Positions 1-42,255 of a stretch of 42,255 nt of DNA are shown here, one piece after another. How positions within the stretch are numbered: the first letter of the stretch is position 1; each line of letters begins with the position of its first letter. A program made the translations under genes and the position numbers. The notes beneath the pieces were generated by a model. The model searched no databases, was not told the DNA's origin, and was given only the letters and a program-made list of their open reading frames with translations. The DNA comes from Acidimicrobiia bacterium (GTDB taxonomy: Bacteria; Actinomycetota; Acidimicrobiia; IMCC26256; Chersky-534), in the NCBI GenBank assembly GCA_017882925.1, contig JADGOM010000013.1, positions 1 to 42,255 of the forward strand. The letters run 5' to 3'.

Positions 1-13
1 CGAACGACGAGAA

Positions 14-40
14 AGGCCGCCGGGGAAGCCCCGGCGGCCT
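14..40 (-). terminator. Perfect GC-rich hairpin (12-bp stem, 3-nt loop) followed on the minus strand by TTTCT; likely intrinsic terminator of the small ORF 64..231
   Basis: aggccgccgggg-aag-ccccggcggcct read directly. It lies 23 nt downstream of the TAG at 64..66 on the minus strand. Confidence 0.6.
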
Positions 41-63
41 GTGTGTGCGGTGCGACTCGGTCG

Positions 64-231
64 CTACTGCAGGGTCACACGAGACCGGCGGGGCGGCACG
101 TTCTTGTGGTCCGTGACGAACATCGTCGTGACGGACCACGAGCCGCCGGCCGAGGGGCAGCGAAGCGCCTGCCCGCGCGAGATACCGGCGGCGGCCAGGT
201 ACTGGCGGCTGAACCGAATCTCGTTGGACAT
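64..231 (-). CDS. Small hypothetical protein, 55 aa (MSNEIRFSRQYLAAAGISRGQALRCPSAGGSWSVTTMFVTDHKNVPPRRSRVTLQ); not in the supplied ORF track
   Basis: Hand translation gives ATG 231..229 and TAG 66..64. About 90% of codons end in G/C, matching the local coding bias. AGAGG lies about 8 nt upstream of the ATG, and the hairpin terminator 14..40 lies just downstream. No family recognised. Confidence 0.45.
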   Translation of the reverse strand: MSNEIRFSRQYLAAAGISRGQALRCPSAGGSWSVTTMFVTDHKNVPPRRSRVTLQ

Positions 232-398
232 CTCGCTGCCTCTGGGTCTCGGGTGCTGCGTGGGTGGGTCTTGGGTGTCGGTCGTGCCGGTGGTGCGGGC
301 GCTCAGGTTAGCGCCCCGAAGGACCCCGGCCGAGCCCGGTCACCTCACCACAGCGTTCCGGGGGCCGTCAACCGATTAAACGGGGAGGTGCGGACGGC

Positions 399-1223
399 CT
401 ATGAATCAGTGGCCGACGAATCCGCGGCCCGACGGGCATCGGCCCCGGCCCGGGCATGGGCCAGGAGGTGGGCGTGGACCGCCGGCGGCGCCGCGATCGT
501 GTCGCCGCTCACGAGCCAGGCGTCGGGGTCACCGGCCCAGTCGGTGACGATGCCGCCGGCCTCCCGCACGAGCAGGGCCCCGGCGGCCACGTCCCAGGTG
601 CCGAGCCCGAGCTCGAAGAAGCCGTCGAGGACCCCGGAGGCGGTCCAGGCGAGGTCGAGCGTGGCCGCGCCGATCCGGCGGAAGTCCTCGATGCTGCGGA
701 CGACCGGGAGGAACGTCTCGAGGTAGGCGTCGAGCATGTGCCGGCGGCGGAACGGGAATCCCGTCGCGCAGATCGCGGCCTCGGGCTCCCGGTCGCTCAC
801 GTGCAGCCGCACGCCGTTGCGGAACGCGCCCCCACCCTCGTGGGCCGTGAACGTCTCCCCCAGCATCGGGGCGTGGACCACGCCCACGACGGGCCGGCCG
901 TCGGCCACGAGCCCGACCGACACGCCCACCGCGTGCACGCCGTGGATGAAGTTGGACGTGCCGTCGATGGGGTCGACGAACCAGCCGACGTCGGCGCGAT
1001 CGCCGCCCGCCTCCTCGCCGAAGAACGCGATGCCGGGCGCGTGCCGCTCGAGTGCCACTCGGATGGCGTTCTCGCTCTCGACGTCGACGTCGCTCACCCA
1101 GTCGCCGGGCGCCTTCGCGCGCACGTGCTCCGCGCCGCCCCACGAGCGCTCCACGATGTCGCCACCGACGCGGGCCGCTTCGAGCGCGACCTCGAGGAGA
1201 ACGGGCAGATCCAGCCCGCTCAC
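399..1223 (-). CDS. Inositol monophosphatase family protein (SuhB/ImpA-like)
   Basis: IMPase motifs FGEE, WFVDPIDGTSNF and TWDVAAGALLVREAGG. Last gene of the minus-strand operon. Confidence 0.9.
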   Translation of the reverse strand: MSGLDLPVLLEVALEAARVGGDIVERSWGGAEHVRAKAPGDWVSDVDVESENAIRVALERHAPGIAFFGEEAGGDRADVGWFVDPIDGTSNFIHGVHAVGVSVGLVADGRPVVGVVHAPMLGETFTAHEGGGAFRNGVRLHVSDREPEAAICATGFPFRRRHMLDAYLETFLPVVRSIEDFRRIGAATLDLAWTASGVLDGFFELGLGTWDVAAGALLVREAGGIVTDWAGDPDAWLVSGDTIAAPPAVHAHLLAHARAGADARRAADSSATDS

Positions 1224-1227
1224 CGGC

Positions 1228-2046
1228 TCACGACCCCGGGGCGAGCGCGCCGCGCAGCTCGTCGAGCAGGCCCTGGTTGCTGGCTGCGAGCACCTGCCGG
1301 CGCTCGCCCGGGTCGGTGATCGCGAGGTCGCGGCCGGCCGCGTCGACGATGCGGCCCCCGGCCTCCTGCACCGCGAGCATCCCCGCGAGGTAGTCCCACG
1401 GGCCGACGTTGCCCACCGCGTCGAGGTAGCCGTCGAGATGACCGGCGGCGAGGTCGCACAGGCTGAGCGCGATCGAGCCGAGCGCGCGGAACTGGTTCCA
1501 GTCGAGCGGCTGCGCCGGCATCCCCGAGATCGCGATGATCGCGTCCTCGAGCCCGCCGCGGTTGGCCACGGTCACCAGATCGCCGTCGCGCCATGCCCCC
1601 CGGCCACGCACCGCGTGGGTCGTCGACTCGGTGACCTGGTTGGTGACGAGCCCGACGAACGGGCCGTCGGCGTCGACCGCGCACAGCGAGATCGCCCAGT
1701 ACGGCAGGCCGATCGAGCAGTTGGTGGAGCCGTCGACCGGGTCGATGACGACGGTGATGGCGGCTTGGGGGTCACCGCTGCGCCCCGACTCCTCGCTCAC
1801 GACCGCGACCGGCGCCCGGTGGAGGACCTCGAGCGCGGCCGCGTCGGCGACGATGTCGAGCGCGTACTGGTCCGGCCGGTTGCCCCGGCCCCGGCGCGCC
1901 TCCGCACCCATCGGCGCGAGCGCGCGGCGCACGGCGTAGGCGGTGTCGGCGAACAGCTCCAGGAGATCGTCACTCTGCACGGTCGGAGAGTCTGCCAGAG
2001 CTTTCGTGCGTCCCCCGACGACCGAGGAGGTCGTCGGGGGACGCAT
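1228..2046 (-). CDS. Second, divergent inositol monophosphatase family protein
   Basis: Motifs VVSEESG, VVIDPVDGSTNC and GPWDYLAGMLAVQEAGG. Start taken at ATG 2046..2044, which overlaps the TGA of the upstream gene (tcat at 2046..2049 region = ATGA coupling). The longer 465-aa track ORF upstream of this Met is Arg/Pro-rich run-through. Confidence 0.8.
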   Translation of the reverse strand: MRPPTTSSVVGGRTKALADSPTVQSDDLLELFADTAYAVRRALAPMGAEARRGRGNRPDQYALDIVADAAALEVLHRAPVAVVSEESGRSGDPQAAITVVIDPVDGSTNCSIGLPYWAISLCAVDADGPFVGLVTNQVTESTTHAVRGRGAWRDGDLVTVANRGGLEDAIIAISGMPAQPLDWNQFRALGSIALSLCDLAAGHLDGYLDAVGNVGPWDYLAGMLAVQEAGGRIVDAAGRDLAITDPGERRQVLAASNQGLLDELRGALAPGS

Positions 2047-4313
2047 CAGGTGATGGGGACGATCTCGATGACGGCGTTGTAGTCGGGCACACCGGAGCGA
2101 TCGCGCACGGCCGCGCCGAGGAGCACGTTGCCCTCGGGGAAGTAGGTCTGCACGTTGCCGGGGCGGATCGCGGCGACGTGGACCCGGGCCTGCATCGAGC
2201 CGTGATCCGACCGCAGCAGCACGCGCGCGCCGTCGCGCACGCTCAGGCGCGCCGCGTCCTCCTCGGCCATGAACACCGCGTCGCGGCCGGCCCCCGTGAG
2301 CGGGTCGCGCTCCTGGTGCACCATCGAGTTGAACTGCTTGCCCCGCCGGGTGCTCATCACGAAGCGGCCCTCGGGCACGTCGCGCGCGTGCGGCGCGAGC
2401 GGGGTGAACCGGGCCCGCCCGTCGGCGGTCGGGAAGACCCCGCCCTCGGCGAGCCGCTCCCCACCCCACTGGAACGCGTCGCCGAGCTGGTGCAGGTCTT
2501 CGATGCCGGCGTACATGGGCACGACGCGCGCGATCTCGCGGCGCATCGCGTCGCCCGACTCGAACGACGCGAGGTGGCCGCGTTCGGGGTCGACGGCCCG
2601 GGCGAGGTCGCCCCAGATCTCCCACTCGCTGCGCGCCTCGCCGATCCGCGGGCCCTTGATCGAGGGGCTGAAGATGACCCGCCGCTCGCTCGTGGTCTCC
2701 GTGCCACCGTCGCGCTGCTCGTACCTCGTGGCCGCGGGGAGCAACACGACGACGTCGCCCGGGTCGACGAGCATCTGGCTCGACAGCACGATGTCCTGGT
2801 GCACCCGCACCGGCAGCCGGGCCAGCGCGTCACGCGTGAACTCGGGATCGGGCAGCACGTCGAGGAAGTTGCCGCCGCTCGAATAGAGGACCTCGATCGT
2901 GCCGCGGTGCGCGGCGTCGATCATCGCGGCCGCGCTGAGCCCCGGCTTGTCGGGTACCGGGAAGCCCCACTCGTCGGAGAGCCGCCGGGCGTTGTCGGGG
3001 TTGACGGGGATGCCACCCGGCAGCGCGGTGGCGTAGGCGCCCATCTCGGCTCCACCCTGCACGCCCGAGTGGCCGCGGATCGGCATGACCCCGGCGCCGG
3101 GCTTGCCGACGTTGCCCCGGGCGAGCGCGAGGTTGACGATCGCGGCGACGTTGTCGCTGCCGCGCTCGTGCTGGGTGATGCCCATCGACCAGACGAGGAC
3201 CGCGGTCGGCGCGTCGGCGTAGAACTTCGCGAAGCGCTCCATGTCGGCCCGGGTCGCGCCCGACGCCTGCTCGAGCTGGGTGAACGACTCCTGCTCGAGC
3301 TCGGCGAGCAGGTCGTCGAACCCGCACGTGTGCTCGCGGATGAACGCACGGTCGAGGCCGCCCGTGGCCAGCAGCACCTTCATCACGCCGTTGAGGAACG
3401 CGAGGTCGCCGCCGGTGTGCACGGTGAAGAATTCGTCGGCCATCTTCGTGCCGAACAGCGCGCTCTCGGTATTGCTCGGCACCCAGTAGCGCTCGAGTCC
3501 CGGCTCCCGCAGCGGGTTGACCACGATCACCTTCGCGCCCCGCATGCGCGCCAAGTACAGGTACTTCATGAAGACGGGCTGCGCGTTGGCGACGTTGCTG
3601 CCGAACAGGATGATGAGGTCGCTCGCGATCACGTCGGTGTACGACACCGAGGTGGCGCCGATGCCGAGCGTCTCGTAGAGCGTGACGGTCGACGGCGCGT
3701 GGCAGACGCGCGCCGCGTTGTCGACGTTGTTGGAGCCGAGGAACCGCACCGTCTTCTGCGCCGCGTAGTAGGTCTCGTTGGTGATGCCCCGTGCGGTGAG
3801 GTAGACGCCGAGCGCGGCAGGCCCCGCGCTGCGGATGCGGCCCGCGATCAGCCCCAGCGCGTCGTCCCACGACACCCGGCTGAACCCGGGCTCACCCTTG
3901 CGCCGCACCATCGGGTACGGCAGGCGGCCGAGATCACGGAGCTGCTTCCCGTTGAGGCTGCGGAGCTTCTCGACGTCGGCGAGCACCGCCGGATCGAGCG
4001 CGTCCATCGTGTTGACCTTGAGGAGGTTGAGCCGCGTGGTGCAGAGGTGCACGCCGTCGATCGTCCAGTCGTGCAGCCCCGCGACCCCGAGCGCGCAGCC
4101 GTCGCACGCGCCCTTGCGCACGATGCGCGACGCGTAGAACGGGTGCCGGCGGTTGTCCCAGATCGTGTGGAGCATCTCGCGGAAGTGGTGCGGCTTGGTC
4201 TCCCCCGCGCCGTTGGGGCGGAAGCCGACCCACAGGTCGCGGCGGGTGCGCCGGCCGCCCTTGCCGATGCGGCGGCGCTCCTTCTTGCCCTTCCGGCCGA
4301 CCCAGCGGGCCAC
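2046..4313 (-). CDS. FdhF/YdeP-family molybdopterin oxidoreductase (formate dehydrogenase alpha-like)
   Basis: N-terminal GACDGCALG...GLHDWT...HLCTTRLNLLKVNTM and MPIRGHSGVQGGAEMG, typical of the YdeP subfamily of bis-MGD enzymes. 755 aa, GTG start 1 nt after the fdhD stop. Confidence 0.88.
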   Translation of the reverse strand: MARWVGRKGKKERRRIGKGGRRTRRDLWVGFRPNGAGETKPHHFREMLHTIWDNRRHPFYASRIVRKGACDGCALGVAGLHDWTIDGVHLCTTRLNLLKVNTMDALDPAVLADVEKLRSLNGKQLRDLGRLPYPMVRRKGEPGFSRVSWDDALGLIAGRIRSAGPAALGVYLTARGITNETYYAAQKTVRFLGSNNVDNAARVCHAPSTVTLYETLGIGATSVSYTDVIASDLIILFGSNVANAQPVFMKYLYLARMRGAKVIVVNPLREPGLERYWVPSNTESALFGTKMADEFFTVHTGGDLAFLNGVMKVLLATGGLDRAFIREHTCGFDDLLAELEQESFTQLEQASGATRADMERFAKFYADAPTAVLVWSMGITQHERGSDNVAAIVNLALARGNVGKPGAGVMPIRGHSGVQGGAEMGAYATALPGGIPVNPDNARRLSDEWGFPVPDKPGLSAAAMIDAAHRGTIEVLYSSGGNFLDVLPDPEFTRDALARLPVRVHQDIVLSSQMLVDPGDVVVLLPAATRYEQRDGGTETTSERRVIFSPSIKGPRIGEARSEWEIWGDLARAVDPERGHLASFESGDAMRREIARVVPMYAGIEDLHQLGDAFQWGGERLAEGGVFPTADGRARFTPLAPHARDVPEGRFVMSTRRGKQFNSMVHQERDPLTGAGRDAVFMAEEDAARLSVRDGARVLLRSDHGSMQARVHVAAIRPGNVQTYFPEGNVLLGAAVRDRSGVPDYNAVIEIVPIT

Positions 4314-4314
4314 G

Positions 4315-5163
4315 TCAGACCCCCACGGGGAGCGCGACCCGCTCGGGGTGCGAGTAGACGTTGGCGCGGTCGCCGCGCACGAAGCCGACGACCGTCTGGC
4401 CCAGGCGGCGCCCGAGGTCGACCGCGAGGCTCGACGGCGCCGACACCGCGACCAGGATCGGGATCCCGGCGACCGCGGCCTTCTGCACGATCTCGAAGCT
4501 CAGCCGGCCCGAGACGACGAGCGCCACGTCGCGCAGGGGCAGCATCCCGGCCAGGAACGCGTGGCCGATGACCCCGTCGACCGCGTTGTGGCGCCCGACG
4601 TCTTCGCGCACCACGAGCAGCTCGCCGTCGCTCCGGGCCAGGCCCGCGGCGTGCAGCCCGCCGGTGCGGTCGAACACCGACTGCGCGTCGCGGAGCCGGT
4701 CCGGGAGCGCGCGGATCGCGTCGATGCCCATCACCGGGCCGTCGGCCACCGGTGCGCACTGGAGCTCCACTTCCTCGAGGCTCGTGGTGCCGCAGATCCC
4801 GCAGCTCGAGTTGGTGACGAGGTCGCGGCGGCGGGCGCCCGCGGGCACGGGCCGGCGCAGCTTCACCGTGACCACGTTGTAGAGCTGCTCCCCCTGGCCG
4901 CCGAGGCAGTAGGCGGCGGAGTCCAGCTCCTCCGGATCGGTGAGCAGCCCCTCGGTGACGCAGAAGCCGACCGCGAGCTCGAAGTCGTGCCCGGGCGTGC
5001 GCATGGTGACGGCGAGCGGTTCGGGCGACTGCCCGGGCCCGTGGACCCGGATCTCCATCGGCTCCTCGGTCACTAGCCGGTCGGGACGCTCGCGCACCAC
5101 GTCGCCGTCGATCACGACGACTCGGGTGTTGGTCACGGGACGGCGCGCGGGGGCATCGGACAC
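4315..5163 (-). CDS. fdhD: Formate dehydrogenase accessory sulfurtransferase FdhD
   Basis: SSCGICGTTS cysteine loop and GRHNAVDGVIG motif. Sits directly upstream of the molybdoenzyme. Confidence 0.9.
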   Translation of the reverse strand: MSDAPARRPVTNTRVVVIDGDVVRERPDRLVTEEPMEIRVHGPGQSPEPLAVTMRTPGHDFELAVGFCVTEGLLTDPEELDSAAYCLGGQGEQLYNVVTVKLRRPVPAGARRRDLVTNSSCGICGTTSLEEVELQCAPVADGPVMGIDAIRALPDRLRDAQSVFDRTGGLHAAGLARSDGELLVVREDVGRHNAVDGVIGHAFLAGMLPLRDVALVVSGRLSFEIVQKAAVAGIPILVAVSAPSSLAVDLGRRLGQTVVGFVRGDRANVYSHPERVALPVGV

Positions 5164-5165
5164 GG

Positions 5166-5762
5166 TCAGAGGCTAAACCCGAGACCGAGCCGCGCGAGGT
5201 CCTCGGGCGTGTCGACGTCGTCCAACGCGTCGGCTCGGGTCACCCGTTGCCAGTCGTCCTCCGGGATCGCCGAGTAGCCCACTCGCTCGAGCAGTCCGCG
5301 CAGCGAGCGCAACGGCGCTTCGACCGCCGGCTCACCGCCCGCGGGCTCCCCCGCGAGCAGCGCGAGCGCGTCGGTGCCGTAGCGGGCGCAGCACAGCTGG
5401 GGAAAGCCGGCCTGCATCGGGACCGCGCTCGCGTCCCCCGGCCAGCCGGCGACGAGCGCGAGCAGGGCGGCGTCGACGAGCGGGAGGTCGACCCCGAGCA
5501 GGAGGATCGGCCGGCCGGCCCCGAGCACGCGCACGGCCGTTGCCAGCGCGACCAGCGGGCCGCCGCCGGGGGCATCGTCGGCGACGGCGTGCAGCCCGCT
5601 CCGGCCCGGGCCGACCTCGAGCACCGGCTCACACACCTCGGCGAGGACGCGCGCGGCGCGCGCTGCAAGCGTCTCGTCGCCCAGCCGGATCGTGGCCTTG
5701 TCGACGCCCATCCGCCGGCTCGTGCCCCCGGTGAGCAGCACCCCTGCGACGGCCCCGGCCAC
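5166..5762 (-). CDS. mobA: Molybdenum cofactor guanylyltransferase MobA
   Basis: N-terminal GVLLTGGTSRRMGVDKA (LAGGxSxRMGxDK motif). Start assigned to GTG 5762..5760 just below the upstream stop at 5768. The rest of the 420-aa track ORF is run-through. Confidence 0.8.
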   Translation of the reverse strand: MAGAVAGVLLTGGTSRRMGVDKATIRLGDETLAARAARVLAEVCEPVLEVGPGRSGLHAVADDAPGGGPLVALATAVRVLGAGRPILLLGVDLPLVDAALLALVAGWPGDASAVPMQAGFPQLCCARYGTDALALLAGEPAGGEPAVEAPLRSLRGLLERVGYSAIPEDDWQRVTRADALDDVDTPEDLARLGLGFSL

Positions 5763-5767
5763 CGGGA

Positions 5768-6196
5768 TCAGGCTTCGGGGGCGGGCTCGCCCTCGCGCGC
5801 CAGCGTGTAGCGCACCACCACCCACCGCCCGTCGCGGCGGGCGAGCTGCAGCTCGTCGCGGACGGTGTGGCCGTCGTTGAGCGCGATCTCGGTGACGACG
5901 ACGGCCGCGTCCCGGTCGGCCCGGGTCTCCACGATGCTGACCCCGCGCGCCAGACGCTTGAGCTGGGGCCGGTCGCGGTACGCGTCGCGCTTCGCCCGGA
6001 GGAACTCCTTGCGCTCGAGGTTGTCCTTGAGCTCGGGACCTGAGAGCGACCACAGGGTCTCGAAGTCGAGGCGGTCCCACGCGAGCTCGTACGCGATCGC
6101 GGCGTCGTCCGCGCCGGGTCCCCGGTCCCTGGCCATGAGGTACGCGAGGGCCAGGACGATGAGCAGGAGCGCAACGCCGGCGACGACGAGGGCCAT
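5768..6196 (-). CDS. Hypothetical membrane-anchored protein (one N-terminal TM helix plus a roughly 110-aa soluble domain)
   Basis: MALVVAGVALLLIVLALAYLMA hydrophobic anchor. High GC3. Tightly packed between the PCD gene and mobA. An NTF2-like fold is only a guess. Confidence 0.6.
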   Translation of the reverse strand: MALVVAGVALLLIVLALAYLMARDRGPGADDAAIAYELAWDRLDFETLWSLSGPELKDNLERKEFLRAKRDAYRDRPQLKRLARGVSIVETRADRDAAVVVTEIALNDGHTVRDELQLARRDGRWVVVRYTLAREGEPAPEA

Positions 6197-6199
6197 CGA

Positions 6200-6490
6200 C
6201 TACCTCGCCACGCCGTCGATCGCGCGGGCGAGGGCGATGTCGCGCTCGGTGATGCCACCGAGGTCGTGCGACGTGAGCAGCACCTTCACCGTGCGCCAGC
6301 GGATGTCGAGGTCGGGGTGGTGATCGGCCTTCTCGGCCAGGAACCCGATGCGCACCACGAAGGCGACGGCGTCGGCGAACGTCGGCCGCTCGTAGCTGCG
6401 GACGATGGCGTCGCCGTCGCGCGTCCACTCGGGCAGGCCGCCGAGGGCGGTCTCGATGTCGGCGTCGGAGAGTCGGGGCACGCCGGCCAT
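6200..6490 (-). CDS. 4a-hydroxytetrahydrobiopterin (pterin-4a-carbinolamine) dehydratase family protein, COG2154
   Basis: Signature EKADHHPDLDIRWRTVKVLLTSHD; 96 aa, typical size. Confidence 0.85.
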   Translation of the reverse strand: MAGVPRLSDADIETALGGLPEWTRDGDAIVRSYERPTFADAVAFVVRIGFLAEKADHHPDLDIRWRTVKVLLTSHDLGGITERDIALARAIDGVAR

Positions 6491-6540
6491 TCTCGACCCT
6501 CGGGGGCCGTTGCGGCGAACGCGCCGGGCCGCTTGGAGCC

Positions 6541-6554
6541 CGAACGTATGTTCG
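6541..6554. promoter_or_regulatory. SOS (LexA) box, Cheo/mycobacterial type GAAC-N4-GTTC
   Basis: cGAACgtatGTTCg read directly. It lies 14 nt upstream of the radical SAM ATG and is immediately followed by a TANNNT -10 candidate (tagggt, 6556..6561). Confidence 0.65.
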
Positions 6555-6567
6555 CTAGGGTGGCCGG

Positions 6568-7599
6568 ATGGTCGAACCGATCGCCGCGCCGGCCGCGGCC
6601 GAGCGACTCCGCTGGCGGGTGGTCGAGTCCGCCCCCGAGCAGCAGCAGCTCTTCCCCACCCCGCCCGAGCGGATCGTCGGCACCGGCGAGTTCCGGGGGC
6701 TCGAGTTCCTGCCCGTGCACGCGCGCCGGATCATCAACGAGGTGCCGAAGACATCGCCGGTCCCGTTCCGGCACACGATCAACGCGTACCGCGGGTGCAG
6801 CCACGCCTGCACCTACTGCTTCGCCCGACCCACGCACGACTACCTCGGGCTCGACTCCGACGTCGACTTCGACCGGGTCATCGTGGTGAAGGTCAACGCG
6901 GTGGAGCGGCTGCGGGCCGAGCTCGCGCCCAAGCGGTGGAACGGCGACCCGATCGCGATGGGCACCAACACCGACCCGTACCAACGCGCCGAGGGCAAGT
7001 ACCACCTCACCCAGGGGATCATCGACGTGCTGAGCGCGGCGCGGAACCCGTTCTCGATCCTCACCAAGGGCACGCTCATCCTGCGCGACCTCGACGCGCT
7101 GGCCGAGGCCGCGCGGCGCACCACGGTGGAGACCAGCTTCTCGATCGGCACCGTCGACGAGGAGGTCTGGAAGCTCACGGAGCCGGGTACCCCGCATCCC
7201 ATGCAGCGGGTGGAGGCCGTCGCCCGCCTCAACGACGCGGGCGTGCCGTGCAGCGTGCTGATCGGTCCGATCCTGCCCGGCCTGTCCGATCGTCCGGAGC
7301 AGCTCGACGCGGTGGTCGGCGCCTGCGTCGACGCGGGCGCGCGGTCGATCGCGCCGATCATGCTGCACCTCCGGCCGGGCGTGAAGGAGCACTACCTCGG
7401 CTGGCTCCAAGGCGTCCGGCCCGATCTCGTCGCCGACCACGAGGAGCGGTACCGCCGTGCCTACGCCAGCAGCAAGCAGCGCGACGCGCTCACCACCACC
7501 GTCCGCGACCTGATCGCGAAGCACCGCCTGCGGGTCCGGCGGGGCGGATCCACCCGGGCGATGCCCCGGCTGTCGGAGCGCTTCGAACGCCCGCGTTGA
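6568..7599 (+). CDS. Radical SAM protein, SplB/COG1533 (Rv2578c-like) family
   Basis: CSHACTYC = CxxxCxxC cluster motif in the context INAYRGCSHACTYCFARPTHDYLGLD; 343 aa. Confidence 0.85.
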   Translation: MVEPIAAPAAAERLRWRVVESAPEQQQLFPTPPERIVGTGEFRGLEFLPVHARRIINEVPKTSPVPFRHTINAYRGCSHACTYCFARPTHDYLGLDSDVDFDRVIVVKVNAVERLRAELAPKRWNGDPIAMGTNTDPYQRAEGKYHLTQGIIDVLSAARNPFSILTKGTLILRDLDALAEAARRTTVETSFSIGTVDEEVWKLTEPGTPHPMQRVEAVARLNDAGVPCSVLIGPILPGLSDRPEQLDAVVGACVDAGARSIAPIMLHLRPGVKEHYLGWLQGVRPDLVADHEERYRRAYASSKQRDALTTTVRDLIAKHRLRVRRGGSTRAMPRLSERFERPR

Positions 7600-7619
7600 G
7601 CCCGCGCGAGACTGCCCGC

Positions 7620-7949
7620 GTGGCCGTCGCCGAGTCCCCCGCACCCGAATCCGTCGAGATCGACCGGAACACGGGGGTCGCGTCGTTCGTCTGGGCCGAC
7701 GGCCCCGCGCAGTTCTCGCTCGAGGACCTGCGCGGCAACTGCCCGTGCGCGGAGTGCCGCGGCCTGCGCGAGCGCGGCCTGCCCGTGTGGCCCAAGCCGA
7801 GCTCGCCGCTGCCCCTGAAGCTCGAGAGCGCGGAGCTCGTCGGCGGTTGGGGCATCTCGTTCTCGTGGAACGACGGGCACGCCACCGGCATCTACTCGTG
7901 GTCGGTCCTGCGCGCCTGGGTCGGCCTCGAGTCCGACGACTCCGTCTGA
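7620..7949 (+). CDS. DUF971 (gamma-butyrobetaine hydroxylase-like N-terminal domain) protein
   Basis: NCPCAECRG zinc-ribbon-like motif and WNDGHATGIYSWSVLR. Start uncertain: GTG 7620, or TTG 7596 overlapping the upstream stop. Only the C-terminal part of the 514-aa track ORF is credible. Confidence 0.65.
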   Translation: MAVAESPAPESVEIDRNTGVASFVWADGPAQFSLEDLRGNCPCAECRGLRERGLPVWPKPSSPLPLKLESAELVGGWGISFSWNDGHATGIYSWSVLRAWVGLESDDSV

Positions 7950-7952
7950 CCC

Positions 7953-7970
7953 CCCAGTGCGTTCACTGGG
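7953..7970. terminator. Hairpin between convergent genes (7-bp stem cccagtg/cactggg, 4-nt loop)
   Basis: cccagtg-cgtt-cactggg read directly in the 54-nt gap between the stops at 7949 and 8004. Confidence 0.5.
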
Positions 7971-8003
7971 CCCAACCATTCGGTCGAGTGAACGCCTTTG
8001 GGG

Positions 8004-8978
8004 CTAGAGCGGGCGGGCGCGGAGGAGGTCGAGGACGCGGGCGCACTCCACGCCGTCGACGAAGGTGGGGGCGCCGGGCACCGGCGCGCCGTCGCGCACC
8101 GAGTCGCGCACTTCCGTGGCCCACGCCTGCATCGGCACGAGGTGCGGGTCGCCCCCCGTGGCCGTGGGGGGCGGGTCGATATCCTTCTTGAAGCCGTCGC
8201 TCAGCCGCAGCGAGATGCGGTGGTCGCCCACGCACTCGAGCAGGCCGTCGGACCCGCTGATGACGATCCGTGACGCGAGGTTGACCGGCGACGCGAACGA
8301 CGTGTCGATCGCGACGGTGATCCCACCCTCGAGCTCGAGCGCGGCGGTGAAGCCGTCCTCCGCGGTGCAGCGGTGCTCGTTGCCGTCGGCGTCGGGTCGC
8401 ACGGTGATGGTGGTGTGCAGGGCCGCACTCGCGTCGGTGACCTCGCCGACGGCCCAGCGGATGAAGTCGACCGCGTGCGAGCCCCAGGCGCCGACCCAGC
8501 CGCCGCCGAGCTCGCGGTCGAACAGCCAGCCGTACCGCCGCAGCGGCAGGCGCGACCCCGAGCTGAACGCCGACCAGTGCACGTGCTCCACCGCGCCGAT
8601 GACCCCCGACTCGACCAGGGCCTGCAGCTGGATGCGGGCCGGGTCGCAGCGGAACTCGAAGTTGACCAGGCCGACGGTGCCGGCGGCCTCCACCGCCGCG
8701 AGCATGGCCTCGGCGTCGGCGAGGTTGCGGCCGAACGGCTTGTCGCACAGCACCGCGTGCCCGGCGTCGATCGCCTGCTCGACGTAGAGGCGGTGGAGGA
8801 ACGGCGGCGCGTGGACGCTGATCAGGTCGACGTCCGGGCGCGCGCACAGCGCACCGACCACCGCCGGGTCGCGGGCCGACACCACGTCGACCACCTCGCA
8901 GCCCTCGGTGGCCGCGAAGACCCCGGCCACCACGCGGCTGCCGAACCCCGCGCCCACGACGCCGATCCGGACGCTCAT
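8004..8978 (-). CDS. Gfo/Idh/MocA family oxidoreductase
   Basis: N-terminal Rossmann IGVVGAGFGSRV, followed by the LCDKPF motif typical of the family. Confidence 0.85.
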   Translation of the reverse strand: MSVRIGVVGAGFGSRVVAGVFAATEGCEVVDVVSARDPAVVGALCARPDVDLISVHAPPFLHRLYVEQAIDAGHAVLCDKPFGRNLADAEAMLAAVEAAGTVGLVNFEFRCDPARIQLQALVESGVIGAVEHVHWSAFSSGSRLPLRRYGWLFDRELGGGWVGAWGSHAVDFIRWAVGEVTDASAALHTTITVRPDADGNEHRCTAEDGFTAALELEGGITVAIDTSFASPVNLASRIVISGSDGLLECVGDHRISLRLSDGFKKDIDPPPTATGGDPHLVPMQAWATEVRDSVRDGAPVPGAPTFVDGVECARVLDLLRARPL

Positions 8979-9039
8979 CGCCCGCCCCCATCCACTCGTG
9001 CCCGCAACCGCCGGACCACCGTCAACCGAACCGTTCCGC

Positions 9040-9726
9040 TCACTCGCCCGTCACGCCGATCCCACGCTCCGACTCCGGCAGCTCCGGGAGGCGGAACACA
9101 CGGAGGAACACGTCGGCCAACGGACCGATCCCCACCGCGAAGAGCAAGGTTCCCACGCCGACGTCGCCGCCGAGCAGGAGGCCGAGCCCGAGGGCCGAGA
9201 CCTCCATCACCGTGCGCACCGCCCACACCGGATACCCGCGCGCAGCCACCGCGGTCATCACGCCGTCGCGCGGGCCGGGGCCGAGGCCGGCGGCGATGTA
9301 GCAGCCGGTGCCCACACCGACGCACACCACGCCCCCGACCATGAAGGCGGTGCGCACCCACAACGCGTGCGGCGTGGGCAGCGCGTCGAACACGGCGTTG
9401 AGGATCAGGCCCACGACGAGCGTGTTGATGATCGTCCCGATGCCGAAGCGCTGGTGCAGCGGGATCCAGGTGATGAGGATCAGCACGCCGAGGCCGATGA
9501 CGACGGTCCCGACCGAGAGGCCGAGCTGGCTCGCGATCCCCTGGTGCAGCACGTCCCACGGGCTCAGGCCGAGCTTGGCCCGCAGCATCAGCGCGATGCC
9601 GCCGCCGAGGAGGGTGATCCCCACGAGGAGCCGCGGCATCCGGGTGAGGAGGTCGCGCGGGCGCGGGACGAGGACGACCTCGATCGTCTCCCCCCGGGGC
9701 CGGCGGGACGGGCGCCCGGCCGCCAT
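9040..9726 (-). CDS. YczE-like integral membrane protein
   Basis: RLLVGITLLGGGIALMLRAKLGLSPWDVLHQGI and GIGTIINTLVVG match the YczE family pattern. The ATG directly abuts the GH4 stop (TAGATG). An internal start at MPRLLVG is possible. Confidence 0.7.
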   Translation of the reverse strand: MAAGRPSRRPRGETIEVVLVPRPRDLLTRMPRLLVGITLLGGGIALMLRAKLGLSPWDVLHQGIASQLGLSVGTVVIGLGVLILITWIPLHQRFGIGTIINTLVVGLILNAVFDALPTPHALWVRTAFMVGGVVCVGVGTGCYIAAGLGPGPRDGVMTAVAARGYPVWAVRTVMEVSALGLGLLLGGDVGVGTLLFAVGIGPLADVFLRVFRLPELPESERGIGVTGE

Positions 9727-11106
9727 CTAGGCGTACTGGGGAAGCCAGCGCTTCGTCGCGTCGAGCATCTCGTCGGTCATCCGGACCATGGCGTCGAAGT
9801 CGATGCGGCCCGCGAGCGGGTCGAGGAGCATGGCCTCGAGCAACGCGTCACGCGAACCGGAGACGCCGGCCTCGACCGTGCGCTCCTGCGCGGCCGACAC
9901 CTGGCGCAGGTGGGCGGCCATCGCCGGCGGCAGCGACACCACGTCGCGCCCGTGCACGCCCGAGCCGTCGACGATGCACATGCTCTCGACGATCACGTCG
10001 TCGGGGAGGTCGGCGACCTGGCCCGCGTTCGGGATGTTGAGCGGGTACGTGCGGGGCACGTCGTTGATCAACGAGTCCATGACGCCGGCGACCATCTCGC
10101 CCGACGGCATGCGCGGGATGTCGTCGGCGGCGAGCAGCTCCTCGAACTCCTCGATGTGCCGGCCCTGCCACATCACGCGGCCGGAGATGGGGGTGAGCTC
10201 CACGCCCCACCGCTTGCCCCAGTCGGAGTGCTCGGTGAGAAAGCCGGCGAAGAACTCGGCGACGTGGCGGTCGCCGGCGGCCGGGAGCACGCCGAACCGC
10301 CGGAACAGCTCGAGCTTGAGCTGGTTGGCGTGGAGCAGGTCGCCCTTGGTCCAGTCGCCACCCTCGGAGATCTTCTCGTGGCCGAAGTCGTCGGGCATCT
10401 CCATCGGGAGCGCCTCGCCGCCGCGCTCGTCGACGTGCTCGATCAGGTCGCGCAGCTGCGCGAGCCCGTCACCGCCGCCCACGACCTCGAGGCCGGTGAT
10501 GAACGGCAGGTGGTTGACGCCCGCGACCGTGGGGTCGACGTCCATGAACCCCACGCCCAACATCATCGAGAGCATGAACTGCATGATCGTGACCTCGTGG
10601 CAGAGCCCGATCGTGCGGATGGGCGTCTCCCGGGTCACCGACCGGCACAGCGCGGTCATCGGGTTGGTGAGGTTGAGCAGCCAGGCGTCGGGGCAGAGCT
10701 CGGCCATGTCGCGGGCGATGCTCTGGAACACCGGGATGTTGCGCTGCGAGCGGATGATCCCGCCGGGGCCGACGCTGTCGCCGACCGACTGGAAGATGCC
10801 GTACCGCTCGGGGATCGCGAGGTCGAACGCCATGCTCTCGAACCCACCCGTGGAGATGCACACGAGCACGAAGTCGACGCCCTCGAGCGCGTCGCGCTGA
10901 TCGGTGGTGCCGCGCGCCGTCATCCCGATGCCGCGCACCGCGGCGATGTGCTCGACGAGCTCGAGCATGCGCGGGATGGGCTCCGGGTCGATGTCCTCGA
11001 TCACGAGCTCGCAGTCGCGCAGCGACTTCGTGTTGGCGAGGTCGGTGAGCAGCTTCGGGATCCACTGGTAGCTGCCACCACCGATGATCGCGATCCGAGG
11101 ACCCAT
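9727..11106 (-). CDS. Glycoside hydrolase family 4 enzyme (NAD+/Mn2+-dependent glycosidase)
   Basis: RIAIIGGGSYQWIP dinucleotide fold, NLTNPM and GLCHEV motifs. SD AGGAGAG lies 4 nt upstream of the ATG. Confidence 0.85.
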   Translation of the reverse strand: MGPRIAIIGGGSYQWIPKLLTDLANTKSLRDCELVIEDIDPEPIPRMLELVEHIAAVRGIGMTARGTTDQRDALEGVDFVLVCISTGGFESMAFDLAIPERYGIFQSVGDSVGPGGIIRSQRNIPVFQSIARDMAELCPDAWLLNLTNPMTALCRSVTRETPIRTIGLCHEVTIMQFMLSMMLGVGFMDVDPTVAGVNHLPFITGLEVVGGGDGLAQLRDLIEHVDERGGEALPMEMPDDFGHEKISEGGDWTKGDLLHANQLKLELFRRFGVLPAAGDRHVAEFFAGFLTEHSDWGKRWGVELTPISGRVMWQGRHIEEFEELLAADDIPRMPSGEMVAGVMDSLINDVPRTYPLNIPNAGQVADLPDDVIVESMCIVDGSGVHGRDVVSLPPAMAAHLRQVSAAQERTVEAGVSGSRDALLEAMLLDPLAGRIDFDAMVRMTDEMLDATKRWLPQYA

Positions 11107-11178
11107 GGTGCTCTCCTGCTCGTGCCTGACGTGGGTGTCAGGTACGACGGGACACTACCGCCGCCGTTGCCCCGAGTC

Positions 11179-11223
11179 CCGTGCGTATCTCGACCACCTC
11201 ATAGGTCGGTGAGATACGCACGG
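11179..11223 (-). terminator. Long imperfect stem-loop (13-bp perfect arms ccgtgcgtatctc/gagatacgcacgg plus an inner 4-bp stem), located after the hydrolase stop and 73 nt before the GH4 start; could be a terminator, attenuator or operator
   Basis: Arms read directly at 11179..11191 and 11211..11223. Locally AT-richer than the surroundings. Confidence 0.5.
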
Positions 11224-11228
11224 AGGGT

Positions 11229-12269
11229 TCAGGGGGCCGCGAGGTTCCGGGCCAGGAAGTCGTAGGCGACGGTGCCGTGCCAGCTGTGGAAGCCCTCGAA
11301 CGCGTCGAGCTCGACGGCGTCGGGCACGCCGAGGCCGGCGTACAACTGCTGCAGCGACCCGAACGCGGCGCGGGCGGCGGCCACGGGGAACAGGAGGTCC
11401 TGGTCGCCGCTCTCCACGAGCAGGGCCCGGGGCGCGATCAGCGCGCCGATGTCGACGTGCTCGAATTGCCCGAGCAACCCGGGCAGCACCTGCGACCCGC
11501 ACATGTTGAACGGCACCCGGTGCGCGGCCCGCCACGACGAGAAGAAGCCGCTCACCACCGCGGCCCGCACCCGGGTGTCGAGCGCGGCGACGAACAGCGT
11601 GAGCGTGCCGCCGTAGCTCAGACCGGCAGCCCCGATGCGCGCGGGGTCGACGAGCGGATGCTGCTCCAGCAGGTCGAGCGCGCGGCGGAGGTCCCAGAGG
11701 TTGCGGGCCAGCGGCACCGCGCCCGCCATCGTGGCGTGCACGAGGTTGACGTCGCAGTGGTACTTGTCGGGCGGGGTCCAGTCGCGGCGCTCGCCGAACC
11801 CCCGGTGGTCGGGCGCGAGCACCACATGGCCCCGGAGCGCGAGCTGGTGCGCGTAGTCGTCGTGGCGGTCCTCGGGCTCGAGGCCCACGATCTCGGCCTT
11901 GCCCGGCCCGTGCCCGTGCAGCGCGAGCACCGCGGTGCCGGGGGCGTCGCGTTCGTGGGGCACCAGCAGGTACGCCGGCACCGACATCGTGGGCTCGGTG
12001 TCGAAGACGATGCGGTCGCGGCGGTAGGAGCCGCAGTCGACCGAGTCGGTGACCTCCGGCTCGAGCGGTACCGGCTCCGGGTCGGGCCCGAGCAGCGCGC
12101 GCAAGCGGGCCTCGGCCCGGGCGCGCCACGCCGGGTACTCCCCCGGGTCGGCGACCGGTGCGGGATCGGCGACCACGGTGGCGTCGAGGTCGAGCATCCA
12201 CTGGGCCCACGACGAGAAGTTGCGCCCGCGGGCAGCCCCGGCCCCGGTGTCGGAGGCGGCGGCGCTCAT
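11229..12269 (-). CDS. Alpha/beta hydrolase (acetyl esterase / dienelactone hydrolase-like)
   Basis: HGHGPG oxyanion region and GLSYGG nucleophile elbow. ATG 12269..12267 overlaps the TGA of the binding-protein gene (ATGA). The rest of the 841-aa track ORF is run-through. Confidence 0.8.
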   Translation of the reverse strand: MSAAASDTGAGAARGRNFSSWAQWMLDLDATVVADPAPVADPGEYPAWRARAEARLRALLGPDPEPVPLEPEVTDSVDCGSYRRDRIVFDTEPTMSVPAYLLVPHERDAPGTAVLALHGHGPGKAEIVGLEPEDRHDDYAHQLALRGHVVLAPDHRGFGERRDWTPPDKYHCDVNLVHATMAGAVPLARNLWDLRRALDLLEQHPLVDPARIGAAGLSYGGTLTLFVAALDTRVRAAVVSGFFSSWRAAHRVPFNMCGSQVLPGLLGQFEHVDIGALIAPRALLVESGDQDLLFPVAAARAAFGSLQQLYAGLGVPDAVELDAFEGFHSWHGTVAYDFLARNLAAP

Positions 12270-13789
12270 CCCTGCATCGGCGTGAAGTCGTGCACGATCA
12301 GCCAGCAGGAGCCGTAGTAGCGCGAGTCGGGCGCGTCGGTGAACGGCTTGGCTCCGGGCAGCTGCTCGGGCGACGGCTTGAGCGGGCAGATGTTGCCGGC
12401 CGCGGTCATGTCGTTCTTCACGACCTTCACCGTGCGGAACTGCGTGACGCCCGAGTGCTGCGTGGGCCCGAACGTGAACGACGGCACCAGCACCCCCGGC
12501 GCGTTCTTCAGGCCGGCGAGCGCCTCGACGAACGAGCGCCGGGTGAGGTTCTTCCCGGCCTTGCGGGCCGCGGTGGCGAACAGCCGGATCGACTGGCACC
12601 AGCGGGCGCGCGGTCCCTGCGCCTCCATGTGGCCGTTGTGGTGGTTGGCCTTCCACGTCTCGTAGCAGCTCATCGCGCCCGGCGAGTAGCCGATGCCGGG
12701 CCGGGGGTCGTCGGTGCTGCCGTAGGTGAAGACCGTGGTCCCGAGCTGGCCGCTGACGAGGTTGGGGAACTGGAACTCGGCCAGCCCGATCGCGACGCTG
12801 ATGTTGGACTCGTAGTCCGACAGCATCAGCTTCGGCGCGTACTTCTGGTCGTTGGCCGCGGCGAAGTACTGGAACAGCGAGTTGGCCGGGAGCAGCGGGA
12901 GGACGGTCGTGACCCCCGCGGCCTGCAGCCGCTGCACCGCGCCTTTCGCCTGCGCCTGGGCCGTCGCCGGGTCGCCGACGTTGGCGGTGATGAAGTCGGT
13001 GTCGGCCGGGGTGATCCCCGCCTTCTTCAACGCCGGCAGCAGGTACTCGTTGAGCGCGAGCTTGTCCGACTCGCGGTCGCCGACCACGATGCCGAGCTTC
13101 GTGTCGGGGCCGAGCAGCTTCTGCTGGATCCCCCAGGGCACGAGGTTCTTCACCACGTCGGCCTGGTCGGGCCCGGTCCACCAGAGGTACGGCGCGCCGC
13201 GCGTCGCCCAGTCGGTGACCGTGGTCCAACCGCTGATAAGCGGCACGTGACCGTCCTGGGTGAGGCAGAGCTGGTTCTGCGAGTACCAGGCGCCGGTGTC
13301 GATGACGGCGAACACGTCCTTGCTCTGCGACCAGTCCTTGCAGTCGGCCTGCATGCCCGCGGCGTCGAGCGGGTTGAACGGCACGATGTCGGCGACCAGC
13401 TTGCGGCCGTTGATGCCGCCGTGCGCATTGATGTCGTCGACGTACTCCTTGATCGCGTCGGGGTCCTTCTCGTCGGTCCCTCCCGCCAGGCCGATCGCCT
13501 GGCCCGATGCGGCCGAGTTGATGCTCGGGAACACGACGCGGATCGAGCCGTTGGTGACACCGGGCGCGGTGTCGCTCGCCGAGCTCGGCCGCGCGGCCTT
13601 CCCCGGCGTCGTCTTCGCGGCCGCGGTGCTGTTGCTGCTGCTCGACGACGGCGCCAACGCGGCCACGCCCACGACCACGCCCGCGATGACGGCGACCACC
13701 ACGACCACCGCCAGCGCCTGGACCCACACCGCCTGCCCGCGCAGCCCCCGCCACCAGCGGCGAACCGTGACTCCCGCTCCCCCTGCCAT
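12266..13789 (-). CDS. ABC transporter substrate-binding protein, LivJ/Peripla_BP_6 type, with an N-terminal signal anchor and Ser-rich linker
   Basis: TM segment VWVQALAVVVVVAVIAGVVVGVAAL, then SSSSSNS, then a type-I periplasmic binding fold. Context is with the Liv permease and ATPases. The start is ATG 13789 (GGAG 8 nt upstream) or GTG 13792. Confidence 0.75.
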   Translation of the reverse strand: MAGGAGVTVRRWWRGLRGQAVWVQALAVVVVVAVIAGVVVGVAALAPSSSSSNSTAAAKTTPGKAARPSSASDTAPGVTNGSIRVVFPSINSAASGQAIGLAGGTDEKDPDAIKEYVDDINAHGGINGRKLVADIVPFNPLDAAGMQADCKDWSQSKDVFAVIDTGAWYSQNQLCLTQDGHVPLISGWTTVTDWATRGAPYLWWTGPDQADVVKNLVPWGIQQKLLGPDTKLGIVVGDRESDKLALNEYLLPALKKAGITPADTDFITANVGDPATAQAQAKGAVQRLQAAGVTTVLPLLPANSLFQYFAAANDQKYAPKLMLSDYESNISVAIGLAEFQFPNLVSGQLGTTVFTYGSTDDPRPGIGYSPGAMSCYETWKANHHNGHMEAQGPRARWCQSIRLFATAARKAGKNLTRRSFVEALAGLKNAPGVLVPSFTFGPTQHSGVTQFRTVKVVKNDMTAAGNICPLKPSPEQLPGAKPFTDAPDSRYYGSCWLIVHDFTPMQG

Positions 13790-13823
13790 CACCCAGCTCC
13801 GTTCGTCGTGTCCACTCGCGGTC

Positions 13824-14708
13824 TCAGTCGTCGTCCGGCGTCACGAAGGCAGTGTGCTCGACGGCCTCCACGCGCCGGAGGTCGGCCCGGGCCAGGTGCT
13901 GCTCGTGGTCGGCGTGGACCCCCGAGCGCTGCACCGCCTCGCTGCTCGCCCCGAGGTAGGCCGCGACCGCGGCCGGATCGGCCCGCACCTCGTCGGGCGT
14001 CCCCGCGGCGACGACGCGCCCGGTCTCCATCACCACGATGTGCGTGCAGAGCGAGAAGACGAGCGGCACGTCGTGCTCCACCAGGAGGATGGTCGCCCCG
14101 GTCACCTCGTGGATGCGGCGCAGGAGCGGCGCGAACGCCTCGGCCTCGCGCTGGGCGATGCCGGCGGTCGGCTCGTCGAGCAGCAGCAGCCGCGGCTGGG
14201 CCAACAGGATGGTCGCGAGGTCGACGACGCGCCGGGTGCCGGTCGACAGCTCGGCGATGCGGTGGTCGCGGAACCGGCCCAACCCGAACGACCGGATCGC
14301 GCGGTCGGCGGCCTCCCGCTTCTCCCGCTCGCGGCGCCGGGCCCACGGGAGCTGGAATGCGGTCGCGAACACGCCGACCGGCTTGCGCGCGTCCTCCGAG
14401 GTGAGCAGCACGTCTTCGACCGAGAGCTCGGGGTAGAGGCGGCAGTCCTGGAACGAGCGCACGAGGCCGAGGTCGGCGCGGTTCTCCGGGAGGTGGTCGA
14501 CGAGGTCTTCGCCGTCGAGCTCGATCGTGCCGGCCGACAGGCGGACCTGCCCGCTGATGGCGTCGAGCAGCGTCGTCTTCCCCGACCCGTTGGGCCCGAT
14601 GAGCCCGACGACCGCGCCGGGCTCCACCGAGATGCTGACGCCGTCGACCGCGTGCACCCCGCCGTAGGACACCGCGGCGTCGCGCACCTCCAGCGCGGCG
14701 GCGGTCAC
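13824..14708 (-). CDS. livG: Branched-chain-amino-acid-type ABC transporter ATP-binding protein (LivG-like)
   Basis: Walker A GPNGSGKT, signature LSTGTRR, Walker B LLLLDEP, and the LivG-type C-terminal extension. The GTG start overlaps the permease stop (GTGA). Confidence 0.85.
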   Translation of the reverse strand: MTAAALEVRDAAVSYGGVHAVDGVSISVEPGAVVGLIGPNGSGKTTLLDAISGQVRLSAGTIELDGEDLVDHLPENRADLGLVRSFQDCRLYPELSVEDVLLTSEDARKPVGVFATAFQLPWARRREREKREAADRAIRSFGLGRFRDHRIAELSTGTRRVVDLATILLAQPRLLLLDEPTAGIAQREAEAFAPLLRRIHEVTGATILLVEHDVPLVFSLCTHIVVMETGRVVAAGTPDEVRADPAAVAAYLGASSEAVQRSGVHADHEQHLARADLRRVEAVEHTAFVTPDDD

Positions 14709-16852
14709 GGCGCGACCGGCAACGGGTCGGCGGCCTCGGGCGCGTCGGGTGATCCGGGCGCGTCGGTCCCCTCATGCGAGCCGGCCGGGGGGCCGAAGCC
14801 CCCGCTTTGTCGGAGCCGTTCGAGACCGTCGGCCGCGAGCCGCGCCCCGCCGCGCACCAGCTCGGCGAGGCCACCCGGGAAGTAGAGGAGGAACGCGAGG
14901 AGGCCGACGCCGCTGGTGAGGAACTCGGCGGTGGAGCTGCCCTCACGCGCGCTGCCGAACAACGCGGGCAGCCCGAGCAGGTAAACCGCGCCGAGCATCG
15001 CGCCCTCCACCGAGCCGAGCCCGCCGATCACGACCATCGAGACGATGACGATCGACTCCGAGGTCGGGAACGCGGTGCTGTCGAAGCGCTGGAGCGCGAA
15101 CGCGAGGCACACCCCGGCGGTGCCGGCCATGAACCCGGAGAGCATGAACGCGAGGAGCTTGGTGCGCACGACCGGGATGCCCATCGCCCCGGCCGCACCC
15201 TCGTTGTCGCGCACCGCGATGAGGCGGCGGGCGATGCCGCGGTCGCGCCACAGCCGCACGACCACGACCCAGAACAACAGGAGGCCGAGCGCGAAGAGCG
15301 CGAACGACCGGTCGGAGTCGAGGTGGATGCCCAGGAACGTGGGCCTTGCGAGCACGGTGGGCTGGGGCAGCCCGGTGCACATCTTGCGGCCGGTGACCGG
15401 CATGGTCCAGCACGGGGTCGGGAGCACCGCGCTCTCCATGAAGAGCGCGAAACCGAGCGTGGTGACCGCGAGGTAGAGCCCCTTGATGCGCAGCGCGGGA
15501 AGGCCGACGACGACCGCGACGATCGCGGTCGCGACCCCCGCGATCAGCAGCAGCGGGAGCAGGTCCATGTGGTTGCCGAGGCGGGCGGCGAAGATCGCGC
15601 CCACGGCCACCAGGCCGAAGTGCCCGAGCGACACCTGGCCCGCCCAGCCGATGAGCATCGTGAGCGACAGCGCGATCACCGCGTAGATGGCGATGCGGCC
15701 GACGAGGAACCACTGGCCGGTGCTGAGCACGGAGTCGCCCGCGGCCACGAGCAGGAGCACCGACGCGCCGACCGCGAGCCACATCAGACGCGGGGGTACG
15801 ACGGCTCTTCGCGACGCGCTGCCGGTGAGGTTCCACGACGAGCGCTCCTCGGTGCGGGCGTTGACCCGTAGCGCCCGAACCCGGATGAGCAGCACCGCGA
15901 GGAGGAGCACGAACAGCCAGAGCTCGATGGTTGCGCCGCTGGTCTCGCTGCCGTGGAAGTTGGCGTCGAGCACCTGCTGGAGGATGCCGATGCCGATGCC
16001 CGCGAAGAACGCGGGGCCGAGCCCGACCATCGCGCCGATCAGCGCGGCGGCGAGCGCCCGCAGGAGCACCCCGGGCGGGAGCGCGACGTCGAGCGCGGTG
16101 GCCTTGCCCGGCGCGTTGAGGATCGCGGTGATGGCCGAGAGCAGGCCCGCGATGGTCCAGGCGACGGTCGAGGTGCGCTTCACCCAGATGCCCGACAGCC
16201 GGGCCGAGTCGGCGTTCTCGGCCGAGGCCCGCATCGCGAGGCCCCACGGCGACCACGCGAGGAACAGCGCCAGCGCGAGCGCGACGAGCGGCGCCACGAT
16301 CAGCGTGACGACCTCGCCCGGCGGGACGAGGTAGGTGCCGACGGTCCAGTGCCAGCTGAACGGCAGCGGGTACGGGACGAAGAAGTTCTTCGGCTTCACG
16401 AACGGCAGCACCGTGACCAGGTACAGCACCTGCGCGAGGCCGATCGTGGCCACCATCACGAGCACCCGCGGCCGACCGAACAGCCGCCGCAGCAGCAGCT
16501 CGCATACCGCGCCGACCCCGGCGGAGATGACGAGCACCAGCGGCAGGACCGCCCAGTAGAAGATGCCGTAGTCGTAGCTGAGCTTGAGCAGGAAGATCGC
16601 GGCGACGACGCCGAGCTGGCCCTGCGCGAAGTTGAGCACGCGGCTCGTGCGGTAGATCAGCACGAGGCCGAGCGCGAGCAGCCCGTAGTTGAGGCCGATC
16701 ACCGTCCCCTGGATGAGGCTCGACTCCGGCACGACCCAGAGCCCGAGCGCGGCCCCCAGCTCGAGCGCCAACGCGCAGGCCGCGGCGACCGCGACACCCA
16801 TCCCCGTCCGGCGCAGCGTGTCGTCGCGCATCGCGGGGATCGTGACGGCCAT
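14705..16852 (-). CDS. Fused LivH-LivM type ABC permease (715 aa)
   Basis: Two tandem Liv-type permease halves: an N-half with LNFAQGQL (LivH-like) and a C-half with VSLGHFGLVAVGA (LivM-like). The ATG overlaps the upstream stop (ATGA). Confidence 0.85.
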   Translation of the reverse strand: MAVTIPAMRDDTLRRTGMGVAVAAACALALELGAALGLWVVPESSLIQGTVIGLNYGLLALGLVLIYRTSRVLNFAQGQLGVVAAIFLLKLSYDYGIFYWAVLPLVLVISAGVGAVCELLLRRLFGRPRVLVMVATIGLAQVLYLVTVLPFVKPKNFFVPYPLPFSWHWTVGTYLVPPGEVVTLIVAPLVALALALFLAWSPWGLAMRASAENADSARLSGIWVKRTSTVAWTIAGLLSAITAILNAPGKATALDVALPPGVLLRALAAALIGAMVGLGPAFFAGIGIGILQQVLDANFHGSETSGATIELWLFVLLLAVLLIRVRALRVNARTEERSSWNLTGSASRRAVVPPRLMWLAVGASVLLLVAAGDSVLSTGQWFLVGRIAIYAVIALSLTMLIGWAGQVSLGHFGLVAVGAIFAARLGNHMDLLPLLLIAGVATAIVAVVVGLPALRIKGLYLAVTTLGFALFMESAVLPTPCWTMPVTGRKMCTGLPQPTVLARPTFLGIHLDSDRSFALFALGLLLFWVVVVRLWRDRGIARRLIAVRDNEGAAGAMGIPVVRTKLLAFMLSGFMAGTAGVCLAFALQRFDSTAFPTSESIVIVSMVVIGGLGSVEGAMLGAVYLLGLPALFGSAREGSSTAEFLTSGVGLLAFLLYFPGGLAELVRGGARLAADGLERLRQSGGFGPPAGSHEGTDAPGSPDAPEAADPLPVAP

Positions 16853-19050
16853 CAGATCCCTTGCGGCGAGAGGAACACCGGGCGCAAGAGGTCGTCGCGC
16901 GTGAGGAGCTCCTCGGTGGGGCCGTCGAACCGCACTTCACCCCGCTCCAGGAAGAACGAGTGCGCGGCGAGACTGAGCGCGAGGTTCACGCTCTGCTCCA
17001 CCAGCAGCACCGTCGTGCCGCTTGCATTGACCCGGCGCACGATGTCGATGAGCTGCTCGACGGTCTTCGGGGCCAGGCCCAGGGTGAGCTCGTCGATCAT
17101 CAGCAGGCGGGGCCGGCTGAGGAGCACCCGGGCCAGGCTCAGCATCTGCTGCTCGCCCCCCGACAGCGCGCCGGCCGGGCGGTCGAGCAGGGGCTCCAGC
17201 GAGGGGAAGGCGTCGATCGCCTCCGCGTAGGCCTCGTCGACCCGGCGCTTGTCCTTGCGCATCGCGTACGACGCCACCCGCAGGTTCTCGCGCACGGTCA
17301 TGCCCGGGAACGTCATCTTCCCGCCCACCAGCAGGCCGGTGTCGAGCTCCAGGATCTGCTCGGCCTCGAGCCACGTGCTGGTGATGCCGAACAGGCGGAT
17401 CGTGCCGCGCGTCGGGTGGTCGAGCCCGGCGATCGCGCGGAGCAGCGTGCTCTTCCCCGCGCCGTTGGTGCCGAGCAGCGCGACGATCTCGCCCTGCTCC
17501 ACGTCGAGGTTGACGTCGAACAGCACCTGGTTGGTGCCGTAGGCGAAGTCGAGGTTGCGGATCTGCAGTGCGGGGATCGCGCCGCCCGCCTGGCGCCGCT
17601 TCGTCTCCTGGTAGCGCTCCAGCACGTCCTCGATCACGAGGGTGATGTCGCGCCGCACGTAGCGGGCCCCGACGATGAGGAGGATGCCGCCGACCACGCA
17701 GACCGGCGCCATGTACGTGAGCGCCACCTTCGGCCCGTGGGTGAAGCCGTTGGCGCTGCTGATCGCGCCGAGGACCACCGCGCCGAAGAAGCCGCCGATC
17801 ACCAGGCCGTAGACCCCGAACAGCGCGAACGCGAGCGTGCGCATCTGGGGCGGCGCGGTGGCGGCGACGGTCTGGAAGATCGCGGTGCCGAGCGGCGCGA
17901 GGCAGCACTCGGCGAGGAACCAGCCCGCGGTGACCATCCAGAGCTCGGGCATGTAGAGCGACGTGACGTAGATGGCCCCGAAGGCCATCAGGCAGCCGCC
18001 GCCGAGGTAGAGCACACTCTCGGGCCGGCGCCGGAACATGCGGTCGCCGACGAAGCCCGCCACCGGGATGATGAGGAAGGCCGAGAGCCCGACGACGAAG
18101 TAGACCTCGGTGCGGCCGCCCACCTTCTGGTGCCACTCGCGGTCGAGGTAGAGCGAGCCGTAGAGCGGGATGCCGAGCCCCACGAAGCCGAGCACGGCCA
18201 CCGCCATGAGCTGGAAGTAGAGGCTGCGGATCCGCAGCAGGCGCTGCACCGCGGCGCCGAACAGCACCTTGGGCGCCGTCTCCTCGGGGCTCTCGGCGTC
18301 GAGCCCCGACTGCTGGAGGATGTGCTCCGACTCGTGCTCACCTCGCTCCGGCTCGCGGAGGCGCAGGATCAGCAGCGCGACCGGGATCCCGAGCAGCGCC
18401 ACCGAGAACGCCCACCGCCAGCTGCCGGTGGCCGCGGCGACCGCGCCCATCAGCGCGAGGCCGAGCGTGCGGGCGAACGGCTCCGCGCCCCGCTTGTAGG
18501 CGACGACCCGGGCCCGGGCCTCAACCGGGTAGTAGTCGGAGAGGTACGAGAGGTGCGTCGTGTCGACCGGCGCCTTGCCGATGCTGGCGGCGATGCCGAG
18601 GATCGCGAACGGCCAGATGTTCTGGACGGTGCCCATGAGCGGCACGACGACGGCGAAGATCAGCAGGGTGACGCCCGCGACCCGGACGCGTGAGCCGCGG
18701 TCGGAGAGGAGCGCGATCGGGAGCCCGACCGCGATCTGGGCCGCGGACGCAGCGAAGATCGCGGCGCCGAGCGCGGCGTCCTTCACGTGGAACGAGCGTT
18801 GGATGTCGGGCGCGAGCACCCCGAGGCCGGCGTCGATCGTGCCGATGATCAACGACGCGAAGAAGAGGACGGTCACCGGCTTGTAGCCGTAGCTCTTGAG
18901 GATGCCGCGGATCGGCGGCGGCTTCCCGACGCCGACCCCGGGCATCAATTGGAGGTCGGCGACGGCCTCCTCCGCATGACTGCTCGACACCGCGGCCTTC
19001 AACAGATCGTCGGGGACCGCGAAATCCAGAAGTGGCTCGTTGTCGGGCAT
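16852..19050 (-). CDS. Fusion protein: N-terminal 12-TM MFS transporter domain (about 480 aa) plus a C-terminal LivF-type ABC ATPase (about 235 aa)
   Basis: MFS motif A LSDRGSRVRVAG and GSWRWAFSVALLGIPVALLILRLREP. Then Walker A GTNGAGKST, signature LSGGEQQML and Walker B LLMIDELTLGLAP (LivF hallmark). Single uninterrupted ORF. Confidence 0.85.
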   Translation of the reverse strand: MPDNEPLLDFAVPDDLLKAAVSSSHAEEAVADLQLMPGVGVGKPPPIRGILKSYGYKPVTVLFFASLIIGTIDAGLGVLAPDIQRSFHVKDAALGAAIFAASAAQIAVGLPIALLSDRGSRVRVAGVTLLIFAVVVPLMGTVQNIWPFAILGIAASIGKAPVDTTHLSYLSDYYPVEARARVVAYKRGAEPFARTLGLALMGAVAAATGSWRWAFSVALLGIPVALLILRLREPERGEHESEHILQQSGLDAESPEETAPKVLFGAAVQRLLRIRSLYFQLMAVAVLGFVGLGIPLYGSLYLDREWHQKVGGRTEVYFVVGLSAFLIIPVAGFVGDRMFRRRPESVLYLGGGCLMAFGAIYVTSLYMPELWMVTAGWFLAECCLAPLGTAIFQTVAATAPPQMRTLAFALFGVYGLVIGGFFGAVVLGAISSANGFTHGPKVALTYMAPVCVVGGILLIVGARYVRRDITLVIEDVLERYQETKRRQAGGAIPALQIRNLDFAYGTNQVLFDVNLDVEQGEIVALLGTNGAGKSTLLRAIAGLDHPTRGTIRLFGITSTWLEAEQILELDTGLLVGGKMTFPGMTVRENLRVASYAMRKDKRRVDEAYAEAIDAFPSLEPLLDRPAGALSGGEQQMLSLARVLLSRPRLLMIDELTLGLAPKTVEQLIDIVRRVNASGTTVLLVEQSVNLALSLAAHSFFLERGEVRFDGPTEELLTRDDLLRPVFLSPQGI

Positions 19051-19098
19051 CTCGGGCCGTCAACCTACGGATGGCCCCTGGTACCGTCAAGGTTCTCC

Positions 19099-19110
19099 GA
19101 CACGCGTGTC
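19099..19110. promoter_or_regulatory. Perfect 12-bp palindrome GACACGCGTGTC in the divergent promoter region; the half-site gcgtgtc is repeated 17 nt downstream (19121..19127)
   Basis: Read directly. Lies between the divergent starts at 19050 (-) and 19206 (+), next to an AT-rich patch agctatttct. Confidence 0.4.
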
Positions 19111-19205
19111 AGCTATTTCTGCGTGTCCCATCTGTGAGTGGTCTGGCCCACACACCGCACGATTTCCGGAGTTCTCCGCGTCGTCCACGAGAGAAGAGCG
19201 GTCCC

Positions 19206-20105
19206 ATGAGAGTCGGCTTCATCGGCCTGGGCGCGATGGGTCTGCCCATGACGCGTCACCTCATCGACGCCGGCCACGACGTGACGGTCGCGTCCCGCAG
19301 CCGCGGCCCGATCGACGCCGCGGTCGCGGCCGGCGCGGTGGATGGTGACGGCCCGGCCGGCGTCGTCGCGGCCAGCGAGGTGACCATCCTCTGCGTGCCC
19401 AACTCGCCCGAGGTGATCGAGGTGCTCGACGCGGCGGAGCCGGTGCTCGACCCGACCAAGCTCATCGTCGACTGCTCGACCATCGCGCCCGACGTCGAGC
19501 AGGAGCAGCACCGGCGGGTGGCGGCCGCGGGCGCGCGCTACCTCGAGGCCCCGCTCTCCGGCGGCACCGCGGGCGCGCAGAAGGGCACCCTCACGCTCAT
19601 GGTGGGCGGCGAGGCGTCCACCCTCGACGCCGCCCGCCCCGCGCTCGACCCGTTCTCGGGACTGATCGTGCACGTGGGCGGCGCGGGCGTCGGGCAGACG
19701 GTGAAGCTCTGCAACCAGCTGATCTACGCCGCGCAGATGGTCGCGGTCTCGGAGGCCACGGTCATGGCGGCCAAGGCGGGCGTCGACCTCGCCCGGCTCT
19801 ACGAAGTGGTCTCGCACGCCACCGGCGACTGCGTCGCGCTGCGCACCCGACTGCCGTTCGAGGGCGTGCTCCCCGACTCACCCGCATCCAACGGCTGGGC
19901 TCCGGGCTTCATGACCGACCTCATGGCCAAGGACGTCGACCTCGCCATCGACTTCGCGGCCCGCAGCGGCAGCCCCGTCTTCACCGCCGGCATCGCGCGC
20001 CAGCTGCTCGGCGCGGCCAGCACCGCGGGCTACGGGCGCGAAGACTTCTCCGCGCTCGCGAAGGTGCTGCGCGACATGGCTGGCGTCGAGTGGTCAACGT
20101 CCTAA
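19206..20105 (+). CDS. NAD(P)-dependent 3-hydroxyisobutyrate dehydrogenase / tartronate semialdehyde reductase family oxidoreductase
   Basis: MRVGFIGLGAMGLPM Rossmann start and the LEAPLSGG, MVGG and GAGVGQTVKLCNQ motifs. The start is taken at internal ATG 19206 of the track ORF. Confidence 0.85.
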   Translation: MRVGFIGLGAMGLPMTRHLIDAGHDVTVASRSRGPIDAAVAAGAVDGDGPAGVVAASEVTILCVPNSPEVIEVLDAAEPVLDPTKLIVDCSTIAPDVEQEQHRRVAAAGARYLEAPLSGGTAGAQKGTLTLMVGGEASTLDAARPALDPFSGLIVHVGGAGVGQTVKLCNQLIYAAQMVAVSEATVMAAKAGVDLARLYEVVSHATGDCVALRTRLPFEGVLPDSPASNGWAPGFMTDLMAKDVDLAIDFAARSGSPVFTAGIARQLLGAASTAGYGREDFSALAKVLRDMAGVEWSTS

Positions 20106-21517
20106 CCCTCGATCTGGGGACCGGCGCGACCAAGGCCGCGCTGTGGGACGGCCGCGAGCTCGTCACCATCGGCCGCGCGGGGATCGAGTCGCGTCACCCG
20201 CACACCGGATGGGTCGAGCAGGATCCGCAGCGGTGGTGGACGGCGGTCGTCGAGGCGTGCGCGGCGGCCCGGGCCGAGGCCCCGGCCGCGTGGGACCGGA
20301 TCGACGCGGTGGGGTTCTCCGCCGCGCGCGAGACCTTCGCCCTGTTCGACGCGACGCTCGCCCCGATCGGCCGCGGGATCGTGTGGTCGGACGCCCGCGC
20401 CGACGACCAGCTCGCCGCGCTGGGGCCGCCCGCCGCGTTCCGCGCCCACACCGGCGTCGTCGCGGGGGCCAACACCACCGTCGCGAAGCTGCTCTGGCTG
20501 ACCCGGCACGCGCCCGAGCTGGTGACGCCGGCCCGTTGGGCGCTCGCGCCGCGCGACTGGGTGCAGGCGAAGCTCACCGGGGCCGTGGTCACCGACCCGA
20601 CGCTCGCGTCGCGCACCGGCCTCTACGCGATCGACGGCCGCGTGGCCGACGTCGTGCCGCCCGCGATCGAGACGCTCCTGCCGCCGACCCGGCCGTCGTC
20701 GTCGAGCGCGCCCGCGGTCGGCACCGACGCGTGCGCGGCGCTCGCGCTCCCGATCGGCACACCCGTCGTGCTCGGCGCCGGCGACCGGCCGTGTGAGGTG
20801 CTCGGCGCCGGCGCCACCGCCCAGGAACCGATGGTCTCGTGGGGCACCACCGCCAACGTCTCGATGCCGCACGCCGGGCCGATCGGTCGGCTGCCGGCCG
20901 TCGCCACCGTCTCGCGCGGCGCGCGCGACGGCTACCTGGTGGAGTGCGGGCTCTCGGCGAGCGGCGCGGCGATCGCGTGGCTCGGCCGCCTGTCCGGTCG
21001 CGAGCACGACGAGCTGCTCGACGCCGCCGCGCATGTCGCGCCCGGATGCGACGGCCTGTTCGCGCTGCCGTGGCTGCACGGCGCCCGCGCCCCGTGGTTC
21101 CGACCCGACGCGCACGCCGCGTTCTTCGGCATCGACGCGGGGCACGGCGCGCCCGAGATGGCGCGGGCCATCGTCGAGGCCGTCGCGCTCGACGCGGCCC
21201 GCAGCATCGAGCTCATCGCACCCGGGGCGAGCGCGTTGGCACTCGCCGGCGCCGGCAGCGCGCGGCCCCTGTGGCGCCAGACGCTCGCCGCGGCCGCCGG
21301 GCTGCCCGTCGTCCGCCGCGCGGTCGACGACGCGGCCTCGGTCGGGGCCCGGCTCCTGGTGGCCGACGCGCTCGGCGAGTCGATCGCGGTGGGCGACCTC
21401 AATCCGGTCACCGCCCGCGAAGCCCCCGATCCGGCGCTGGCCCCGGTGCTCGCCACCGTTCGCCGTCGCTCGGACAGGGAGGCCGCGGCGATCCTCGGGG
21501 CCCCTGCGGGGGGATGA
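20090..21517 (+). CDS. FGGY-family carbohydrate kinase (xylulokinase-like)
   Basis: LTLDLGTGATKAAL N-terminal phosphate-1 motif and EQDP...WW. The GTG start overlaps the upstream gene by 16 nt. Confidence 0.8.
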   Translation: MVNVLTLDLGTGATKAALWDGRELVTIGRAGIESRHPHTGWVEQDPQRWWTAVVEACAAARAEAPAAWDRIDAVGFSAARETFALFDATLAPIGRGIVWSDARADDQLAALGPPAAFRAHTGVVAGANTTVAKLLWLTRHAPELVTPARWALAPRDWVQAKLTGAVVTDPTLASRTGLYAIDGRVADVVPPAIETLLPPTRPSSSSAPAVGTDACAALALPIGTPVVLGAGDRPCEVLGAGATAQEPMVSWGTTANVSMPHAGPIGRLPAVATVSRGARDGYLVECGLSASGAAIAWLGRLSGREHDELLDAAAHVAPGCDGLFALPWLHGARAPWFRPDAHAAFFGIDAGHGAPEMARAIVEAVALDAARSIELIAPGASALALAGAGSARPLWRQTLAAAAGLPVVRRAVDDAASVGARLLVADALGESIAVGDLNPVTAREAPDPALAPVLATVRRRSDREAAAILGAPAGG

Positions 21518-21578
21518 CCCGAGGGTTGACACCGCCGTCCCGCGGCTCGGGTCGAGGCGATCGGGGTAGGTCTCCAGT

Positions 21579-21797
21579 ATGGCCTACGACGTGCAGGCGA
21601 CGTACCGCGTCGAGATGCAACCCGACCGTGACGGCTGGATCGTGCGTCTGCCCGATCTCGCGTACCCGCAGATCTGGTGCCTCACCCGGGCCGAGGTCCC
21701 CGATCGCGTGCGGCGGATCGTCCGCAACACGCTCCGGGCCGGCAACGACGACTTCGACCTCGCCATCACCGAACGCCCCCGCCTCTTGCAGTCCTAG
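21579..21797 (+). CDS. Small HicB-like / UPF0150-like protein (72 aa), no partner toxin seen
   Basis: Pattern YRVEMQPDRDGWIVRLPDL...TRAEVPDRVRRIVRNTL resembles the HicB N-terminal fold. High GC3. Confidence 0.4.
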   Translation: MAYDVQATYRVEMQPDRDGWIVRLPDLAYPQIWCLTRAEVPDRVRRIVRNTLRAGNDDFDLAITERPRLLQS

Positions 21798-21838
21798 TGC
21801 GTCCCACGACGACGCATACGGTCGTCAGGAGACGCACT
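21796..21838. terminator. Nested inverted repeats between convergent genes (outer agtgcgtc/gacgcact 8 bp; inner gacgac/gtcgtc 6 bp)
   Basis: Read directly. Overlaps both stop codons (21795..21797 and 21837..21839). Confidence 0.5.
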
Positions 21839-22313
21839 ACGGGTTGTGCTTGTCGGCGAGCCAGGCGGGGATGCCCTGCTCGTAGTGGGTGCGGTTGTCG
21901 CGGGCGATCGAGCGGGCCAGGTTGCGGCCGATCAGGAGGTCGACGACCGGGTTCTTCACGTGCACCTGCTCGCGGAAGTGCAGGCGGGTCTTCCCGTTGC
22001 CCAGGTCCTCGAGCCGGGTCCAACCGGTGGCCACACCGAACGGCGGCTTGAAGACCGCGTCGTAGCGCCACGACACCGGGGCGACGGCCTCGGTGATCCA
22101 CTCCCAGCTCTGCGCCCGCCCGCCCGAGAGCAGGTACCTCGGCGCCGGGTAGTGCACGTGGCGGACCATGCCGTTGGCCGCGTCGTCGCCGGGAGTGAGG
22201 ATCTCCACCTGCACCGCGTCGGTCTGCACCCCTTGGCGGTGGTGTTCGAGGAAGACGTCCCAGATCTCCCGGGGCGTGGCGTCGATCTCGAACGAGAACT
22301 CGTACTCGTGCAC
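21837..22313 (-). CDS. SRPBCC (START/polyketide cyclase-like) family protein
   Basis: N-terminus HEYEFSFEIDATPREIWDVF is typical of SRPBCC proteins. GTG 22313 is preceded by AGAGGA at 6 nt. The upstream part of the 214-aa track ORF was rejected. Confidence 0.7.
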   Translation of the reverse strand: MHEYEFSFEIDATPREIWDVFLEHHRQGVQTDAVQVEILTPGDDAANGMVRHVHYPAPRYLLSGGRAQSWEWITEAVAPVSWRYDAVFKPPFGVATGWTRLEDLGNGKTRLHFREQVHVKNPVVDLLIGRNLARSIARDNRTHYEQGIPAWLADKHNP

Positions 22314-22430
22314 GGACGATCCTCTCCCGTCGGGCGTGGCGGCACGACGATACCGAGCCGCGGGCCGCGCGGTTCTCCCGCCGTCGGCGCGTGGCCCATG
22401 ATGGCGGCAGCCGACCCCAGGAGCCTCGCG

Positions 22431-23651
22431 ATGGCAGCACCGAATCCCGTCCGCCTCCCGATCATCGATGCCGACGGGCACGTGATGGAGCCGTTCGCGA
22501 TGTGGCAGGAGCGACTACCCGAGCAGTACCGCGAGCTCGCGTGGAAGCGGGTCGTCGGGCCCGATGCCGAGAAGGTCCACTTCATGGGCAACCCGACGAG
22601 CTTCGAGTGGACCGTCGGCTCGCTCTGCACCCCGGGCTCACTGTCGCCGAACGGGCGCCTCGACTACGACCTCGACGCCGACGTGGACCGCGGGGTCGAC
22701 GACCCGGTCCGCAGGCTCGCGCTCATGGACGAGCAGGGCGTCGCGGTCAGCGTGCTCTTCCCCACCATGACCCTCGGCCTCGACGACCTCGACGACATCG
22801 GCTTCCGGCTTGCGTACGCCCGCGCCTACAACGAGTGGATCGAGGAGTTCTGCGCGGCCGACCCGGTCCGCCTCCGGTGGGCGGCGGTGATACCGCTGGC
22901 CGACACCGACTGGGCCGTGGCCGAGATCGAGCGCTGCGCCGCGGCCGGCTGCACGACGGTGATGCTCTCCCCCGTCCCGACGCCGGCCGGCCACAACCTC
23001 GGCGCGACGGAGTTCGACCCGGCCTGGGCCGCGATCGTCGCCGCGGGCATCCCCGCGGTCGTGCACGCCGCGAACCCGGCGAGCAGGTCGCTCGGCATGA
23101 GCCACCTCTGGGCCAACCGCACGCAGTGGCAGATGAGCGTGCCGTTCCAACTCGCGATCGGCGTCATGTACGTGATCGACGGCGGAGTGCTCGAGCGCTT
23201 CCCCGACCTCGAGGTCGGCTTCTTCGAGGGTGACGTCGGCTGGCTGCCGCAGTGGATCGGCCGACTCGACGAGACGTACCGGAAGATGGCGCTCGTCTCG
23301 ACGGCTCCCTCCCGAAGCGCCCTCGAGCAGTTCCGGGCGCAGTGCACGATCTCGGGTGAGCCCGCCGACCTGGGCCTCGCGCTCACCGCCGGGCTCGTGG
23401 GCGCCGACCGCGTGCTCTGGGCGTCCGACTGGCCGCACCAGGACGGCGCGTGGCCCGACCCCATCGTCATCCTGCGCGACCGCGACGACCTCACCGACGC
23501 GCAGAAGCGGGCGATGTTCGTCGGCGGCCCCGCGCGCTTCTACCGCATCGACGTCGACCGGGTGCTCGAGCATCTCGGCGCCGGCTGGTCGCGGGAGGCC
23601 GATCTCGCGGCCATCCCGGCGATGCTCCCGGTCGACGCGGTGGCCGTCTGA
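22431..23651 (+). CDS. Amidohydrolase-2 (PF04909, ACMSD-like metal-dependent hydrolase/decarboxylase) family protein
   Basis: IIDADGHVMEP start motif and SDWPHQDG C-terminal metal ligand region. AGGAG lies 7 nt upstream of ATG 22431. The earlier part of the 601-aa track ORF is antisense to the SRPBCC gene. Confidence 0.8.
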   Translation: MAAPNPVRLPIIDADGHVMEPFAMWQERLPEQYRELAWKRVVGPDAEKVHFMGNPTSFEWTVGSLCTPGSLSPNGRLDYDLDADVDRGVDDPVRRLALMDEQGVAVSVLFPTMTLGLDDLDDIGFRLAYARAYNEWIEEFCAADPVRLRWAAVIPLADTDWAVAEIERCAAAGCTTVMLSPVPTPAGHNLGATEFDPAWAAIVAAGIPAVVHAANPASRSLGMSHLWANRTQWQMSVPFQLAIGVMYVIDGGVLERFPDLEVGFFEGDVGWLPQWIGRLDETYRKMALVSTAPSRSALEQFRAQCTISGEPADLGLALTAGLVGADRVLWASDWPHQDGAWPDPIVILRDRDDLTDAQKRAMFVGGPARFYRIDVDRVLEHLGAGWSREADLAAIPAMLPVDAVAV

Positions 23652-25372
23652 TGGCCGGCTCCACGCACGACCTCGTGATCCGCGGCGCGCTCGTCGTCGA
23701 CGGGACCGGCGCGCCGGGCCGGGAGGCCGACGTCGCGGTGGACGCGGGCCGCATCACCCACGTCGGCCCGGTGCCGGGATCCGGCGCCGAAGAGCTCGAC
23801 GGCCGCGGCCAGGTGCTCGCGCCCGGGTTCATCGACCCGCACACCCACCTCGACGCCAACCTCTTCTGGGACCCCGACGTCACGCCGAGCTCCTCCTACG
23901 GCGTCACGACGGTGGTCACCGGCAACTGCGGCTACGCCCTCGCCCCGGTGGAGAACGACGCCGCGCGCGACTACGTCATCGACGCGATGAGCACGGTGGA
24001 GCAGATCCCACGCGTGGCCATCGAGACCGGCGTGCCGTTCGACTGGTCGAGCCTCGCCGACTACTTCGAGCGGATCGCCCGGCTCCCGCTGCTCGTCAAC
24101 TTCGCGACGTTGCTCGGGCACGTGCCGATCCGCACCGCGGTGATGGGACCCGTCGCCGCCCGCGAGCGCGTCGCCACGCCCGAAGAGCTCGCCCAGATCG
24201 TCGAGCTCGTGCGCAGCGGTCTCGACCTCGGGGCGATCGGGTTCTCCACCGACCAGTGCGTCGGCAACTACGGCCCGCGGGGCACCGCCCTGCCCGGGCA
24301 GGTCTGCGGCGAGGAGGAGCTGCTCGCGATCGCGGCCGCGCTCGGCGAGTCGACCGGTCCCGGCCTCATGACGATGGTCCCGGCCGCGCTGCTGCAGGGC
24401 CGGCCCGAGCGGGCCGCCGACGTCGAGTGGCACGTGCGCCTCGCGGCCGCGAGCGGCCGCCCGGTCGTCGTCGGGCCCGTGTTCGACCGCTGGTTCGACC
24501 TCGGCGTCGGCCTCGACTTCGTGGGTGCCACCGCGGCCGCCTCCTCGCCCGGCGCGCAGGTCGTCCCCCAGATCTCGACCCGCATCTTCGAGCTCTGGTC
24601 GCGCGTCGACATGCCCGGCCTCCTGGTGCGGGCGATGCCGACGTTGGGACGCGCGGTCAGCGCCGACGGCGCCGACGGGGTGCGCCGTCTGGCCGCCGAC
24701 ACCTCCGCCCGCGAGCAGCTCCGGATCGAGGGCGACACCGTGACGCCCAACCCGGTCTGGTCGGGCAAGTGGGAGCACGTGCGGCTGCGGTGGTCGCCGT
24801 CGCGCCCCGACCTCCACGGGCTCACGGTGCGCGAGATCGCGGAGCTCCTCGGCACCCACCCGACCGACGTGCTGCTCGACCTCGGCGTCGCCGACGCGTT
24901 CGAGACCCAGTTCGCGGCCGAGATGGCCAACGGCGACGACGAGCAGGTCGGGCGGATGGTCGCGCATCCCGACGCGATGATCGGCGCGTCCGATGCCGGC
25001 GCCCACGTCCTCGCCAACACCGACTCCTGCTACGCGGTCTGGACGCTCCAGCACTGGGTGCGCGAGCGCGGCGTGATCACGCTCGAGCAGGCGATCCGCA
25101 AGCTCACGCGCGATCAGGCCCAGCTCCTCGGCCTCCACGACCGCGGCCAGGTCGCGGTGGGGCTCGCGGCCGACCTCGTGCTGTTCGACCCCGACCGCGT
25201 GGGCACCACGGGCGTCCACTTCCTCGACGACCAGCCCGCGGGCGGCCGGCGCCTCGTCACCGAGGCCACCGGCGTGAGCGCGTCGGTGGTCAACGGCGTG
25301 GTGGCCACGCGCGACGGCGTCTCGACCGGCGCCCGCTCCGGCACGTTCCTCCGCCCCGGCCTGACCGGCTGA
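23651..25372 (+). CDS. N-acyl-D-amino-acid deacylase (D-aminoacylase) family amidohydrolase
   Basis: DLVIRGALVVDGTG, APGFIDPHTHLD and SDAGAH motifs. The ATG shares one base with the upstream TGA. Confidence 0.85.
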   Translation: MAGSTHDLVIRGALVVDGTGAPGREADVAVDAGRITHVGPVPGSGAEELDGRGQVLAPGFIDPHTHLDANLFWDPDVTPSSSYGVTTVVTGNCGYALAPVENDAARDYVIDAMSTVEQIPRVAIETGVPFDWSSLADYFERIARLPLLVNFATLLGHVPIRTAVMGPVAARERVATPEELAQIVELVRSGLDLGAIGFSTDQCVGNYGPRGTALPGQVCGEEELLAIAAALGESTGPGLMTMVPAALLQGRPERAADVEWHVRLAAASGRPVVVGPVFDRWFDLGVGLDFVGATAAASSPGAQVVPQISTRIFELWSRVDMPGLLVRAMPTLGRAVSADGADGVRRLAADTSAREQLRIEGDTVTPNPVWSGKWEHVRLRWSPSRPDLHGLTVREIAELLGTHPTDVLLDLGVADAFETQFAAEMANGDDEQVGRMVAHPDAMIGASDAGAHVLANTDSCYAVWTLQHWVRERGVITLEQAIRKLTRDQAQLLGLHDRGQVAVGLAADLVLFDPDRVGTTGVHFLDDQPAGGRRLVTEATGVSASVVNGVVATRDGVSTGARSGTFLRPGLTG

Positions 25373-25391
25373 CCCGAAGACCCCCGGGTGG

Positions 25392-25601
25392 TCAGGCCTG
25401 GGCGACGAGTTGGAAGACGGCGAACAGCACGAAGAGCGTGCCGACGATCCGGTACGCCACCGGCTGCTGGTAGACGCCGACGAACGAGCCGGGGTCGTCC
25501 CCGTGCGTCCGGGACCGGACCCACGCGGCGACGCGCTCGGCCCGCACGATCAGCAACATGCCGACCACCGCTTCCACGACGGCGACCAACCCGACGACCA
25601 C
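25392..25601 (-). CDS. Small hypothetical membrane protein (69 aa, two predicted TM helices)
   Basis: Hydrophobic segments VVGLVAVVEAVVGMLLIV and IVGTLFVLFAVFQLVA. High GC3. GGAGG lies about 9 nt upstream of the GTG. Confidence 0.5.
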   Translation of the reverse strand: MVVGLVAVVEAVVGMLLIVRAERVAAWVRSRTHGDDPGSFVGVYQQPVAYRIVGTLFVLFAVFQLVAQA

Positions 25602-25650
25602 TGTGACCTGCCTCCGCGAAGCTGCGAACCGACGCGCTACGGCGACGACG

Positions 25651-25842
25651 CTAGGAGCGGCCGCCGAGCGGGTCGAACCCGGGCGCGGGCTTCATGACCG
25701 CGACGATCACGAGGCCGATGACTCCGAGCACCAGGCCGAGGATCAGCCCCTCGGTTCCCCGGCCCTTCGCCGCACCGATGCGCCGGCCCACGACGGCGAA
25801 CACGACCGCCAGCAGCACCACCAGGATCACGAACAGGAACAT
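25651..25842 (-). CDS. Small hypothetical membrane protein (63 aa, two predicted TM helices)
   Basis: MFLFVILVVLLAVVFAVVG and GLILGLVLGVIGLVIVAVM. GGAG lies 8 nt upstream of ATG 25842. The rest of the 228-aa track ORF was rejected. Confidence 0.5.
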   Translation of the reverse strand: MFLFVILVVLLAVVFAVVGRRIGAAKGRGTEGLILGLVLGVIGLVIVAVMKPAPGFDPLGGRS

Positions 25843-26030
25843 CGAGCACTCCGGGGTCGAAGGGGCGGGAGGGTTCGCGCCGGACGACGGCGCGACGGCG
25901 GCGACATCCGGGCTTCGCAACGTAGGGGGCCTGCCACCGGAACGCCAGGACCGCGCGATCGTGCGCGACGCGCGCGGCACCGCCGGAGCCCGGGCCCCGG
26001 CGACCACCGCAACCTGCCTCCCCGCGGGCG

Positions 26031-26669
26031 TCAGGCCGAGGCAACGTGCAAGCTGGCGAGCAGCTCCCGCACCCTCCGCTCGATCTCGTCGCGGATGGGC
26101 CGGACCGCGTCGACGCCCTGTCCGGCCGGGTCCTCGAGCTCCCAGTCCTCGTACCGCTTGCCCGGGAACAGCGGACACGCGTCGCCGCATCCCATCGTGA
26201 TGACGACGTCGGCCGCCCGGACGATCTCCTCGGTCCACGGCTTCGGGAACTCGCCGGTGATGTCGATGCCGACCTCGGCCATCGCCGCGATCGCCGCCGG
26301 GTTGACCTCCTTGCCGGGCTCGGATCCGCCGGACCACGCCACCGCGCGGTCACCGGCCAGTTGATTGAACCAGCCGAGCGCCATCTGCGATCGCCCGGCG
26401 TTGTGCACGCAGACGAACAGGACGGTCGGGATGCCGTCGTCGACCTTGCCCTCGACCCGGGCGAGGGCCTTGAGCCGCTGCCGCGCGAACCGCTCGGCGA
26501 GCAGCGGGAGGAAGTTGGTGATGGTGGCGCCTTCGACGATCTGGTCGTAGCTCGAGACGAGGAACCGCTCGATGGTCTCCGCGCCGAACGTCCCTTCGAA
26601 CTCGGTCGCCAACCGTTGGGCTGCAGATCGCAGCGCGAGACTCTCCTGGACGGACAGGGTGCCGGTCAT
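26031..26669 (-). CDS. arsC: Arsenate reductase ArsC, LMW-PTPase type, with an N-terminal extension of about 85 aa
   Basis: P-loop CVHNAGRS (CX5R), ITMGCGDACP and DWELEDP. Last gene of the ars operon. Confidence 0.85.
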   Translation of the reverse strand: MTGTLSVQESLALRSAAQRLATEFEGTFGAETIERFLVSSYDQIVEGATITNFLPLLAERFARQRLKALARVEGKVDDGIPTVLFVCVHNAGRSQMALGWFNQLAGDRAVAWSGGSEPGKEVNPAAIAAMAEVGIDITGEFPKPWTEEIVRAADVVITMGCGDACPLFPGKRYEDWELEDPAGQGVDAVRPIRDEIERRVRELLASLHVASA

Positions 26670-26678
26670 GGTCGCTCC

Positions 26679-27398
26679 TCAGCTCTCGGTGACGTCGTGG
26701 GGCATGATCAGGTCGGCCGCGGGGATGTCGGGATTCAGGTAGTGGCCGAGCGCGACGGCCGCGAGCGCGCCCACGATCTGCGCGGCGATGAACCCGGGGA
26801 CGCTCGACGGCGCGATGCCCGCGAACGTGTTGGTGAGCGAGCGGCCGATGGTGACCGCGGGATTCGCGAAGCTCGTCGACGACGTGAACCAGTACGCCGC
26901 GGCGATGTAGCCGCCGACCGCGAACGCCGCCGCGGACGAGCGCCCGGAGCGCACGACGCCGAGGATGACGAGGATCAGCCCGAACGTGGCGACCACCTCA
27001 CCGAGCAGCACGCCACTCGACGACCGGTGGTGCGTCGAGAGCGTCACCGCGGGCAGGTCGAACATGAGGTTCGCCACCATCGCGCCCACGCACGCGCCGA
27101 TCACCTGCACGACGATGTAGACGCCCGCATCGCGGTTCGTGGTGCCGCCGAGGATCCGGTCGGCCATCGTGACCACGGGATTGAAGTGGGCGCCCGACAC
27201 CGGGCCGAACGCGAGGATCAGCGCGACGAGACCCGCGCCGGTCGCGATGGAGTTCTCGAGCAGCTGGAGCCCGACGTTGTGGGGCGAGAGCCGCTGCGCG
27301 TAGATCCCGGACCCGACGACGATGGCCACGAGGAACGCGGTGCCGACGCCCTCGGCCGTGGCGCGCCGGGTCAGGTCGTGGGTGTGCTGGGTGGCCAC
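26679..27398 (-). CDS. MIP-family channel (aquaglyceroporin-like, probable arsenite channel)
   Basis: Two half-helix motifs HFNPVVT and FANPAVT, six hydrophobic segments. The start is taken at GTG 27398 (7 nt after the arsI/cadI stop). The track start 27461 would overlap the upstream gene by 56 nt. Confidence 0.8.
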   Translation of the reverse strand: MATQHTHDLTRRATAEGVGTAFLVAIVVGSGIYAQRLSPHNVGLQLLENSIATGAGLVALILAFGPVSGAHFNPVVTMADRILGGTTNRDAGVYIVVQVIGACVGAMVANLMFDLPAVTLSTHHRSSSGVLLGEVVATFGLILVILGVVRSGRSSAAAFAVGGYIAAAYWFTSSTSFANPAVTIGRSLTNTFAGIAPSSVPGFIAAQIVGALAAVALGHYLNPDIPAADLIMPHDVTES

Positions 27399-27405
27399 TG
27401 GCGCT

Positions 27406-27861
27406 TCAGCAGCAGCGAGCCGACGATTCGGGCGCGCTCGAGCAGCACATCGCGTCGCCACCGGGCTCGACGGTGCGGAGCTGCCCGGCGGGCATCTCGA
27501 CGTCGGCGAGGACGGTGTAGATCTCCCAGGCCTCGTCGTCGGGCCCGTCGACCCACACCTTGTCCTGGAGCGCGAAGCAACACTCCACCTGGTCTTCGGT
27601 CGCGGTCGTGAGCCCGTCGTCGCTGAGCCGCCGCTGCGCGTCGGCGACGTCCTGGGTGCTGGCGACCTCGACCCCGAGGTGGTTGATCGTGCCCGGGGTG
27701 CCGGTGCCCTCGATCAGCACGAGCTTCAACGGCGGCTCGTCGACCGCGAAGTTGGCGTATCCGGGCCGGAGCTTCGCGGGCTCGGTCCGGAAGAGCTTCG
27801 AGTAGAACGCCACCGCATCGTCGAGGTTCGACACGTTCAGCGCGAGCTGGACCCGGCTCAT
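27406..27861 (-). CDS. ArsI/CadI family glyoxalase-fold metalloenzyme (organoarsenical C-As lyase / cadmium-induced protein family)
   Basis: MSRVQLALNV...FYSKLF...PGYANFA...PPLKLVLIE...NHLGVEV...ECCFALQDKVWV...EAWEIY. Has a vicinal CC pair and a Cys-rich tail MCCSSAPESSARCC. GGAGGA lies 5 nt upstream of ATG 27861. Confidence 0.8.
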   Translation of the reverse strand: MSRVQLALNVSNLDDAVAFYSKLFRTEPAKLRPGYANFAVDEPPLKLVLIEGTGTPGTINHLGVEVASTQDVADAQRRLSDDGLTTATEDQVECCFALQDKVWVDGPDDEAWEIYTVLADVEMPAGQLRTVEPGGDAMCCSSAPESSARCC

Positions 27862-27891
27862 CGGCTTCCTCCGCGTTCGGGCCGGTGTTAC

Positions 27892-27943
27892 ATTGACACC
27901 GGTCGATGCATTGACTCTCGCGAATGTATCGACGGTTGTCAAT
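27892..27943. promoter_or_regulatory. Candidate ArsR operator: 16-bp imperfect inverted repeat attgacaccggtcgat / atcgacggttgtcaat in the arsR-arsI divergent promoter region
   Basis: Arms at 27892..27907 and 27928..27943 match in 14 of 16 positions. A third attgac copy sits at 27910..27915. The region is unusually AT-rich for this window. Confidence 0.5.
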
Positions 27944-27977
27944 TCGCAATGCGCCGCGCGCAATCGGAGGTGGGCTC

Positions 27978-28331
27978 ATGGCTCGGACCAAGTCGATCCC
28001 GCTCGAAGGCGGCGGCTGCTGCCCGTCGGTCCTGGCGGCCCCCGTCACCGAAGCCCAGGCGACCGACCTGGCCCGGCTGTTCGCCGCGCTCGGCGACCCG
28101 GTGCGCCTGCGACTCCTGAGCCTCGTCGCCGACGCGGGCGAGGTCTGCTCCTGCGACCTGCTCGAGTCGCTCGACCGCGCCCAGCCGACGGTCTCGCACC
28201 ACACCAAGGTCCTCGTCGACGCCGGCCTCATCGAGGGCGAGAAGCGCGGGCGCTGGGTGTGGTGGCGGATCGTCCCCGAGCGGGTCGACGAGATGCGCGA
28301 CGCCCTCGCCGGCGCGCACGTGCGGGCCTGA
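27978..28331 (+). CDS. arsR: ArsR/SmtB family metalloregulatory repressor
   Basis: EVCSCDLLE (the ELCVCDL-type As(III) site), PTVSHHTKVL HTH, and an N-terminal GGGCCPS pair. GGAGG lies 7 nt upstream of ATG 27978. Confidence 0.85.
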   Translation: MARTKSIPLEGGGCCPSVLAAPVTEAQATDLARLFAALGDPVRLRLLSLVADAGEVCSCDLLESLDRAQPTVSHHTKVLVDAGLIEGEKRGRWVWWRIVPERVDEMRDALAGAHVRA

Positions 28332-28387
28332 CCGCCTGACGCCTGACCGCCGGACCGTCCCGCTTCCCGGACCGGGGGGTTTCCCGC

Positions 28388-28993
28388 CTACGGGAGGGTC
28401 TCGTTCGTGATGTCGAAGCCCAGGTCGCGGCGTCGCTTCCGGCACGCCAGCTCGTACGTCGCGCTGGGGCCGATCAGGAACACCAGCCGCACCAGGCCCT
28501 CGTCGCTGCTGCTGCGCACCCGGAAGCCGAGGCGGTGGAACACGGAGTGCAGCCGGTGGTCGTGCTCCCAGATGTCGGCCTCGAACACGCCGATGCCGGC
28601 GGCGCGGGACTCGTCGATCAGCTGTTCGAGGAGCGCGGTCCCGATGCCCCGCCCCCGGTGGGCGTCGTCCACCACCACCGCGACCTCGGCGTTGACCTCC
28701 TCGGCCAGGCGGTCGGCCCGGGCGAGGCCCACGATCCGCGGCCCGTCGATCGCCACCACGCTCAGGTGGTCGGAGCCGTCGACCCGGGTGAACCGCCGGG
28801 CGTCGGCGGCGCTCAACGTGGCGCTCGTGCCGAAGTACCGGCGCCCGGCCTGGTCGGCGAGCGCATCGTGAAAGGCGCGCAACGCCCCGGCGTCGCCCGG
28901 CCGTGCCGGCCGCACGAGCAGCGTGGGGCGAGGTGCGCCGGCGTCGTGGGGCCGGACGACCTCCTGCACACTCGATCCGGACGTGAGGTCCAT
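28388..28993 (-). CDS. GNAT family N-acetyltransferase (resembles the acetyltransferase domain of Pat-type protein acetyltransferases)
   Basis: Acetyl-CoA site HRGRGIGTALLE and N-terminal VRPARPGDAGALRAFHDAL. The start is ATG 28993 (or track start 29044, which would bury box A). Confidence 0.7.
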   Translation of the reverse strand: MDLTSGSSVQEVVRPHDAGAPRPTLLVRPARPGDAGALRAFHDALADQAGRRYFGTSATLSAADARRFTRVDGSDHLSVVAIDGPRIVGLARADRLAEEVNAEVAVVVDDAHRGRGIGTALLEQLIDESRAAGIGVFEADIWEHDHRLHSVFHRLGFRVRSSSDEGLVRLVFLIGPSATYELACRKRRRDLGFDITNETLP

Positions 28994-29025
28994 GGGCCCA
29001 GTCTCGGCCTGGTGGAGCACCCGCC

Positions 29026-29045
29026 TTAGGGGCAAAGGTCCCATT
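29026..29045 (-). promoter_or_regulatory. DosR-box-like motif copy A (ttAGGGgcaAAGGTCCCatt), upstream of the GNAT gene
   Basis: Read directly. Lies 33-52 nt upstream of ATG 28993 and shares the core with five other copies. Confidence 0.55.
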
Positions 29046-29087
29046 CAGGCGGTAATAGGCCACGCGGCCCCTTGTCGGCAGTCCGCG

Positions 29088-30677
29088 CTACTCGACCGCC
29101 ACGTCCCGCCGGTTGAAGACCCAGCCCCCGGCCAGCACGCCGAGCGCGCCCACGCCGGCCAGGGCGGCCATCGTCGTGACGTCGGCCGGGACCGCCGGCA
29201 CCGGGGCGAGGTGGCTGAACGGGGAGATGTCGAGCACCCACTGCGGGGCCTGGGCCAGCCCGCCGATGAGCAGGATCGCGTAGCTCAGGGCGACGGCACC
29301 GAAGGCGACGAGGGTGGTCAGCCGGGGCGCGACGCCGAAGGCCAGGGTGGTGAGGCCGAGGAAGAGGACCGCGAGCGGGACGGTGCTCACCGCACCCTTC
29401 ACGCAGTCGACGAGCCCGATCGACTGCCCGCTCAGCCGCACGCCGGCCCACGCCGCGAAGCCACCCGCCACGGTGACCGCGACGAGCACGCCGATCGCGA
29501 CGGCGATGCGGGTGGCGAGCCAGGCGAGCCGCGCCGCCCCGCTCGTGAGGAGCGCGTCGACCCGCCCCGACTCCTCCTGGGTCCGCGCCGCGATGATCTG
29601 GGTGCCCGCGTAGACCGAGACGACGACCGCGATCACGCTGAACGACAGCCCCAGAAATCCCTTGATCGTGGCGACGGACGTGCCCGCGACGTGGGCGAGC
29701 GTCGAGCGGATGTTGTTCGAGTCGGCCACGTACTTCGCAATGTCGGCCGCGATGAAGCCCAGCACGAGCCCCACGACGCCGACCCCCGCGGTCCAGCCGA
29801 CCAGGCCGCCGGCGTTGAGCCGCCAGTCGAGCCCGCGCAGGGAGTGCAGCGGCCGCGGCGGACGGGTCGACCCGGCCGACTCGTAGAACCCGGCGCCCGC
29901 GTCACGCCGGGCGCGCAGCACCCCGGCGAGGCCGAACAGCAGCACGGAGGAAACGACGATCGCGAGCGCGGCGACCACGACGTCGCCGGTCCTCGGGTGC
30001 CCGTAGGCGTCGAGGTGCTCCACCCAGCCGAGCGGGGAGACCCACGCGAGCCACCGGCGATCGGAGCTCGCGTCGGCGATCGCCCGGATCAGGTACGAGG
30101 CCCCGAGGACGATCCCGGCCGAGCTCGCGGCCCGGCGCCGCGACGCCGCGAGCTGGCTGGTGACCGCGGCCAGCGCGCCGAAGAGCGCCGCGCCGGCCGC
30201 GAGCATCCCTCCGTAGGTGAGCGCGCCCGCCCACCCCAGCCCCCCGGCGAGGCACCCGACCGTGGCGCCCGCGCCCACCACGACCGCGGCGCCGACGAAC
30301 ACGAGGATCTGCCGGTCGAGCAGGTCGCGGGGACCGGGGACGCTCGCCATGAGGATCTCGTTGCGGCCCGACTCCTCGTCGCCCCGCATGATCCGCGTGA
30401 CCGCGAGGAGGGCCCAGAGCGCGACGACCGTCGCCACGGTCGAGCCGTAGCGCCAGGCCACGAACCCGCCGGGCGTGCCGATGTTGGTGCCGCGACCGTA
30501 GAGGGCGTCGAGCCCGCGGCTGGAGCCGAGCGTCGCGATGAGTCGGGCCCGATCGGCCGCCAACGGATACGCGGCGCGGTAGGCCTCGGCGCCGGCGAAC
30601 AGCACCACGGCGATCAGCGCCGCCCAGATCAGCGCGCCGCGTCGGAGCAGCCGCACCGCGAGCCGACGCGTGTTCAC
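29088..30677 (-). CDS. ABC-2 type exporter permease (COG3559-like, polyether/polyketide-antibiotic exporter family)
   Basis: 529 aa with about 12 hydrophobic segments. N-terminus LLRRGALIWAALIAV...YRAAYP. The GTG overlaps the ATPase stop (GTGA). Confidence 0.7.
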   Translation of the reverse strand: MNTRRLAVRLLRRGALIWAALIAVVLFAGAEAYRAAYPLAADRARLIATLGSSRGLDALYGRGTNIGTPGGFVAWRYGSTVATVVALWALLAVTRIMRGDEESGRNEILMASVPGPRDLLDRQILVFVGAAVVVGAGATVGCLAGGLGWAGALTYGGMLAAGAALFGALAAVTSQLAASRRRAASSAGIVLGASYLIRAIADASSDRRWLAWVSPLGWVEHLDAYGHPRTGDVVVAALAIVVSSVLLFGLAGVLRARRDAGAGFYESAGSTRPPRPLHSLRGLDWRLNAGGLVGWTAGVGVVGLVLGFIAADIAKYVADSNNIRSTLAHVAGTSVATIKGFLGLSFSVIAVVVSVYAGTQIIAARTQEESGRVDALLTSGAARLAWLATRIAVAIGVLVAVTVAGGFAAWAGVRLSGQSIGLVDCVKGAVSTVPLAVLFLGLTTLAFGVAPRLTTLVAFGAVALSYAILLIGGLAQAPQWVLDISPFSHLAPVPAVPADVTTMAALAGVGALGVLAGGWVFNRRDVAVE

Positions 30678-31624
30678 GACGCGCCGGTCTCCTTCGGCGC
30701 GTCGTCGCGGTAGAACGCGAGGAACAGCTCCTCGAGCGACGGCTCACGGATGTCGATCGAGTGCACCGACTCCCCCGAGAGCGCGTGCAGCAGCGGGGTC
30801 GGCTCGCCCCGCAGTCGGAAGGTGGCGTCGAGGCCGTCGACCGCGAGCTGCTCGACACCCGGCACCGTGCCGAGGTCGGCCACGGGGATCCGCTTGAACG
30901 ACACGTGGACGTCGCGGGTGTTGATCGCCCGGAGGTCCTCGAGCGTCCCCACGTCGACGAGCCGGCCCGACCGGAGGATCGCCACCCGGTCGCAGAGGGC
31001 CTCGACCTCCGACAGGATGTGCGAGGAGATGAAGACGGTCTGCCCCCTCCGGCGCGCGTCCTCGACGCAGTCGCGGAACACCACCTCCATCAACGGGTCG
31101 AGCCCGGTGGTGGGCTCGTCGAGCACGAGCAGGTCGGGATCCATCATGTACGCGGCGATCAGGGCGATCTTCTGGCGATTGCCCTTCGAGTACTCGCGGC
31201 CCCGCTTCGACGGGTCGAACTCGAACCGCTCCGACAGCTCGTCCCGGCGCTTCGCGTCGTAGCCACCCCGCAGCGAGCCGAGCAGGTCGAGCATCTCGGC
31301 GCCGCGCAGCGTGGGCCACGCGTTGAACTCCCCCGGCACGTGCGCGATGTGCGCGAGCGCGCCGCGCCGATCCGTCGCGACGTCGCAGCCGAAGATGCGC
31401 GCGCGGCCCCGGGTCGGGCGCGCGAGCCCGAGCAGCATGCGGATCGCCGTCGTCTTCCCGGCCCCGTTGGGCCCGAGGAAGCCGTAGACATCGCCCGGCG
31501 CGACCGTGATCGACAGGTCGTCGAGCGCCGTGAAGTCACCGAACCGCTTGGTGAGGCCCTCGGTGACGATCGCCGGCGGAGCTCCGGACGCACCAGGGCT
31601 CGCAGCTGACGGGGCGGACGGCAC
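30674..31624 (-). CDS. ABC transporter ATP-binding protein (DrrA/ABC-2 subfamily)
   Basis: Walker A GPNGAGKTT and Walker B LLVLDEPTTGLDP. Has a YSKGNRQK signature variant. Lies 9 nt downstream of the tandem USP gene. Confidence 0.85.
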   Translation of the reverse strand: MPSAPSAASPGASGAPPAIVTEGLTKRFGDFTALDDLSITVAPGDVYGFLGPNGAGKTTAIRMLLGLARPTRGRARIFGCDVATDRRGALAHIAHVPGEFNAWPTLRGAEMLDLLGSLRGGYDAKRRDELSERFEFDPSKRGREYSKGNRQKIALIAAYMMDPDLLVLDEPTTGLDPLMEVVFRDCVEDARRRGQTVFISSHILSEVEALCDRVAILRSGRLVDVGTLEDLRAINTRDVHVSFKRIPVADLGTVPGVEQLAVDGLDATFRLRGEPTPLLHALSGESVHSIDIREPSLEELFLAFYRDDAPKETGAS

Positions 31625-31633
31625 GAGGCGAGG

Positions 31634-32440
31634 CTAGGCCCCGGTTCGCCGGACCGTGAGCACCGGGCAGGGCGCGTTGCCGAGCACGCCCATCGTGACG
31701 CTGCCGACGAAGACGCGCGCCGCTCCCTGCCGTCCGTGCGTCGCCATCACGAACATCGACACCGAGTGCTCCTCCGCGAAGTCGACCAACGCGCCCGGCG
31801 TGTAGTTGCTCCGGATCAACCACGTGCGGGTCTCGACGCCGGTGCCCGCGAGCCGGGCCACGACCGGGGCGAAGAGCTCACGCGGGTTCTCCGCGCTCTC
31901 GACGTCGAGCGGGTGCATCACGGTGGCGATCCAGAGCGGCGCGCCGGCCGCGCGTGCGAACCCGGCCGCGACGTCGACGAGCTCGTCCTCGCCGCTCGAG
32001 CCGTCGTGGCACATGACGACGCGCAGATCCGCCGGGAGCCACGGCGCGCAGCGCCGGCCGACGAGCAGCACCGGCGCGTCGGCGATCTGGACCACCTCTT
32101 CGGCCACGCTGCCGATCAACGCCCAGCGGAAGCCGCTCCGGCCGTGGGTGGTCATGCAGATCATCGAACCCGGGCGGGTGCGGACGAAGGAGTTGATCGC
32201 GACCGCGACGTCGCGCGCCCCCAGCACCACCGACTCCACCGGCACGCCCGAGAGCGTGGCGGCGACGCCCTGGAGGTACTCGAGGGCAGACTCGCGGGCC
32301 TCGAGCCAATCCGTCGTGAGGAGCACGACCTTGCCGCCGAAGCGCGCCGCGAGCGATCCCGCCACCGACACCGCGCGTTCGGCGAGCTTCGACCCGTCGA
32401 GCGGGACGACCAGCTCGGACGGGGTCTCGAAGGCGGTCAA
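31634..32440 (-). CDS. Tandem universal stress protein (two USP domains)
   Basis: Two repeats ending in MTTHGRSGFRWALIGSVAEEVV and MATHGRQGAARVFVGSVTMGVL. The start is tentatively TTG 32440, overlapping the upstream TGA. The rest of the 445-aa track ORF was rejected. Confidence 0.7.
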   Translation of the reverse strand: MTAFETPSELVVPLDGSKLAERAVSVAGSLAARFGGKVVLLTTDWLEARESALEYLQGVAATLSGVPVESVVLGARDVAVAINSFVRTRPGSMICMTTHGRSGFRWALIGSVAEEVVQIADAPVLLVGRRCAPWLPADLRVVMCHDGSSGEDELVDVAAGFARAAGAPLWIATVMHPLDVESAENPRELFAPVVARLAGTGVETRTWLIRSNYTPGALVDFAEEHSVSMFVMATHGRQGAARVFVGSVTMGVLGNAPCPVLTVRRTGA

Positions 32441-32907
32441 TGGACGACCACCACGGGGCAGGCGGCGTGGGCCACGACCTGCTGGCTGACCGAGCCGAGC
32501 AGCAGGCCCTTGAAGCCACCGAGGCCGCGCGAGGCCACGACCATCAGCTCCGCGTGCCCGCTCAGCTCGACGAGCACCTGCGCCGCCGGGCCGCACCGGA
32601 CGTCGGCCAACCAGGGGAACTCCGCCGCGTCGAGCCCGGCCTTCTCGACCGCCGCGTGCAGCACCGCGGTCGCGTTGCGGTGGAAGTCGTGGCTGTTCCA
32701 CGGATCGACGTCGAGCGGGAGGATCGCGAGCGCGGGCGGGTACGTCCAACAGGTCACCATGTGCAGCTCGATCCCCCGGAGGGCGGCTTCCCCCGCGGCC
32801 CACCGGAGCGCGCGCACCGAGTGCTCCGAGCCGTCGATGCCGACGACGATCTTGCGCACCTCGGCCGCCTCGACGTCGGCGACGCCGACCTCGGAAGTCT
32901 CGGTCAC
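32437..32907 (-). CDS. Universal stress protein (single USP domain)
   Basis: IVVGIDGSEHSVRALRWA and VVASRGLGGFKGLLLGSVSQQVVAHAACPVVVV (G-2x-G-9x-GS ATP motif). The GTG overlaps the CBS gene stop (GTGA). Confidence 0.85.
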   Translation of the reverse strand: MTETSEVGVADVEAAEVRKIVVGIDGSEHSVRALRWAAGEAALRGIELHMVTCWTYPPALAILPLDVDPWNSHDFHRNATAVLHAAVEKAGLDAAEFPWLADVRCGPAAQVLVELSGHAELMVVASRGLGGFKGLLLGSVSQQVVAHAACPVVVVH

Positions 32908-33344
32908 GGTTGGGGCTCCAGTTCCTGGGTTGCGGGGCGGCCCGCCGCGACGGCGACCTCACCGGAGACACAACCGCCTCCGTCGACGGCCGTCAAGACC
33001 TCCGCCAGCGACACGGTCCCGATCGGGTCACCCGCGGCGTCCACGACGATGAGCTGCGTGGCCTGCGAACGGAGCATCGCCGCGAGCGCGTCGAAGGCCG
33101 TCGTGGAGGCCACGACCGTCTCGCAGTCGGACGACACCGCGACCATCGCCGACGTGAGCGGCGACCGCCCGAGCGCCGTCGCGGCCACGAGATCGCGTTC
33201 GGTGAGGATCGCGGCACCCGAACCGATGACCACCGCCGTGGCCCCCGTCCGCACCATCGACTGCGCGGCCTCGAGCAGCCGCGTGTCGCGCGGGAGCGCC
33301 ACCACCCGTGCGAGCTCCATGTCCATCACCTGCATCATCTGCAT
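32904..33344 (-). CDS. CBS-domain pair protein (Rv2626c/Hrp1-like architecture)
   Basis: 146 aa with two CBS-like repeats (ILTERDLV, PIGTVSLAEVL). GGAGG lies about 9 nt upstream of ATG 33344. Confidence 0.7.
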   Translation of the reverse strand: MQMMQVMDMELARVVALPRDTRLLEAAQSMVRTGATAVVIGSGAAILTERDLVAATALGRSPLTSAMVAVSSDCETVVASTTAFDALAAMLRSQATQLIVVDAAGDPIGTVSLAEVLTAVDGGGCVSGEVAVAAGRPATQELEPQP

Positions 33345-33399
33345 GACCGGCCCCCTCCCCTCGCCATGGCAACAGCTTGGGCAACGCCGCCCGCGGCCG

Positions 33400-33419
33400 T
33401 CAGGGCCAAAGGTCCCGAG
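33400..33419 (-). promoter_or_regulatory. DosR-box-like motif copy B (tcAGGGccaAAGGTCCCgag), upstream of the CBS-USP-USP-ABC operon
   Basis: Read directly; 56-75 nt upstream of ATG 33344. Confidence 0.6.
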
Positions 33420-33461
33420 CCTTCAGGAAGCCGACACCCGGGAACCGGCTCACCCGTGGCG

Positions 33462-34370
33462 TCAGGTGCGCGGGGCGATCGTGGTGCCCGCGGTGCCTTC
33501 GAGCAGCGCGAGCGCGTCGCCGAGCGCACCGATCCCCGCGGTGCCACCCGAATCGCGGGCGAACCGGCACGCGGCCGCCACCTTGGGTCCCATCGACCCG
33601 GCGGCGAACCCGATCCGCTCCATCGAGTCGGGGTCGGAGGTCCGGATCAGGTGCGCGTCGGCGCGGCCCCAGTCCGCGACGACGCCCTCCACGTCGGTGA
33701 GGAGCAGGAGGCGGTCGGCGCCGAGCCGCGTCGCGAGCAGGGCCGACGTCGCGTCCTTGTCGACCACGGCCTCCACCCCCCGGTAGCCACCTGCCTCGTC
33801 GAGCGTGACCGGCACTCCCCCGCCGCCGGCGCAGACGACCACGATCCCGCGGTCGACGAGGAGCTCGATGGTGTGGAGCTCGACGATCGCCGCGGGCGCG
33901 GGCGACGGCACGACCCGGCGCCAGCGGTCGCCGTCCGGCGCGATGGACCAACCGTGGTCGGCGACGACGCGCAACGCGGCCTCTTGGTCGTAGACGGGCC
34001 CCACCGGCTTCGACGGCTTCGCGAACGCCGGATCCGCCGGATCGACCACCACCTGGGTGAGCAGAGTGGCGACGTCGCGGTCGCGCAGCTCGTTGCCGAT
34101 GGCCTGCTCGAGCAGGTAGCCGATCATGCCTTCGCTCTCGGCGCCGAGGACGTCGAGCGGATACGGCTCGGCGCCGCGGTATGCGGCCGCCTGCAGCGCG
34201 AGCAGGCCGACCTGCGGCCCGTTGCCGTGGGTCACGACCACCCGGTGGTCGCGCGCGAGCTCGGCGATCGCCGCGGCCGCGGTCTTCACGTTGCGGCGCT
34301 GCACCTCGGCGTCGAGCGGCTCACCCCGCCGGAGCAGCGCGTTCCCACCCAGGGCGACGACGATCAGCAT
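33462..34370 (-). CDS. arcC: Carbamate kinase
   Basis: IVVALGGNAL, VVTHGNGPQVG and VVCAGGGGVPV motifs. Overlaps the OTC gene stop by 7 nt. Confidence 0.9.
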   Translation of the reverse strand: MLIVVALGGNALLRRGEPLDAEVQRRNVKTAAAAIAELARDHRVVVTHGNGPQVGLLALQAAAYRGAEPYPLDVLGAESEGMIGYLLEQAIGNELRDRDVATLLTQVVVDPADPAFAKPSKPVGPVYDQEAALRVVADHGWSIAPDGDRWRRVVPSPAPAAIVELHTIELLVDRGIVVVCAGGGGVPVTLDEAGGYRGVEAVVDKDATSALLATRLGADRLLLLTDVEGVVADWGRADAHLIRTSDPDSMERIGFAAGSMGPKVAAACRFARDSGGTAGIGALGDALALLEGTAGTTIAPRT

Positions 34371-35305
34371 CCCGACCCCGTGAGCCGGCCCCGCACCAGC
34401 CCGTGGAGCACGGCCTGCGCGGTCGGCAGCCGGTTCTCCGCCTGGCGGAGCACGATCGACCGCGGCCCGTCGATGACCTCGGGCGCGACCTCGTCGGCCC
34501 GGCGGGCGGGAAGGCAGTGCATGAACCGGGCGTCGTGCGAGGCCTCGGCGAACAGCTCACCGGTCACGCGGTAGGGGGCGAGGGCGAACTCCCGCTCCGG
34601 CTTCTCCGACCCGGGATCGCCCATCGACATCCACGCGTCGGTGTAGACGAAGTCGGCCGCCTTCACCGCGGCGTGGGGATCGTTGACCACCTCGACCCGC
34701 GCGCCCGTCACCGCGGCGATGCGCCGCGCCCGCTCGACCACCTCGTCGGACGGCGCGTACCCGGGGGGCGTCGCGATGGCGATGTCCATGCCCACCAGCG
34801 CCGCGCCTTCGAGGAGGCTGTGGGCGACGTTGTTGCCGTCGCCGAGGTAGGCGAGCTTCAGCCCGGCGAAATCACCGTAGAGCTCGCGGATCGTGAGCAG
34901 GTCGGCGATGCTCTGGCAGGGGTGGTGCCGGTCGGTCAACGCGTTGATCACCGGGATCGTCGCGTGCTCGGCGAACGTCCGCACCTGCTCGTCGTCGGGC
35001 GTGCGGATCACGACCGCGGCGGCGTACTCCGACACGACGCGGGCGGTGTCGGCGGTCGTCTCCGGGTGCCCCATCTGCAGATCGCCCGGCCCGACGACGA
35101 CCGGCGTGCCGCCCATGCGGGCCACCGCGGTCTCGAACGACAGCCGGGTGCGGGTCGACGGCGTGGTCAGGTAGAGGACCACGGTCTCGCCCCGCAGCAG
35201 CTTGTGGTCGATCCGGTGATCGAGCTTCAGCTCCTCGGCGAATGCGAGCAGGTACTCGAGATCGTCGGGGGACAGATCCGCGGTGCGGAGCAGATCCTTC
35301 AACAT
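34364..35305 (-). CDS. argF: Ornithine carbamoyltransferase
   Basis: STRTR, HPCQ, DAWMSMG and HCLPA motifs. GGAGGA lies 5 nt upstream of ATG 35305. A catabolic role (arcB) is suggested only by coupling to arcC. Confidence 0.88.
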   Translation of the reverse strand: MLKDLLRTADLSPDDLEYLLAFAEELKLDHRIDHKLLRGETVVLYLTTPSTRTRLSFETAVARMGGTPVVVGPGDLQMGHPETTADTARVVSEYAAAVVIRTPDDEQVRTFAEHATIPVINALTDRHHPCQSIADLLTIRELYGDFAGLKLAYLGDGNNVAHSLLEGAALVGMDIAIATPPGYAPSDEVVERARRIAAVTGARVEVVNDPHAAVKAADFVYTDAWMSMGDPGSEKPEREFALAPYRVTGELFAEASHDARFMHCLPARRADEVAPEVIDGPRSIVLRQAENRLPTAQAVLHGLVRGRLTGSGC

Positions 35306-35361
35306 GGTGTCCTCCGGTGTTCGCGGCGGACTCCAGAGTGCGACGGCGGGTCCGGGTGTCG

Positions 35362-35381
35362 TCAGGGTCCAAGGTCCCGAA
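35362..35381 (-). promoter_or_regulatory. DosR-box-like motif copy C (tcAGGGtccAAGGTCCCgaa), in the divergent region between the OTC gene and the haem-binding-domain gene
   Basis: Read directly. Lies 57-76 nt upstream of ATG 35305 and 56-75 nt upstream of ATG 35437. It is the most palindromic copy (GGGtCC-AA-GGTCCC) and matches 14 of 20 positions of TTSGGGACTWWAGTCCCSAA. Confidence 0.6.
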
Positions 35382-35436
35382 CCGGCGGGGCCGCGCGGCA
35401 CTATCGCCGTTGCGGCGGGATCGGTAGACCGGAGCC

Positions 35437-35889
35437 ATGAGAAAGCGCCTGCTCATCGTCCTCGCCGCGCTGGTGGCCGCGTTCCTGCTGATACAGCTCG
35501 TCCCCTACCGGGTGACGAACCCGCCCGTCGGCGCGGAGCCGAAGTGGGACAGCCCGCGCACGCGCCAACTCGCGGTCGCGGCGTGCTTCGACTGCCACAG
35601 CAACCAGACCCACACCACCTGGTGGGAAGACGTCGCGCCGCTCTCGTGGTGGATCACCAACCACGTGCGCGACGGCCGCGCCGCACTCAACTTCTCGGAG
35701 TGGGGCTCCTCGCAGGGTGAGGGCGCGGGGGACGCGGCCGAGACGGTGTCGAACGGGTCGATGCCACCGAACTACTACACGTGGCTGGGCATGCACGGCC
35801 CGGCGAGCCTCACGGCCGCGGAGCGCAAGGAGCTCGCCACCGGGCTGCAGAAGACCCTCGGCGGATCGGGGGGCTCCGGAGGCGGCTGA
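35437..35889 (+). CDS. Haem-binding-domain (PF14376-like) protein with an N-terminal signal/anchor
   Basis: MRKRLLIVLAALVAAFLLI signal, CFDCHS (CxxCH) and LNFSEW...GSMPP pattern. Has a Gly/Ser tail. Confidence 0.7.
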   Translation: MRKRLLIVLAALVAAFLLIQLVPYRVTNPPVGAEPKWDSPRTRQLAVAACFDCHSNQTHTTWWEDVAPLSWWITNHVRDGRAALNFSEWGSSQGEGAGDAAETVSNGSMPPNYYTWLGMHGPASLTAAERKELATGLQKTLGGSGGSGGG

Positions 35890-35902
35890 ACCCGCGTCGG
35901 CC

Positions 35903-36319
35903 TCAGGCGCCGCCCGAGGGGCCGAAGCGCTGTCCGGAGACGAGCGTCGGGGCGACCTGGATGAGCTGCGAACGGGCGTCGGCCACCCACGTGGGGTGCA
36001 GGCGCTCGCGGGCCGTCGCGCTCCGGTCCGGGTCGGTGACCGCGTCGGCGAACCCGCGCACGAGCACGCTGTAGCCCATCTCGTCGACCGGGTCGAAGGT
36101 GTCGACCTGCAACGCGACGATGGTGCCCATCGACCCCGACGCCAGGGCGGTGCCGGCCAGCGTGGGGAAGACCACGAAGTCGTCGACGACCGCGAGGAAC
36201 ACGGGGAAGATCGCCGGGAGCGCTTCGATGCTCAGCCCCACCCGCCCGATCGCCGCCGAACGCAGGATGTCGAAGCACTCCGACCTGGACAGCTCGTGGA
36301 GGTGGTGGGTGGTCATCAC
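35903..36319 (-). CDS. Pyridoxamine 5'-phosphate oxidase-fold (PF12900-like) flavin/deazaflavin-binding protein
   Basis: LSRSECFDILRSAAIGRVGL...FPVFLAVVDDFVVF...YSVLVRGFADAVTD pattern. The start is GTG 36319 or the adjacent ATG 36316. Confidence 0.7.
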   Translation of the reverse strand: MMTTHHLHELSRSECFDILRSAAIGRVGLSIEALPAIFPVFLAVVDDFVVFPTLAGTALASGSMGTIVALQVDTFDPVDEMGYSVLVRGFADAVTDPDRSATARERLHPTWVADARSQLIQVAPTLVSGQRFGPSGGA

Positions 36320-36351
36320 CGACCCAGGGTGATGGGCCGCCGCCCGGCCGA

Positions 36352-36371
36352 CCAGGGTCGAAGGACCCGAC
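36352..36371 (-). promoter_or_regulatory. DosR-box-like motif copy F (ccAGGGtcgAAGGaCCCgac), upstream of the PNPOx-fold gene and overlapping the dosR stop
   Basis: Read directly. Lies 33-52 nt upstream of the start at 36319, with one mismatch in the strong half-site. Confidence 0.45.
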
Positions 36372-37039
36372 TACGCGTCGGACCGGGGCTTTGCGCCCCG
36401 GGACACATTGGCCCCGAAGACGGCGGCCTGGGTCCGCCGCTCCATGCCGAGCTTGGCCAGGAGGTTGGAGACGTAGTTCTTCACCGTCTTCTCGGCGAGG
36501 AACATCCGCTCCGCGATCTGGCGGTTGGTGAGCCCCTCGGCGATCAGGGCGAGGATCTTGCGCTCCTGCCCGGTGAGCCGGGCCAGGCGCTCGTCCTCCT
36601 TCGGCGGTTGGCGGACCCGGTCCATGACCCGGCCCACCAGCGTGGGATCGAGCAGCGACTGGCCCGCAGCCACCCGGCGGACCGCGTCGACGATGTCGGT
36701 GCCCCGCACCTGCTTCAGGAGGTAGCCCGAGGCTCCGGCCACGACCGCCTCGAACAGGGCCTCGTCGTCGGAGAACGACGTGAGCATGAGGCACTTGATC
36801 TCGGGGTGCGCGGAACGGACGTCGCGGCAGACCTCGACCCCGGATCCGTCGGGGAGCTGCACGTCGAGGATGGCGACGTGGGGCCGGGTGGGCGGGATGC
36901 GGGCGATCGCCTCCGCCGCCGTGCCCGCCTCGCCGACGACCTCGATCCCGTCGGTTCCCTCGAGCAGCGTGCGCACGCCTTCCCGCACGATCTCGTGATC
37001 GTCGAGCAGGAACACCCGGATCGGCGTGTGGTCATCCAT
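36371..37039 (-). CDS. dosR: NarL/LuxR-family response regulator, DosR/DevR-like
   Basis: Receiver domain RVFLLDDHEIV...VAILDVQLPDGSG, then LTGQERKILALIAEGLTNRQIAERMFLAEKTVKNYVSNLLAKLG HTH. The ATG overlaps the kinase stop by 8 nt. Confidence 0.85.
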   Translation of the reverse strand: MDDHTPIRVFLLDDHEIVREGVRTLLEGTDGIEVVGEAGTAAEAIARIPPTRPHVAILDVQLPDGSGVEVCRDVRSAHPEIKCLMLTSFSDDEALFEAVVAGASGYLLKQVRGTDIVDAVRRVAAGQSLLDPTLVGRVMDRVRQPPKEDERLARLTGQERKILALIAEGLTNRQIAERMFLAEKTVKNYVSNLLAKLGMERRTQAAVFGANVSRGAKPRSDA

Positions 37040-38810
37040 TGCGTCGGTTCCCGTTCCCGTCGAGCGATGTCGGCACCCGCCAGACGATCGTCGTGCCCGC
37101 GCCCGGCTCACTGGTGATCTCGAACGTACCGCTCAACGCCGCGGCCCGGCTCTCGAGGTTGGCCACGCCGCTGCGGCGGTCGTGCCCGGCCTGGAACCCC
37201 ACGCCGTCGTCGGTCACCCGGAGGACGATCTCGTCGGCGACCTGCACCGACACCTCCACGCGGCTCGCTCGCGCGTGCCGGCTCGCGTTCGAAACGGCTT
37301 CCCGGGTGCACGCGACCAGGTGCCGGGCGACGTCGGCGTCGATGGCGGTGTCGACCGGGCCGTCGAAGACCACGTGGGCCTCGAACCCCGCCCGCTCGGC
37401 GTACTCGTTCACCAGGTCGAGGATCTCGACCCGCACGCCCGACTTCGGCGGGGTGGCCAGGCTGAAGATGCTGGTGCGGATCTCCTTGATGGTGGCGTCG
37501 ACCTCGTCGATCGCCTTCGAGATCCGGGGCGCCTGCGAGCCTGCGGCGTCCGCGATCGTCGACTGGAGCAGCATGCCGACGGCGAAGAGGCGCTGGATGA
37601 CGGTGTCGTGCAGATTTCGGCCGATGCGCTCCCGGTCTTCCAGCGTGCGCATGCGGTCGTTGTCGCGCCGGCTGCGGGCGAGCTCGATCGCGAGCGCGGC
37701 CTGCCGGGCGAAGCTCGTGATCACGTCGACGTCCATGTCGGCGAAGGGGCGCCCGCCCTTCGTGTTGTCGACCGACAGCACGCCGAGCACCCGGTCGGCG
37801 CCGCGGAGCGGCACGTAGACGACGGCCCCCGGCTGCAGGGCGGCGATGGCGGGGAGGAAGACCCGGGGATCCTGGGTCGCGTCCTCGACGATGTGCGTGA
37901 CGCCTTCCAGGTAGGCCTGGCCCGCCGCGGTCCCCTCGACCGGCACCGAGATGCCGACGATCTCCTCGGTGTGCTCGCCGTGGGCCGCGACGATCTCGAG
38001 GAGCCGGCCGTCGTCACTGGCGAGCATGACCCGCACCCCGTCGGCGCGGGCGATCGCACCGGCGCGCACCGCGATGTCCTGCAGCACCTCCTCGACCGGT
38101 TCGCCCGCCAGGAGGTTGCGGTTGATGTCGGCGATGGCGTCGATCCACTGCTCGCGCCGGCGCTGCTCGTCGTAGAGCGTCGCGTTCTCGATCGCGACTC
38201 CGGCGGCGATGGCGAGCGCGGAGACCAGCTCGAGGTCGGTGGAGGTGAACTCGTCGGCGCTCTGCTTCTCGCAGAGGTAGAGGTTGCCGAACACCGCCCC
38301 GCGGCTGCGCACCGGCACCCCGAGGAACGACCGCATGGGCGGGTGGTTCGCCGGGAAGCCCACCGATTCCCCGTGCTCGGAGAGGTCGCGCAGCATCAGC
38401 GGCCGGGGGTCGCGCACGAGGAGACCGAGGATGCCGTGACCGCGCGGGAGGGGCCCGATGCGCTCCCGGGTCTCGTCGTCGATGCCGACGGTGATGAACT
38501 CGGAGAGCTGCCGGTCGGCGCCGATCACGCCGAGCGCGCCGTACCGGGCGTCGACCAGGCGGCACGCGCCCTCGACGATGGCCCGAAGAACCTCGGGGAG
38601 GCTGAGGCCGGTGCCGACGGCGACGACTGCGTCGAGCAGCACCTGGAACCGGCCGACGGCGCCGAGCGCCGCGTTGGTCCGCACCCCGAGCTCGGCGACG
38701 AGCTCCTCGAGCTGGAGATGGGCCGCGTCGAGTCGGGGTGGGGCCGAGGCATCGCCAAGCTGGTCTCTCGGGTCCACGTATTCCCTCCGCAGACAAACCT
38801 CGGGCGCCAC
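37032..38810 (-). CDS. dosS: GAF-GAF-HisKA_3-HATPase sensor histidine kinase, DosS/DosT (DevS)-like haem sensor
   Basis: GAF-A segment GFPANHPPMRSFLGVPVRSRGAVFGNLYLCEK aligns with the mycobacterial DosS/DosT haem pocket, with the proximal His in HPPM conserved. H-box RIGRNLHDTVIQRLFAVG. C-terminal ATPase domain. Confidence 0.85.
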   Translation of the reverse strand: MAPEVCLRREYVDPRDQLGDASAPPRLDAAHLQLEELVAELGVRTNAALGAVGRFQVLLDAVVAVGTGLSLPEVLRAIVEGACRLVDARYGALGVIGADRQLSEFITVGIDDETRERIGPLPRGHGILGLLVRDPRPLMLRDLSEHGESVGFPANHPPMRSFLGVPVRSRGAVFGNLYLCEKQSADEFTSTDLELVSALAIAAGVAIENATLYDEQRRREQWIDAIADINRNLLAGEPVEEVLQDIAVRAGAIARADGVRVMLASDDGRLLEIVAAHGEHTEEIVGISVPVEGTAAGQAYLEGVTHIVEDATQDPRVFLPAIAALQPGAVVYVPLRGADRVLGVLSVDNTKGGRPFADMDVDVITSFARQAALAIELARSRRDNDRMRTLEDRERIGRNLHDTVIQRLFAVGMLLQSTIADAAGSQAPRISKAIDEVDATIKEIRTSIFSLATPPKSGVRVEILDLVNEYAERAGFEAHVVFDGPVDTAIDADVARHLVACTREAVSNASRHARASRVEVSVQVADEIVLRVTDDGVGFQAGHDRRSGVANLESRAAALSGTFEITSEPGAGTTIVWRVPTSLDGNGNRRNG

Positions 38811-38919
38811 GCCTTGACGCCGACGTGCTCCGATCCACGATCTGGCTGCAACTTAGCCGCCGAAGCGTTCCAACGGCGCCAAACCCGACACTCGCCCCGT
38901 CCCGTCGCAGCCCGGGTCG

Positions 38920-38939
38920 GTCGTGACCTTCGGCCCTGG
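38920..38939 (+). promoter_or_regulatory. DosR-box-like motif copy E (gtcGtGACCTTcggCCCTgg), in the dosS / Rv2004c-like divergent region
   Basis: Read directly. Lies 67-86 nt upstream of ATG 39006 and 110-129 nt upstream of the dosS start, with one mismatch (GTGAC for GGGAC). Confidence 0.5.
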
Positions 38940-38965
38940 GAGGCGGCGGATCCTTCCGGGATCCT

Positions 38966-39004
38966 CAGGAGGTCCCGACAGGAGGTCCCGACAGGAGGGC
39001 CCGC
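38966..39004 (+). repeat. Three tandem copies of a 13-bp unit caggaggtcccga (third copy caggagggcccgc), ending 1 nt before the ATG
   Basis: Units at 38966..38978, 38979..38991 and 38992..39004. Each contains AGGAGG, and only the last is at SD distance. Preceded by the palindrome ggatcc-ttccg-ggatcc at 38948..38964. Confidence 0.8.
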
Positions 39005-39005
39005 A

Positions 39006-40556
39006 ATGCCCGATCGCCCCGTCCCCCGATCCCCGCCCACGGTCCACGAGACCCACGTCTCGACGGTCTTCCTGGTCGGCGACCACGCGGCCAAGCTCAA
39101 GAAGCCGGTCCGCTTCCCGTTCCTCGACCTCTCGACCCGGGAGGCCCGCGAGCGGATGTGCCACCGCGAGGTGGAGCTCAACCGCCGGCTCAGCCCCGAC
39201 GTGTACCTGGGCGTGTTCGACATCGTCGGGCCCGACGGCGCGCCGCGCGACCACCTCGTGGTGATGCGGCGGATGCCCGACGGCCGCCGGCTGAGCTACC
39301 TGGTGCGGGCGGGCAAGGTGCCACCGGGTGCGCTGCAGGAGCTCGCCCACGTCATCGCGTCGTTCCACAGCCGGGCCGAGTCGTCCGACACGATCGACGC
39401 CGCCGCGACCCGCGACGCGATCGCCGGGCGCTGGGAGACCGGGTTCACCGAGATGGCGCCGCTGATCGTCACGCCCGGGGCGAAGGCGCTCGAGGACGAG
39501 ATCGAGGCCCGCGCCCGGCGCTACCTCGCGGGGCGGGAGGCGATCTTCGCGGCGCGCATCGACGAGGGCCGAATCCGCGACGGGCACGGCGACCTCCTGG
39601 CCGACGACGTGTTCATGCTCGACGACGGACCGCGCATCCTCGACTGCCTGGAGTTCGACGACGAGCTCCGGTACGGCGACACGCTGGCCGACATCGCGTT
39701 CCTGGCCATGGACCTCGAGCGCCTCGGCGCGCCCGGGCTCGCCCGGGAGCTCCTCACGTTCCACCGGGGGTACGGCGACGATTCGTACCCCGAAACGCTC
39801 GCCCACCAGTACATCGCCCTCCGCGCGCACATCCGGGCCAAGGTCGAAGGACTGCGGGCCGATCAGGGCGCGCCGGCCGCGGGGGAGACCGCGCGCGATC
39901 TCCTCGAGCTCGCGGCCGCCCACCTCCGGCGGACGCGGGTGGCACTCGTGCTCGTCGGCGGCGCCCCCGGAACCGGGAAGTCGACCCTCGCCGCCGCGCT
40001 CGCCACCGAGCTCGACATGGTGACGCTGCGCACCGACGAGGTGCGCAAGGACCTGGCGGGGATGGGGCACCTCGAGCGGGCCGGCGCCGGGCTCGACCAC
40101 GGCATCTACAGCGAGGACCACACGCACGCGACCTACGCGGAGATCCTCGACCGCGCCCGAGCGTTGCTGGAGGTGGGCGAATCGGTGGTGCTCGACGCGT
40201 CGTGGGCCGACGAGGAGTTCCGCGTCGCCGCCCGCGCACTCGCGGAGGAGACGGTGTCGGATCTGGTCGAGCTCCGGTGCGCGGTCGCAGAGGACATCGC
40301 GGCCGAGCGCATCGAGGCCCGCGCCCGGCGCGGCGACGACCCGTCGGACGTCACGCCCGAGATCGGCACCCAGATCGGCCGCCGGTTCGACCCGTGGCCG
40401 CAGGCGGTCACGATCCCGACCGACGGCTCCCGCTCCGATGCGATGGAGGTCGCGCTCGCCGCGTTCCGCGACGCGGATCCGATCGCGCGGAGCGCGACCT
40501 GCCGCGCGAACGGGACCTTCAGCCCTACTGGCCCGGCCGCGACGTCCGTACGTTGA
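39006..40556 (+). CDS. Bifunctional aminoglycoside-phosphotransferase-like kinase / P-loop ATP-binding protein (Rv2004c-like architecture)
   Basis: N-terminal APH/protein-kinase-like fold (HGDLLADDVF catalytic loop, DCLEFDDELRYGD) plus a C-terminal Walker A LVGGAPGTGKST domain. Only the last 516 aa of the 1176-aa track ORF are credible. Confidence 0.8.
   Translation: MPDRPVPRSPPTVHETHVSTVFLVGDHAAKLKKPVRFPFLDLSTREARERMCHREVELNRRLSPDVYLGVFDIVGPDGAPRDHLVVMRRMPDGRRLSYLVRAGKVPPGALQELAHVIASFHSRAESSDTIDAAATRDAIAGRWETGFTEMAPLIVTPGAKALEDEIEARARRYLAGREAIFAARIDEGRIRDGHGDLLADDVFMLDDGPRILDCLEFDDELRYGDTLADIAFLAMDLERLGAPGLARELLTFHRGYGDDSYPETLAHQYIALRAHIRAKVEGLRADQGAPAAGETARDLLELAAAHLRRTRVALVLVGGAPGTGKSTLAAALATELDMVTLRTDEVRKDLAGMGHLERAGAGLDHGIYSEDHTHATYAEILDRARALLEVGESVVLDASWADEEFRVAARALAEETVSDLVELRCAVAEDIAAERIEARARRGDDPSDVTPEIGTQIGRRFDPWPQAVTIPTDGSRSDAMEVALAAFRDADPIARSATCRANGTFSPTGPAATSVR
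40509..40528 (+). promoter_or_regulatory. DosR-box-like motif copy D (aacGGGACCTTcagCCCTac), upstream of the flavodoxin-like gene and inside the 3' end of the preceding CDS
   Basis: Read directly; 63-82 nt upstream of ATG 40591. Confidence 0.5.
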
Positions 40557-40590
40557 GCTGACCAGTCGAAGTGCGTCCGGAGGTCGGGAC

Positions 40591-41166
40591 ATGCGAGCAG
40601 TGGTGGTCTACGAGTCGATGTACGGCAACACGCACCACGTGGCCAACGCGATCGCGACCGGGCTGGGGCTCGGACTCGGGCTCGACGCCCAGGTGGTCGT
40701 GGTCCCGGTGAACGCCGCGATCCGCGAGACGATCGAACGGGCCGACCTCCTCGTGGTCGGCGGCCCGACCCACGTCCACGGCATGAGCCGCGAGAGCACG
40801 CGCCAGTCGGCGATCGAGACCGCGCACAAGCCCGAGTCCGAGCTCGAGATCGACCCCGACGCCGAGGGACCCGGCATCCGCGACTGGTTCGAGACCATCG
40901 ACCGCTTCGAGGGCCGTGCCGCCGCGTTCGACACCCGCCTCGACGGGCCCACCCTGCTCACCGGACGCGCGTCGAAGGGCATCGCCCACCAGCTCCGCAA
41001 GCACGGTGCCGCGCTCATCGCCGATCCCGAGAGCTTCCTGGTCACCAAGGACAACCACCTCGAGCCCGCGGAGGACGCGCGGGCCCGCGATTGGGGTTCC
41101 GAGCTCGCCCGCCTCACGACCGCGGGTGTGCCGGCCTCGGCGGGGGCCCGCTCGAAGACCCGATGA
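40591..41166 (+). CDS. Flavodoxin-like fold protein
   Basis: MRAVVVYESMYGNTHHVA N-terminal FMN-phosphate loop and LLVVGGPTH. GGAGG lies 7 nt upstream of the ATG. Confidence 0.75.
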   Translation: MRAVVVYESMYGNTHHVANAIATGLGLGLGLDAQVVVVPVNAAIRETIERADLLVVGGPTHVHGMSRESTRQSAIETAHKPESELEIDPDAEGPGIRDWFETIDRFEGRAAAFDTRLDGPTLLTGRASKGIAHQLRKHGAALIADPESFLVTKDNHLEPAEDARARDWGSELARLTTAGVPASAGARSKTR

Positions 41167-41227
41167 CGGTCCCGCCGTACCGGCGGCCCGGTCATCGGGC
41201 CCCGGCACCGGCGGTGATACTGGGCCC

Positions 41228-42255
41228 GTGACCGCGACCGCCCCCGAGTCGACGTGGTCCGGGACCAGCGCGGCCGAGGTGGCCGCGCTCGGGCCCGGCG
41301 ACGTCCTGGCGCGGCTCGGCACGACGGTCGACGGGCTCACGAGCCACGAGGCCCTCCGCCGGGCCGGGCAGGTGGGATCCAACACCGTGCGCACGCAGCG
41401 CACCCGGTGGTGGGTGGTGCTCGGCCGCCAGCTGCACAGCGCGCTGTTCCTCCTGCTGGTCGTCACCGCGGCGCTGTCGTTCTTCGTGGGCAGCAAGTCC
41501 GACGCGGTGATCATCGGCGTCATCCTGGCGATCTCGATCGGGCTCGGCTTCGTCAACGAGTTCCGGGCCGAGCTCGCGGCCGAGGCGCTGCACACGCAGA
41601 TCCACCACGACGTCGTCGTGCGCCGCGACGGCCGCGCGACCTCGCTCGACGCCCGGGAGCTGGTGCCGGGCGACGTGGTCCGGTTGAGCATGGGCGAGCT
41701 GGTGCCGGCCGACGTGCGCGTCCTCACCACCGACTCGCTCGAGTGCGACGAGTCGATCCTCACCGGCGAGTCGGTGGCCGCGGTGAAGTCGCCGGCGCCC
41801 GTCGCCGCGGGGACGGGCCTGGCCGACACGTCGTCATGCGCCTACATGGGCACCATCGTGCAGTCGGGATCCGCGCTGGCGGTGGTCGTCGCGACCGGCA
41901 CGCGCACCGAGTTCGGCCGTATCGCGGTGGGCCTCACCGACCGCCGCCACGAGACCGAGTTCCAGAAGGGCCTGCGGGAGTTCTCGGTGCTCCTGGTCCG
42001 CGTCGCCGGTGTGCTGACCACGTCGATCCTGGTCATCAACCTCCTCCTCCACCGCAACTTCCTGGAGTCGGTGCTCTTCTCGCTCGCCATCGCGGTCGGC
42101 ATCACGCCCCAGCTGCTCCCGGCCGTCGTCACCACCAGCCTCGCGGCGGGGTCACGGCGCCTGGCCCACAAGAAGGTCCTCGTCAAGCGGCTGGTGAGCA
42201 TCGAGGACCTCGGCAACATCGAGCTGCTGCTCACCGACAAGACCGGCACGCTCAC
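41228..42255 (+). CDS. Cation-transporting P-type ATPase, 5' part only (runs off the window); MgtA-like TM4 motif
   Basis: Hand translation from GTG 41228: ...GLTSHEALRRAGQVGSN..., LTGES, GITPQLLPAVVT, and DKTGTL at the window edge. Not present in the ORF track. The GTG is the first in-frame start after the flavodoxin stop. Confidence 0.8.
   Translation, partial: MTATAPESTWSGTSAAEVAALGPGDVLARLGTTVDGLTSHEALRRAGQVGSNTVRTQRTRWWVVLGRQLHSALFLLLVVTAALSFFVGSKSDAVIIGVILAISIGLGFVNEFRAELAAEALHTQIHHDVVVRRDGRATSLDARELVPGDVVRLSMGELVPADVRVLTTDSLECDESILTGESVAAVKSPAPVAAGTGLADTSSCAYMGTIVQSGSALAVVVATGTRTEFGRIAVGLTDRRHETEFQKGLREFSVLLVRVAGVLTTSILVINLLLHRNFLESVLFSLAIAVGITPQLLPAVVTTSLAAGSRRLAHKKVLVKRLVSIEDLGNIELLLTDKTGTL

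Follow-up and report, generated by a model that had tools for sequence, protein, structure and literature searches.

A probable local regulon around a DosS/DosT-DosR-type two-component system in an uncultured actinobacterium

Do the genes that surround a DosS/DosT-type kinase gene and a DosR-type regulator gene at positions 28388-42255 form one regulon with them, or do they merely lie beside them? The block was analysed within a stretch of 42,255 nucleotides (the window). Gene classes and coordinates were checked by third-position GC and by Pfam and NCBIfam scans, and every class listed in the first-pass annotation was found at its coordinates. Several ORF starts were moved inward, since the longest ORFs run over operator sites. 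The nearest named relatives are Acidimicrobiia MAGs, in agreement with the earlier view that the proteins are not mycobacterial in detail, and the host probably belongs to the Acidimicrobiia. The system occurs in permafrost and peat metagenomes. We consider it quite likely, judging from the sequence, that the block makes up the local regulon of a system of the DosS/DosT-DosR (DevS/DevR, OsdK/OsdR) type in an uncultured high-GC actinobacterium of peat or permafrost.

The sensor kinase and the response regulator

The kinase gene (37032-38777, minus strand) encodes 581 amino acids with the Pfam order GAF-A, GAF-B, HisKA_3 and HATPase_c. Its GAF-A domain aligned without gaps to DosT (2VZW, E 2e-50, 59% identity) and to DevS (2W3D, E 9e-44). 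The peptide GFPANHPPMRSFLGVPV lies at the column of the DosT/DevS haem-ligand histidine, and both the proximal His and the distal Tyr of the haem pocket are kept, so the DosS/DosT-like pocket proposed in the first-pass annotation was recovered. Within the kinase clade, the equivalents of DosT His147, Tyr169 and Gly85 are present in 118-119 of 120 members, and with Met150 and Phe153 included the range is 118-120 of 120. Glycine at DosT position 85 gives an open ligand channel and marks the O2-sensing paralogue; DosS and DosT differ in their proposed sensing mode, redox versus O2. At the column of DosT Arg87 and DosS His89, all 118 clade members with a residue there have Ile, Leu or Val. The distal pocket is therefore not identical to that of DosT or DosS and matches neither mycobacterial protein exactly. 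By all sequence tests available, the protein is a DosS/DosT-type haem-GAF kinase.

The regulator gene (36371-37039, minus strand) overlaps the kinase gene by 8 nt and encodes a REC domain followed by a GerE/LuxR HTH. It matched DevR (3C3W) with E 1.4e-75, whereas the next family followed at 1.7e-43, about 100 bits lower. The Asp54 equivalent of DevR is present and the DNA-recognition helix EKTVKNYVS, including K179, K182 and N183, is the same in both proteins. On these matches the regulator is classed as a DevR orthologue, which confirms the DosR-type assignment made earlier for the gene beside the kinase.

Dev-box-like operators

A 19-bp near-palindromic box, TCGGGACCTTyGrCCCTGr, was found in six copies in the block, each before a transcription unit and in constant orientation relative to it. 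A PWM was built from the window boxes alone and then applied to eight independent related loci. In the window the six boxes scored 24-29 bits and the next best match 14 bits; positions 1-28380 gave no match at 10 bits or more. The eight related loci contained 14 matches at 17 bits or more, where 0.2 were expected. These lay at orthologous promoters, with the box conserved and the flanking sequence diverged. A NANNNT hexamer, which has a background frequency of 1.8%, follows the box at exactly 20 nt in 23 of 25 boxes and at 21 nt in the other two. With this spacing the box is centred at -42.5, where the proximal Dev box of Mycobacterium tuberculosis also lies (PMC3177182). DevR promoters of M. 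tuberculosis require at least two tandem boxes (PMC3177182), whereas a single recognisable box per promoter was found here, with no recognisable secondary box 21 bp 5' of the primary one. The kinase-regulator operon showed no correctly spaced box.

Since a conserved box stands at the class-II position before six transcription units, the neighbours of the two-component genes are very likely co-regulated. This operator evidence is stronger than the basis of the first-pass annotation. Several or many of the box promoters are predicted to give leaderless mRNAs.

The transcription units and their conservation

Operator 4, TCGGGTCCTTCGACCCTGG (36352-36370, minus strand, 25.1 bits), abuts the dosR stop codon and lies 5' of the gene for a PNPOx-fold protein (Pyridox_ox_2; 35903-36319, minus strand; PF12900 E 3e-20, PDB 6ECI E 2e-19). 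The -10 CACCCT is at +20 and is followed after 6-9 nt by GTG/ATG, so that a leaderless start is predicted. The corresponding position carries a box in L001, L032, L033, L036, L037, L038 and L039, and the strongest box lies directly after the regulator gene in 7 of 8 loci. No neighbour of the two-component genes is more constant than the PNPOx gene, which directly follows the regulator or kinase gene in all seven related loci that reach that far.

Operator 3, TCGGGACCTTGGACCCTGA (35362-35380, minus strand, 27.7 bits, -10 CACTCT at +21), lies in the 131-bp divergent region between the ornithine carbamoyltransferase (OTC) and Haem_bd genes, faces OTC and has an orthologous site in L037. OTC (34364-35305, minus strand; OTCace and OTCace_N; TIGR00658 348 bits, cut-off 281) and an arcC-type carbamate kinase (33462-34370, minus strand; TIGR00746 368 bits, cut-off 358; NF009008 454 bits) form one operon with a 7-nt overlap, both above the NCBIfam equivalog cut-offs. 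Among the scanned ORFs of the window there was neither an arginine deiminase nor an arginine/ornithine antiporter; OTC may therefore be biosynthetic. On the other side, the Haem_bd gene (35437-35889, plus strand; PF14376 E 3e-29) encodes a membrane-anchored or secreted protein with a CFDCH motif. Inspection of the sequence revealed no correctly spaced -10 on this side of operator 3. The gene is missing from the corresponding position in L037, and a 79% identical copy stands beside a box and a flavodoxin gene in L038. Its membership of the regulon is uncertain.

The CBS-USP-USP-ABC-ABC operon is preceded by operator 2, TCGGGACCTTTGGCCCTGA (33400-33418, minus strand, 29.0 bits, -10 CAAGCT at +20), and the same 19-mer occurs unchanged at the orthologous place in L037. 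The CBS-domain protein (32904-33344, minus strand, E 8e-11) has ST2348 as its top PDB match; in L037 a homologue with 68% identity occupies the corresponding position. It gave no match to Rv2626c (1XKF/1Y5H) even at E<=10, and the proposed likeness to that protein was lost. The start of the single-domain USP gene (32437-32907, minus strand, Usp E 9e-29) overlaps the stop codon of the CBS gene, and the TTG start of the tandem USP gene (31634-32440, minus strand; two Usp domains, Usp E 1.1e-37 in 3 stretches) overlaps the stop codon of the USP gene before it (TTGA). The tandem USP has homologues in L038 and L039; in L035 and in a JGI contig, PNPOx is followed by USPs of 266-268 aa. The Usp domains were as annotated, but the likeness to Rv2623 came down to a match of E 5e-4 over about 45 residues (3CIS), and by sequence both USPs are generic. 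The next gene encodes a DrrA-like ABC ATPase (30674-31624, minus strand; ABC_tran E 2.7e-23, DrrA1-3_C; 196 bits to TIGR01188 drrA, under the cut-off). It is overlapped by 4 nt by the gene for a polytopic membrane protein (29088-30677, minus strand), which matched nothing in Pfam or NCBIfam and is presumed to be the permease, ABC-2/DrrB-like by context only. A homologous ABC pair adjoins kinase-PNPOx in L033, with 34% and 49% identity.

Operator 1, ATGGGACCTTTGCCCCTAA (29026-29044, minus strand, 26.2 bits, hexamer GAGACT at +20), lies 5' of the gene for a stand-alone Pat-type GNAT (28388-28993, minus strand; Acetyltransf_1 E 1.5e-13). Its predicted leaderless start, ATG 28993, lies 6 nt past the predicted -10; extended to 29044, the ORF would run over the operator. 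In NCBIfam the protein came closest to the GNAT domain of acetyltransferase Pat, at 55 bits and far under the cut-off. The top PDB matches, 4NXY and 4U5Y, are 194-residue chains deposited as 'Acyl-CoA synthetase', which we take to be the GNAT domain of a Pat-type protein acetyltransferase from Streptomyces, and were followed by the lysine/protein acetyltransferases Rv0998 (4AVA), 9IT0 and M. smegmatis Pat.

On the plus strand, operator 5, TCGTGACCTTCGGCCCTGG (38921-38939, 25.7 bits, -10 GATCCT at +20), lies in the divergent region next to the sensor kinase gene and faces the gene for a protein with an APH-like N-terminal half and an AAA_33 P-loop kinase (39006-40556, AAA_33 E 4e-23), 'Rv2004c-like' by architecture. 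The N-terminal half carries an HGDLxxDD motif; the homologue in L037 is 83% identical and that in L038 54%, the latter with PF01636 APH and AAA_33. Operator 6, ACGGGACCTTCAGCCCTAC (40510-40528, plus strand, 24.3 bits, -10 TACGTT at +20), lies inside the 3' end of this gene and 5' of a flavodoxin-like gene (40588-41166, plus strand; Flavodoxin_1 E 8e-7, N-terminal part only). Operators 5 and 6 both have orthologous sites in L037. Flavodoxin homologues in L037, L038 and L032 show 59-87% identity, and those of L032 and L038 are also preceded by boxes. Probably co-transcribed with the flavodoxin gene is that of a P-type ATPase (41228-42255, plus strand, in-frame GTG at 41228; Cation_ATPase_N and E1-E2_ATPase), of which the contig end leaves the N-terminal third. 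This fragment scored nearer to the MgtA type (TIGR01524, 243 bits) than to PMR1 (205) or SERCA (182), with MgtA as top PDB match (1.5e-51); it stands nearer to MgtA than to CtpF, which weakens the comparison with the latter.

L037, the closest relative (kinase 88% identical), was alone in keeping the full gene order. Among the more distant ones the constant part is kinase-(regulator)-PNPOx; co-conservation was confirmed to this extent and not for most other neighbours. Flavodoxin, USP, APH/AAA_33 kinase, ABC pair and Haem_bd recur there in shuffled order, and beyond L037 co-conservation is lost for the GNAT gene and most accessory genes. L033 keeps boxes, PNPOx gene and kinase, with no regulator gene adjacent. 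Some related loci also contain multicopper (Cu-oxidase) genes with preceding boxes, which could encode nitrite reductases.

Alternative readings and the proposed response

USP, CBS, GNAT and ABC genes are plentiful in high-GC genomes, most accessory genes are not syntenic where the relative's kinase is less than 75% identical, and the pattern GGGACNNNNGTCCC with up to two mismatches is not enriched window-wide (50 found, 70 expected). These points would suit common actinobacterial genes for stress and housekeeping that lie together by chance, with unshared regulation, the box being a repeat without regulatory role. However, the 19-mer stands six times before a unit in fixed orientation and does not occur in the remaining 28 kb, which argues that the block is not a chance juxtaposition; the conservation of the box between diverged flanks and its fixed spacing to a -10-like hexamer point the same way. 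A chance neighbourhood is strongly disfavoured and very improbable. Slighter still is the chance that the boxes are bound by another LuxR/NarL-family or an unrelated regulator encoded elsewhere, as the arrangement in L033 might suggest, since the box matches the published DevR/OsdR consensus, the adjacent regulator has the recognition helix of DevR and the strongest box usually follows its gene directly.

It is unlikely, though less so, that the kinase responds to a signal other than O2 loss, such as haem-iron redox as argued for DosS, NO/CO or a non-haem ligand, and that the genes form a redox or nitrosative-stress regulon. The uniform Ile/Leu/Val column, the differing modes of DosS and DosT and the box-preceded Cu-oxidase genes would be compatible with this. 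The conserved proximal His, distal Tyr and Gly85 equivalent, the waterlogged soil habitat and the fit of USPs, flavodoxin and carbamate kinase to energy limitation stand against it.

A compact DosR-type regulon around its two-component genes is not new. It has been published for OsdRK of Streptomyces coelicolor, where 20 of the 22 genes of SCO0198-SCO0219 have predicted sites (PMC5069765). The published OsdR sites include AGGGACCTTCGGCCCC (PMC5069765), and the box described here equals such sites, the operators being near-identical. New here are the six box operators, one per listed transcription unit, which recur in eight related loci.

In the DosS/DosT-DosR-type regulon that we favour, the first GAF domain of the kinase would hold haem, and loss of O2, or binding of NO/CO, would lead to autophosphorylation of the HisKA_3 histidine and, by homology, to phosphate transfer to the Asp54 equivalent of the regulator. 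The phosphorylated regulator would bind the box, which at about -42.5 overlaps the -35 region, and activate the six promoters in a class-II-like manner. Activation of this type by DevR has been shown in M. tuberculosis. The units would be PNPOx; OTC with carbamate kinase; CBS, USP, tandem USP and the ABC pair; GNAT; the APH/AAA_33 kinase; and flavodoxin, probably with the P-type ATPase. The regulon would thus provide USP and CBS as nucleotide-binding stress proteins, flavodoxin and the PNPOx-fold flavoprotein as low-potential redox carriers, and ion or export pumps. Once respiration fails, OTC and carbamate kinase may make ATP at the substrate level from citrulline or carbamoyl phosphate.

Gene content of the block and its two-component pair

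The window, a complete metagenomic contig of 42,255 bp, has a GC content of about 72% and shows no break in composition. Because raw ORF lists are unreliable at such a GC content, the genes were called by third-position GC and then scanned against Pfam and NCBIfam. All the gene classes that the first-pass annotation had listed were found within 28388-42255. The block contains a GNAT (28388-28993, minus strand), an ABC ATPase with a polytopic partner that has no Pfam match, a tandem and a single USP, a CBS protein, carbamate kinase (CK; 33462-34370, minus) and OTC (34364-35305, minus). These are followed by a Haem_bd protein (PF14376, with a CFDCH motif; 35437-35889, plus), a PNPOx-fold protein (Pyridox_ox_2; 35903-36319, minus), a REC and GerE response regulator (36371-37039, minus), a GAF-GAF-HisKA_3-HATPase sensor kinase (37032-38777, minus, 581 aa), an AAA_33 protein (39006-40556, plus), a flavodoxin-like protein (40588-41166, plus) and a P-type ATPase (41228-42255, plus), of which the contig end leaves only the first third. 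When the sequence was read directly, stop and start codons were found to overlap in CBS-USP-USP-ABC-ABC, in OTC-CK (by 7 nt) and in kinase-regulator, which identifies these three sets as operons. Horizontal acquisition of the block was considered and rejected, as the GC content is flat at 0.70-0.75 over the window and neither tRNA genes nor Rfam matches were found; nothing in the window suggests a mobile island.

In the kinase, Pfam placed GAF domains at residues 69-208 and 240-376, HisKA_3 at 393-452 and HATPase_c at 495-581, which corresponds to the GAF-A, GAF-B, HisKA_3, HATPase_c order of DosS/DosT (DevS). The top five PDB matches of GAF-A were DosT 2VZW (2e-50) and the DevS GAF-A entries (7e-45 to 9e-44), and the next GAF-type match of the kinase (3e-8) fell on GAF-B. 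The alignment of GAF-A to DosT and DevS was gap-free, with 59% identity to GAF-A of DosT. The proximal haem-ligand histidine (DosT H147/DevS H149) and the distal tyrosine (Y169/Y171) were aligned without gaps and kept in 119 of 120 clade homologues. When 120 homologues were aligned, the equivalents of DosT His147, Tyr169, Gly85, Met150 and Phe153 were retained in 118-120 of them, and the column of DosT Arg87 was always Ile, Leu or Val.

The regulator, with its REC and GerE domains, matched full-length DevR 3C3W with an E value of 1.4e-75 and VraR with 1.7e-43, the next family scoring about 100 bits lower. The Asp54 equivalent is present (ILDVQLPDG aligned with DevR), and the recognition helix EKTVKNYVS is the same as in DevR, including the DNA-contact residues K179, K182 and N183. 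The earlier calls of a DosS/DosT-like kinase with a conserved proximal histidine and of a DosR-type regulator were thus borne out, and by every test short of biochemistry the two-component pair appears to be of the DosS/T-DosR type. A family assignment by NCBIfam failed, the best matches being MadS/MadR and NarL, all under the cut-offs. Since NCBIfam offers no model specific to DevS or DevR, both proteins were assigned from the PDB comparisons. Among named relatives, those nearest to the kinase (66-72% identity) come from Acidimicrobiia MAGs, and near-identical DNA was found in permafrost and peat metagenomes.

Operators and promoter geometry

Several intergenic matches to a loose DosR-box pattern first drew notice to the promoters. 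Over the window as a whole the pattern GGGACNNNNGTCCC, with up to 2 mismatches allowed, showed no enrichment, in contrast to the more specific 19-mer TCGGGACCTTyGrCCCTGr. This box, which contains the GGGAC half-site known as the DevR contact sequence, is shared by six sites at 29026, 33400, 35362, 36352, 38921 and 40510. With a weight matrix built from them the six sites scored 24-29 bits and the next best site in the window 14 bits, and no site in positions 1-28380 reached 10 bits. Each operator faces and precedes one unit, in the same order the GNAT, the CBS operon, OTC-CK, the PNPOx gene, the APH/AAA_33 kinase (the AAA_33 protein) and the flavodoxin, the last unit probably including the P-type ATPase. 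Of the 15 genes in the block, 12 belong to these six units.

The related loci were scanned with the matrix built from the window sites alone. The box was recovered at orthologous promoters in eight independent loci, which carry 19 boxes and with the six of the window give 25; 14 matches of at least 17 bits were observed, where Markov simulations led to an expectation of 0.2. In L037, the closest relative, all five comparable promoters carry the box, and in the alignment with the window the box is conserved whereas the flanks drift. A box precedes the PNPOx gene in seven loci and flavodoxin genes in three; in a single locus it stands before a multicopper oxidase gene.

A NANNNT hexamer, which has a background frequency of 1.8%, was located exactly 20 nt downstream of 23 of the 25 boxes and 21 nt downstream in two OTC promoters. 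If this hexamer is the -10 element, the centre of the box lies at -42.5. The promoter-proximal Dev box of M. tuberculosis, a GGGAC-N4-GTCCC-like palindrome, was measured at the same position, -42.5, where it overlaps the -35 element (PMC3177182), and the window operators share with the M. tuberculosis DevR sites both this centre and the GGGAC...GnCCC half-sites. A start codon (ATG or GTG) comes 6-7 nt behind the hexamer in at least 10 promoters, so that leaderless mRNAs are predicted, in the window for the GNAT (ATG 28993) and the PNPOx gene (GTG 36319).

The promoters of the window differ from those of M. tuberculosis, which have two or more tandem boxes, in showing a single recognisable box. 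When the region upstream of the primary box was scored at offsets -12 to -40 in the 25 promoters, no secondary box rose above background. In M. tuberculosis, DevR promoters need at least two tandem boxes, a primary and a secondary one 21 bp apart, and the secondary boxes are described as poorly conserved (PMC3177182), so their absence at the sequence level is compatible with cooperative binding. No correctly spaced box was found in the window for the kinase-regulator operon or for Haem_bd. A mirror-image -10 through which the third and the fifth operator might in addition drive Haem_bd and the kinase operon was sought in the sequence, and no hexamer was present at the spacing needed.

Two start regions showed peculiarities. 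Directly 5' of the ATG of the APH/AAA_33 kinase (38966-39003), the 13-bp unit CAGGAGGTCCCGA occurs as 2.9 repeats, by which an AGGAGG resembling a Shine-Dalgarno sequence is multiplied; the count in L037 is only about 1.5. In the CBS promoter (33344-33375; L037 8830-8870), an ATG is located 6 nt past the predicted -10. This ATG shares the reading frame of CBS in L037 but not in the window, where a 10-codon ORF (MARGGGRSCR) starts from it and terminates within the ATGCAGATGATG start region. The difference could come from an indel or from an error in assembly, or the ORF could be a small, leaderless upstream ORF.

Left of the block, three other gene groups were noted. An arsenic-resistance cluster, unrelated to the block, directly adjoins it (26031-28331) and encodes, according to Pfam, an LMWP-type ArsC with an N-terminal Phosphatase-like_N domain, an MIP aquaglyceroporin, a glyoxalase-fold protein and a divergent ArsR. 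The glyoxalase-fold protein has a Cys-rich tail, MCCSSAPESSARCC, and is questionably ArsI/CadI-like. This cluster has no Dev box, which marks the left edge of the regulon. At 2046-5172, the gene for a molybdopterin oxidoreductase (catalytic subunit of the formate dehydrogenase or nitrate-reductase-like kind) lies paired with that for FdhD/NarQ. The pair may serve anaerobic respiration, and no Dev box was found there. The third group is an ABC operon of the branched-chain-amino-acid type. It encodes a double BPD_transp_2 permease of 743 codons, an ATPase like LivF and a binding protein with Peripla_BP_6, and a single ORF of 735 codons within it (16852-19059, minus) has both MFS_1 (residues 65-364) and ABC_tran (514-659). 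Such a fusion of an MFS protein to an ABC ATPase would be unusual, unless a stop codon or a frameshift was missed.

Conservation of the block in related loci

Contigs were searched with poorly conserved peptide patterns of the kinase, which yielded one close locus (L001) and 30 unrelated HisKA_3 kinases; the latter 30 loci were reused as a control, their GC content not being matched to that of the window. In L037, where the kinase is 88% identical, ATPase-flavodoxin-APH/AAA_33 kinase is divergent from kinase-regulator-PNPOx-OTC-CK-CBS, and the Haem_bd gene is missing. Where the kinase is 58-72% identical, kinase-(regulator)-PNPOx alone was constant, and flavodoxin, tandem USP, APH/AAA_33 kinase, P-type ATPase, multicopper oxidase and phosphoribosyltransferase/hydrolase genes recurred in varying combinations. 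The ABC pair recurs in L033 and Haem_bd in L038. Since the other genes are shuffled around this constant part, the co-conservation with dosRS that the first-pass annotation set as a test holds for the core and for the gene classes but not for the specific 14-kb arrangement.

Individual loci showed further features. In an Acidimicrobiia MAG (L033 10001-14770, also L034) no regulator gene adjoins that of the DosS/T-like kinase, yet a Dev box, the PNPOx gene and genes homologous to the ABC pair of the window still come after the kinase gene; the kinase is therefore an orphan that has kept its local targets. A multicopper protein of two or three domains (Cu-oxidase_3/Cu-oxidase_2 with a cupredoxin domain) is encoded just upstream of the kinase in four loci (L035 7714-9161, L036 8563-9684, L038 1988-3370 and a JGI contig); it could be either a laccase-like oxidase or a nitrite reductase of the copper type. 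The gene in L035 is preceded by a 24-bit Dev box, and the window has no such gene. The window and L038 (1-265) share 79% identity in the Haem_bd protein, although only 58% in the kinase, and Haem_bd is missing in L037, which suggests either strong constraint or an independent movement of the gene. In L038 (5150-9459), a phosphoribosyltransferase/alpha-beta-hydrolase fusion and a TreT-type trehalose glycosyltransferase adjoin the APH/AAA_33 kinase. They are reminiscent of Rv0571c and of the trehalose gene otsB1 (Rv2006) in the M. tuberculosis DosR regulon.

Probable regulon members compared with known DosR-type systems

The M. tuberculosis DosR regulon shares with the block the target classes of USPs, PNPOx-type proteins (Rv0080), Rv2004c-type kinases and P-type ATPases. 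Its targets are scattered, whereas those in the window are clustered beside the regulator. Genes of the hspX, nitroreductase (acg/Rv3131), narK2, fdxA and tgs1 classes were not found in the window, which has in addition OTC with CK, the ABC pair and the Pat-type GNAT.

Two of the earlier assignments did not hold. The CBS protein had been likened to Rv2626c, and the Rv2626c (Hrp1) structures 1XKF and 1Y5H were absent from its PDB matches even at E<=10, the best match being the archaeal ST2348. The ATPase had been likened to CtpF (Rv1997, type IIA). In NCBIfam its 329-aa fragment scored 243 bits for the MgtA type IIIB, 213 for the H+ type IIIA, 205 for PMR1 and 182 for SERCA, and in the PDB MgtA was matched at 1.5e-51 compared with 1e-45 to 1e-41 for the Ca pumps. 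The fragment thus seems nearer to MgtA, a provisional call because the N-terminal third alone is available. The tandem USP has two Usp domains and matched Rv2623 (3CIS/2JAX) only over residues 75-120 (E 5e-4). The APH/AAA_33 kinase of the window has the AAA_33 domain, and its 54% identical homologue in L038 has APH and AAA_33; it may be called Rv2004c-like by architecture alone, Rv2004c being a protein of some 500 aa in which an APH-like domain precedes the P-loop (AAA_33) kinase domain. The PNPOx-fold protein, with 6ECI as its best PDB match, belongs to the class of Rv0080 and SCO0214. Rv0080 is strongly DosR-dependent in BCG (PMC10703047), and mycobacteria are known to have species-specific DosR regulons (PMC10034137).

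OTC (TIGR00658, 348 bits, cut-off 281) and CK (TIGR00746, 368 bits, cut-off 358) are adjacent in one operon, as they are in the arcABC(D) operons of the ADI pathway. These operons are classically induced by oxygen limitation in other bacteria, and the OTC-CK pair therefore fits a hypoxia regulon. ADI operons use regulators of the Anr/ArcR type, whereas here the control would be exerted by a DosR-type regulator. Once respiration stops, citrulline or carbamoyl phosphate could serve the module as a source of ATP. This idea is weakened because arginine deiminase (arcA) and the arginine/ornithine antiporter (arcD) were absent from the window ORFs that were scanned; both may be encoded elsewhere in the genome. 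Our literature search found no paper linking carbamate kinase with DosR, and no RNA runs matching the OTC-CK stretch were found.

The best PDB matches of the GNAT were 4NXY/4U5Y (deposited as 'Acyl-CoA synthetase', probably a Streptomyces Pat-type GNAT domain), Rv0998, Pat 9IT0 and the M. smegmatis Pat. In contrast to Pat and Rv0998, it is a stand-alone protein of 201 aa without a cNMP-binding or an NDP-forming acyl-CoA synthetase-like domain, and it scores 55 bits against the NCBIfam cut-off of 460 for the Pat equivalog. No homologue was present in any related locus examined. Rv0998 acetylates DosR at K182 and thereby damps the hypoxia response (PMC5861037). As K182 is conserved in the window regulator, a feedback loop by GNAT acetylation of the regulator is conceivable.

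The direct precedent for a compact DosR-type island is OsdK/OsdR (SCO0203/SCO0204) of Streptomyces coelicolor with the region SCO0167-SCO0219 (Urem et al. 2016, PMC5069765). There, predicted OsdR sites cover 20 of the 22 genes of SCO0198-0219, compared with the 12 of 15 genes in box-preceded units here, and USPs and the PNPOx protein SCO0214 are encoded in that neighbourhood. The listed sites AGGGACCTTCGGCCCC, found before narG2 and SCO0167, and CGGGACCTTCGGCCCT are nearly identical to the window motif, whereas the OsdR consensus AGGGCCGATCGGCCCT is more symmetric (PMC5069765). The OsdRK region is larger and holds the nitrate reductase Nar2, a nitroreductase, PPDK and alcohol dehydrogenases, and neither OTC/CK nor a Pat-type GNAT is reported in it (PMC5069765). 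Unlike Streptomyces coelicolor, the window lineage is uncultured and Acidimicrobiia-like.

Taken together, the parts of the block and their order, the operators, the fixed promoter geometry and the conservation in related loci are established from the sequence. By homology, the kinase would sense the loss of oxygen, or NO or CO, through haem and pass the phosphate from His to Asp to the regulator, which would act as a class-II activator from -42.5. To judge from the gene content, the response would add nucleotide-binding stress proteins, low-potential electron carriers, pumps and OTC/CK. A wider and rather doubtful reading is that the DosR-type switch in the Acidimicrobiia of peat and permafrost acts through minimal, often leaderless promoters with one box at -42.5, with the PNPOx-fold protein that always comes after dosR as the core effector. 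They would also have recruited an OTC/CK operon for making ATP from citrulline or carbamoyl phosphate in anoxia and a DosR-induced stand-alone Pat-type acetyltransferase with feedback on K182 or action on co-expressed USPs, neither module being known from the mycobacterial or Streptomyces regulons.

In this block an environmental lineage offers a DosR-type regulon that is small and defined at the sequence level, with one sensor, one regulator and six promoters. That the sites of a DosR-type regulator blanket its own neighbourhood with near-identical operators was already known from OsdRK, and the picture of DosR biology is unchanged because this clustered Streptomyces regulon with the same operator has been described. 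Some of the cargo is new, namely OTC/CK, the ABC pair and the Pat-type GNAT, and the single-box, often leaderless promoters are notably uniform in design. The kinase-regulator-PNPOx core, the USPs and the flavodoxin look ancestral, in contrast to OTC with CK, the ABC exporter and the Pat-type GNAT, which seem specific to the lineage. As every promoter has one clear operator at a fixed distance from the -10, the block is a convenient model for comparing the ancestral with the lineage-specific parts of DosR regulons, and its worth lies in this compactness rather than in surprise. In conclusion, it hints at how uncultured actinobacteria of waterlogged, oxygen-poor soils may survive anoxia.

What the first reader, a model, noticed from the sequence alone, without database searches (positions are those of the whole stretch)
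29026..40528. Six copies of a 20-bp DosR-box-like motif, all at fixed distance and orientation upstream of operon starts around dosRS
I read the same motif six times in about 11.5 kb. On the + strand the copies are:
- A, 29026: ttAGGGgcaAAGGTCCCatt
- B, 33400: tcAGGGccaAAGGTCCCgag
- C, 35362: tcAGGGtccAAGGTCCCgaa
- F, 36352: ccAGGGtcgAAGGaCCCgac
- D, 40509 (reverse complement): gtAGGGctgAAGGTCCCgtt
- E, 38920 (reverse complement): ccAGGGccgAAGGTCaCgac

Positions A3 G4 G5 G6, A10 A11 G12 G13, C15 and C17 are invariant. Read in the direction of the downstream gene, the core is GGGACCTT-N3-CCCT. That is GGGAC-N6-CCC, the same half-site spacing as the mycobacterial DosR box TTSGGGACTWWAGTCCCSAA. 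One half-site is strong and one is degenerate.

Every copy sits 33-86 nt upstream of a start codon: GNAT, CBS-USP operon, OTC-CK (and the divergent haem-domain gene), PNPOx-fold gene, Rv2004c-like gene, and flavodoxin-like gene. Every copy has the same orientation relative to that gene. A DosS/DosR pair is encoded in the middle. I found no other copy elsewhere in the window on visual scanning. Together this looks like a compact, self-contained regulon with a lineage-specific variant of the DosR operator.
Basis: partly seen in the sequence, partly recalled or inferred. Interest (0 to 1): 0.8.

Follow-up and report, generated by a model that had tools for sequence, protein, structure and literature searches.

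The report
DosR-type hypoxia operator boxes, six promoters
Six copies of a 15-19 bp operator sit at a fixed position in six promoters around a haem-sensor kinase and DosR-like regulator pair, which makes this an ordinary hypoxia/dormancy (DosR/DevR/OsdR) regulon of the kind known from Mycobacterium and Streptomyces, here in a probable Acidimicrobiia genome.

Summary
The window holds exactly six sites (GGGACCTT-N3-CCCT in gene direction), all between 29.0 and 40.5 kb. They score 19-26 bits on a PWM built from related loci, against a chance ceiling of about 10-14.

Each site lies 22-23 nt upstream of a -10-like nAnnnT hexamer. That puts the box centre at about -42.5, the position of the M. tuberculosis tgs1 primary Dev box. 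Two of the target genes are leaderless.

The adjacent regulator is 56% identical to M. tuberculosis DevR and has the same DNA-recognition helix. The kinase has a DosS/DosT-type haem GAF-A domain.

The same asymmetric box, with the same -10 spacing and orientation, recurs near DosR homologues in 80 actinobacterial loci: 105 hits against about 6 expected. It is kept at orthologous promoters (PNPOx, carbamate kinase/OTC, USP, Rv2004c-like, flavodoxin).

Identical sequences (GGGACCTTCGGCCC) are already listed as S. coelicolor OsdR sites, so the motif is not a lineage-specific variant.

Verdict: a new member of a known kind. The modest additions are the phylum-wide directional asymmetry of the box, apparently single-box promoters, and OTC/carbamate kinase as a target. 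Binding and induction are untested.

The parts
29026..29045 (-). Box A (core 29028-29042, GGGACCTTTGCCCCT in gene direction). Its -10-like hexamer GAGACT is at 29000-29005. The leaderless ATG at 28993 starts the GNAT acetyltransferase gene (28388-28993).
   Evidence: (22.2 bits); Pfam
33400..33419 (-). Box B (core 33402-33416, GGGACCTTTGGCCCT). Its -10-like hexamer CAAGCT is at 33374-33379. It lies upstream of the ATG at 33344 of a - strand gene run: CBS (32904-33344), USP (32437-32907), tandem-USP (31634-about 32500), ABC ATPase (30674-31624) and an unknown 529-aa protein (29088-30677).
   Evidence: (25.9 bits); Pfam. That the run is one operon is inferred from overlapping or abutting ORFs.
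35362..35381 (-). Box C (core 35364-35378, GGGACCTTGGACCCT). Its -10-like hexamer CACTCT is at 35335-35340, with a 23-nt spacer. It lies upstream of the ATG at 35305 of ornithine carbamoyltransferase (34364-35305) and carbamate kinase (33462-34370).
   Evidence: (24.0 bits); NCBIfam, both enzymes above the curated cut-offs
36352..36371 (-). Box F (core 36354-36368, GGGTCCTTCGACCCT), immediately after the regulator's stop codon. Its -10-like hexamer CACCCT is at 36326-36331. The leaderless GTG at 36319 starts the PNPOx-fold gene (35903-36319).
   Evidence: (19.4 bits). The same arrangement is conserved in L001, L002, L004, L009 and L010.
38921..38940 (+). Box E (core 38923-38937, GTGACCTTCGGCCCT). 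Its -10-like hexamer GATCCT is at 38960-38965. It lies upstream of the ATG at 39006 of the Rv2004c-like AAA_33 protein (39006-40556).
   Evidence: (24.0 bits). The same GTGACC variant precedes Rv2004c-like genes in L011, L014 and L020.
40509..40528 (+). Box D (core 40512-40526, GGGACCTTCAGCCCT), inside the 3' end of the Rv2004c-like gene. Its -10-like hexamer TACGTT at 40549-40554 overlaps that gene's stop codon. It lies upstream of the ATG at 40591 of the flavodoxin-like gene (40591-41166).
   Evidence: (21.5 bits). There is a site upstream of the flavodoxin homologue in L002.
36371..37039 (-). DosR/DevR/OsdR-type response regulator (receiver plus GerE/LuxR HTH), 222 aa.
   Evidence: Pfam. 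The best PDB match is M. tuberculosis DevR 3c3w, E 1.4e-75, with 55.7% identity over 212 ungapped residues. The recognition-helix motif FLAEKTVKNYVS is identical.
37032..38810 (-). DosS/DosT-type sensor kinase (GAF-GAF-HisKA_3-HATPase_c), 592 aa, overlapping the regulator's start by 8 nt.
   Evidence: Pfam. The GAF-A domain matches DosT 2vzw at E 2e-50 and DevS 2w3d at E 9e-44, with 58.9% identity to DosT. The HPPM histidine and the LYL tyrosine align.
41228..42255 (+). P-type cation ATPase (CtpF-like) downstream of the flavodoxin gene; it runs off the window. It may be co-transcribed from box D or use its own -10-like GATACT (41216-41221). Membership of the regulon is uncertain.
   Evidence: Pfam (E1-E2_ATPase, Cation_ATPase_N)

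Best explanation
The six motifs are operator boxes for the DosR/DevR/OsdR-family response regulator encoded at 36371-37039. Each box is part of an activator-dependent promoter.

Proposed mechanism (inferred):
1. The haem-GAF kinase (37032-38810) senses low O2, NO or CO and phosphorylates the regulator.
2. A regulator dimer binds the imperfect dyad GGGAC-CTTN-GNCCC, which is centred about 42.5 bp upstream of the transcription start and overlaps the place where a -35 element would be.
3. The bound dimer recruits RNA polymerase holoenzyme to a promoter that has only a -10 hexamer (nAnnnT, 22-23 nt downstream of the box).

The predicted result is induction of six transcription units: GNAT; CBS-USP-USP-ABC; OTC-carbamate kinase; PNPOx-fold; Rv2004c-like; and flavodoxin (possibly with the CtpF-like ATPase). 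Two of these (GNAT, PNPOx) are leaderless.

Shown here: the sites, their number, their orientation, the -10 spacing, their conservation, and the identities of the regulator and kinase. Inferred: binding, activation rather than repression, the inducing signal, and the transcription start sites.
For: 1. Number of sites. There are six and only six, far above chance.

2. Promoter position in the window. All six have nAnnnT at a spacer of 22 or 23 nt. The background frequency is 0.018 per position, giving roughly 2e-9 for six of six. In A and F the start codon begins 7 nt after the hexamer, as expected for leaderless mRNAs.

3. The same grammar in relatives. In 80 loci around homologues of the regulator (1.34 Mb), GGGACCTTNNNCCCT with at most 1 mismatch occurs 105 times, against 4-7 in shuffles. 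Of 104 such sites with enough flanking sequence to analyse, 75 have the -10 at spacer 22 or 23 on one side; on the mirrored side only 2-3 sites have it at either spacer. The unconstrained position 9 is G in 89% of sites, the dyad partner of C4.

4. Unbiased orientation test. A search with the symmetric core, oriented only by the -10, gives the same asymmetric logo.

5. Position relative to the start. The box centre at about -42.5 matches the M. tuberculosis tgs1 primary box at -42.5 (PMC3177182).

6. The regulator. It is 56% identical to DevR and has the identical EKTVKN recognition segment. DevR is by far its best PDB match (1e-75 against 1e-43 for VraR).

7. The kinase. Its GAF-A domain is 59% identical to DosT, with the haem His and Tyr aligned.

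8. Published sites. S. coelicolor OsdR sites include CGGGACCTTCGGCCCT and AGGGACCTTCGGCCCC, and OsdR~P bound the SCO5978/5979 region in EMSA (PMC5069765).

9. Conserved targets. Orthologous promoters keep the box while the spacers diverge.

10. No alternative promoter. The region holds no canonical two-hexamer sigma-70 promoter, consistent with dependence on an activator.

11. Gene content. Targets overlap the known DosR/OsdR regulons (USP, CBS, Rv2004c-like, PNPOx-fold). A ctpF-like ATPase lies next to the cluster.
Against: No experiment exists: binding, induction and transcription starts are all predicted.

The M. tuberculosis hallmark of at least two tandem boxes in helical phase is not seen in the window. 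Only one candidate reaches 7 of 8 core matches near the expected position, at -23 from box C, and the 6/8 matches elsewhere are at chance level for this G+C content.

Two sites deviate in the dyad: E has GTGAC, and D has A instead of G at position 9.

No box is oriented towards the dosS-dosR operon, so the positive autoregulation typical of M. tuberculosis and S. coelicolor is not evident.

A box overlapping the -35 region could in principle repress rather than activate.
Confidence: 0.85

Rival explanations
1. The sites are real DosR-family operators, but the regulator acts on them as a repressor. A box over the -35 region would occlude RNA polymerase, and the genes would be de-repressed when the regulator is inactive.
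For: The box overlaps the -35 position, a geometry also used by repressors. No expression data exist.
Against: The promoters have no recognisable -35 hexamer of their own, so they should be weak without an activator. The homologous regulators DevR and OsdR activate from the same position, with the tgs1 box at -42.5 (PMC3177182; PMC5069765). The strict helical register of box and -10 across about 75 promoters is typical of class-II activation.
Confidence: 0.07
2. The motif is recognised by another factor. It could be the -35 element of an alternative sigma factor, or the site of another NarL/LuxR-family or Crp-type regulator, and only happens to sit next to dosRS.
For: The box occupies -49 to -35 and its 3' end (CCCTG) could be read as part of a -35 element. 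Actinobacterial genomes encode many NarL-family paralogues.
Against: The dyad symmetry GGGNC-N4-GNCCC, with G9 at 89% even where unconstrained, points to a dimeric HTH protein, not a sigma factor. The co-localised regulator has exactly the DevR recognition helix. The motif co-occurs with homologues of this regulator in 80 loci from many lineages. OsdR binds probes that carry this sequence (PMC5069765).
Confidence: 0.05
3. The motif is a dispersed REP-like or mobile repeat, unrelated to transcription.
For: There are six near-identical short copies in 11.5 kb. One copy (D) lies inside a coding region.
Against: Similarity does not extend beyond about 19 nt. No copy occurs in the other 30 kb of the window. 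Every copy is in register with a -10 element and a gene start. Copies are kept at orthologous promoters in distant genomes while the flanks diverge. Nothing matches in Rfam.
Confidence: 0.02

Closest known systems
Mycobacterium tuberculosis DevR (DosR) regulon and its Dev boxes (consensus TTSGGGACTWWAGTCCCSAA; PMC3177182)
   Same: The half-site spacing is the same (GGGAC-N4-GTCCC versus GGGAC-CTTN-GNCCC), and the critical G and C positions are conserved. The box is centred at about -42.5. The regulator is 56% identical with an identical recognition helix. The partner is a haem GAF-A kinase. Targets overlap: USPs, a CBS protein (like hrp1/Rv2626c), an Rv2004c-like protein and a neighbouring ctpF-like ATPase.
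   Different: The promoter-proximal half-site is GGCCC-T (OsdR-like) rather than GTCCC. The centre is CTT(C/T/G), not TWWA. No convincing second (secondary) box is found, whereas M. tuberculosis promoters have at least two in tandem. The gene order is kinase then regulator, with no box facing the operon. OTC/carbamate kinase, GNAT and flavodoxin are additional targets. The host is probably Acidimicrobiia, not Mycobacteriales.
Streptomyces coelicolor OsdR/OsdK (SCO0204/SCO0203) regulon, consensus AGGGCCGATCGGCCCT, clustered in SCO0167-SCO0219 (PMC5069765)
   Same: Boxes cluster around the two-component genes. The proximal half AGGGCCG is identical to the OsdR half-site. The exact sequence GGGACCTTCGGCCC is listed for SCO5979/5978, SCO0167c and narG2. 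Targets include USPs and a pyridoxamine-5'-phosphate-oxidase-family gene (SCO0214).
   Different: The OsdR consensus was described as a symmetric palindrome derived from sites upstream of osdR. Here the box is consistently asymmetric and directional. Here no box faces the regulator operon. No nitrate reductase or developmental genes are present in this window.

Membership tests
DosR/DevR/OsdR operator (Dev box) | Imperfect dyad with GGG and C in each half at fixed spacing (GGGNC-N4-GNCCC) | tested here: met
   Four of the six sites match fully. E has GTGAC, and D has A at position 9. In relatives the unconstrained position 9 is G in 89% of sites.
DosR/DevR/OsdR operator (Dev box) | A cognate NarL-family regulator with the DevR DNA-contact residues (Lys179, Lys182, Asn183 in EKTVKN) | tested here: met
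   The alignment to 3c3w shows FLAEKTVKNYVS identical and 55.7% identity overall. The contact residues themselves are named from established knowledge of the DosR-DNA structure.
DosR/DevR/OsdR operator (Dev box) | A partner kinase with a haem-binding GAF-A domain (DosS/DosT type) | tested here: met
   GAF-GAF-HisKA_3-HATPase architecture. The GAF-A domain is 59% identical to DosT 2vzw, with the HPPM His and LYL Tyr aligned. Haem binding itself was not tested.
DosR/DevR/OsdR operator (Dev box) | The promoter-proximal box is centred near -42.5, overlapping the -35 region | tested here: met
   This holds by prediction only. The -10-like hexamer lies 22-23 nt after the box in 6 of 6 window sites and in 75 of 104 related sites, and leaderless starts lie 6-7 nt after the hexamer. 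TSS were not mapped.
DosR/DevR/OsdR operator (Dev box) | At least two tandem boxes in helical phase (primary plus secondary), the M. tuberculosis hallmark | tested here: inconclusive
   The window has no phased second box above the chance level, apart from a 7/8 match at -23 from C. The logo from relatives shows a weak signal at -21/-22. Secondary boxes in M. tuberculosis are very poorly conserved, so sequence alone cannot exclude them.
DosR/DevR/OsdR operator (Dev box) | Target genes overlap the dormancy/hypoxia regulon | tested here: met
   USP, tandem-USP, CBS, Rv2004c-like and PNPOx-fold genes are targets, and a CtpF-like ATPase is adjacent. Comparison is with the M. tuberculosis and S. 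coelicolor lists in PMC3177182 and PMC5069765.
DosR/DevR/OsdR operator (Dev box) | The phosphorylated regulator binds the sites, and the genes are induced by hypoxia, NO or CO | not testable with these tools
   Needs EMSA or footprinting, and RNA-seq.
REP-like / dispersed repeat | Many copies independent of promoters, with similarity extending into the flanks | tested here: not met
   There are only six copies, all in register with a -10 and a gene start. Flanks are unrelated.
Alternative-sigma -35 element | An asymmetric -35 motif without dyad symmetry, paired with a sigma-specific -10 | tested here: not met
   The motif is a dyad. The -10 is the generic nAnnnT of housekeeping-type actinobacterial promoters.

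The most novel reading that the evidence does not exclude
The DosR/OsdR box may not be a symmetric palindrome but a directional, composite promoter element conserved across Actinomycetota.

Its proposed grammar is:
- a promoter-distal 'mycobacterial-type' half (tC-GGGAC);
- a TT centre;
- a promoter-proximal 'Streptomyces-type' half fused to a vestigial -35 (GGCCC-TG);
- exactly 22-23 nt before the -10;
- often a leaderless start 6-7 nt after the -10.

If so, the two protomers of the dimer play different roles, with the proximal one contacting sigma region 4. A single box might then suffice outside mycobacteria, and DosR regulons and their transcription starts could be predicted from sequence alone in uncultured actinobacteria such as Acidimicrobiia.
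Probability: 0.35. Interest if true: 0.45.

Novelty: new member of a known kind. Interest (0 to 1): 0.3.

Why it matters
It extends the DosR/DevR/OsdR hypoxia-dormancy regulon, with operator, promoter grammar and core targets intact, to what is probably an uncultured Acidimicrobiia lineage. No paper in the searched library mentions DosR for that group.

It gives a sequence-only rule for finding DosR-controlled promoters in actinobacterial MAGs: box, then 22-23 nt, then nAnnnT, often followed by a leaderless start.

It suggests that citrulline/carbamoyl-phosphate fermentation (OTC plus carbamate kinase) is part of the low-oxygen programme in these organisms.

None of this changes how the system is understood. 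It is a tidy example, not a surprise.

Tried and rejected
**Further copies in the window.** I searched with 2 mismatches and with a PWM. None was found.

**Secondary Dev boxes.** I looked for boxes in helical phase upstream of each site. Nothing exceeded the chance level for this G+C content, apart from one 7/8 match at -23 from box C.

**Bidirectional use of boxes C and E.**
- For the haem-domain gene, the mirrored -10 candidate CACTAT (35399-35404) is 3 nt out of register.
- For dosS-dosR there is no hexamer in register. The only good candidate, TAAGTT (38850-38855, - strand), lies about 66 nt from the box.
- I therefore do not count either unit as shown.

**Gene-start orientation test in relatives.** The test was crude and is inflated by shadow ORFs in high-GC DNA: 31 sites had a gene start only in the motif direction, 9 only in the reverse direction, and 59 in both. 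I relied on the -10 register instead.

**Rfam.** No hits over the whole window.

**Canonical promoter and terminator scan.** No hits.

**Retrieving the source contig.** I tried four window proteins, hoping to extend beyond 42255. None is on record.

**NCBIfam.** It has no DevR/DosS-specific model that the regulator or kinase passes. The best matches (MadR, NarL) fall below their cut-offs, so family assignment rests on the PDB comparison.

**M. tuberculosis box sequences.** The supplementary tables of PMC3177182 are not held. I could not test whether M. tuberculosis boxes share the directional asymmetry.


Full report
**1. Observation**

AGGGNNNAAGGNCNC has six matches: 29028, 33402, 35364 and 36354 on the + strand, and 38923 and 40512 on the - strand. 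The expected number is 0.01. Allowing two mismatches to AGGGNNNAAGGTCCC adds nothing.

A 19-nt weight matrix built from related loci scores the six sites at 19.4-25.9 bits. The next best position in the 42 kb scores 10.5, within the range of shuffled sequence. The window therefore holds six sites and no more, all between 29.0 and 40.5 kb. The window has 70-75% G+C throughout.

**2. Genes**

The units, each preceded by a box, are:

| Box | Strand | Genes |
|---|---|---|
| A | - | GNAT (28388-28993) |
| B | - | CBS (32904-33344), USP, tandem-USP, ABC ATPase, unknown 529-aa protein |
| C | - | OTC (34364-35305), carbamate kinase (33462-34370) |
| F | - | PNPOx-fold protein (35903-36319) |
| E | + | Rv2004c-like AAA_33 protein (39006-40556) |
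| D | + | flavodoxin-like protein (40591-41166) |

- The kinase (37032-38810; GAF-GAF-HisKA_3-HATPase) and the regulator (36371-37039; receiver plus GerE) lie on the - strand and overlap by 8 nt.
- A haem-binding-domain gene (35437-35889, +) is divergent from OTC.
It starts at GTG 41228, resembles CtpF and runs off the window.
- The rest of the window is unrelated: molybdopterin oxidoreductase with FdhD, sugar metabolism, a branched-chain amino acid ABC transporter, amidohydrolases and an ArsR/phosphatase cluster.

**3. Promoter anatomy**

Read in the direction of the downstream gene, the sites are:
- A: GGGACCTTTGCCCCT
- B: GGGACCTTTGGCCCT
- C: GGGACCTTGGACCCT
- F: GGGTCCTTCGACCCT
- E: GTGACCTTCGGCCCT
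- D: GGGACCTTCAGCCCT

Each is followed, after 22 nt (23 nt in C), by a hexamer of the form nAnnnT: GAGACT, CAAGCT, CACTCT, CACCCT, GATCCT and TACGTT. That form occurs at 1.8% of window positions, so six of six at one of two spacings has a probability of about 2e-9.

In A and F the start codon begins 7 nt after the hexamer, the geometry of leaderless actinobacterial mRNAs. The other four units have 23-40-nt leaders with GGAGG-type ribosome-binding sites.

Taking the start as 7 nt after the hexamer, the dyad centre falls at -42.5. The fixed distance is thus to the promoter, not to the start codon, from which the cores lie 34-68 nt.

Box D and its -10 lie inside the last 45 nt of the Rv2004c-like coding sequence, and the hexamer overlaps that gene's stop codon.

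No canonical two-hexamer sigma-70 promoter exists anywhere in 28300-41300. This fits promoters that need an activator.

**4. The proteins**

- **Regulator.** Its best solved relative is M. tuberculosis DevR (3c3w, E 1.4e-75). The next best is VraR at 1e-43. Identity is 55.7% over 212 ungapped residues. The segment FLAEKTVKNYVS, which carries the DNA-contacting Lys179, Lys182 and Asn183 of DosR (established knowledge of the DosR-DNA structure), is identical. The acidic pocket and the VA(V/I)LDV phospho-acceptor segment also align.
- **Kinase.** Its first GAF domain matches the haem GAF-A of DosT (2vzw, E 2e-50; 58.9% identity) and DevS. The histidine of HPPM and the tyrosine of LYL align.

**5. 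Relatives**

A scan of one genome per species with the regulator returned 80 loci. The closest are Acidimicrobiia or unclassified actinobacterial MAGs, at 86% and 84% identity. The others are Nocardioides, Kitasatospora, Dactylosporangium, Streptosporangiaceae, Frankiales, Jatrophihabitans and more. The window's organism is therefore probably an Acidimicrobiia-class actinobacterium. That is an inference from this one protein.

- **Enrichment.** In these 1.34 Mb, GGGACCTTNNNCCCT with at most one mismatch occurs 105 times, against 4-7 in Markov shuffles.
- **Logo.** Unconstrained position 9 is G in 89% of sites (the dyad partner of C4). A is enriched at +38 and T at +42. An ATG-like signal appears around +49 to +51.
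- **Register and orientation.** Of the 104 sites with enough flanking sequence, 75 have the hexamer at spacer 22 (54 sites) or 23 (21 sites). On the mirrored side, only 2-3 sites have it at either spacer. Twenty-nine sites have a start codon 6-7 nt after the hexamer.
- **Unbiased test.** I took all 186 matches to the symmetric core GGGNC-N4-GNCCC and oriented them only by a one-sided -10. This yields 84 sites. Their logo is again asymmetric: distal tC-GGGAC, centre TT, proximal GGCCC followed by T (85%) and G (61%).

**6. Phylogenetic footprinting**

Homologues of the window's target genes keep a box immediately upstream in relatives:
- PNPOx directly after the regulator's stop: L001, L002, L004, L009, L010
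- carbamate kinase: L001, L006, L009
- OTC: L013
- flavodoxin: L002
- Rv2004c-like: L011, L020
- USP: L006, L011, L020, L013

An alignment of the regulator-stop/box/PNPOx region from six genomes shows three conserved islands: the box, the A and T of the hexamer, and the leaderless GTG/ATG. The spacer has diverged.

Weak variants are gene-specific and conserved. GTGACC precedes Rv2004c-like genes in the window, L011, L014 and L020. GGG(C/T)CC precedes PNPOx in the window, L001, L002 and L009.

**7. Comparison with what is known**

*M. tuberculosis.*
- Primary boxes sit next to poorly conserved secondary boxes in helical phase.
- At tgs1 the boxes are centred at -42.5 and -63.5 (PMC3177182).

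*S. coelicolor.*
- OsdR recognises AGGGCCGATCGGCCCT, binds M. tuberculosis Dev boxes, and has sites clustered around osdRK (PMC5069765).
- Its site table already contains CGGGACCTTCGGCCCT (SCO5979/5978) and AGGGACCTTCGGCCCC (SCO0167c, narG2).
- OsdR~P bound the SCO5978/5979 intergenic region in EMSA.

*This window.* Its box is a hybrid of the two published consensus halves. It has the same spacing and position as both and matches individual published OsdR sites exactly.

*Differences from M. tuberculosis.*
- There is no convincing secondary box. Relatives show only a weak signal at -21/-22.
- The gene order is kinase then regulator.
- No box faces the kinase-regulator operon. A separate -10-like TAAGTT lies at 38850-38855.

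**8. Mechanism and confidence**

The best-supported reading is class-II-type activation by the phosphorylated DosR-like dimer at six -35-less promoters, in response to the haem kinase's gas signal (confidence 0.85). Rival readings are repression from the same sites (0.07), recognition by another factor or sigma (0.05) and a REP-like repeat (0.02).

Control of the haem-domain gene and of dosS-dosR through the mirrored faces of boxes C and E is not supported. The only candidate hexamer, CACTAT at 35399-35404, is 3 nt out of register, and none exists for the kinase.

Whether the regulon is self-contained cannot be judged from 42 kb. The source contig was not retrievable.

**9. Novelty**

This is a new member of a known kind. 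The additions are:
- the taxon; no paper in the searched library pairs Acidimicrobiia with DosR;
- a directional promoter grammar conserved across Actinomycetota;
- apparently single-box promoters;
- OTC/carbamate kinase as a conserved target.

I rate interest at about 0.3.

Noticed in passing
window 38966-39003: A 13-bp tandem repeat, CAGGAGGTCCCGA x2.9 (96% matches, the top TRF score in the window), fills the leader of the Rv2004c-like gene between its predicted -10 and the ATG at 39006. Each unit carries an AGGAGG Shine-Dalgarno-like sequence and a GGTCCC half-site-like sequence. It is absent from the same leader in L006, L007, L008, L011, L014 and L020.
   Followed up: partly
window 41172-42255: A P-type cation ATPase (E1-E2_ATPase, Cation_ATPase_N), reminiscent of the M. 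tuberculosis DosR-regulon gene ctpF, follows the flavodoxin gene and is cut by the window end. It has its own -10-like GATACT (41216-41221) 6 nt before GTG 41228, so it looks leaderless, but no DosR box is in register. A short inverted repeat, CCGCCG-TAC-CGGCGG, lies at 41172-41186.
   Followed up: partly
window 33462-35305; L001, L006, L009, L013: Ornithine carbamoyltransferase and carbamate kinase (both above NCBIfam cut-offs) are under a DosR box here. CK or OTC homologues keep a box in four related loci. This suggests ATP generation from citrulline/carbamoyl phosphate as part of the hypoxia programme. No arginine deiminase gene is seen in the window.
   Followed up: partly
window 37032-38940: The gene order is kinase then regulator, with an 8-nt overlap; in M. 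tuberculosis and S. coelicolor the regulator comes first. The only nearby box (E) faces away from the operon, and L002 has the same layout. A -10-like TAAGTT at 38850-38855 (- strand) may be a DosR-independent promoter.
   Followed up: partly
window 40509-40556: The flavodoxin promoter (box D plus the -10) is embedded in the last 45 nt of the Rv2004c-like coding sequence. The -10 hexamer TACGTT overlaps that gene's TGA stop.
   Followed up: yes
L011 12239, L014, L020 10705; L001 1456, L002 10666, L009 1548: Weak-box variants are gene-specific and conserved across genomes. GTGACCTTCGCCTCT precedes Rv2004c-like genes, and GGGCCCTTCGGCCCT precedes PNPOx genes. This hints at tuned affinities for individual promoters.
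   Followed up: partly
window 36383-36401: An inverted repeat, CCGGGGC-GCAAA-GCCCCGG, lies inside the last codons of the regulator gene, 14 nt upstream of box F. No T-run follows, and its function is unknown.
   Followed up: no
window 26031-28357: An ArsR-family regulator (27924-28331), a glyoxalase-fold protein (27406-27963) and an LMW phosphatase with an N-terminal phosphatase-like domain (26031-26678) form a small cluster next to the regulon. An 8-bp tandem repeat, GCCTGACC x4, lies at 28326-28357, overlapping the last 6 nt of the ArsR gene (ends 28331) and running into the spacer before the GNAT gene (28388).
   Followed up: no
window 29088-30677: A 529-aa ORF with strong coding signal (GC3 0.95), downstream of the ABC ATPase in the box-B gene run, has no Pfam or NCBIfam match. 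It may be the membrane partner of the ATPase.
   Followed up: no

Follow-up and report, generated by a model that had tools for sequence, protein, structure and literature searches.

The operon described here lies in a stretch of 42,255 nucleotides, hereafter the window, from the assembly of an uncultured Acidimicrobiia bacterium (3.4 Mb, 80% complete, 72% GC). Two genes on the reverse strand, encoding an ornithine carbamoyltransferase (OTC) and a carbamate kinase (ArcC), follow a DosR-type operator, box C, with a DosR orthologue and a DosS/DosT-like kinase 1–3 kb from the box. The features are as follows, with coordinates in the window.

33400–33419, reverse strand: box B, 43 nt past the arcC stop; operator of the next operon (CBS–USP–USP–ABC)
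33462–34370, reverse strand: carbamate kinase ArcC (arcC), 302 aa; above the PRK12354 and TIGR00746 cut-offs
34364–35305, reverse strand: OTC, 313 aa; above the TIGR00658 cut-off; assigned to a catabolic lineage
35310–35315, reverse strand: Shine–Dalgarno sequence GGAGGA, read from the sequence; 4 nt spacing to the OTC ATG at 35305
35335–35340, reverse strand: possible −10-like hexamer CACTCT, weak and putative; 21 nt downstream of box C
35362–35381, reverse strand: box C, DosR-type operator, 20 bp, TTCGGGACCTTGGACCCTGA in gene orientation; 57 nt before the OTC ATG; PWM score 27.9 bits
35437–35889, forward strand: divergent haem-binding-domain gene (Pfam match, PF14376), in a common intergenic region with box C
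36371–37111 (exact start uncertain), reverse strand: DosR/DevR orthologue, a NarL-type response regulator (Pfam Response_reg and GerE)
37032–38810, reverse strand: DosS/DosT-like sensor kinase (Pfam GAF–GAF–HisKA_3–HATPase)

OTC and arcC form one small, translationally coupled operon. The OTC stop and the arcC start share 7 nt, ATGCTGA (...GGA TGC TGA in OTC; ATG CTG ATC in arcC), and the OTC start at 35305 agrees with the start site in homologues. This overlap, together with the OTC motifs STRTR, HPCQ, and HCLPA, had been recorded in an initial annotation of the DNA and is confirmed here. ArcC scored 453.6 bits against PRK12354 (cut-off 361) and 368 bits against TIGR00746 (cut-off 358), and all seven strongly conserved motif blocks that were checked are present, including HGNGPQVG, GGGGVP, VDKD, and SMGPK. 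A scan of positions 33300–35500 returned neither a consensus sigma-70 promoter nor an intrinsic terminator, an outcome that is expected for an actinobacterium of 72% GC and is uninformative; between arcC and the CBS gene, a terminator-like site was not predicted.

The identity of the transcarbamylase was assessed against models of the whole family. The protein scored 348 bits against the OTC model TIGR00658 (cut-off 280.85) and fell below the cut-offs of the models for putrescine carbamoyltransferase (250.8 bits, cut-off 500), the acetylornithine enzyme (174 bits, cut-off 288), YgeW (66 bits, cut-off 500), and aspartate carbamoyltransferase (151 bits, cut-off 237). It belongs among the short, ArgF-like enzymes and matches the OTCs of Bacillus anthracis (4ep1, 284 bits, full length) and Pyrococcus furiosus (1a1s, 273 bits). 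The catalytic and ornithine motifs STRTR, the Arg of I-R-T, HPxQ, DGNNV, D-x-x-x-SMG, HCLP, and the C-terminal Arg are present, and all 17 strictly conserved catalytic positions that were scored are unchanged. One deviation lies just outside this set: the Lys of F-x-K-x-STRTR, two residues before STRTR and present in 111 of 120 aligned OTC sequences, is replaced by Thr (LYLTTPSTRTR). The corresponding residue of human OTC, K88, supports carbamoyl-phosphate binding, and the K88Q substitution lowers both carbamoyl-phosphate affinity and Vmax (PMC3410420). The altered context amounts to the loss of the K88-equivalent Lys, a residue linked to carbamoyl-phosphate affinity and not to the choice of acceptor. 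The initial annotation had pointed out the unusual LYLTTPSTRTR, which is real, and had left the carbamoyl acceptor in doubt; the latter part does not stand, because the sister models fail and the ornithine-side residues (DGNNV, D-x-W-x-SMG, and HCLP) are intact. A putrescine, acetylornithine, or YgeW-type transcarbamylase was rejected on the same grounds, with all three scores far below the cut-offs.

The genome also encodes CarB (C129) and a second OTC (C207), the latter beside an amino-acid-kinase (argB-like) match and 42.5% identical to the window OTC. In the tree, the window OTC and Acidimicrobiia ArgF fall into separate clades, each with 99% support, and the window OTC stands apart from classical ArcB as well. 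A genome of the same genus (G001) carries only an argF-type OTC and lacks arcC. The initial annotation had considered a biosynthetic enzyme that clusters with anabolic ArgF in a genome lacking any other argF; the tree separates the two, and the C207 argF exists, an outcome that favours the annotation's own reading. A housekeeping ArgF is thus ruled out by the second OTC, CarB, and the tree. The nearest relatives of the window OTC, found independently through the OTC itself, lie either in ADI (arginine deiminase)–OTC–arcC operons (L073, L175, and L178) or in ArcE-like–OTC–arcC operons (L117, L176, and L177), where a ~430-aa P-loop protein directly precedes this OTC lineage; proteins of the same family adjoin arcC in 22 of the retrieved loci. 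ArcE homologues are described as a "cyclic 2,3-diphosphoglycerate synthase / GTPase" family (PMC11032458). NCBIfam holds no ArcE model, and the ArcE call in the relatives combines the Atlas family name, weak similarity to cyclic 2,3-diphosphoglycerate synthetase, the description in that paper, and gene context, with no direct comparison to TK2200. Tree and operon context together show that the window OTC is of catabolic ancestry.

The upstream steps of arginine fermentation were sought next to the pair and throughout the assembly. The initial annotation had seen neither arcA nor an arginine/ornithine antiporter in the window, which proved correct, and the check for arcA and arcD across the 80%-complete assembly was also negative. 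The ADI models TIGR01078 and PF02274 had no match in the window or the assembly, and two Acidimicrobiia ADIs used as tblastn queries had no match below E = 1 in the assembly. For TIGR03810, the model of the ArcD antiporter, the best match there is an APC-family protein that reaches 28 bits, where the cut-off is 591. When the ArcE-like protein linked to arcC in relatives served as the query, neither tblastn (E ≤ 1e-3) nor a protein search found a match in the genome, and such a gene was likewise not found in G046, G061, G065, or G040. Neither ADI nor ArcE was found in G046, a relative that also has this gene pair and whose genome is 98% complete; in G061 and G065, an ADI–arcB pair occupies a separate locus. 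An ADI or ArcE gene hidden elsewhere in the genome was therefore considered, and the HMM, tblastn, and protein searches for it were negative, with absence left unproven at 80% completeness. Either the gene for the arginine-to-citrulline step (ADI or ArcE) would lie in the unassembled part, just as it occupies a locus of its own in G061 and G065, or the module would run on citrulline. A supply of carbamoyl phosphate for [NiFe]-hydrogenase maturation was also considered and is unsupported, as the search of the assembly for hypF was negative. The configuration without ADI appears to be a derived, truncated state, because relatives carry this OTC lineage in complete ADI-type or ArcE-type operons, and because within the DosR-island clade the OTC is decaying (see below) while arcC is kept.

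Regulation of the pair by DosR is predicted from the operator and its surroundings. The window contains six copies of the core GGGACCTTNGNCCCT with at most one mismatch, where 0.06 would be expected, and 0 of 100 shuffles reached this count. All six boxes have one asymmetric orientation, each pointing at its downstream operon, and box C points at OTC. The DosR-like box that had been placed 57–76 nt upstream of the pair is thus confirmed at 35362–35381, over-represented and inside a dosRS island. By eye, a CAnnCT-like element follows most of the compared boxes at 20–22 nt. The DosR orthologue scored 256 bits against M. tuberculosis DevR (3c3w), and its recognition-helix segment, EKTVKNYVS, is identical; the GAF-A domain of the kinase scored 175 bits against DosT (2vzw) and 157 bits against DevS (2y8h). 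A genome-wide PWM search also placed boxes before genes for cytochrome bd subunit I, for a second PNPOx-like protein, and for a PPDK/PEP synthase. The island itself is compact, and it varies even between genomes of one genus.

At least six other Acidimicrobiia genomes have the box in front of an operon that contains arcC. The box is kept in L061, L039, L040, L029, L027, and L155, at the equivalent place in the first five, and precedes OTC–arcC in L061 (28.5 bits) and L039/G046 (22.8 bits) and arcC in L040 (28.5 bits), G040 (19.3 bits, 57 nt upstream), and G303 (L155, 16.6 bits). A box stands before ADI–arcC beside dosRS in G031, and in G227, G300, and G195, dosR homologues of 72–74% identity directly flank ADI–(arcB)–arcC. 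In G227, G300, and G309 (L149–L151), the region upstream of ADI showed no box, so control through the box is not universal. In G040, arcC directly follows the gene for acetate kinase (ackA), another ATP-yielding kinase.

Taken together, the comparisons favor a model, which we consider reasonably probable, in which a truncated arginine-fermentation operon has been recruited into a DosR-type low-oxygen regulon and provides hypoxia-induced, substrate-level ATP. The haem kinase DosS would sense the loss of oxygen (or NO/CO) and phosphorylate DosR, which would bind box C, approximately one promoter-width upstream of the weak −10-like element, and give rise to an mRNA with a short leader. OTC would then convert citrulline and phosphate to ornithine and carbamoyl phosphate, and the coupled carbamate kinase would pass the phosphate to ADP, yielding ATP, NH3, and CO2. 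Flux in this direction would amount to substrate-level phosphorylation at a time when respiration fails. Several observations weigh against the model: neither an enzyme that turns arginine into citrulline nor the antiporter was found, G046 likewise lacks ADI and ArcE, the K88-equivalent Lys of the OTC is lost, many close homologues of the OTC are altered at catalytic residues (see below), box C is equally near to a divergent gene, and some ADI loci of relatives have no box.

Alternatively, only the carbamate kinase may matter, an explanation we regard as possible but unlikely. OTC would then be a redundant relic, and ArcC would be fed by ArgF, by a distant ArcB in reverse, or by another source of carbamate or carbamoyl phosphate. 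Deviations at catalytic positions were found in 12 of 26 close homologues of the window OTC versus 4 of 94 more distant OTCs. In G046, STRAR, HPCE, GGGNV, and GVWLSTG replace the catalytic motifs, and in L040, a clean internal deletion has left an OTC ORF of 22 codons; its overlap with the start of arcC is preserved, as is the box. The motifs of arcC are fully kept in genomes with an eroded OTC, and arcC stands behind a box without an adjacent OTC in G040, G031, and G303; the separate ADI–arcB locus of G061 and G065 also speaks for this explanation. Synonymous sites are saturated at the 64–72% protein identity of these comparisons. As judged from these alignments, the OTC clade in the DosR island is eroding while arcC stays intact, a pattern newly seen here, and the OTC step may be dispensable. 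The resulting loci form a natural series, from an intact OTC through one without the Lys and one without catalytic residues to a 22-codon relic, in which the partner arcC is kept.

More generally, it is a tentative and rather doubtful proposition that carbamate kinase alone is the component selected in the Acidimicrobiia DosR regulon, with the linked OTC undergoing repeated decay to a non-catalytic protein or deletion. If this were true, the role of ArcC in dormancy would need no dedicated citrulline-splitting partner and could consist, for example, in buffering ATP against a carbamoyl-phosphate/carbamate pool or in the synthesis of carbamoyl phosphate for one ATP; eroded OTCs might persist as structural or regulatory partners. 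Against the view of the OTC as a relic, the window copy itself retains all 17 scored catalytic positions and lacks only the Lys, and has a strong Shine–Dalgarno sequence and a high GC3 of 0.96. Its nearest homologues are 83% and 81% identical (a metagenome scan found relatives at ≤58% identity only), and from the former value the gene looks expressed and under selection. In addition, the housekeeping ArgF of the lineage carries SARTR, so an enzyme with one altered motif is not necessarily inactive.

A reversal of the proposed flux, in which carbamate kinase would make carbamoyl phosphate for one ATP (CarAB uses two) and channel it to OTC for citrulline synthesis under energy limitation, appears improbable. 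Channelling of carbamoyl phosphate has been proposed for the carbamate kinase-like enzyme and OTC of P. furiosus, to whose OTC the short ArgF-like window protein is similar, and tight translational coupling would suit the channelling of a labile intermediate. Moreover, ADI, ArcE, and ArcD were not found, so there is no visible arginine input. Against this direction, the genome already has CarB and an arg-cluster OTC, loss of the Lys for carbamoyl-phosphate binding would hurt synthesis most, and the nearest OTC relatives all lie in arginine-degrading operons. The same box in relatives precedes ADI–arcC and the arcC that adjoins ackA, and the loss of OTC with retention of arcC would be senseless for citrulline synthesis.

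Finally, it is very improbable that the target of box C is the divergent haem-binding-domain gene, with OTC–arcC outside DosR control and its island position incidental: the box lies 56 nt from that ATG, about as far as on the OTC side, and its motif is partly palindromic, but the six boxes share one orientation that directs box C toward OTC, relatives retain the box before OTC–arcC or arcC although their divergent neighbour is a different, flavodoxin-like gene with its own oppositely oriented box, and in G001 the haem-binding-domain homologue and dosRS are on different contigs. The haem-binding-domain gene is probably outside the module.

If a truncated fermentation operon has indeed entered the DosR regulon, the finding bears on how ATP is maintained during hypoxic non-growth, a long-standing question in mycobacteria, in which DosR regulons have almost exclusively been studied. 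In a widespread, uncultured class of soil and water bacteria, DosR appears to switch on not only carbamate kinase, which adjoins acetate kinase in one relative, but cytochrome bd as well. This provides a concrete, testable picture of oxygen-free survival in nominal aerobes.

One of the closest known systems is the ADI operon arcABC(D), such as arcDABC of Pseudomonas aeruginosa, which has the same last two enzymes, with one ATP per citrulline, and is induced anaerobically by ANR. Induction upon lack of oxygen, predicted here, follows the same logic, and relatives of the OTC lineage reside in ADI–OTC–arcC operons. In contrast, neither the window nor the assembled genome yielded arcA or arcD, the window OTC is short and ArgF-like and does not belong to the ~335-aa classical ArcB clade, and the predicted control is by the DosRS two-component system instead of an FNR/ANR or ArcR/ArgR-type factor.

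The arginine synthetase pathway of Thermococcus kodakarensis, comprising ArcE, ArcB, and ArcC (PMC11032458), likewise dispenses with ADI and has OTC and carbamate kinase as its final enzymes, but differs in its ArcE step, for which no candidate was found in the five genomes searched (this one, G046, G061, G065, and G040). The described members of the M. tuberculosis DosR/DevR and Streptomyces coelicolor OsdR regulons include neither carbamate kinase nor OTC, and the paper on OsdR (PMC5069765) makes no mention of either arc gene. The initial annotation had placed the link outside the classical mycobacterial DosR regulon, in agreement with the literature searched, in which nothing links DosR with carbamate kinase. 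In other respects the likeness to these regulons is close: the regulator is orthologous, with an identical recognition helix, the haem kinase is DosS/T-like, the box fits the GGGAC-N4-GNCCC core, and the companions here are of familiar kinds: USPs, a CBS protein, PNPOx-fold proteins, an AAA_33/Zeta_toxin-type P-loop kinase ("Rv2004c-like"), and a P-type ATPase. The parts of the system are ordinary; its regulatory wiring is new and has not been described before.

The gene pair lies in a contig of 72% GC from an Acidimicrobiia metagenome-assembled genome (G000; 3.4 Mb, 291 contigs, 80% completeness):

35362-35381, box C, DosR-like box, reading toward OTC: TTCGGGACCTTGGACCCTGA, 3′ end 57 nt ahead of the OTC ATG
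34364-35305, minus strand, ornithine carbamoyltransferase (OTC), 313 aa
33462-34370, minus strand, carbamate kinase (arcC), 302 aa

Curated models bear out the initial annotation of an OTC–carbamate kinase pair, as does the stretch ATGCTGA shared by the end of OTC and the start of arcC. In profile searches, the OTC scored 348 bits against the curated OTC model (cut-off 280.85) and fell below cut-off for the putrescine, acetylornithine, YgeW, and aspartate transcarbamylase models, and the arcC product exceeded the cut-offs of two carbamate kinase models. The ATG at 35305 is the more likely OTC start, over GTG at 35401, because GGAGGA precedes it and homologues begin there.

The placement of the pair behind a DosR-like box is likewise supported. 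When no more than one mismatch is allowed, the window contains six copies of the box core GGGACCTTNGNCCCT versus 0.06 expected, each copy being intergenic and oriented toward the downstream gene. Two regulatory genes lie 1 to 3.5 kb from box C: a NarL-type regulator that matches Mycobacterium tuberculosis DevR at 256 bits, with an identical DNA-reading helix segment, and a GAF-GAF-HisKA_3 kinase with a first GAF domain matching the DosT and DevS haem domains. A weight matrix trained on the six window boxes was applied to the rest of G000, where high-scoring boxes fell in these contig intervals:

C269:1-675
C134:10700-22895, cluster of four boxes, before genes for PPDK/PEP synthase, an AMP-binding (AMP-forming) ligase, an SRPBCC protein, and a 93-aa ORF
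C105:2645-3130
C119:6800-7206
C37:3215-4103

Other genes downstream of these boxes encode cytochrome bd subunit I, a second PNPOx-fold protein, and two proteins of unknown function. The predicted set of box-preceded genes plausibly fits a low-oxygen regulon.

Boxes in other genomes supply evidence independent of the window, from which the matrix was derived:

L061 (genome G061), box of 28.5 bits ahead of OTC-arcC
L039 (G046), box of 22.8 bits ahead of OTC-arcC
L040 (G065), box of 28.5 bits ahead of arcC
L029 (G040), box of 19.3 bits, 57 nt ahead of arcC
L155 (G303), box of 16.6 bits ahead of arcC
L027 (G031), box copy with one mismatch ahead of arginine deiminase (ADI)-arcC, adjoining dosRS

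Across arcC loci of many phyla, 1.57 Mb in all, matrix scores of at least 20 were confined to these Acidimicrobiia loci. In G227, G300, and G195, ADI-(arcB)-arcC is directly flanked by dosR homologues of 72–74% identity; no box was found upstream of ADI in G227, G300, or G309 (L149-L151). G031 (93% complete) yielded no OTC above the TIGR00658 cut-off, its best match of 125 bits being at PyrB level. In G040, acetate kinase lies directly 5′ of arcC within the dosRS island (L029:8255-10501), an order that would fit a theme of ATP-yielding kinases under a DosR-type regulator; this island also carries PNPOx, CBS, and P-type ATPase genes, and its arcC has altered motifs (HGNAPQVG, VPKD, GMEAK).

Several lines of evidence favour a catabolic function for the window OTC. 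In a maximum-likelihood tree it groups with other DosR-island OTCs (99% support), apart from the Acidimicrobiia clade of the housekeeping OTC, ArgF (99%), and from classical catabolic ArcB (100%). G000 has a second OTC on contig C207, 42.5% identical and beside an amino-acid-kinase (argB-like) match; the biosynthetic case raised initially, an ArgF-like OTC in a genome lacking another argF, is thus not what was found. The pair is an accessory module, because G001, a genome of the same genus (93% complete), carries an ArgF-type OTC only, no arcC, and a much smaller dosRS island (dosS-dosR-GNAT).

A metagenome search with OTC itself as query countered possible bias from sampling via arcC. The nearest retrievable relatives (46–58% identity) belong to one of two kinds of cluster: ADI-OTC-arcC (L175, L178), or a P-loop protein together with OTC and arcC (L176, L177, L180, L181, L185). 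This ~430-aa P-loop protein adjoins arcC in 22 fetched loci from many phyla (L030:10428-11768, L034:6326-7837, and 20 others). NCBIfam has no model for it; its family is termed "cyclic 2,3-diphosphoglycerate synthase / GTPase", exactly the terms in which the discoverers of ArcE, the arginine synthetase of an ADI-free route, describe ArcE homologues (PMC11032458), and it is probably the bacterial ArcE. Because its relatives sit in such clusters, the window OTC, as judged by gene context, comes from a lineage that normally supplies the middle step of a complete operon leading from arginine to ATP.

The first step is missing here. The initial annotation saw neither arcA nor an antiporter in the window, and no ADI, ArcE-like gene, or ArcD was found in the whole assembly, which at 80% completeness does not prove absence from the organism. 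The contig end interrupts the island at a P-type ATPase gene (40787-42253, plus strand); further box-controlled genes could lie beyond it, conceivably including the missing enzyme. G046 (98% complete) has the same box-OTC-arcC order, and neither ADI nor ArcE was found there. In G061 and G065, ADI-arcB occupies a locus separate from the DosR-island arcC.

OTC-arcC is most likely a DosR-activated module for substrate-level phosphorylation, in which citrulline and phosphate would yield carbamoyl phosphate and then ATP, and most likely derived by truncation from an operon of ADI or ArcE type. The leading alternative is that ArcC alone is still needed and OTC is turning into a relic. The unusual LYLTTPSTRTR context flagged initially is real: the lysine two residues before STRTR is missing. 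It corresponds to human K88, an active-site residue whose neutralization lowers carbamoyl-phosphate affinity and Vmax (PMC3410420). The doubt about the carbamoyl acceptor did not hold up, as all remaining catalytic and ornithine-binding positions are unchanged. Catalytic positions deviate in 12 of 26 homologues at ≥61.5% identity versus 4 of 94 more distant ones, counts that omit one position variable everywhere and include related, non-independent sequences. Four deviating homologues have lost the carbamoyl-phosphate-binding arginine, and the G046 copy has four altered motifs. At L040:2052-2165 (MAG JBBRHS010000187.1), a clean internal deletion of ~900 nt leaves a 22-codon ORF with the OTC N-terminus (VKDLLRTADL), a window-like C-terminus, the DosR-like box, and the arcC-start overlap. 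Carbamate kinase motifs are unbroken in genomes with an eroded OTC. A single motif change, however, need not inactivate OTC, since the lineage's housekeeping ArgF has SARTR rather than near-universal STRTR in four of four genomes (G000, C207:8171-9070; G001; G040; G046).

Operation of OTC-arcC in the anabolic, ATP-saving direction is less likely, because G000 encodes CarB (adjoining PyrB) and ArgF, the window OTC has lost the lysine, and all relatives stand in a degradative context. Control by box C of the divergent haem-binding-domain gene (35437-35889, plus strand; PF14376) instead of OTC is unlikely given the orientation and conservation of the box. That gene is an insertion that separates OTC from the PNPOx gene; its 77%-identical homologue in G001 is carried on a different contig from dosRS.

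The DosR link was initially placed outside the classical regulon, and no description of DosR control of arc genes was found in the literature searched. The arc enzymes themselves, and the anaerobic induction of their genes, are classical knowledge.
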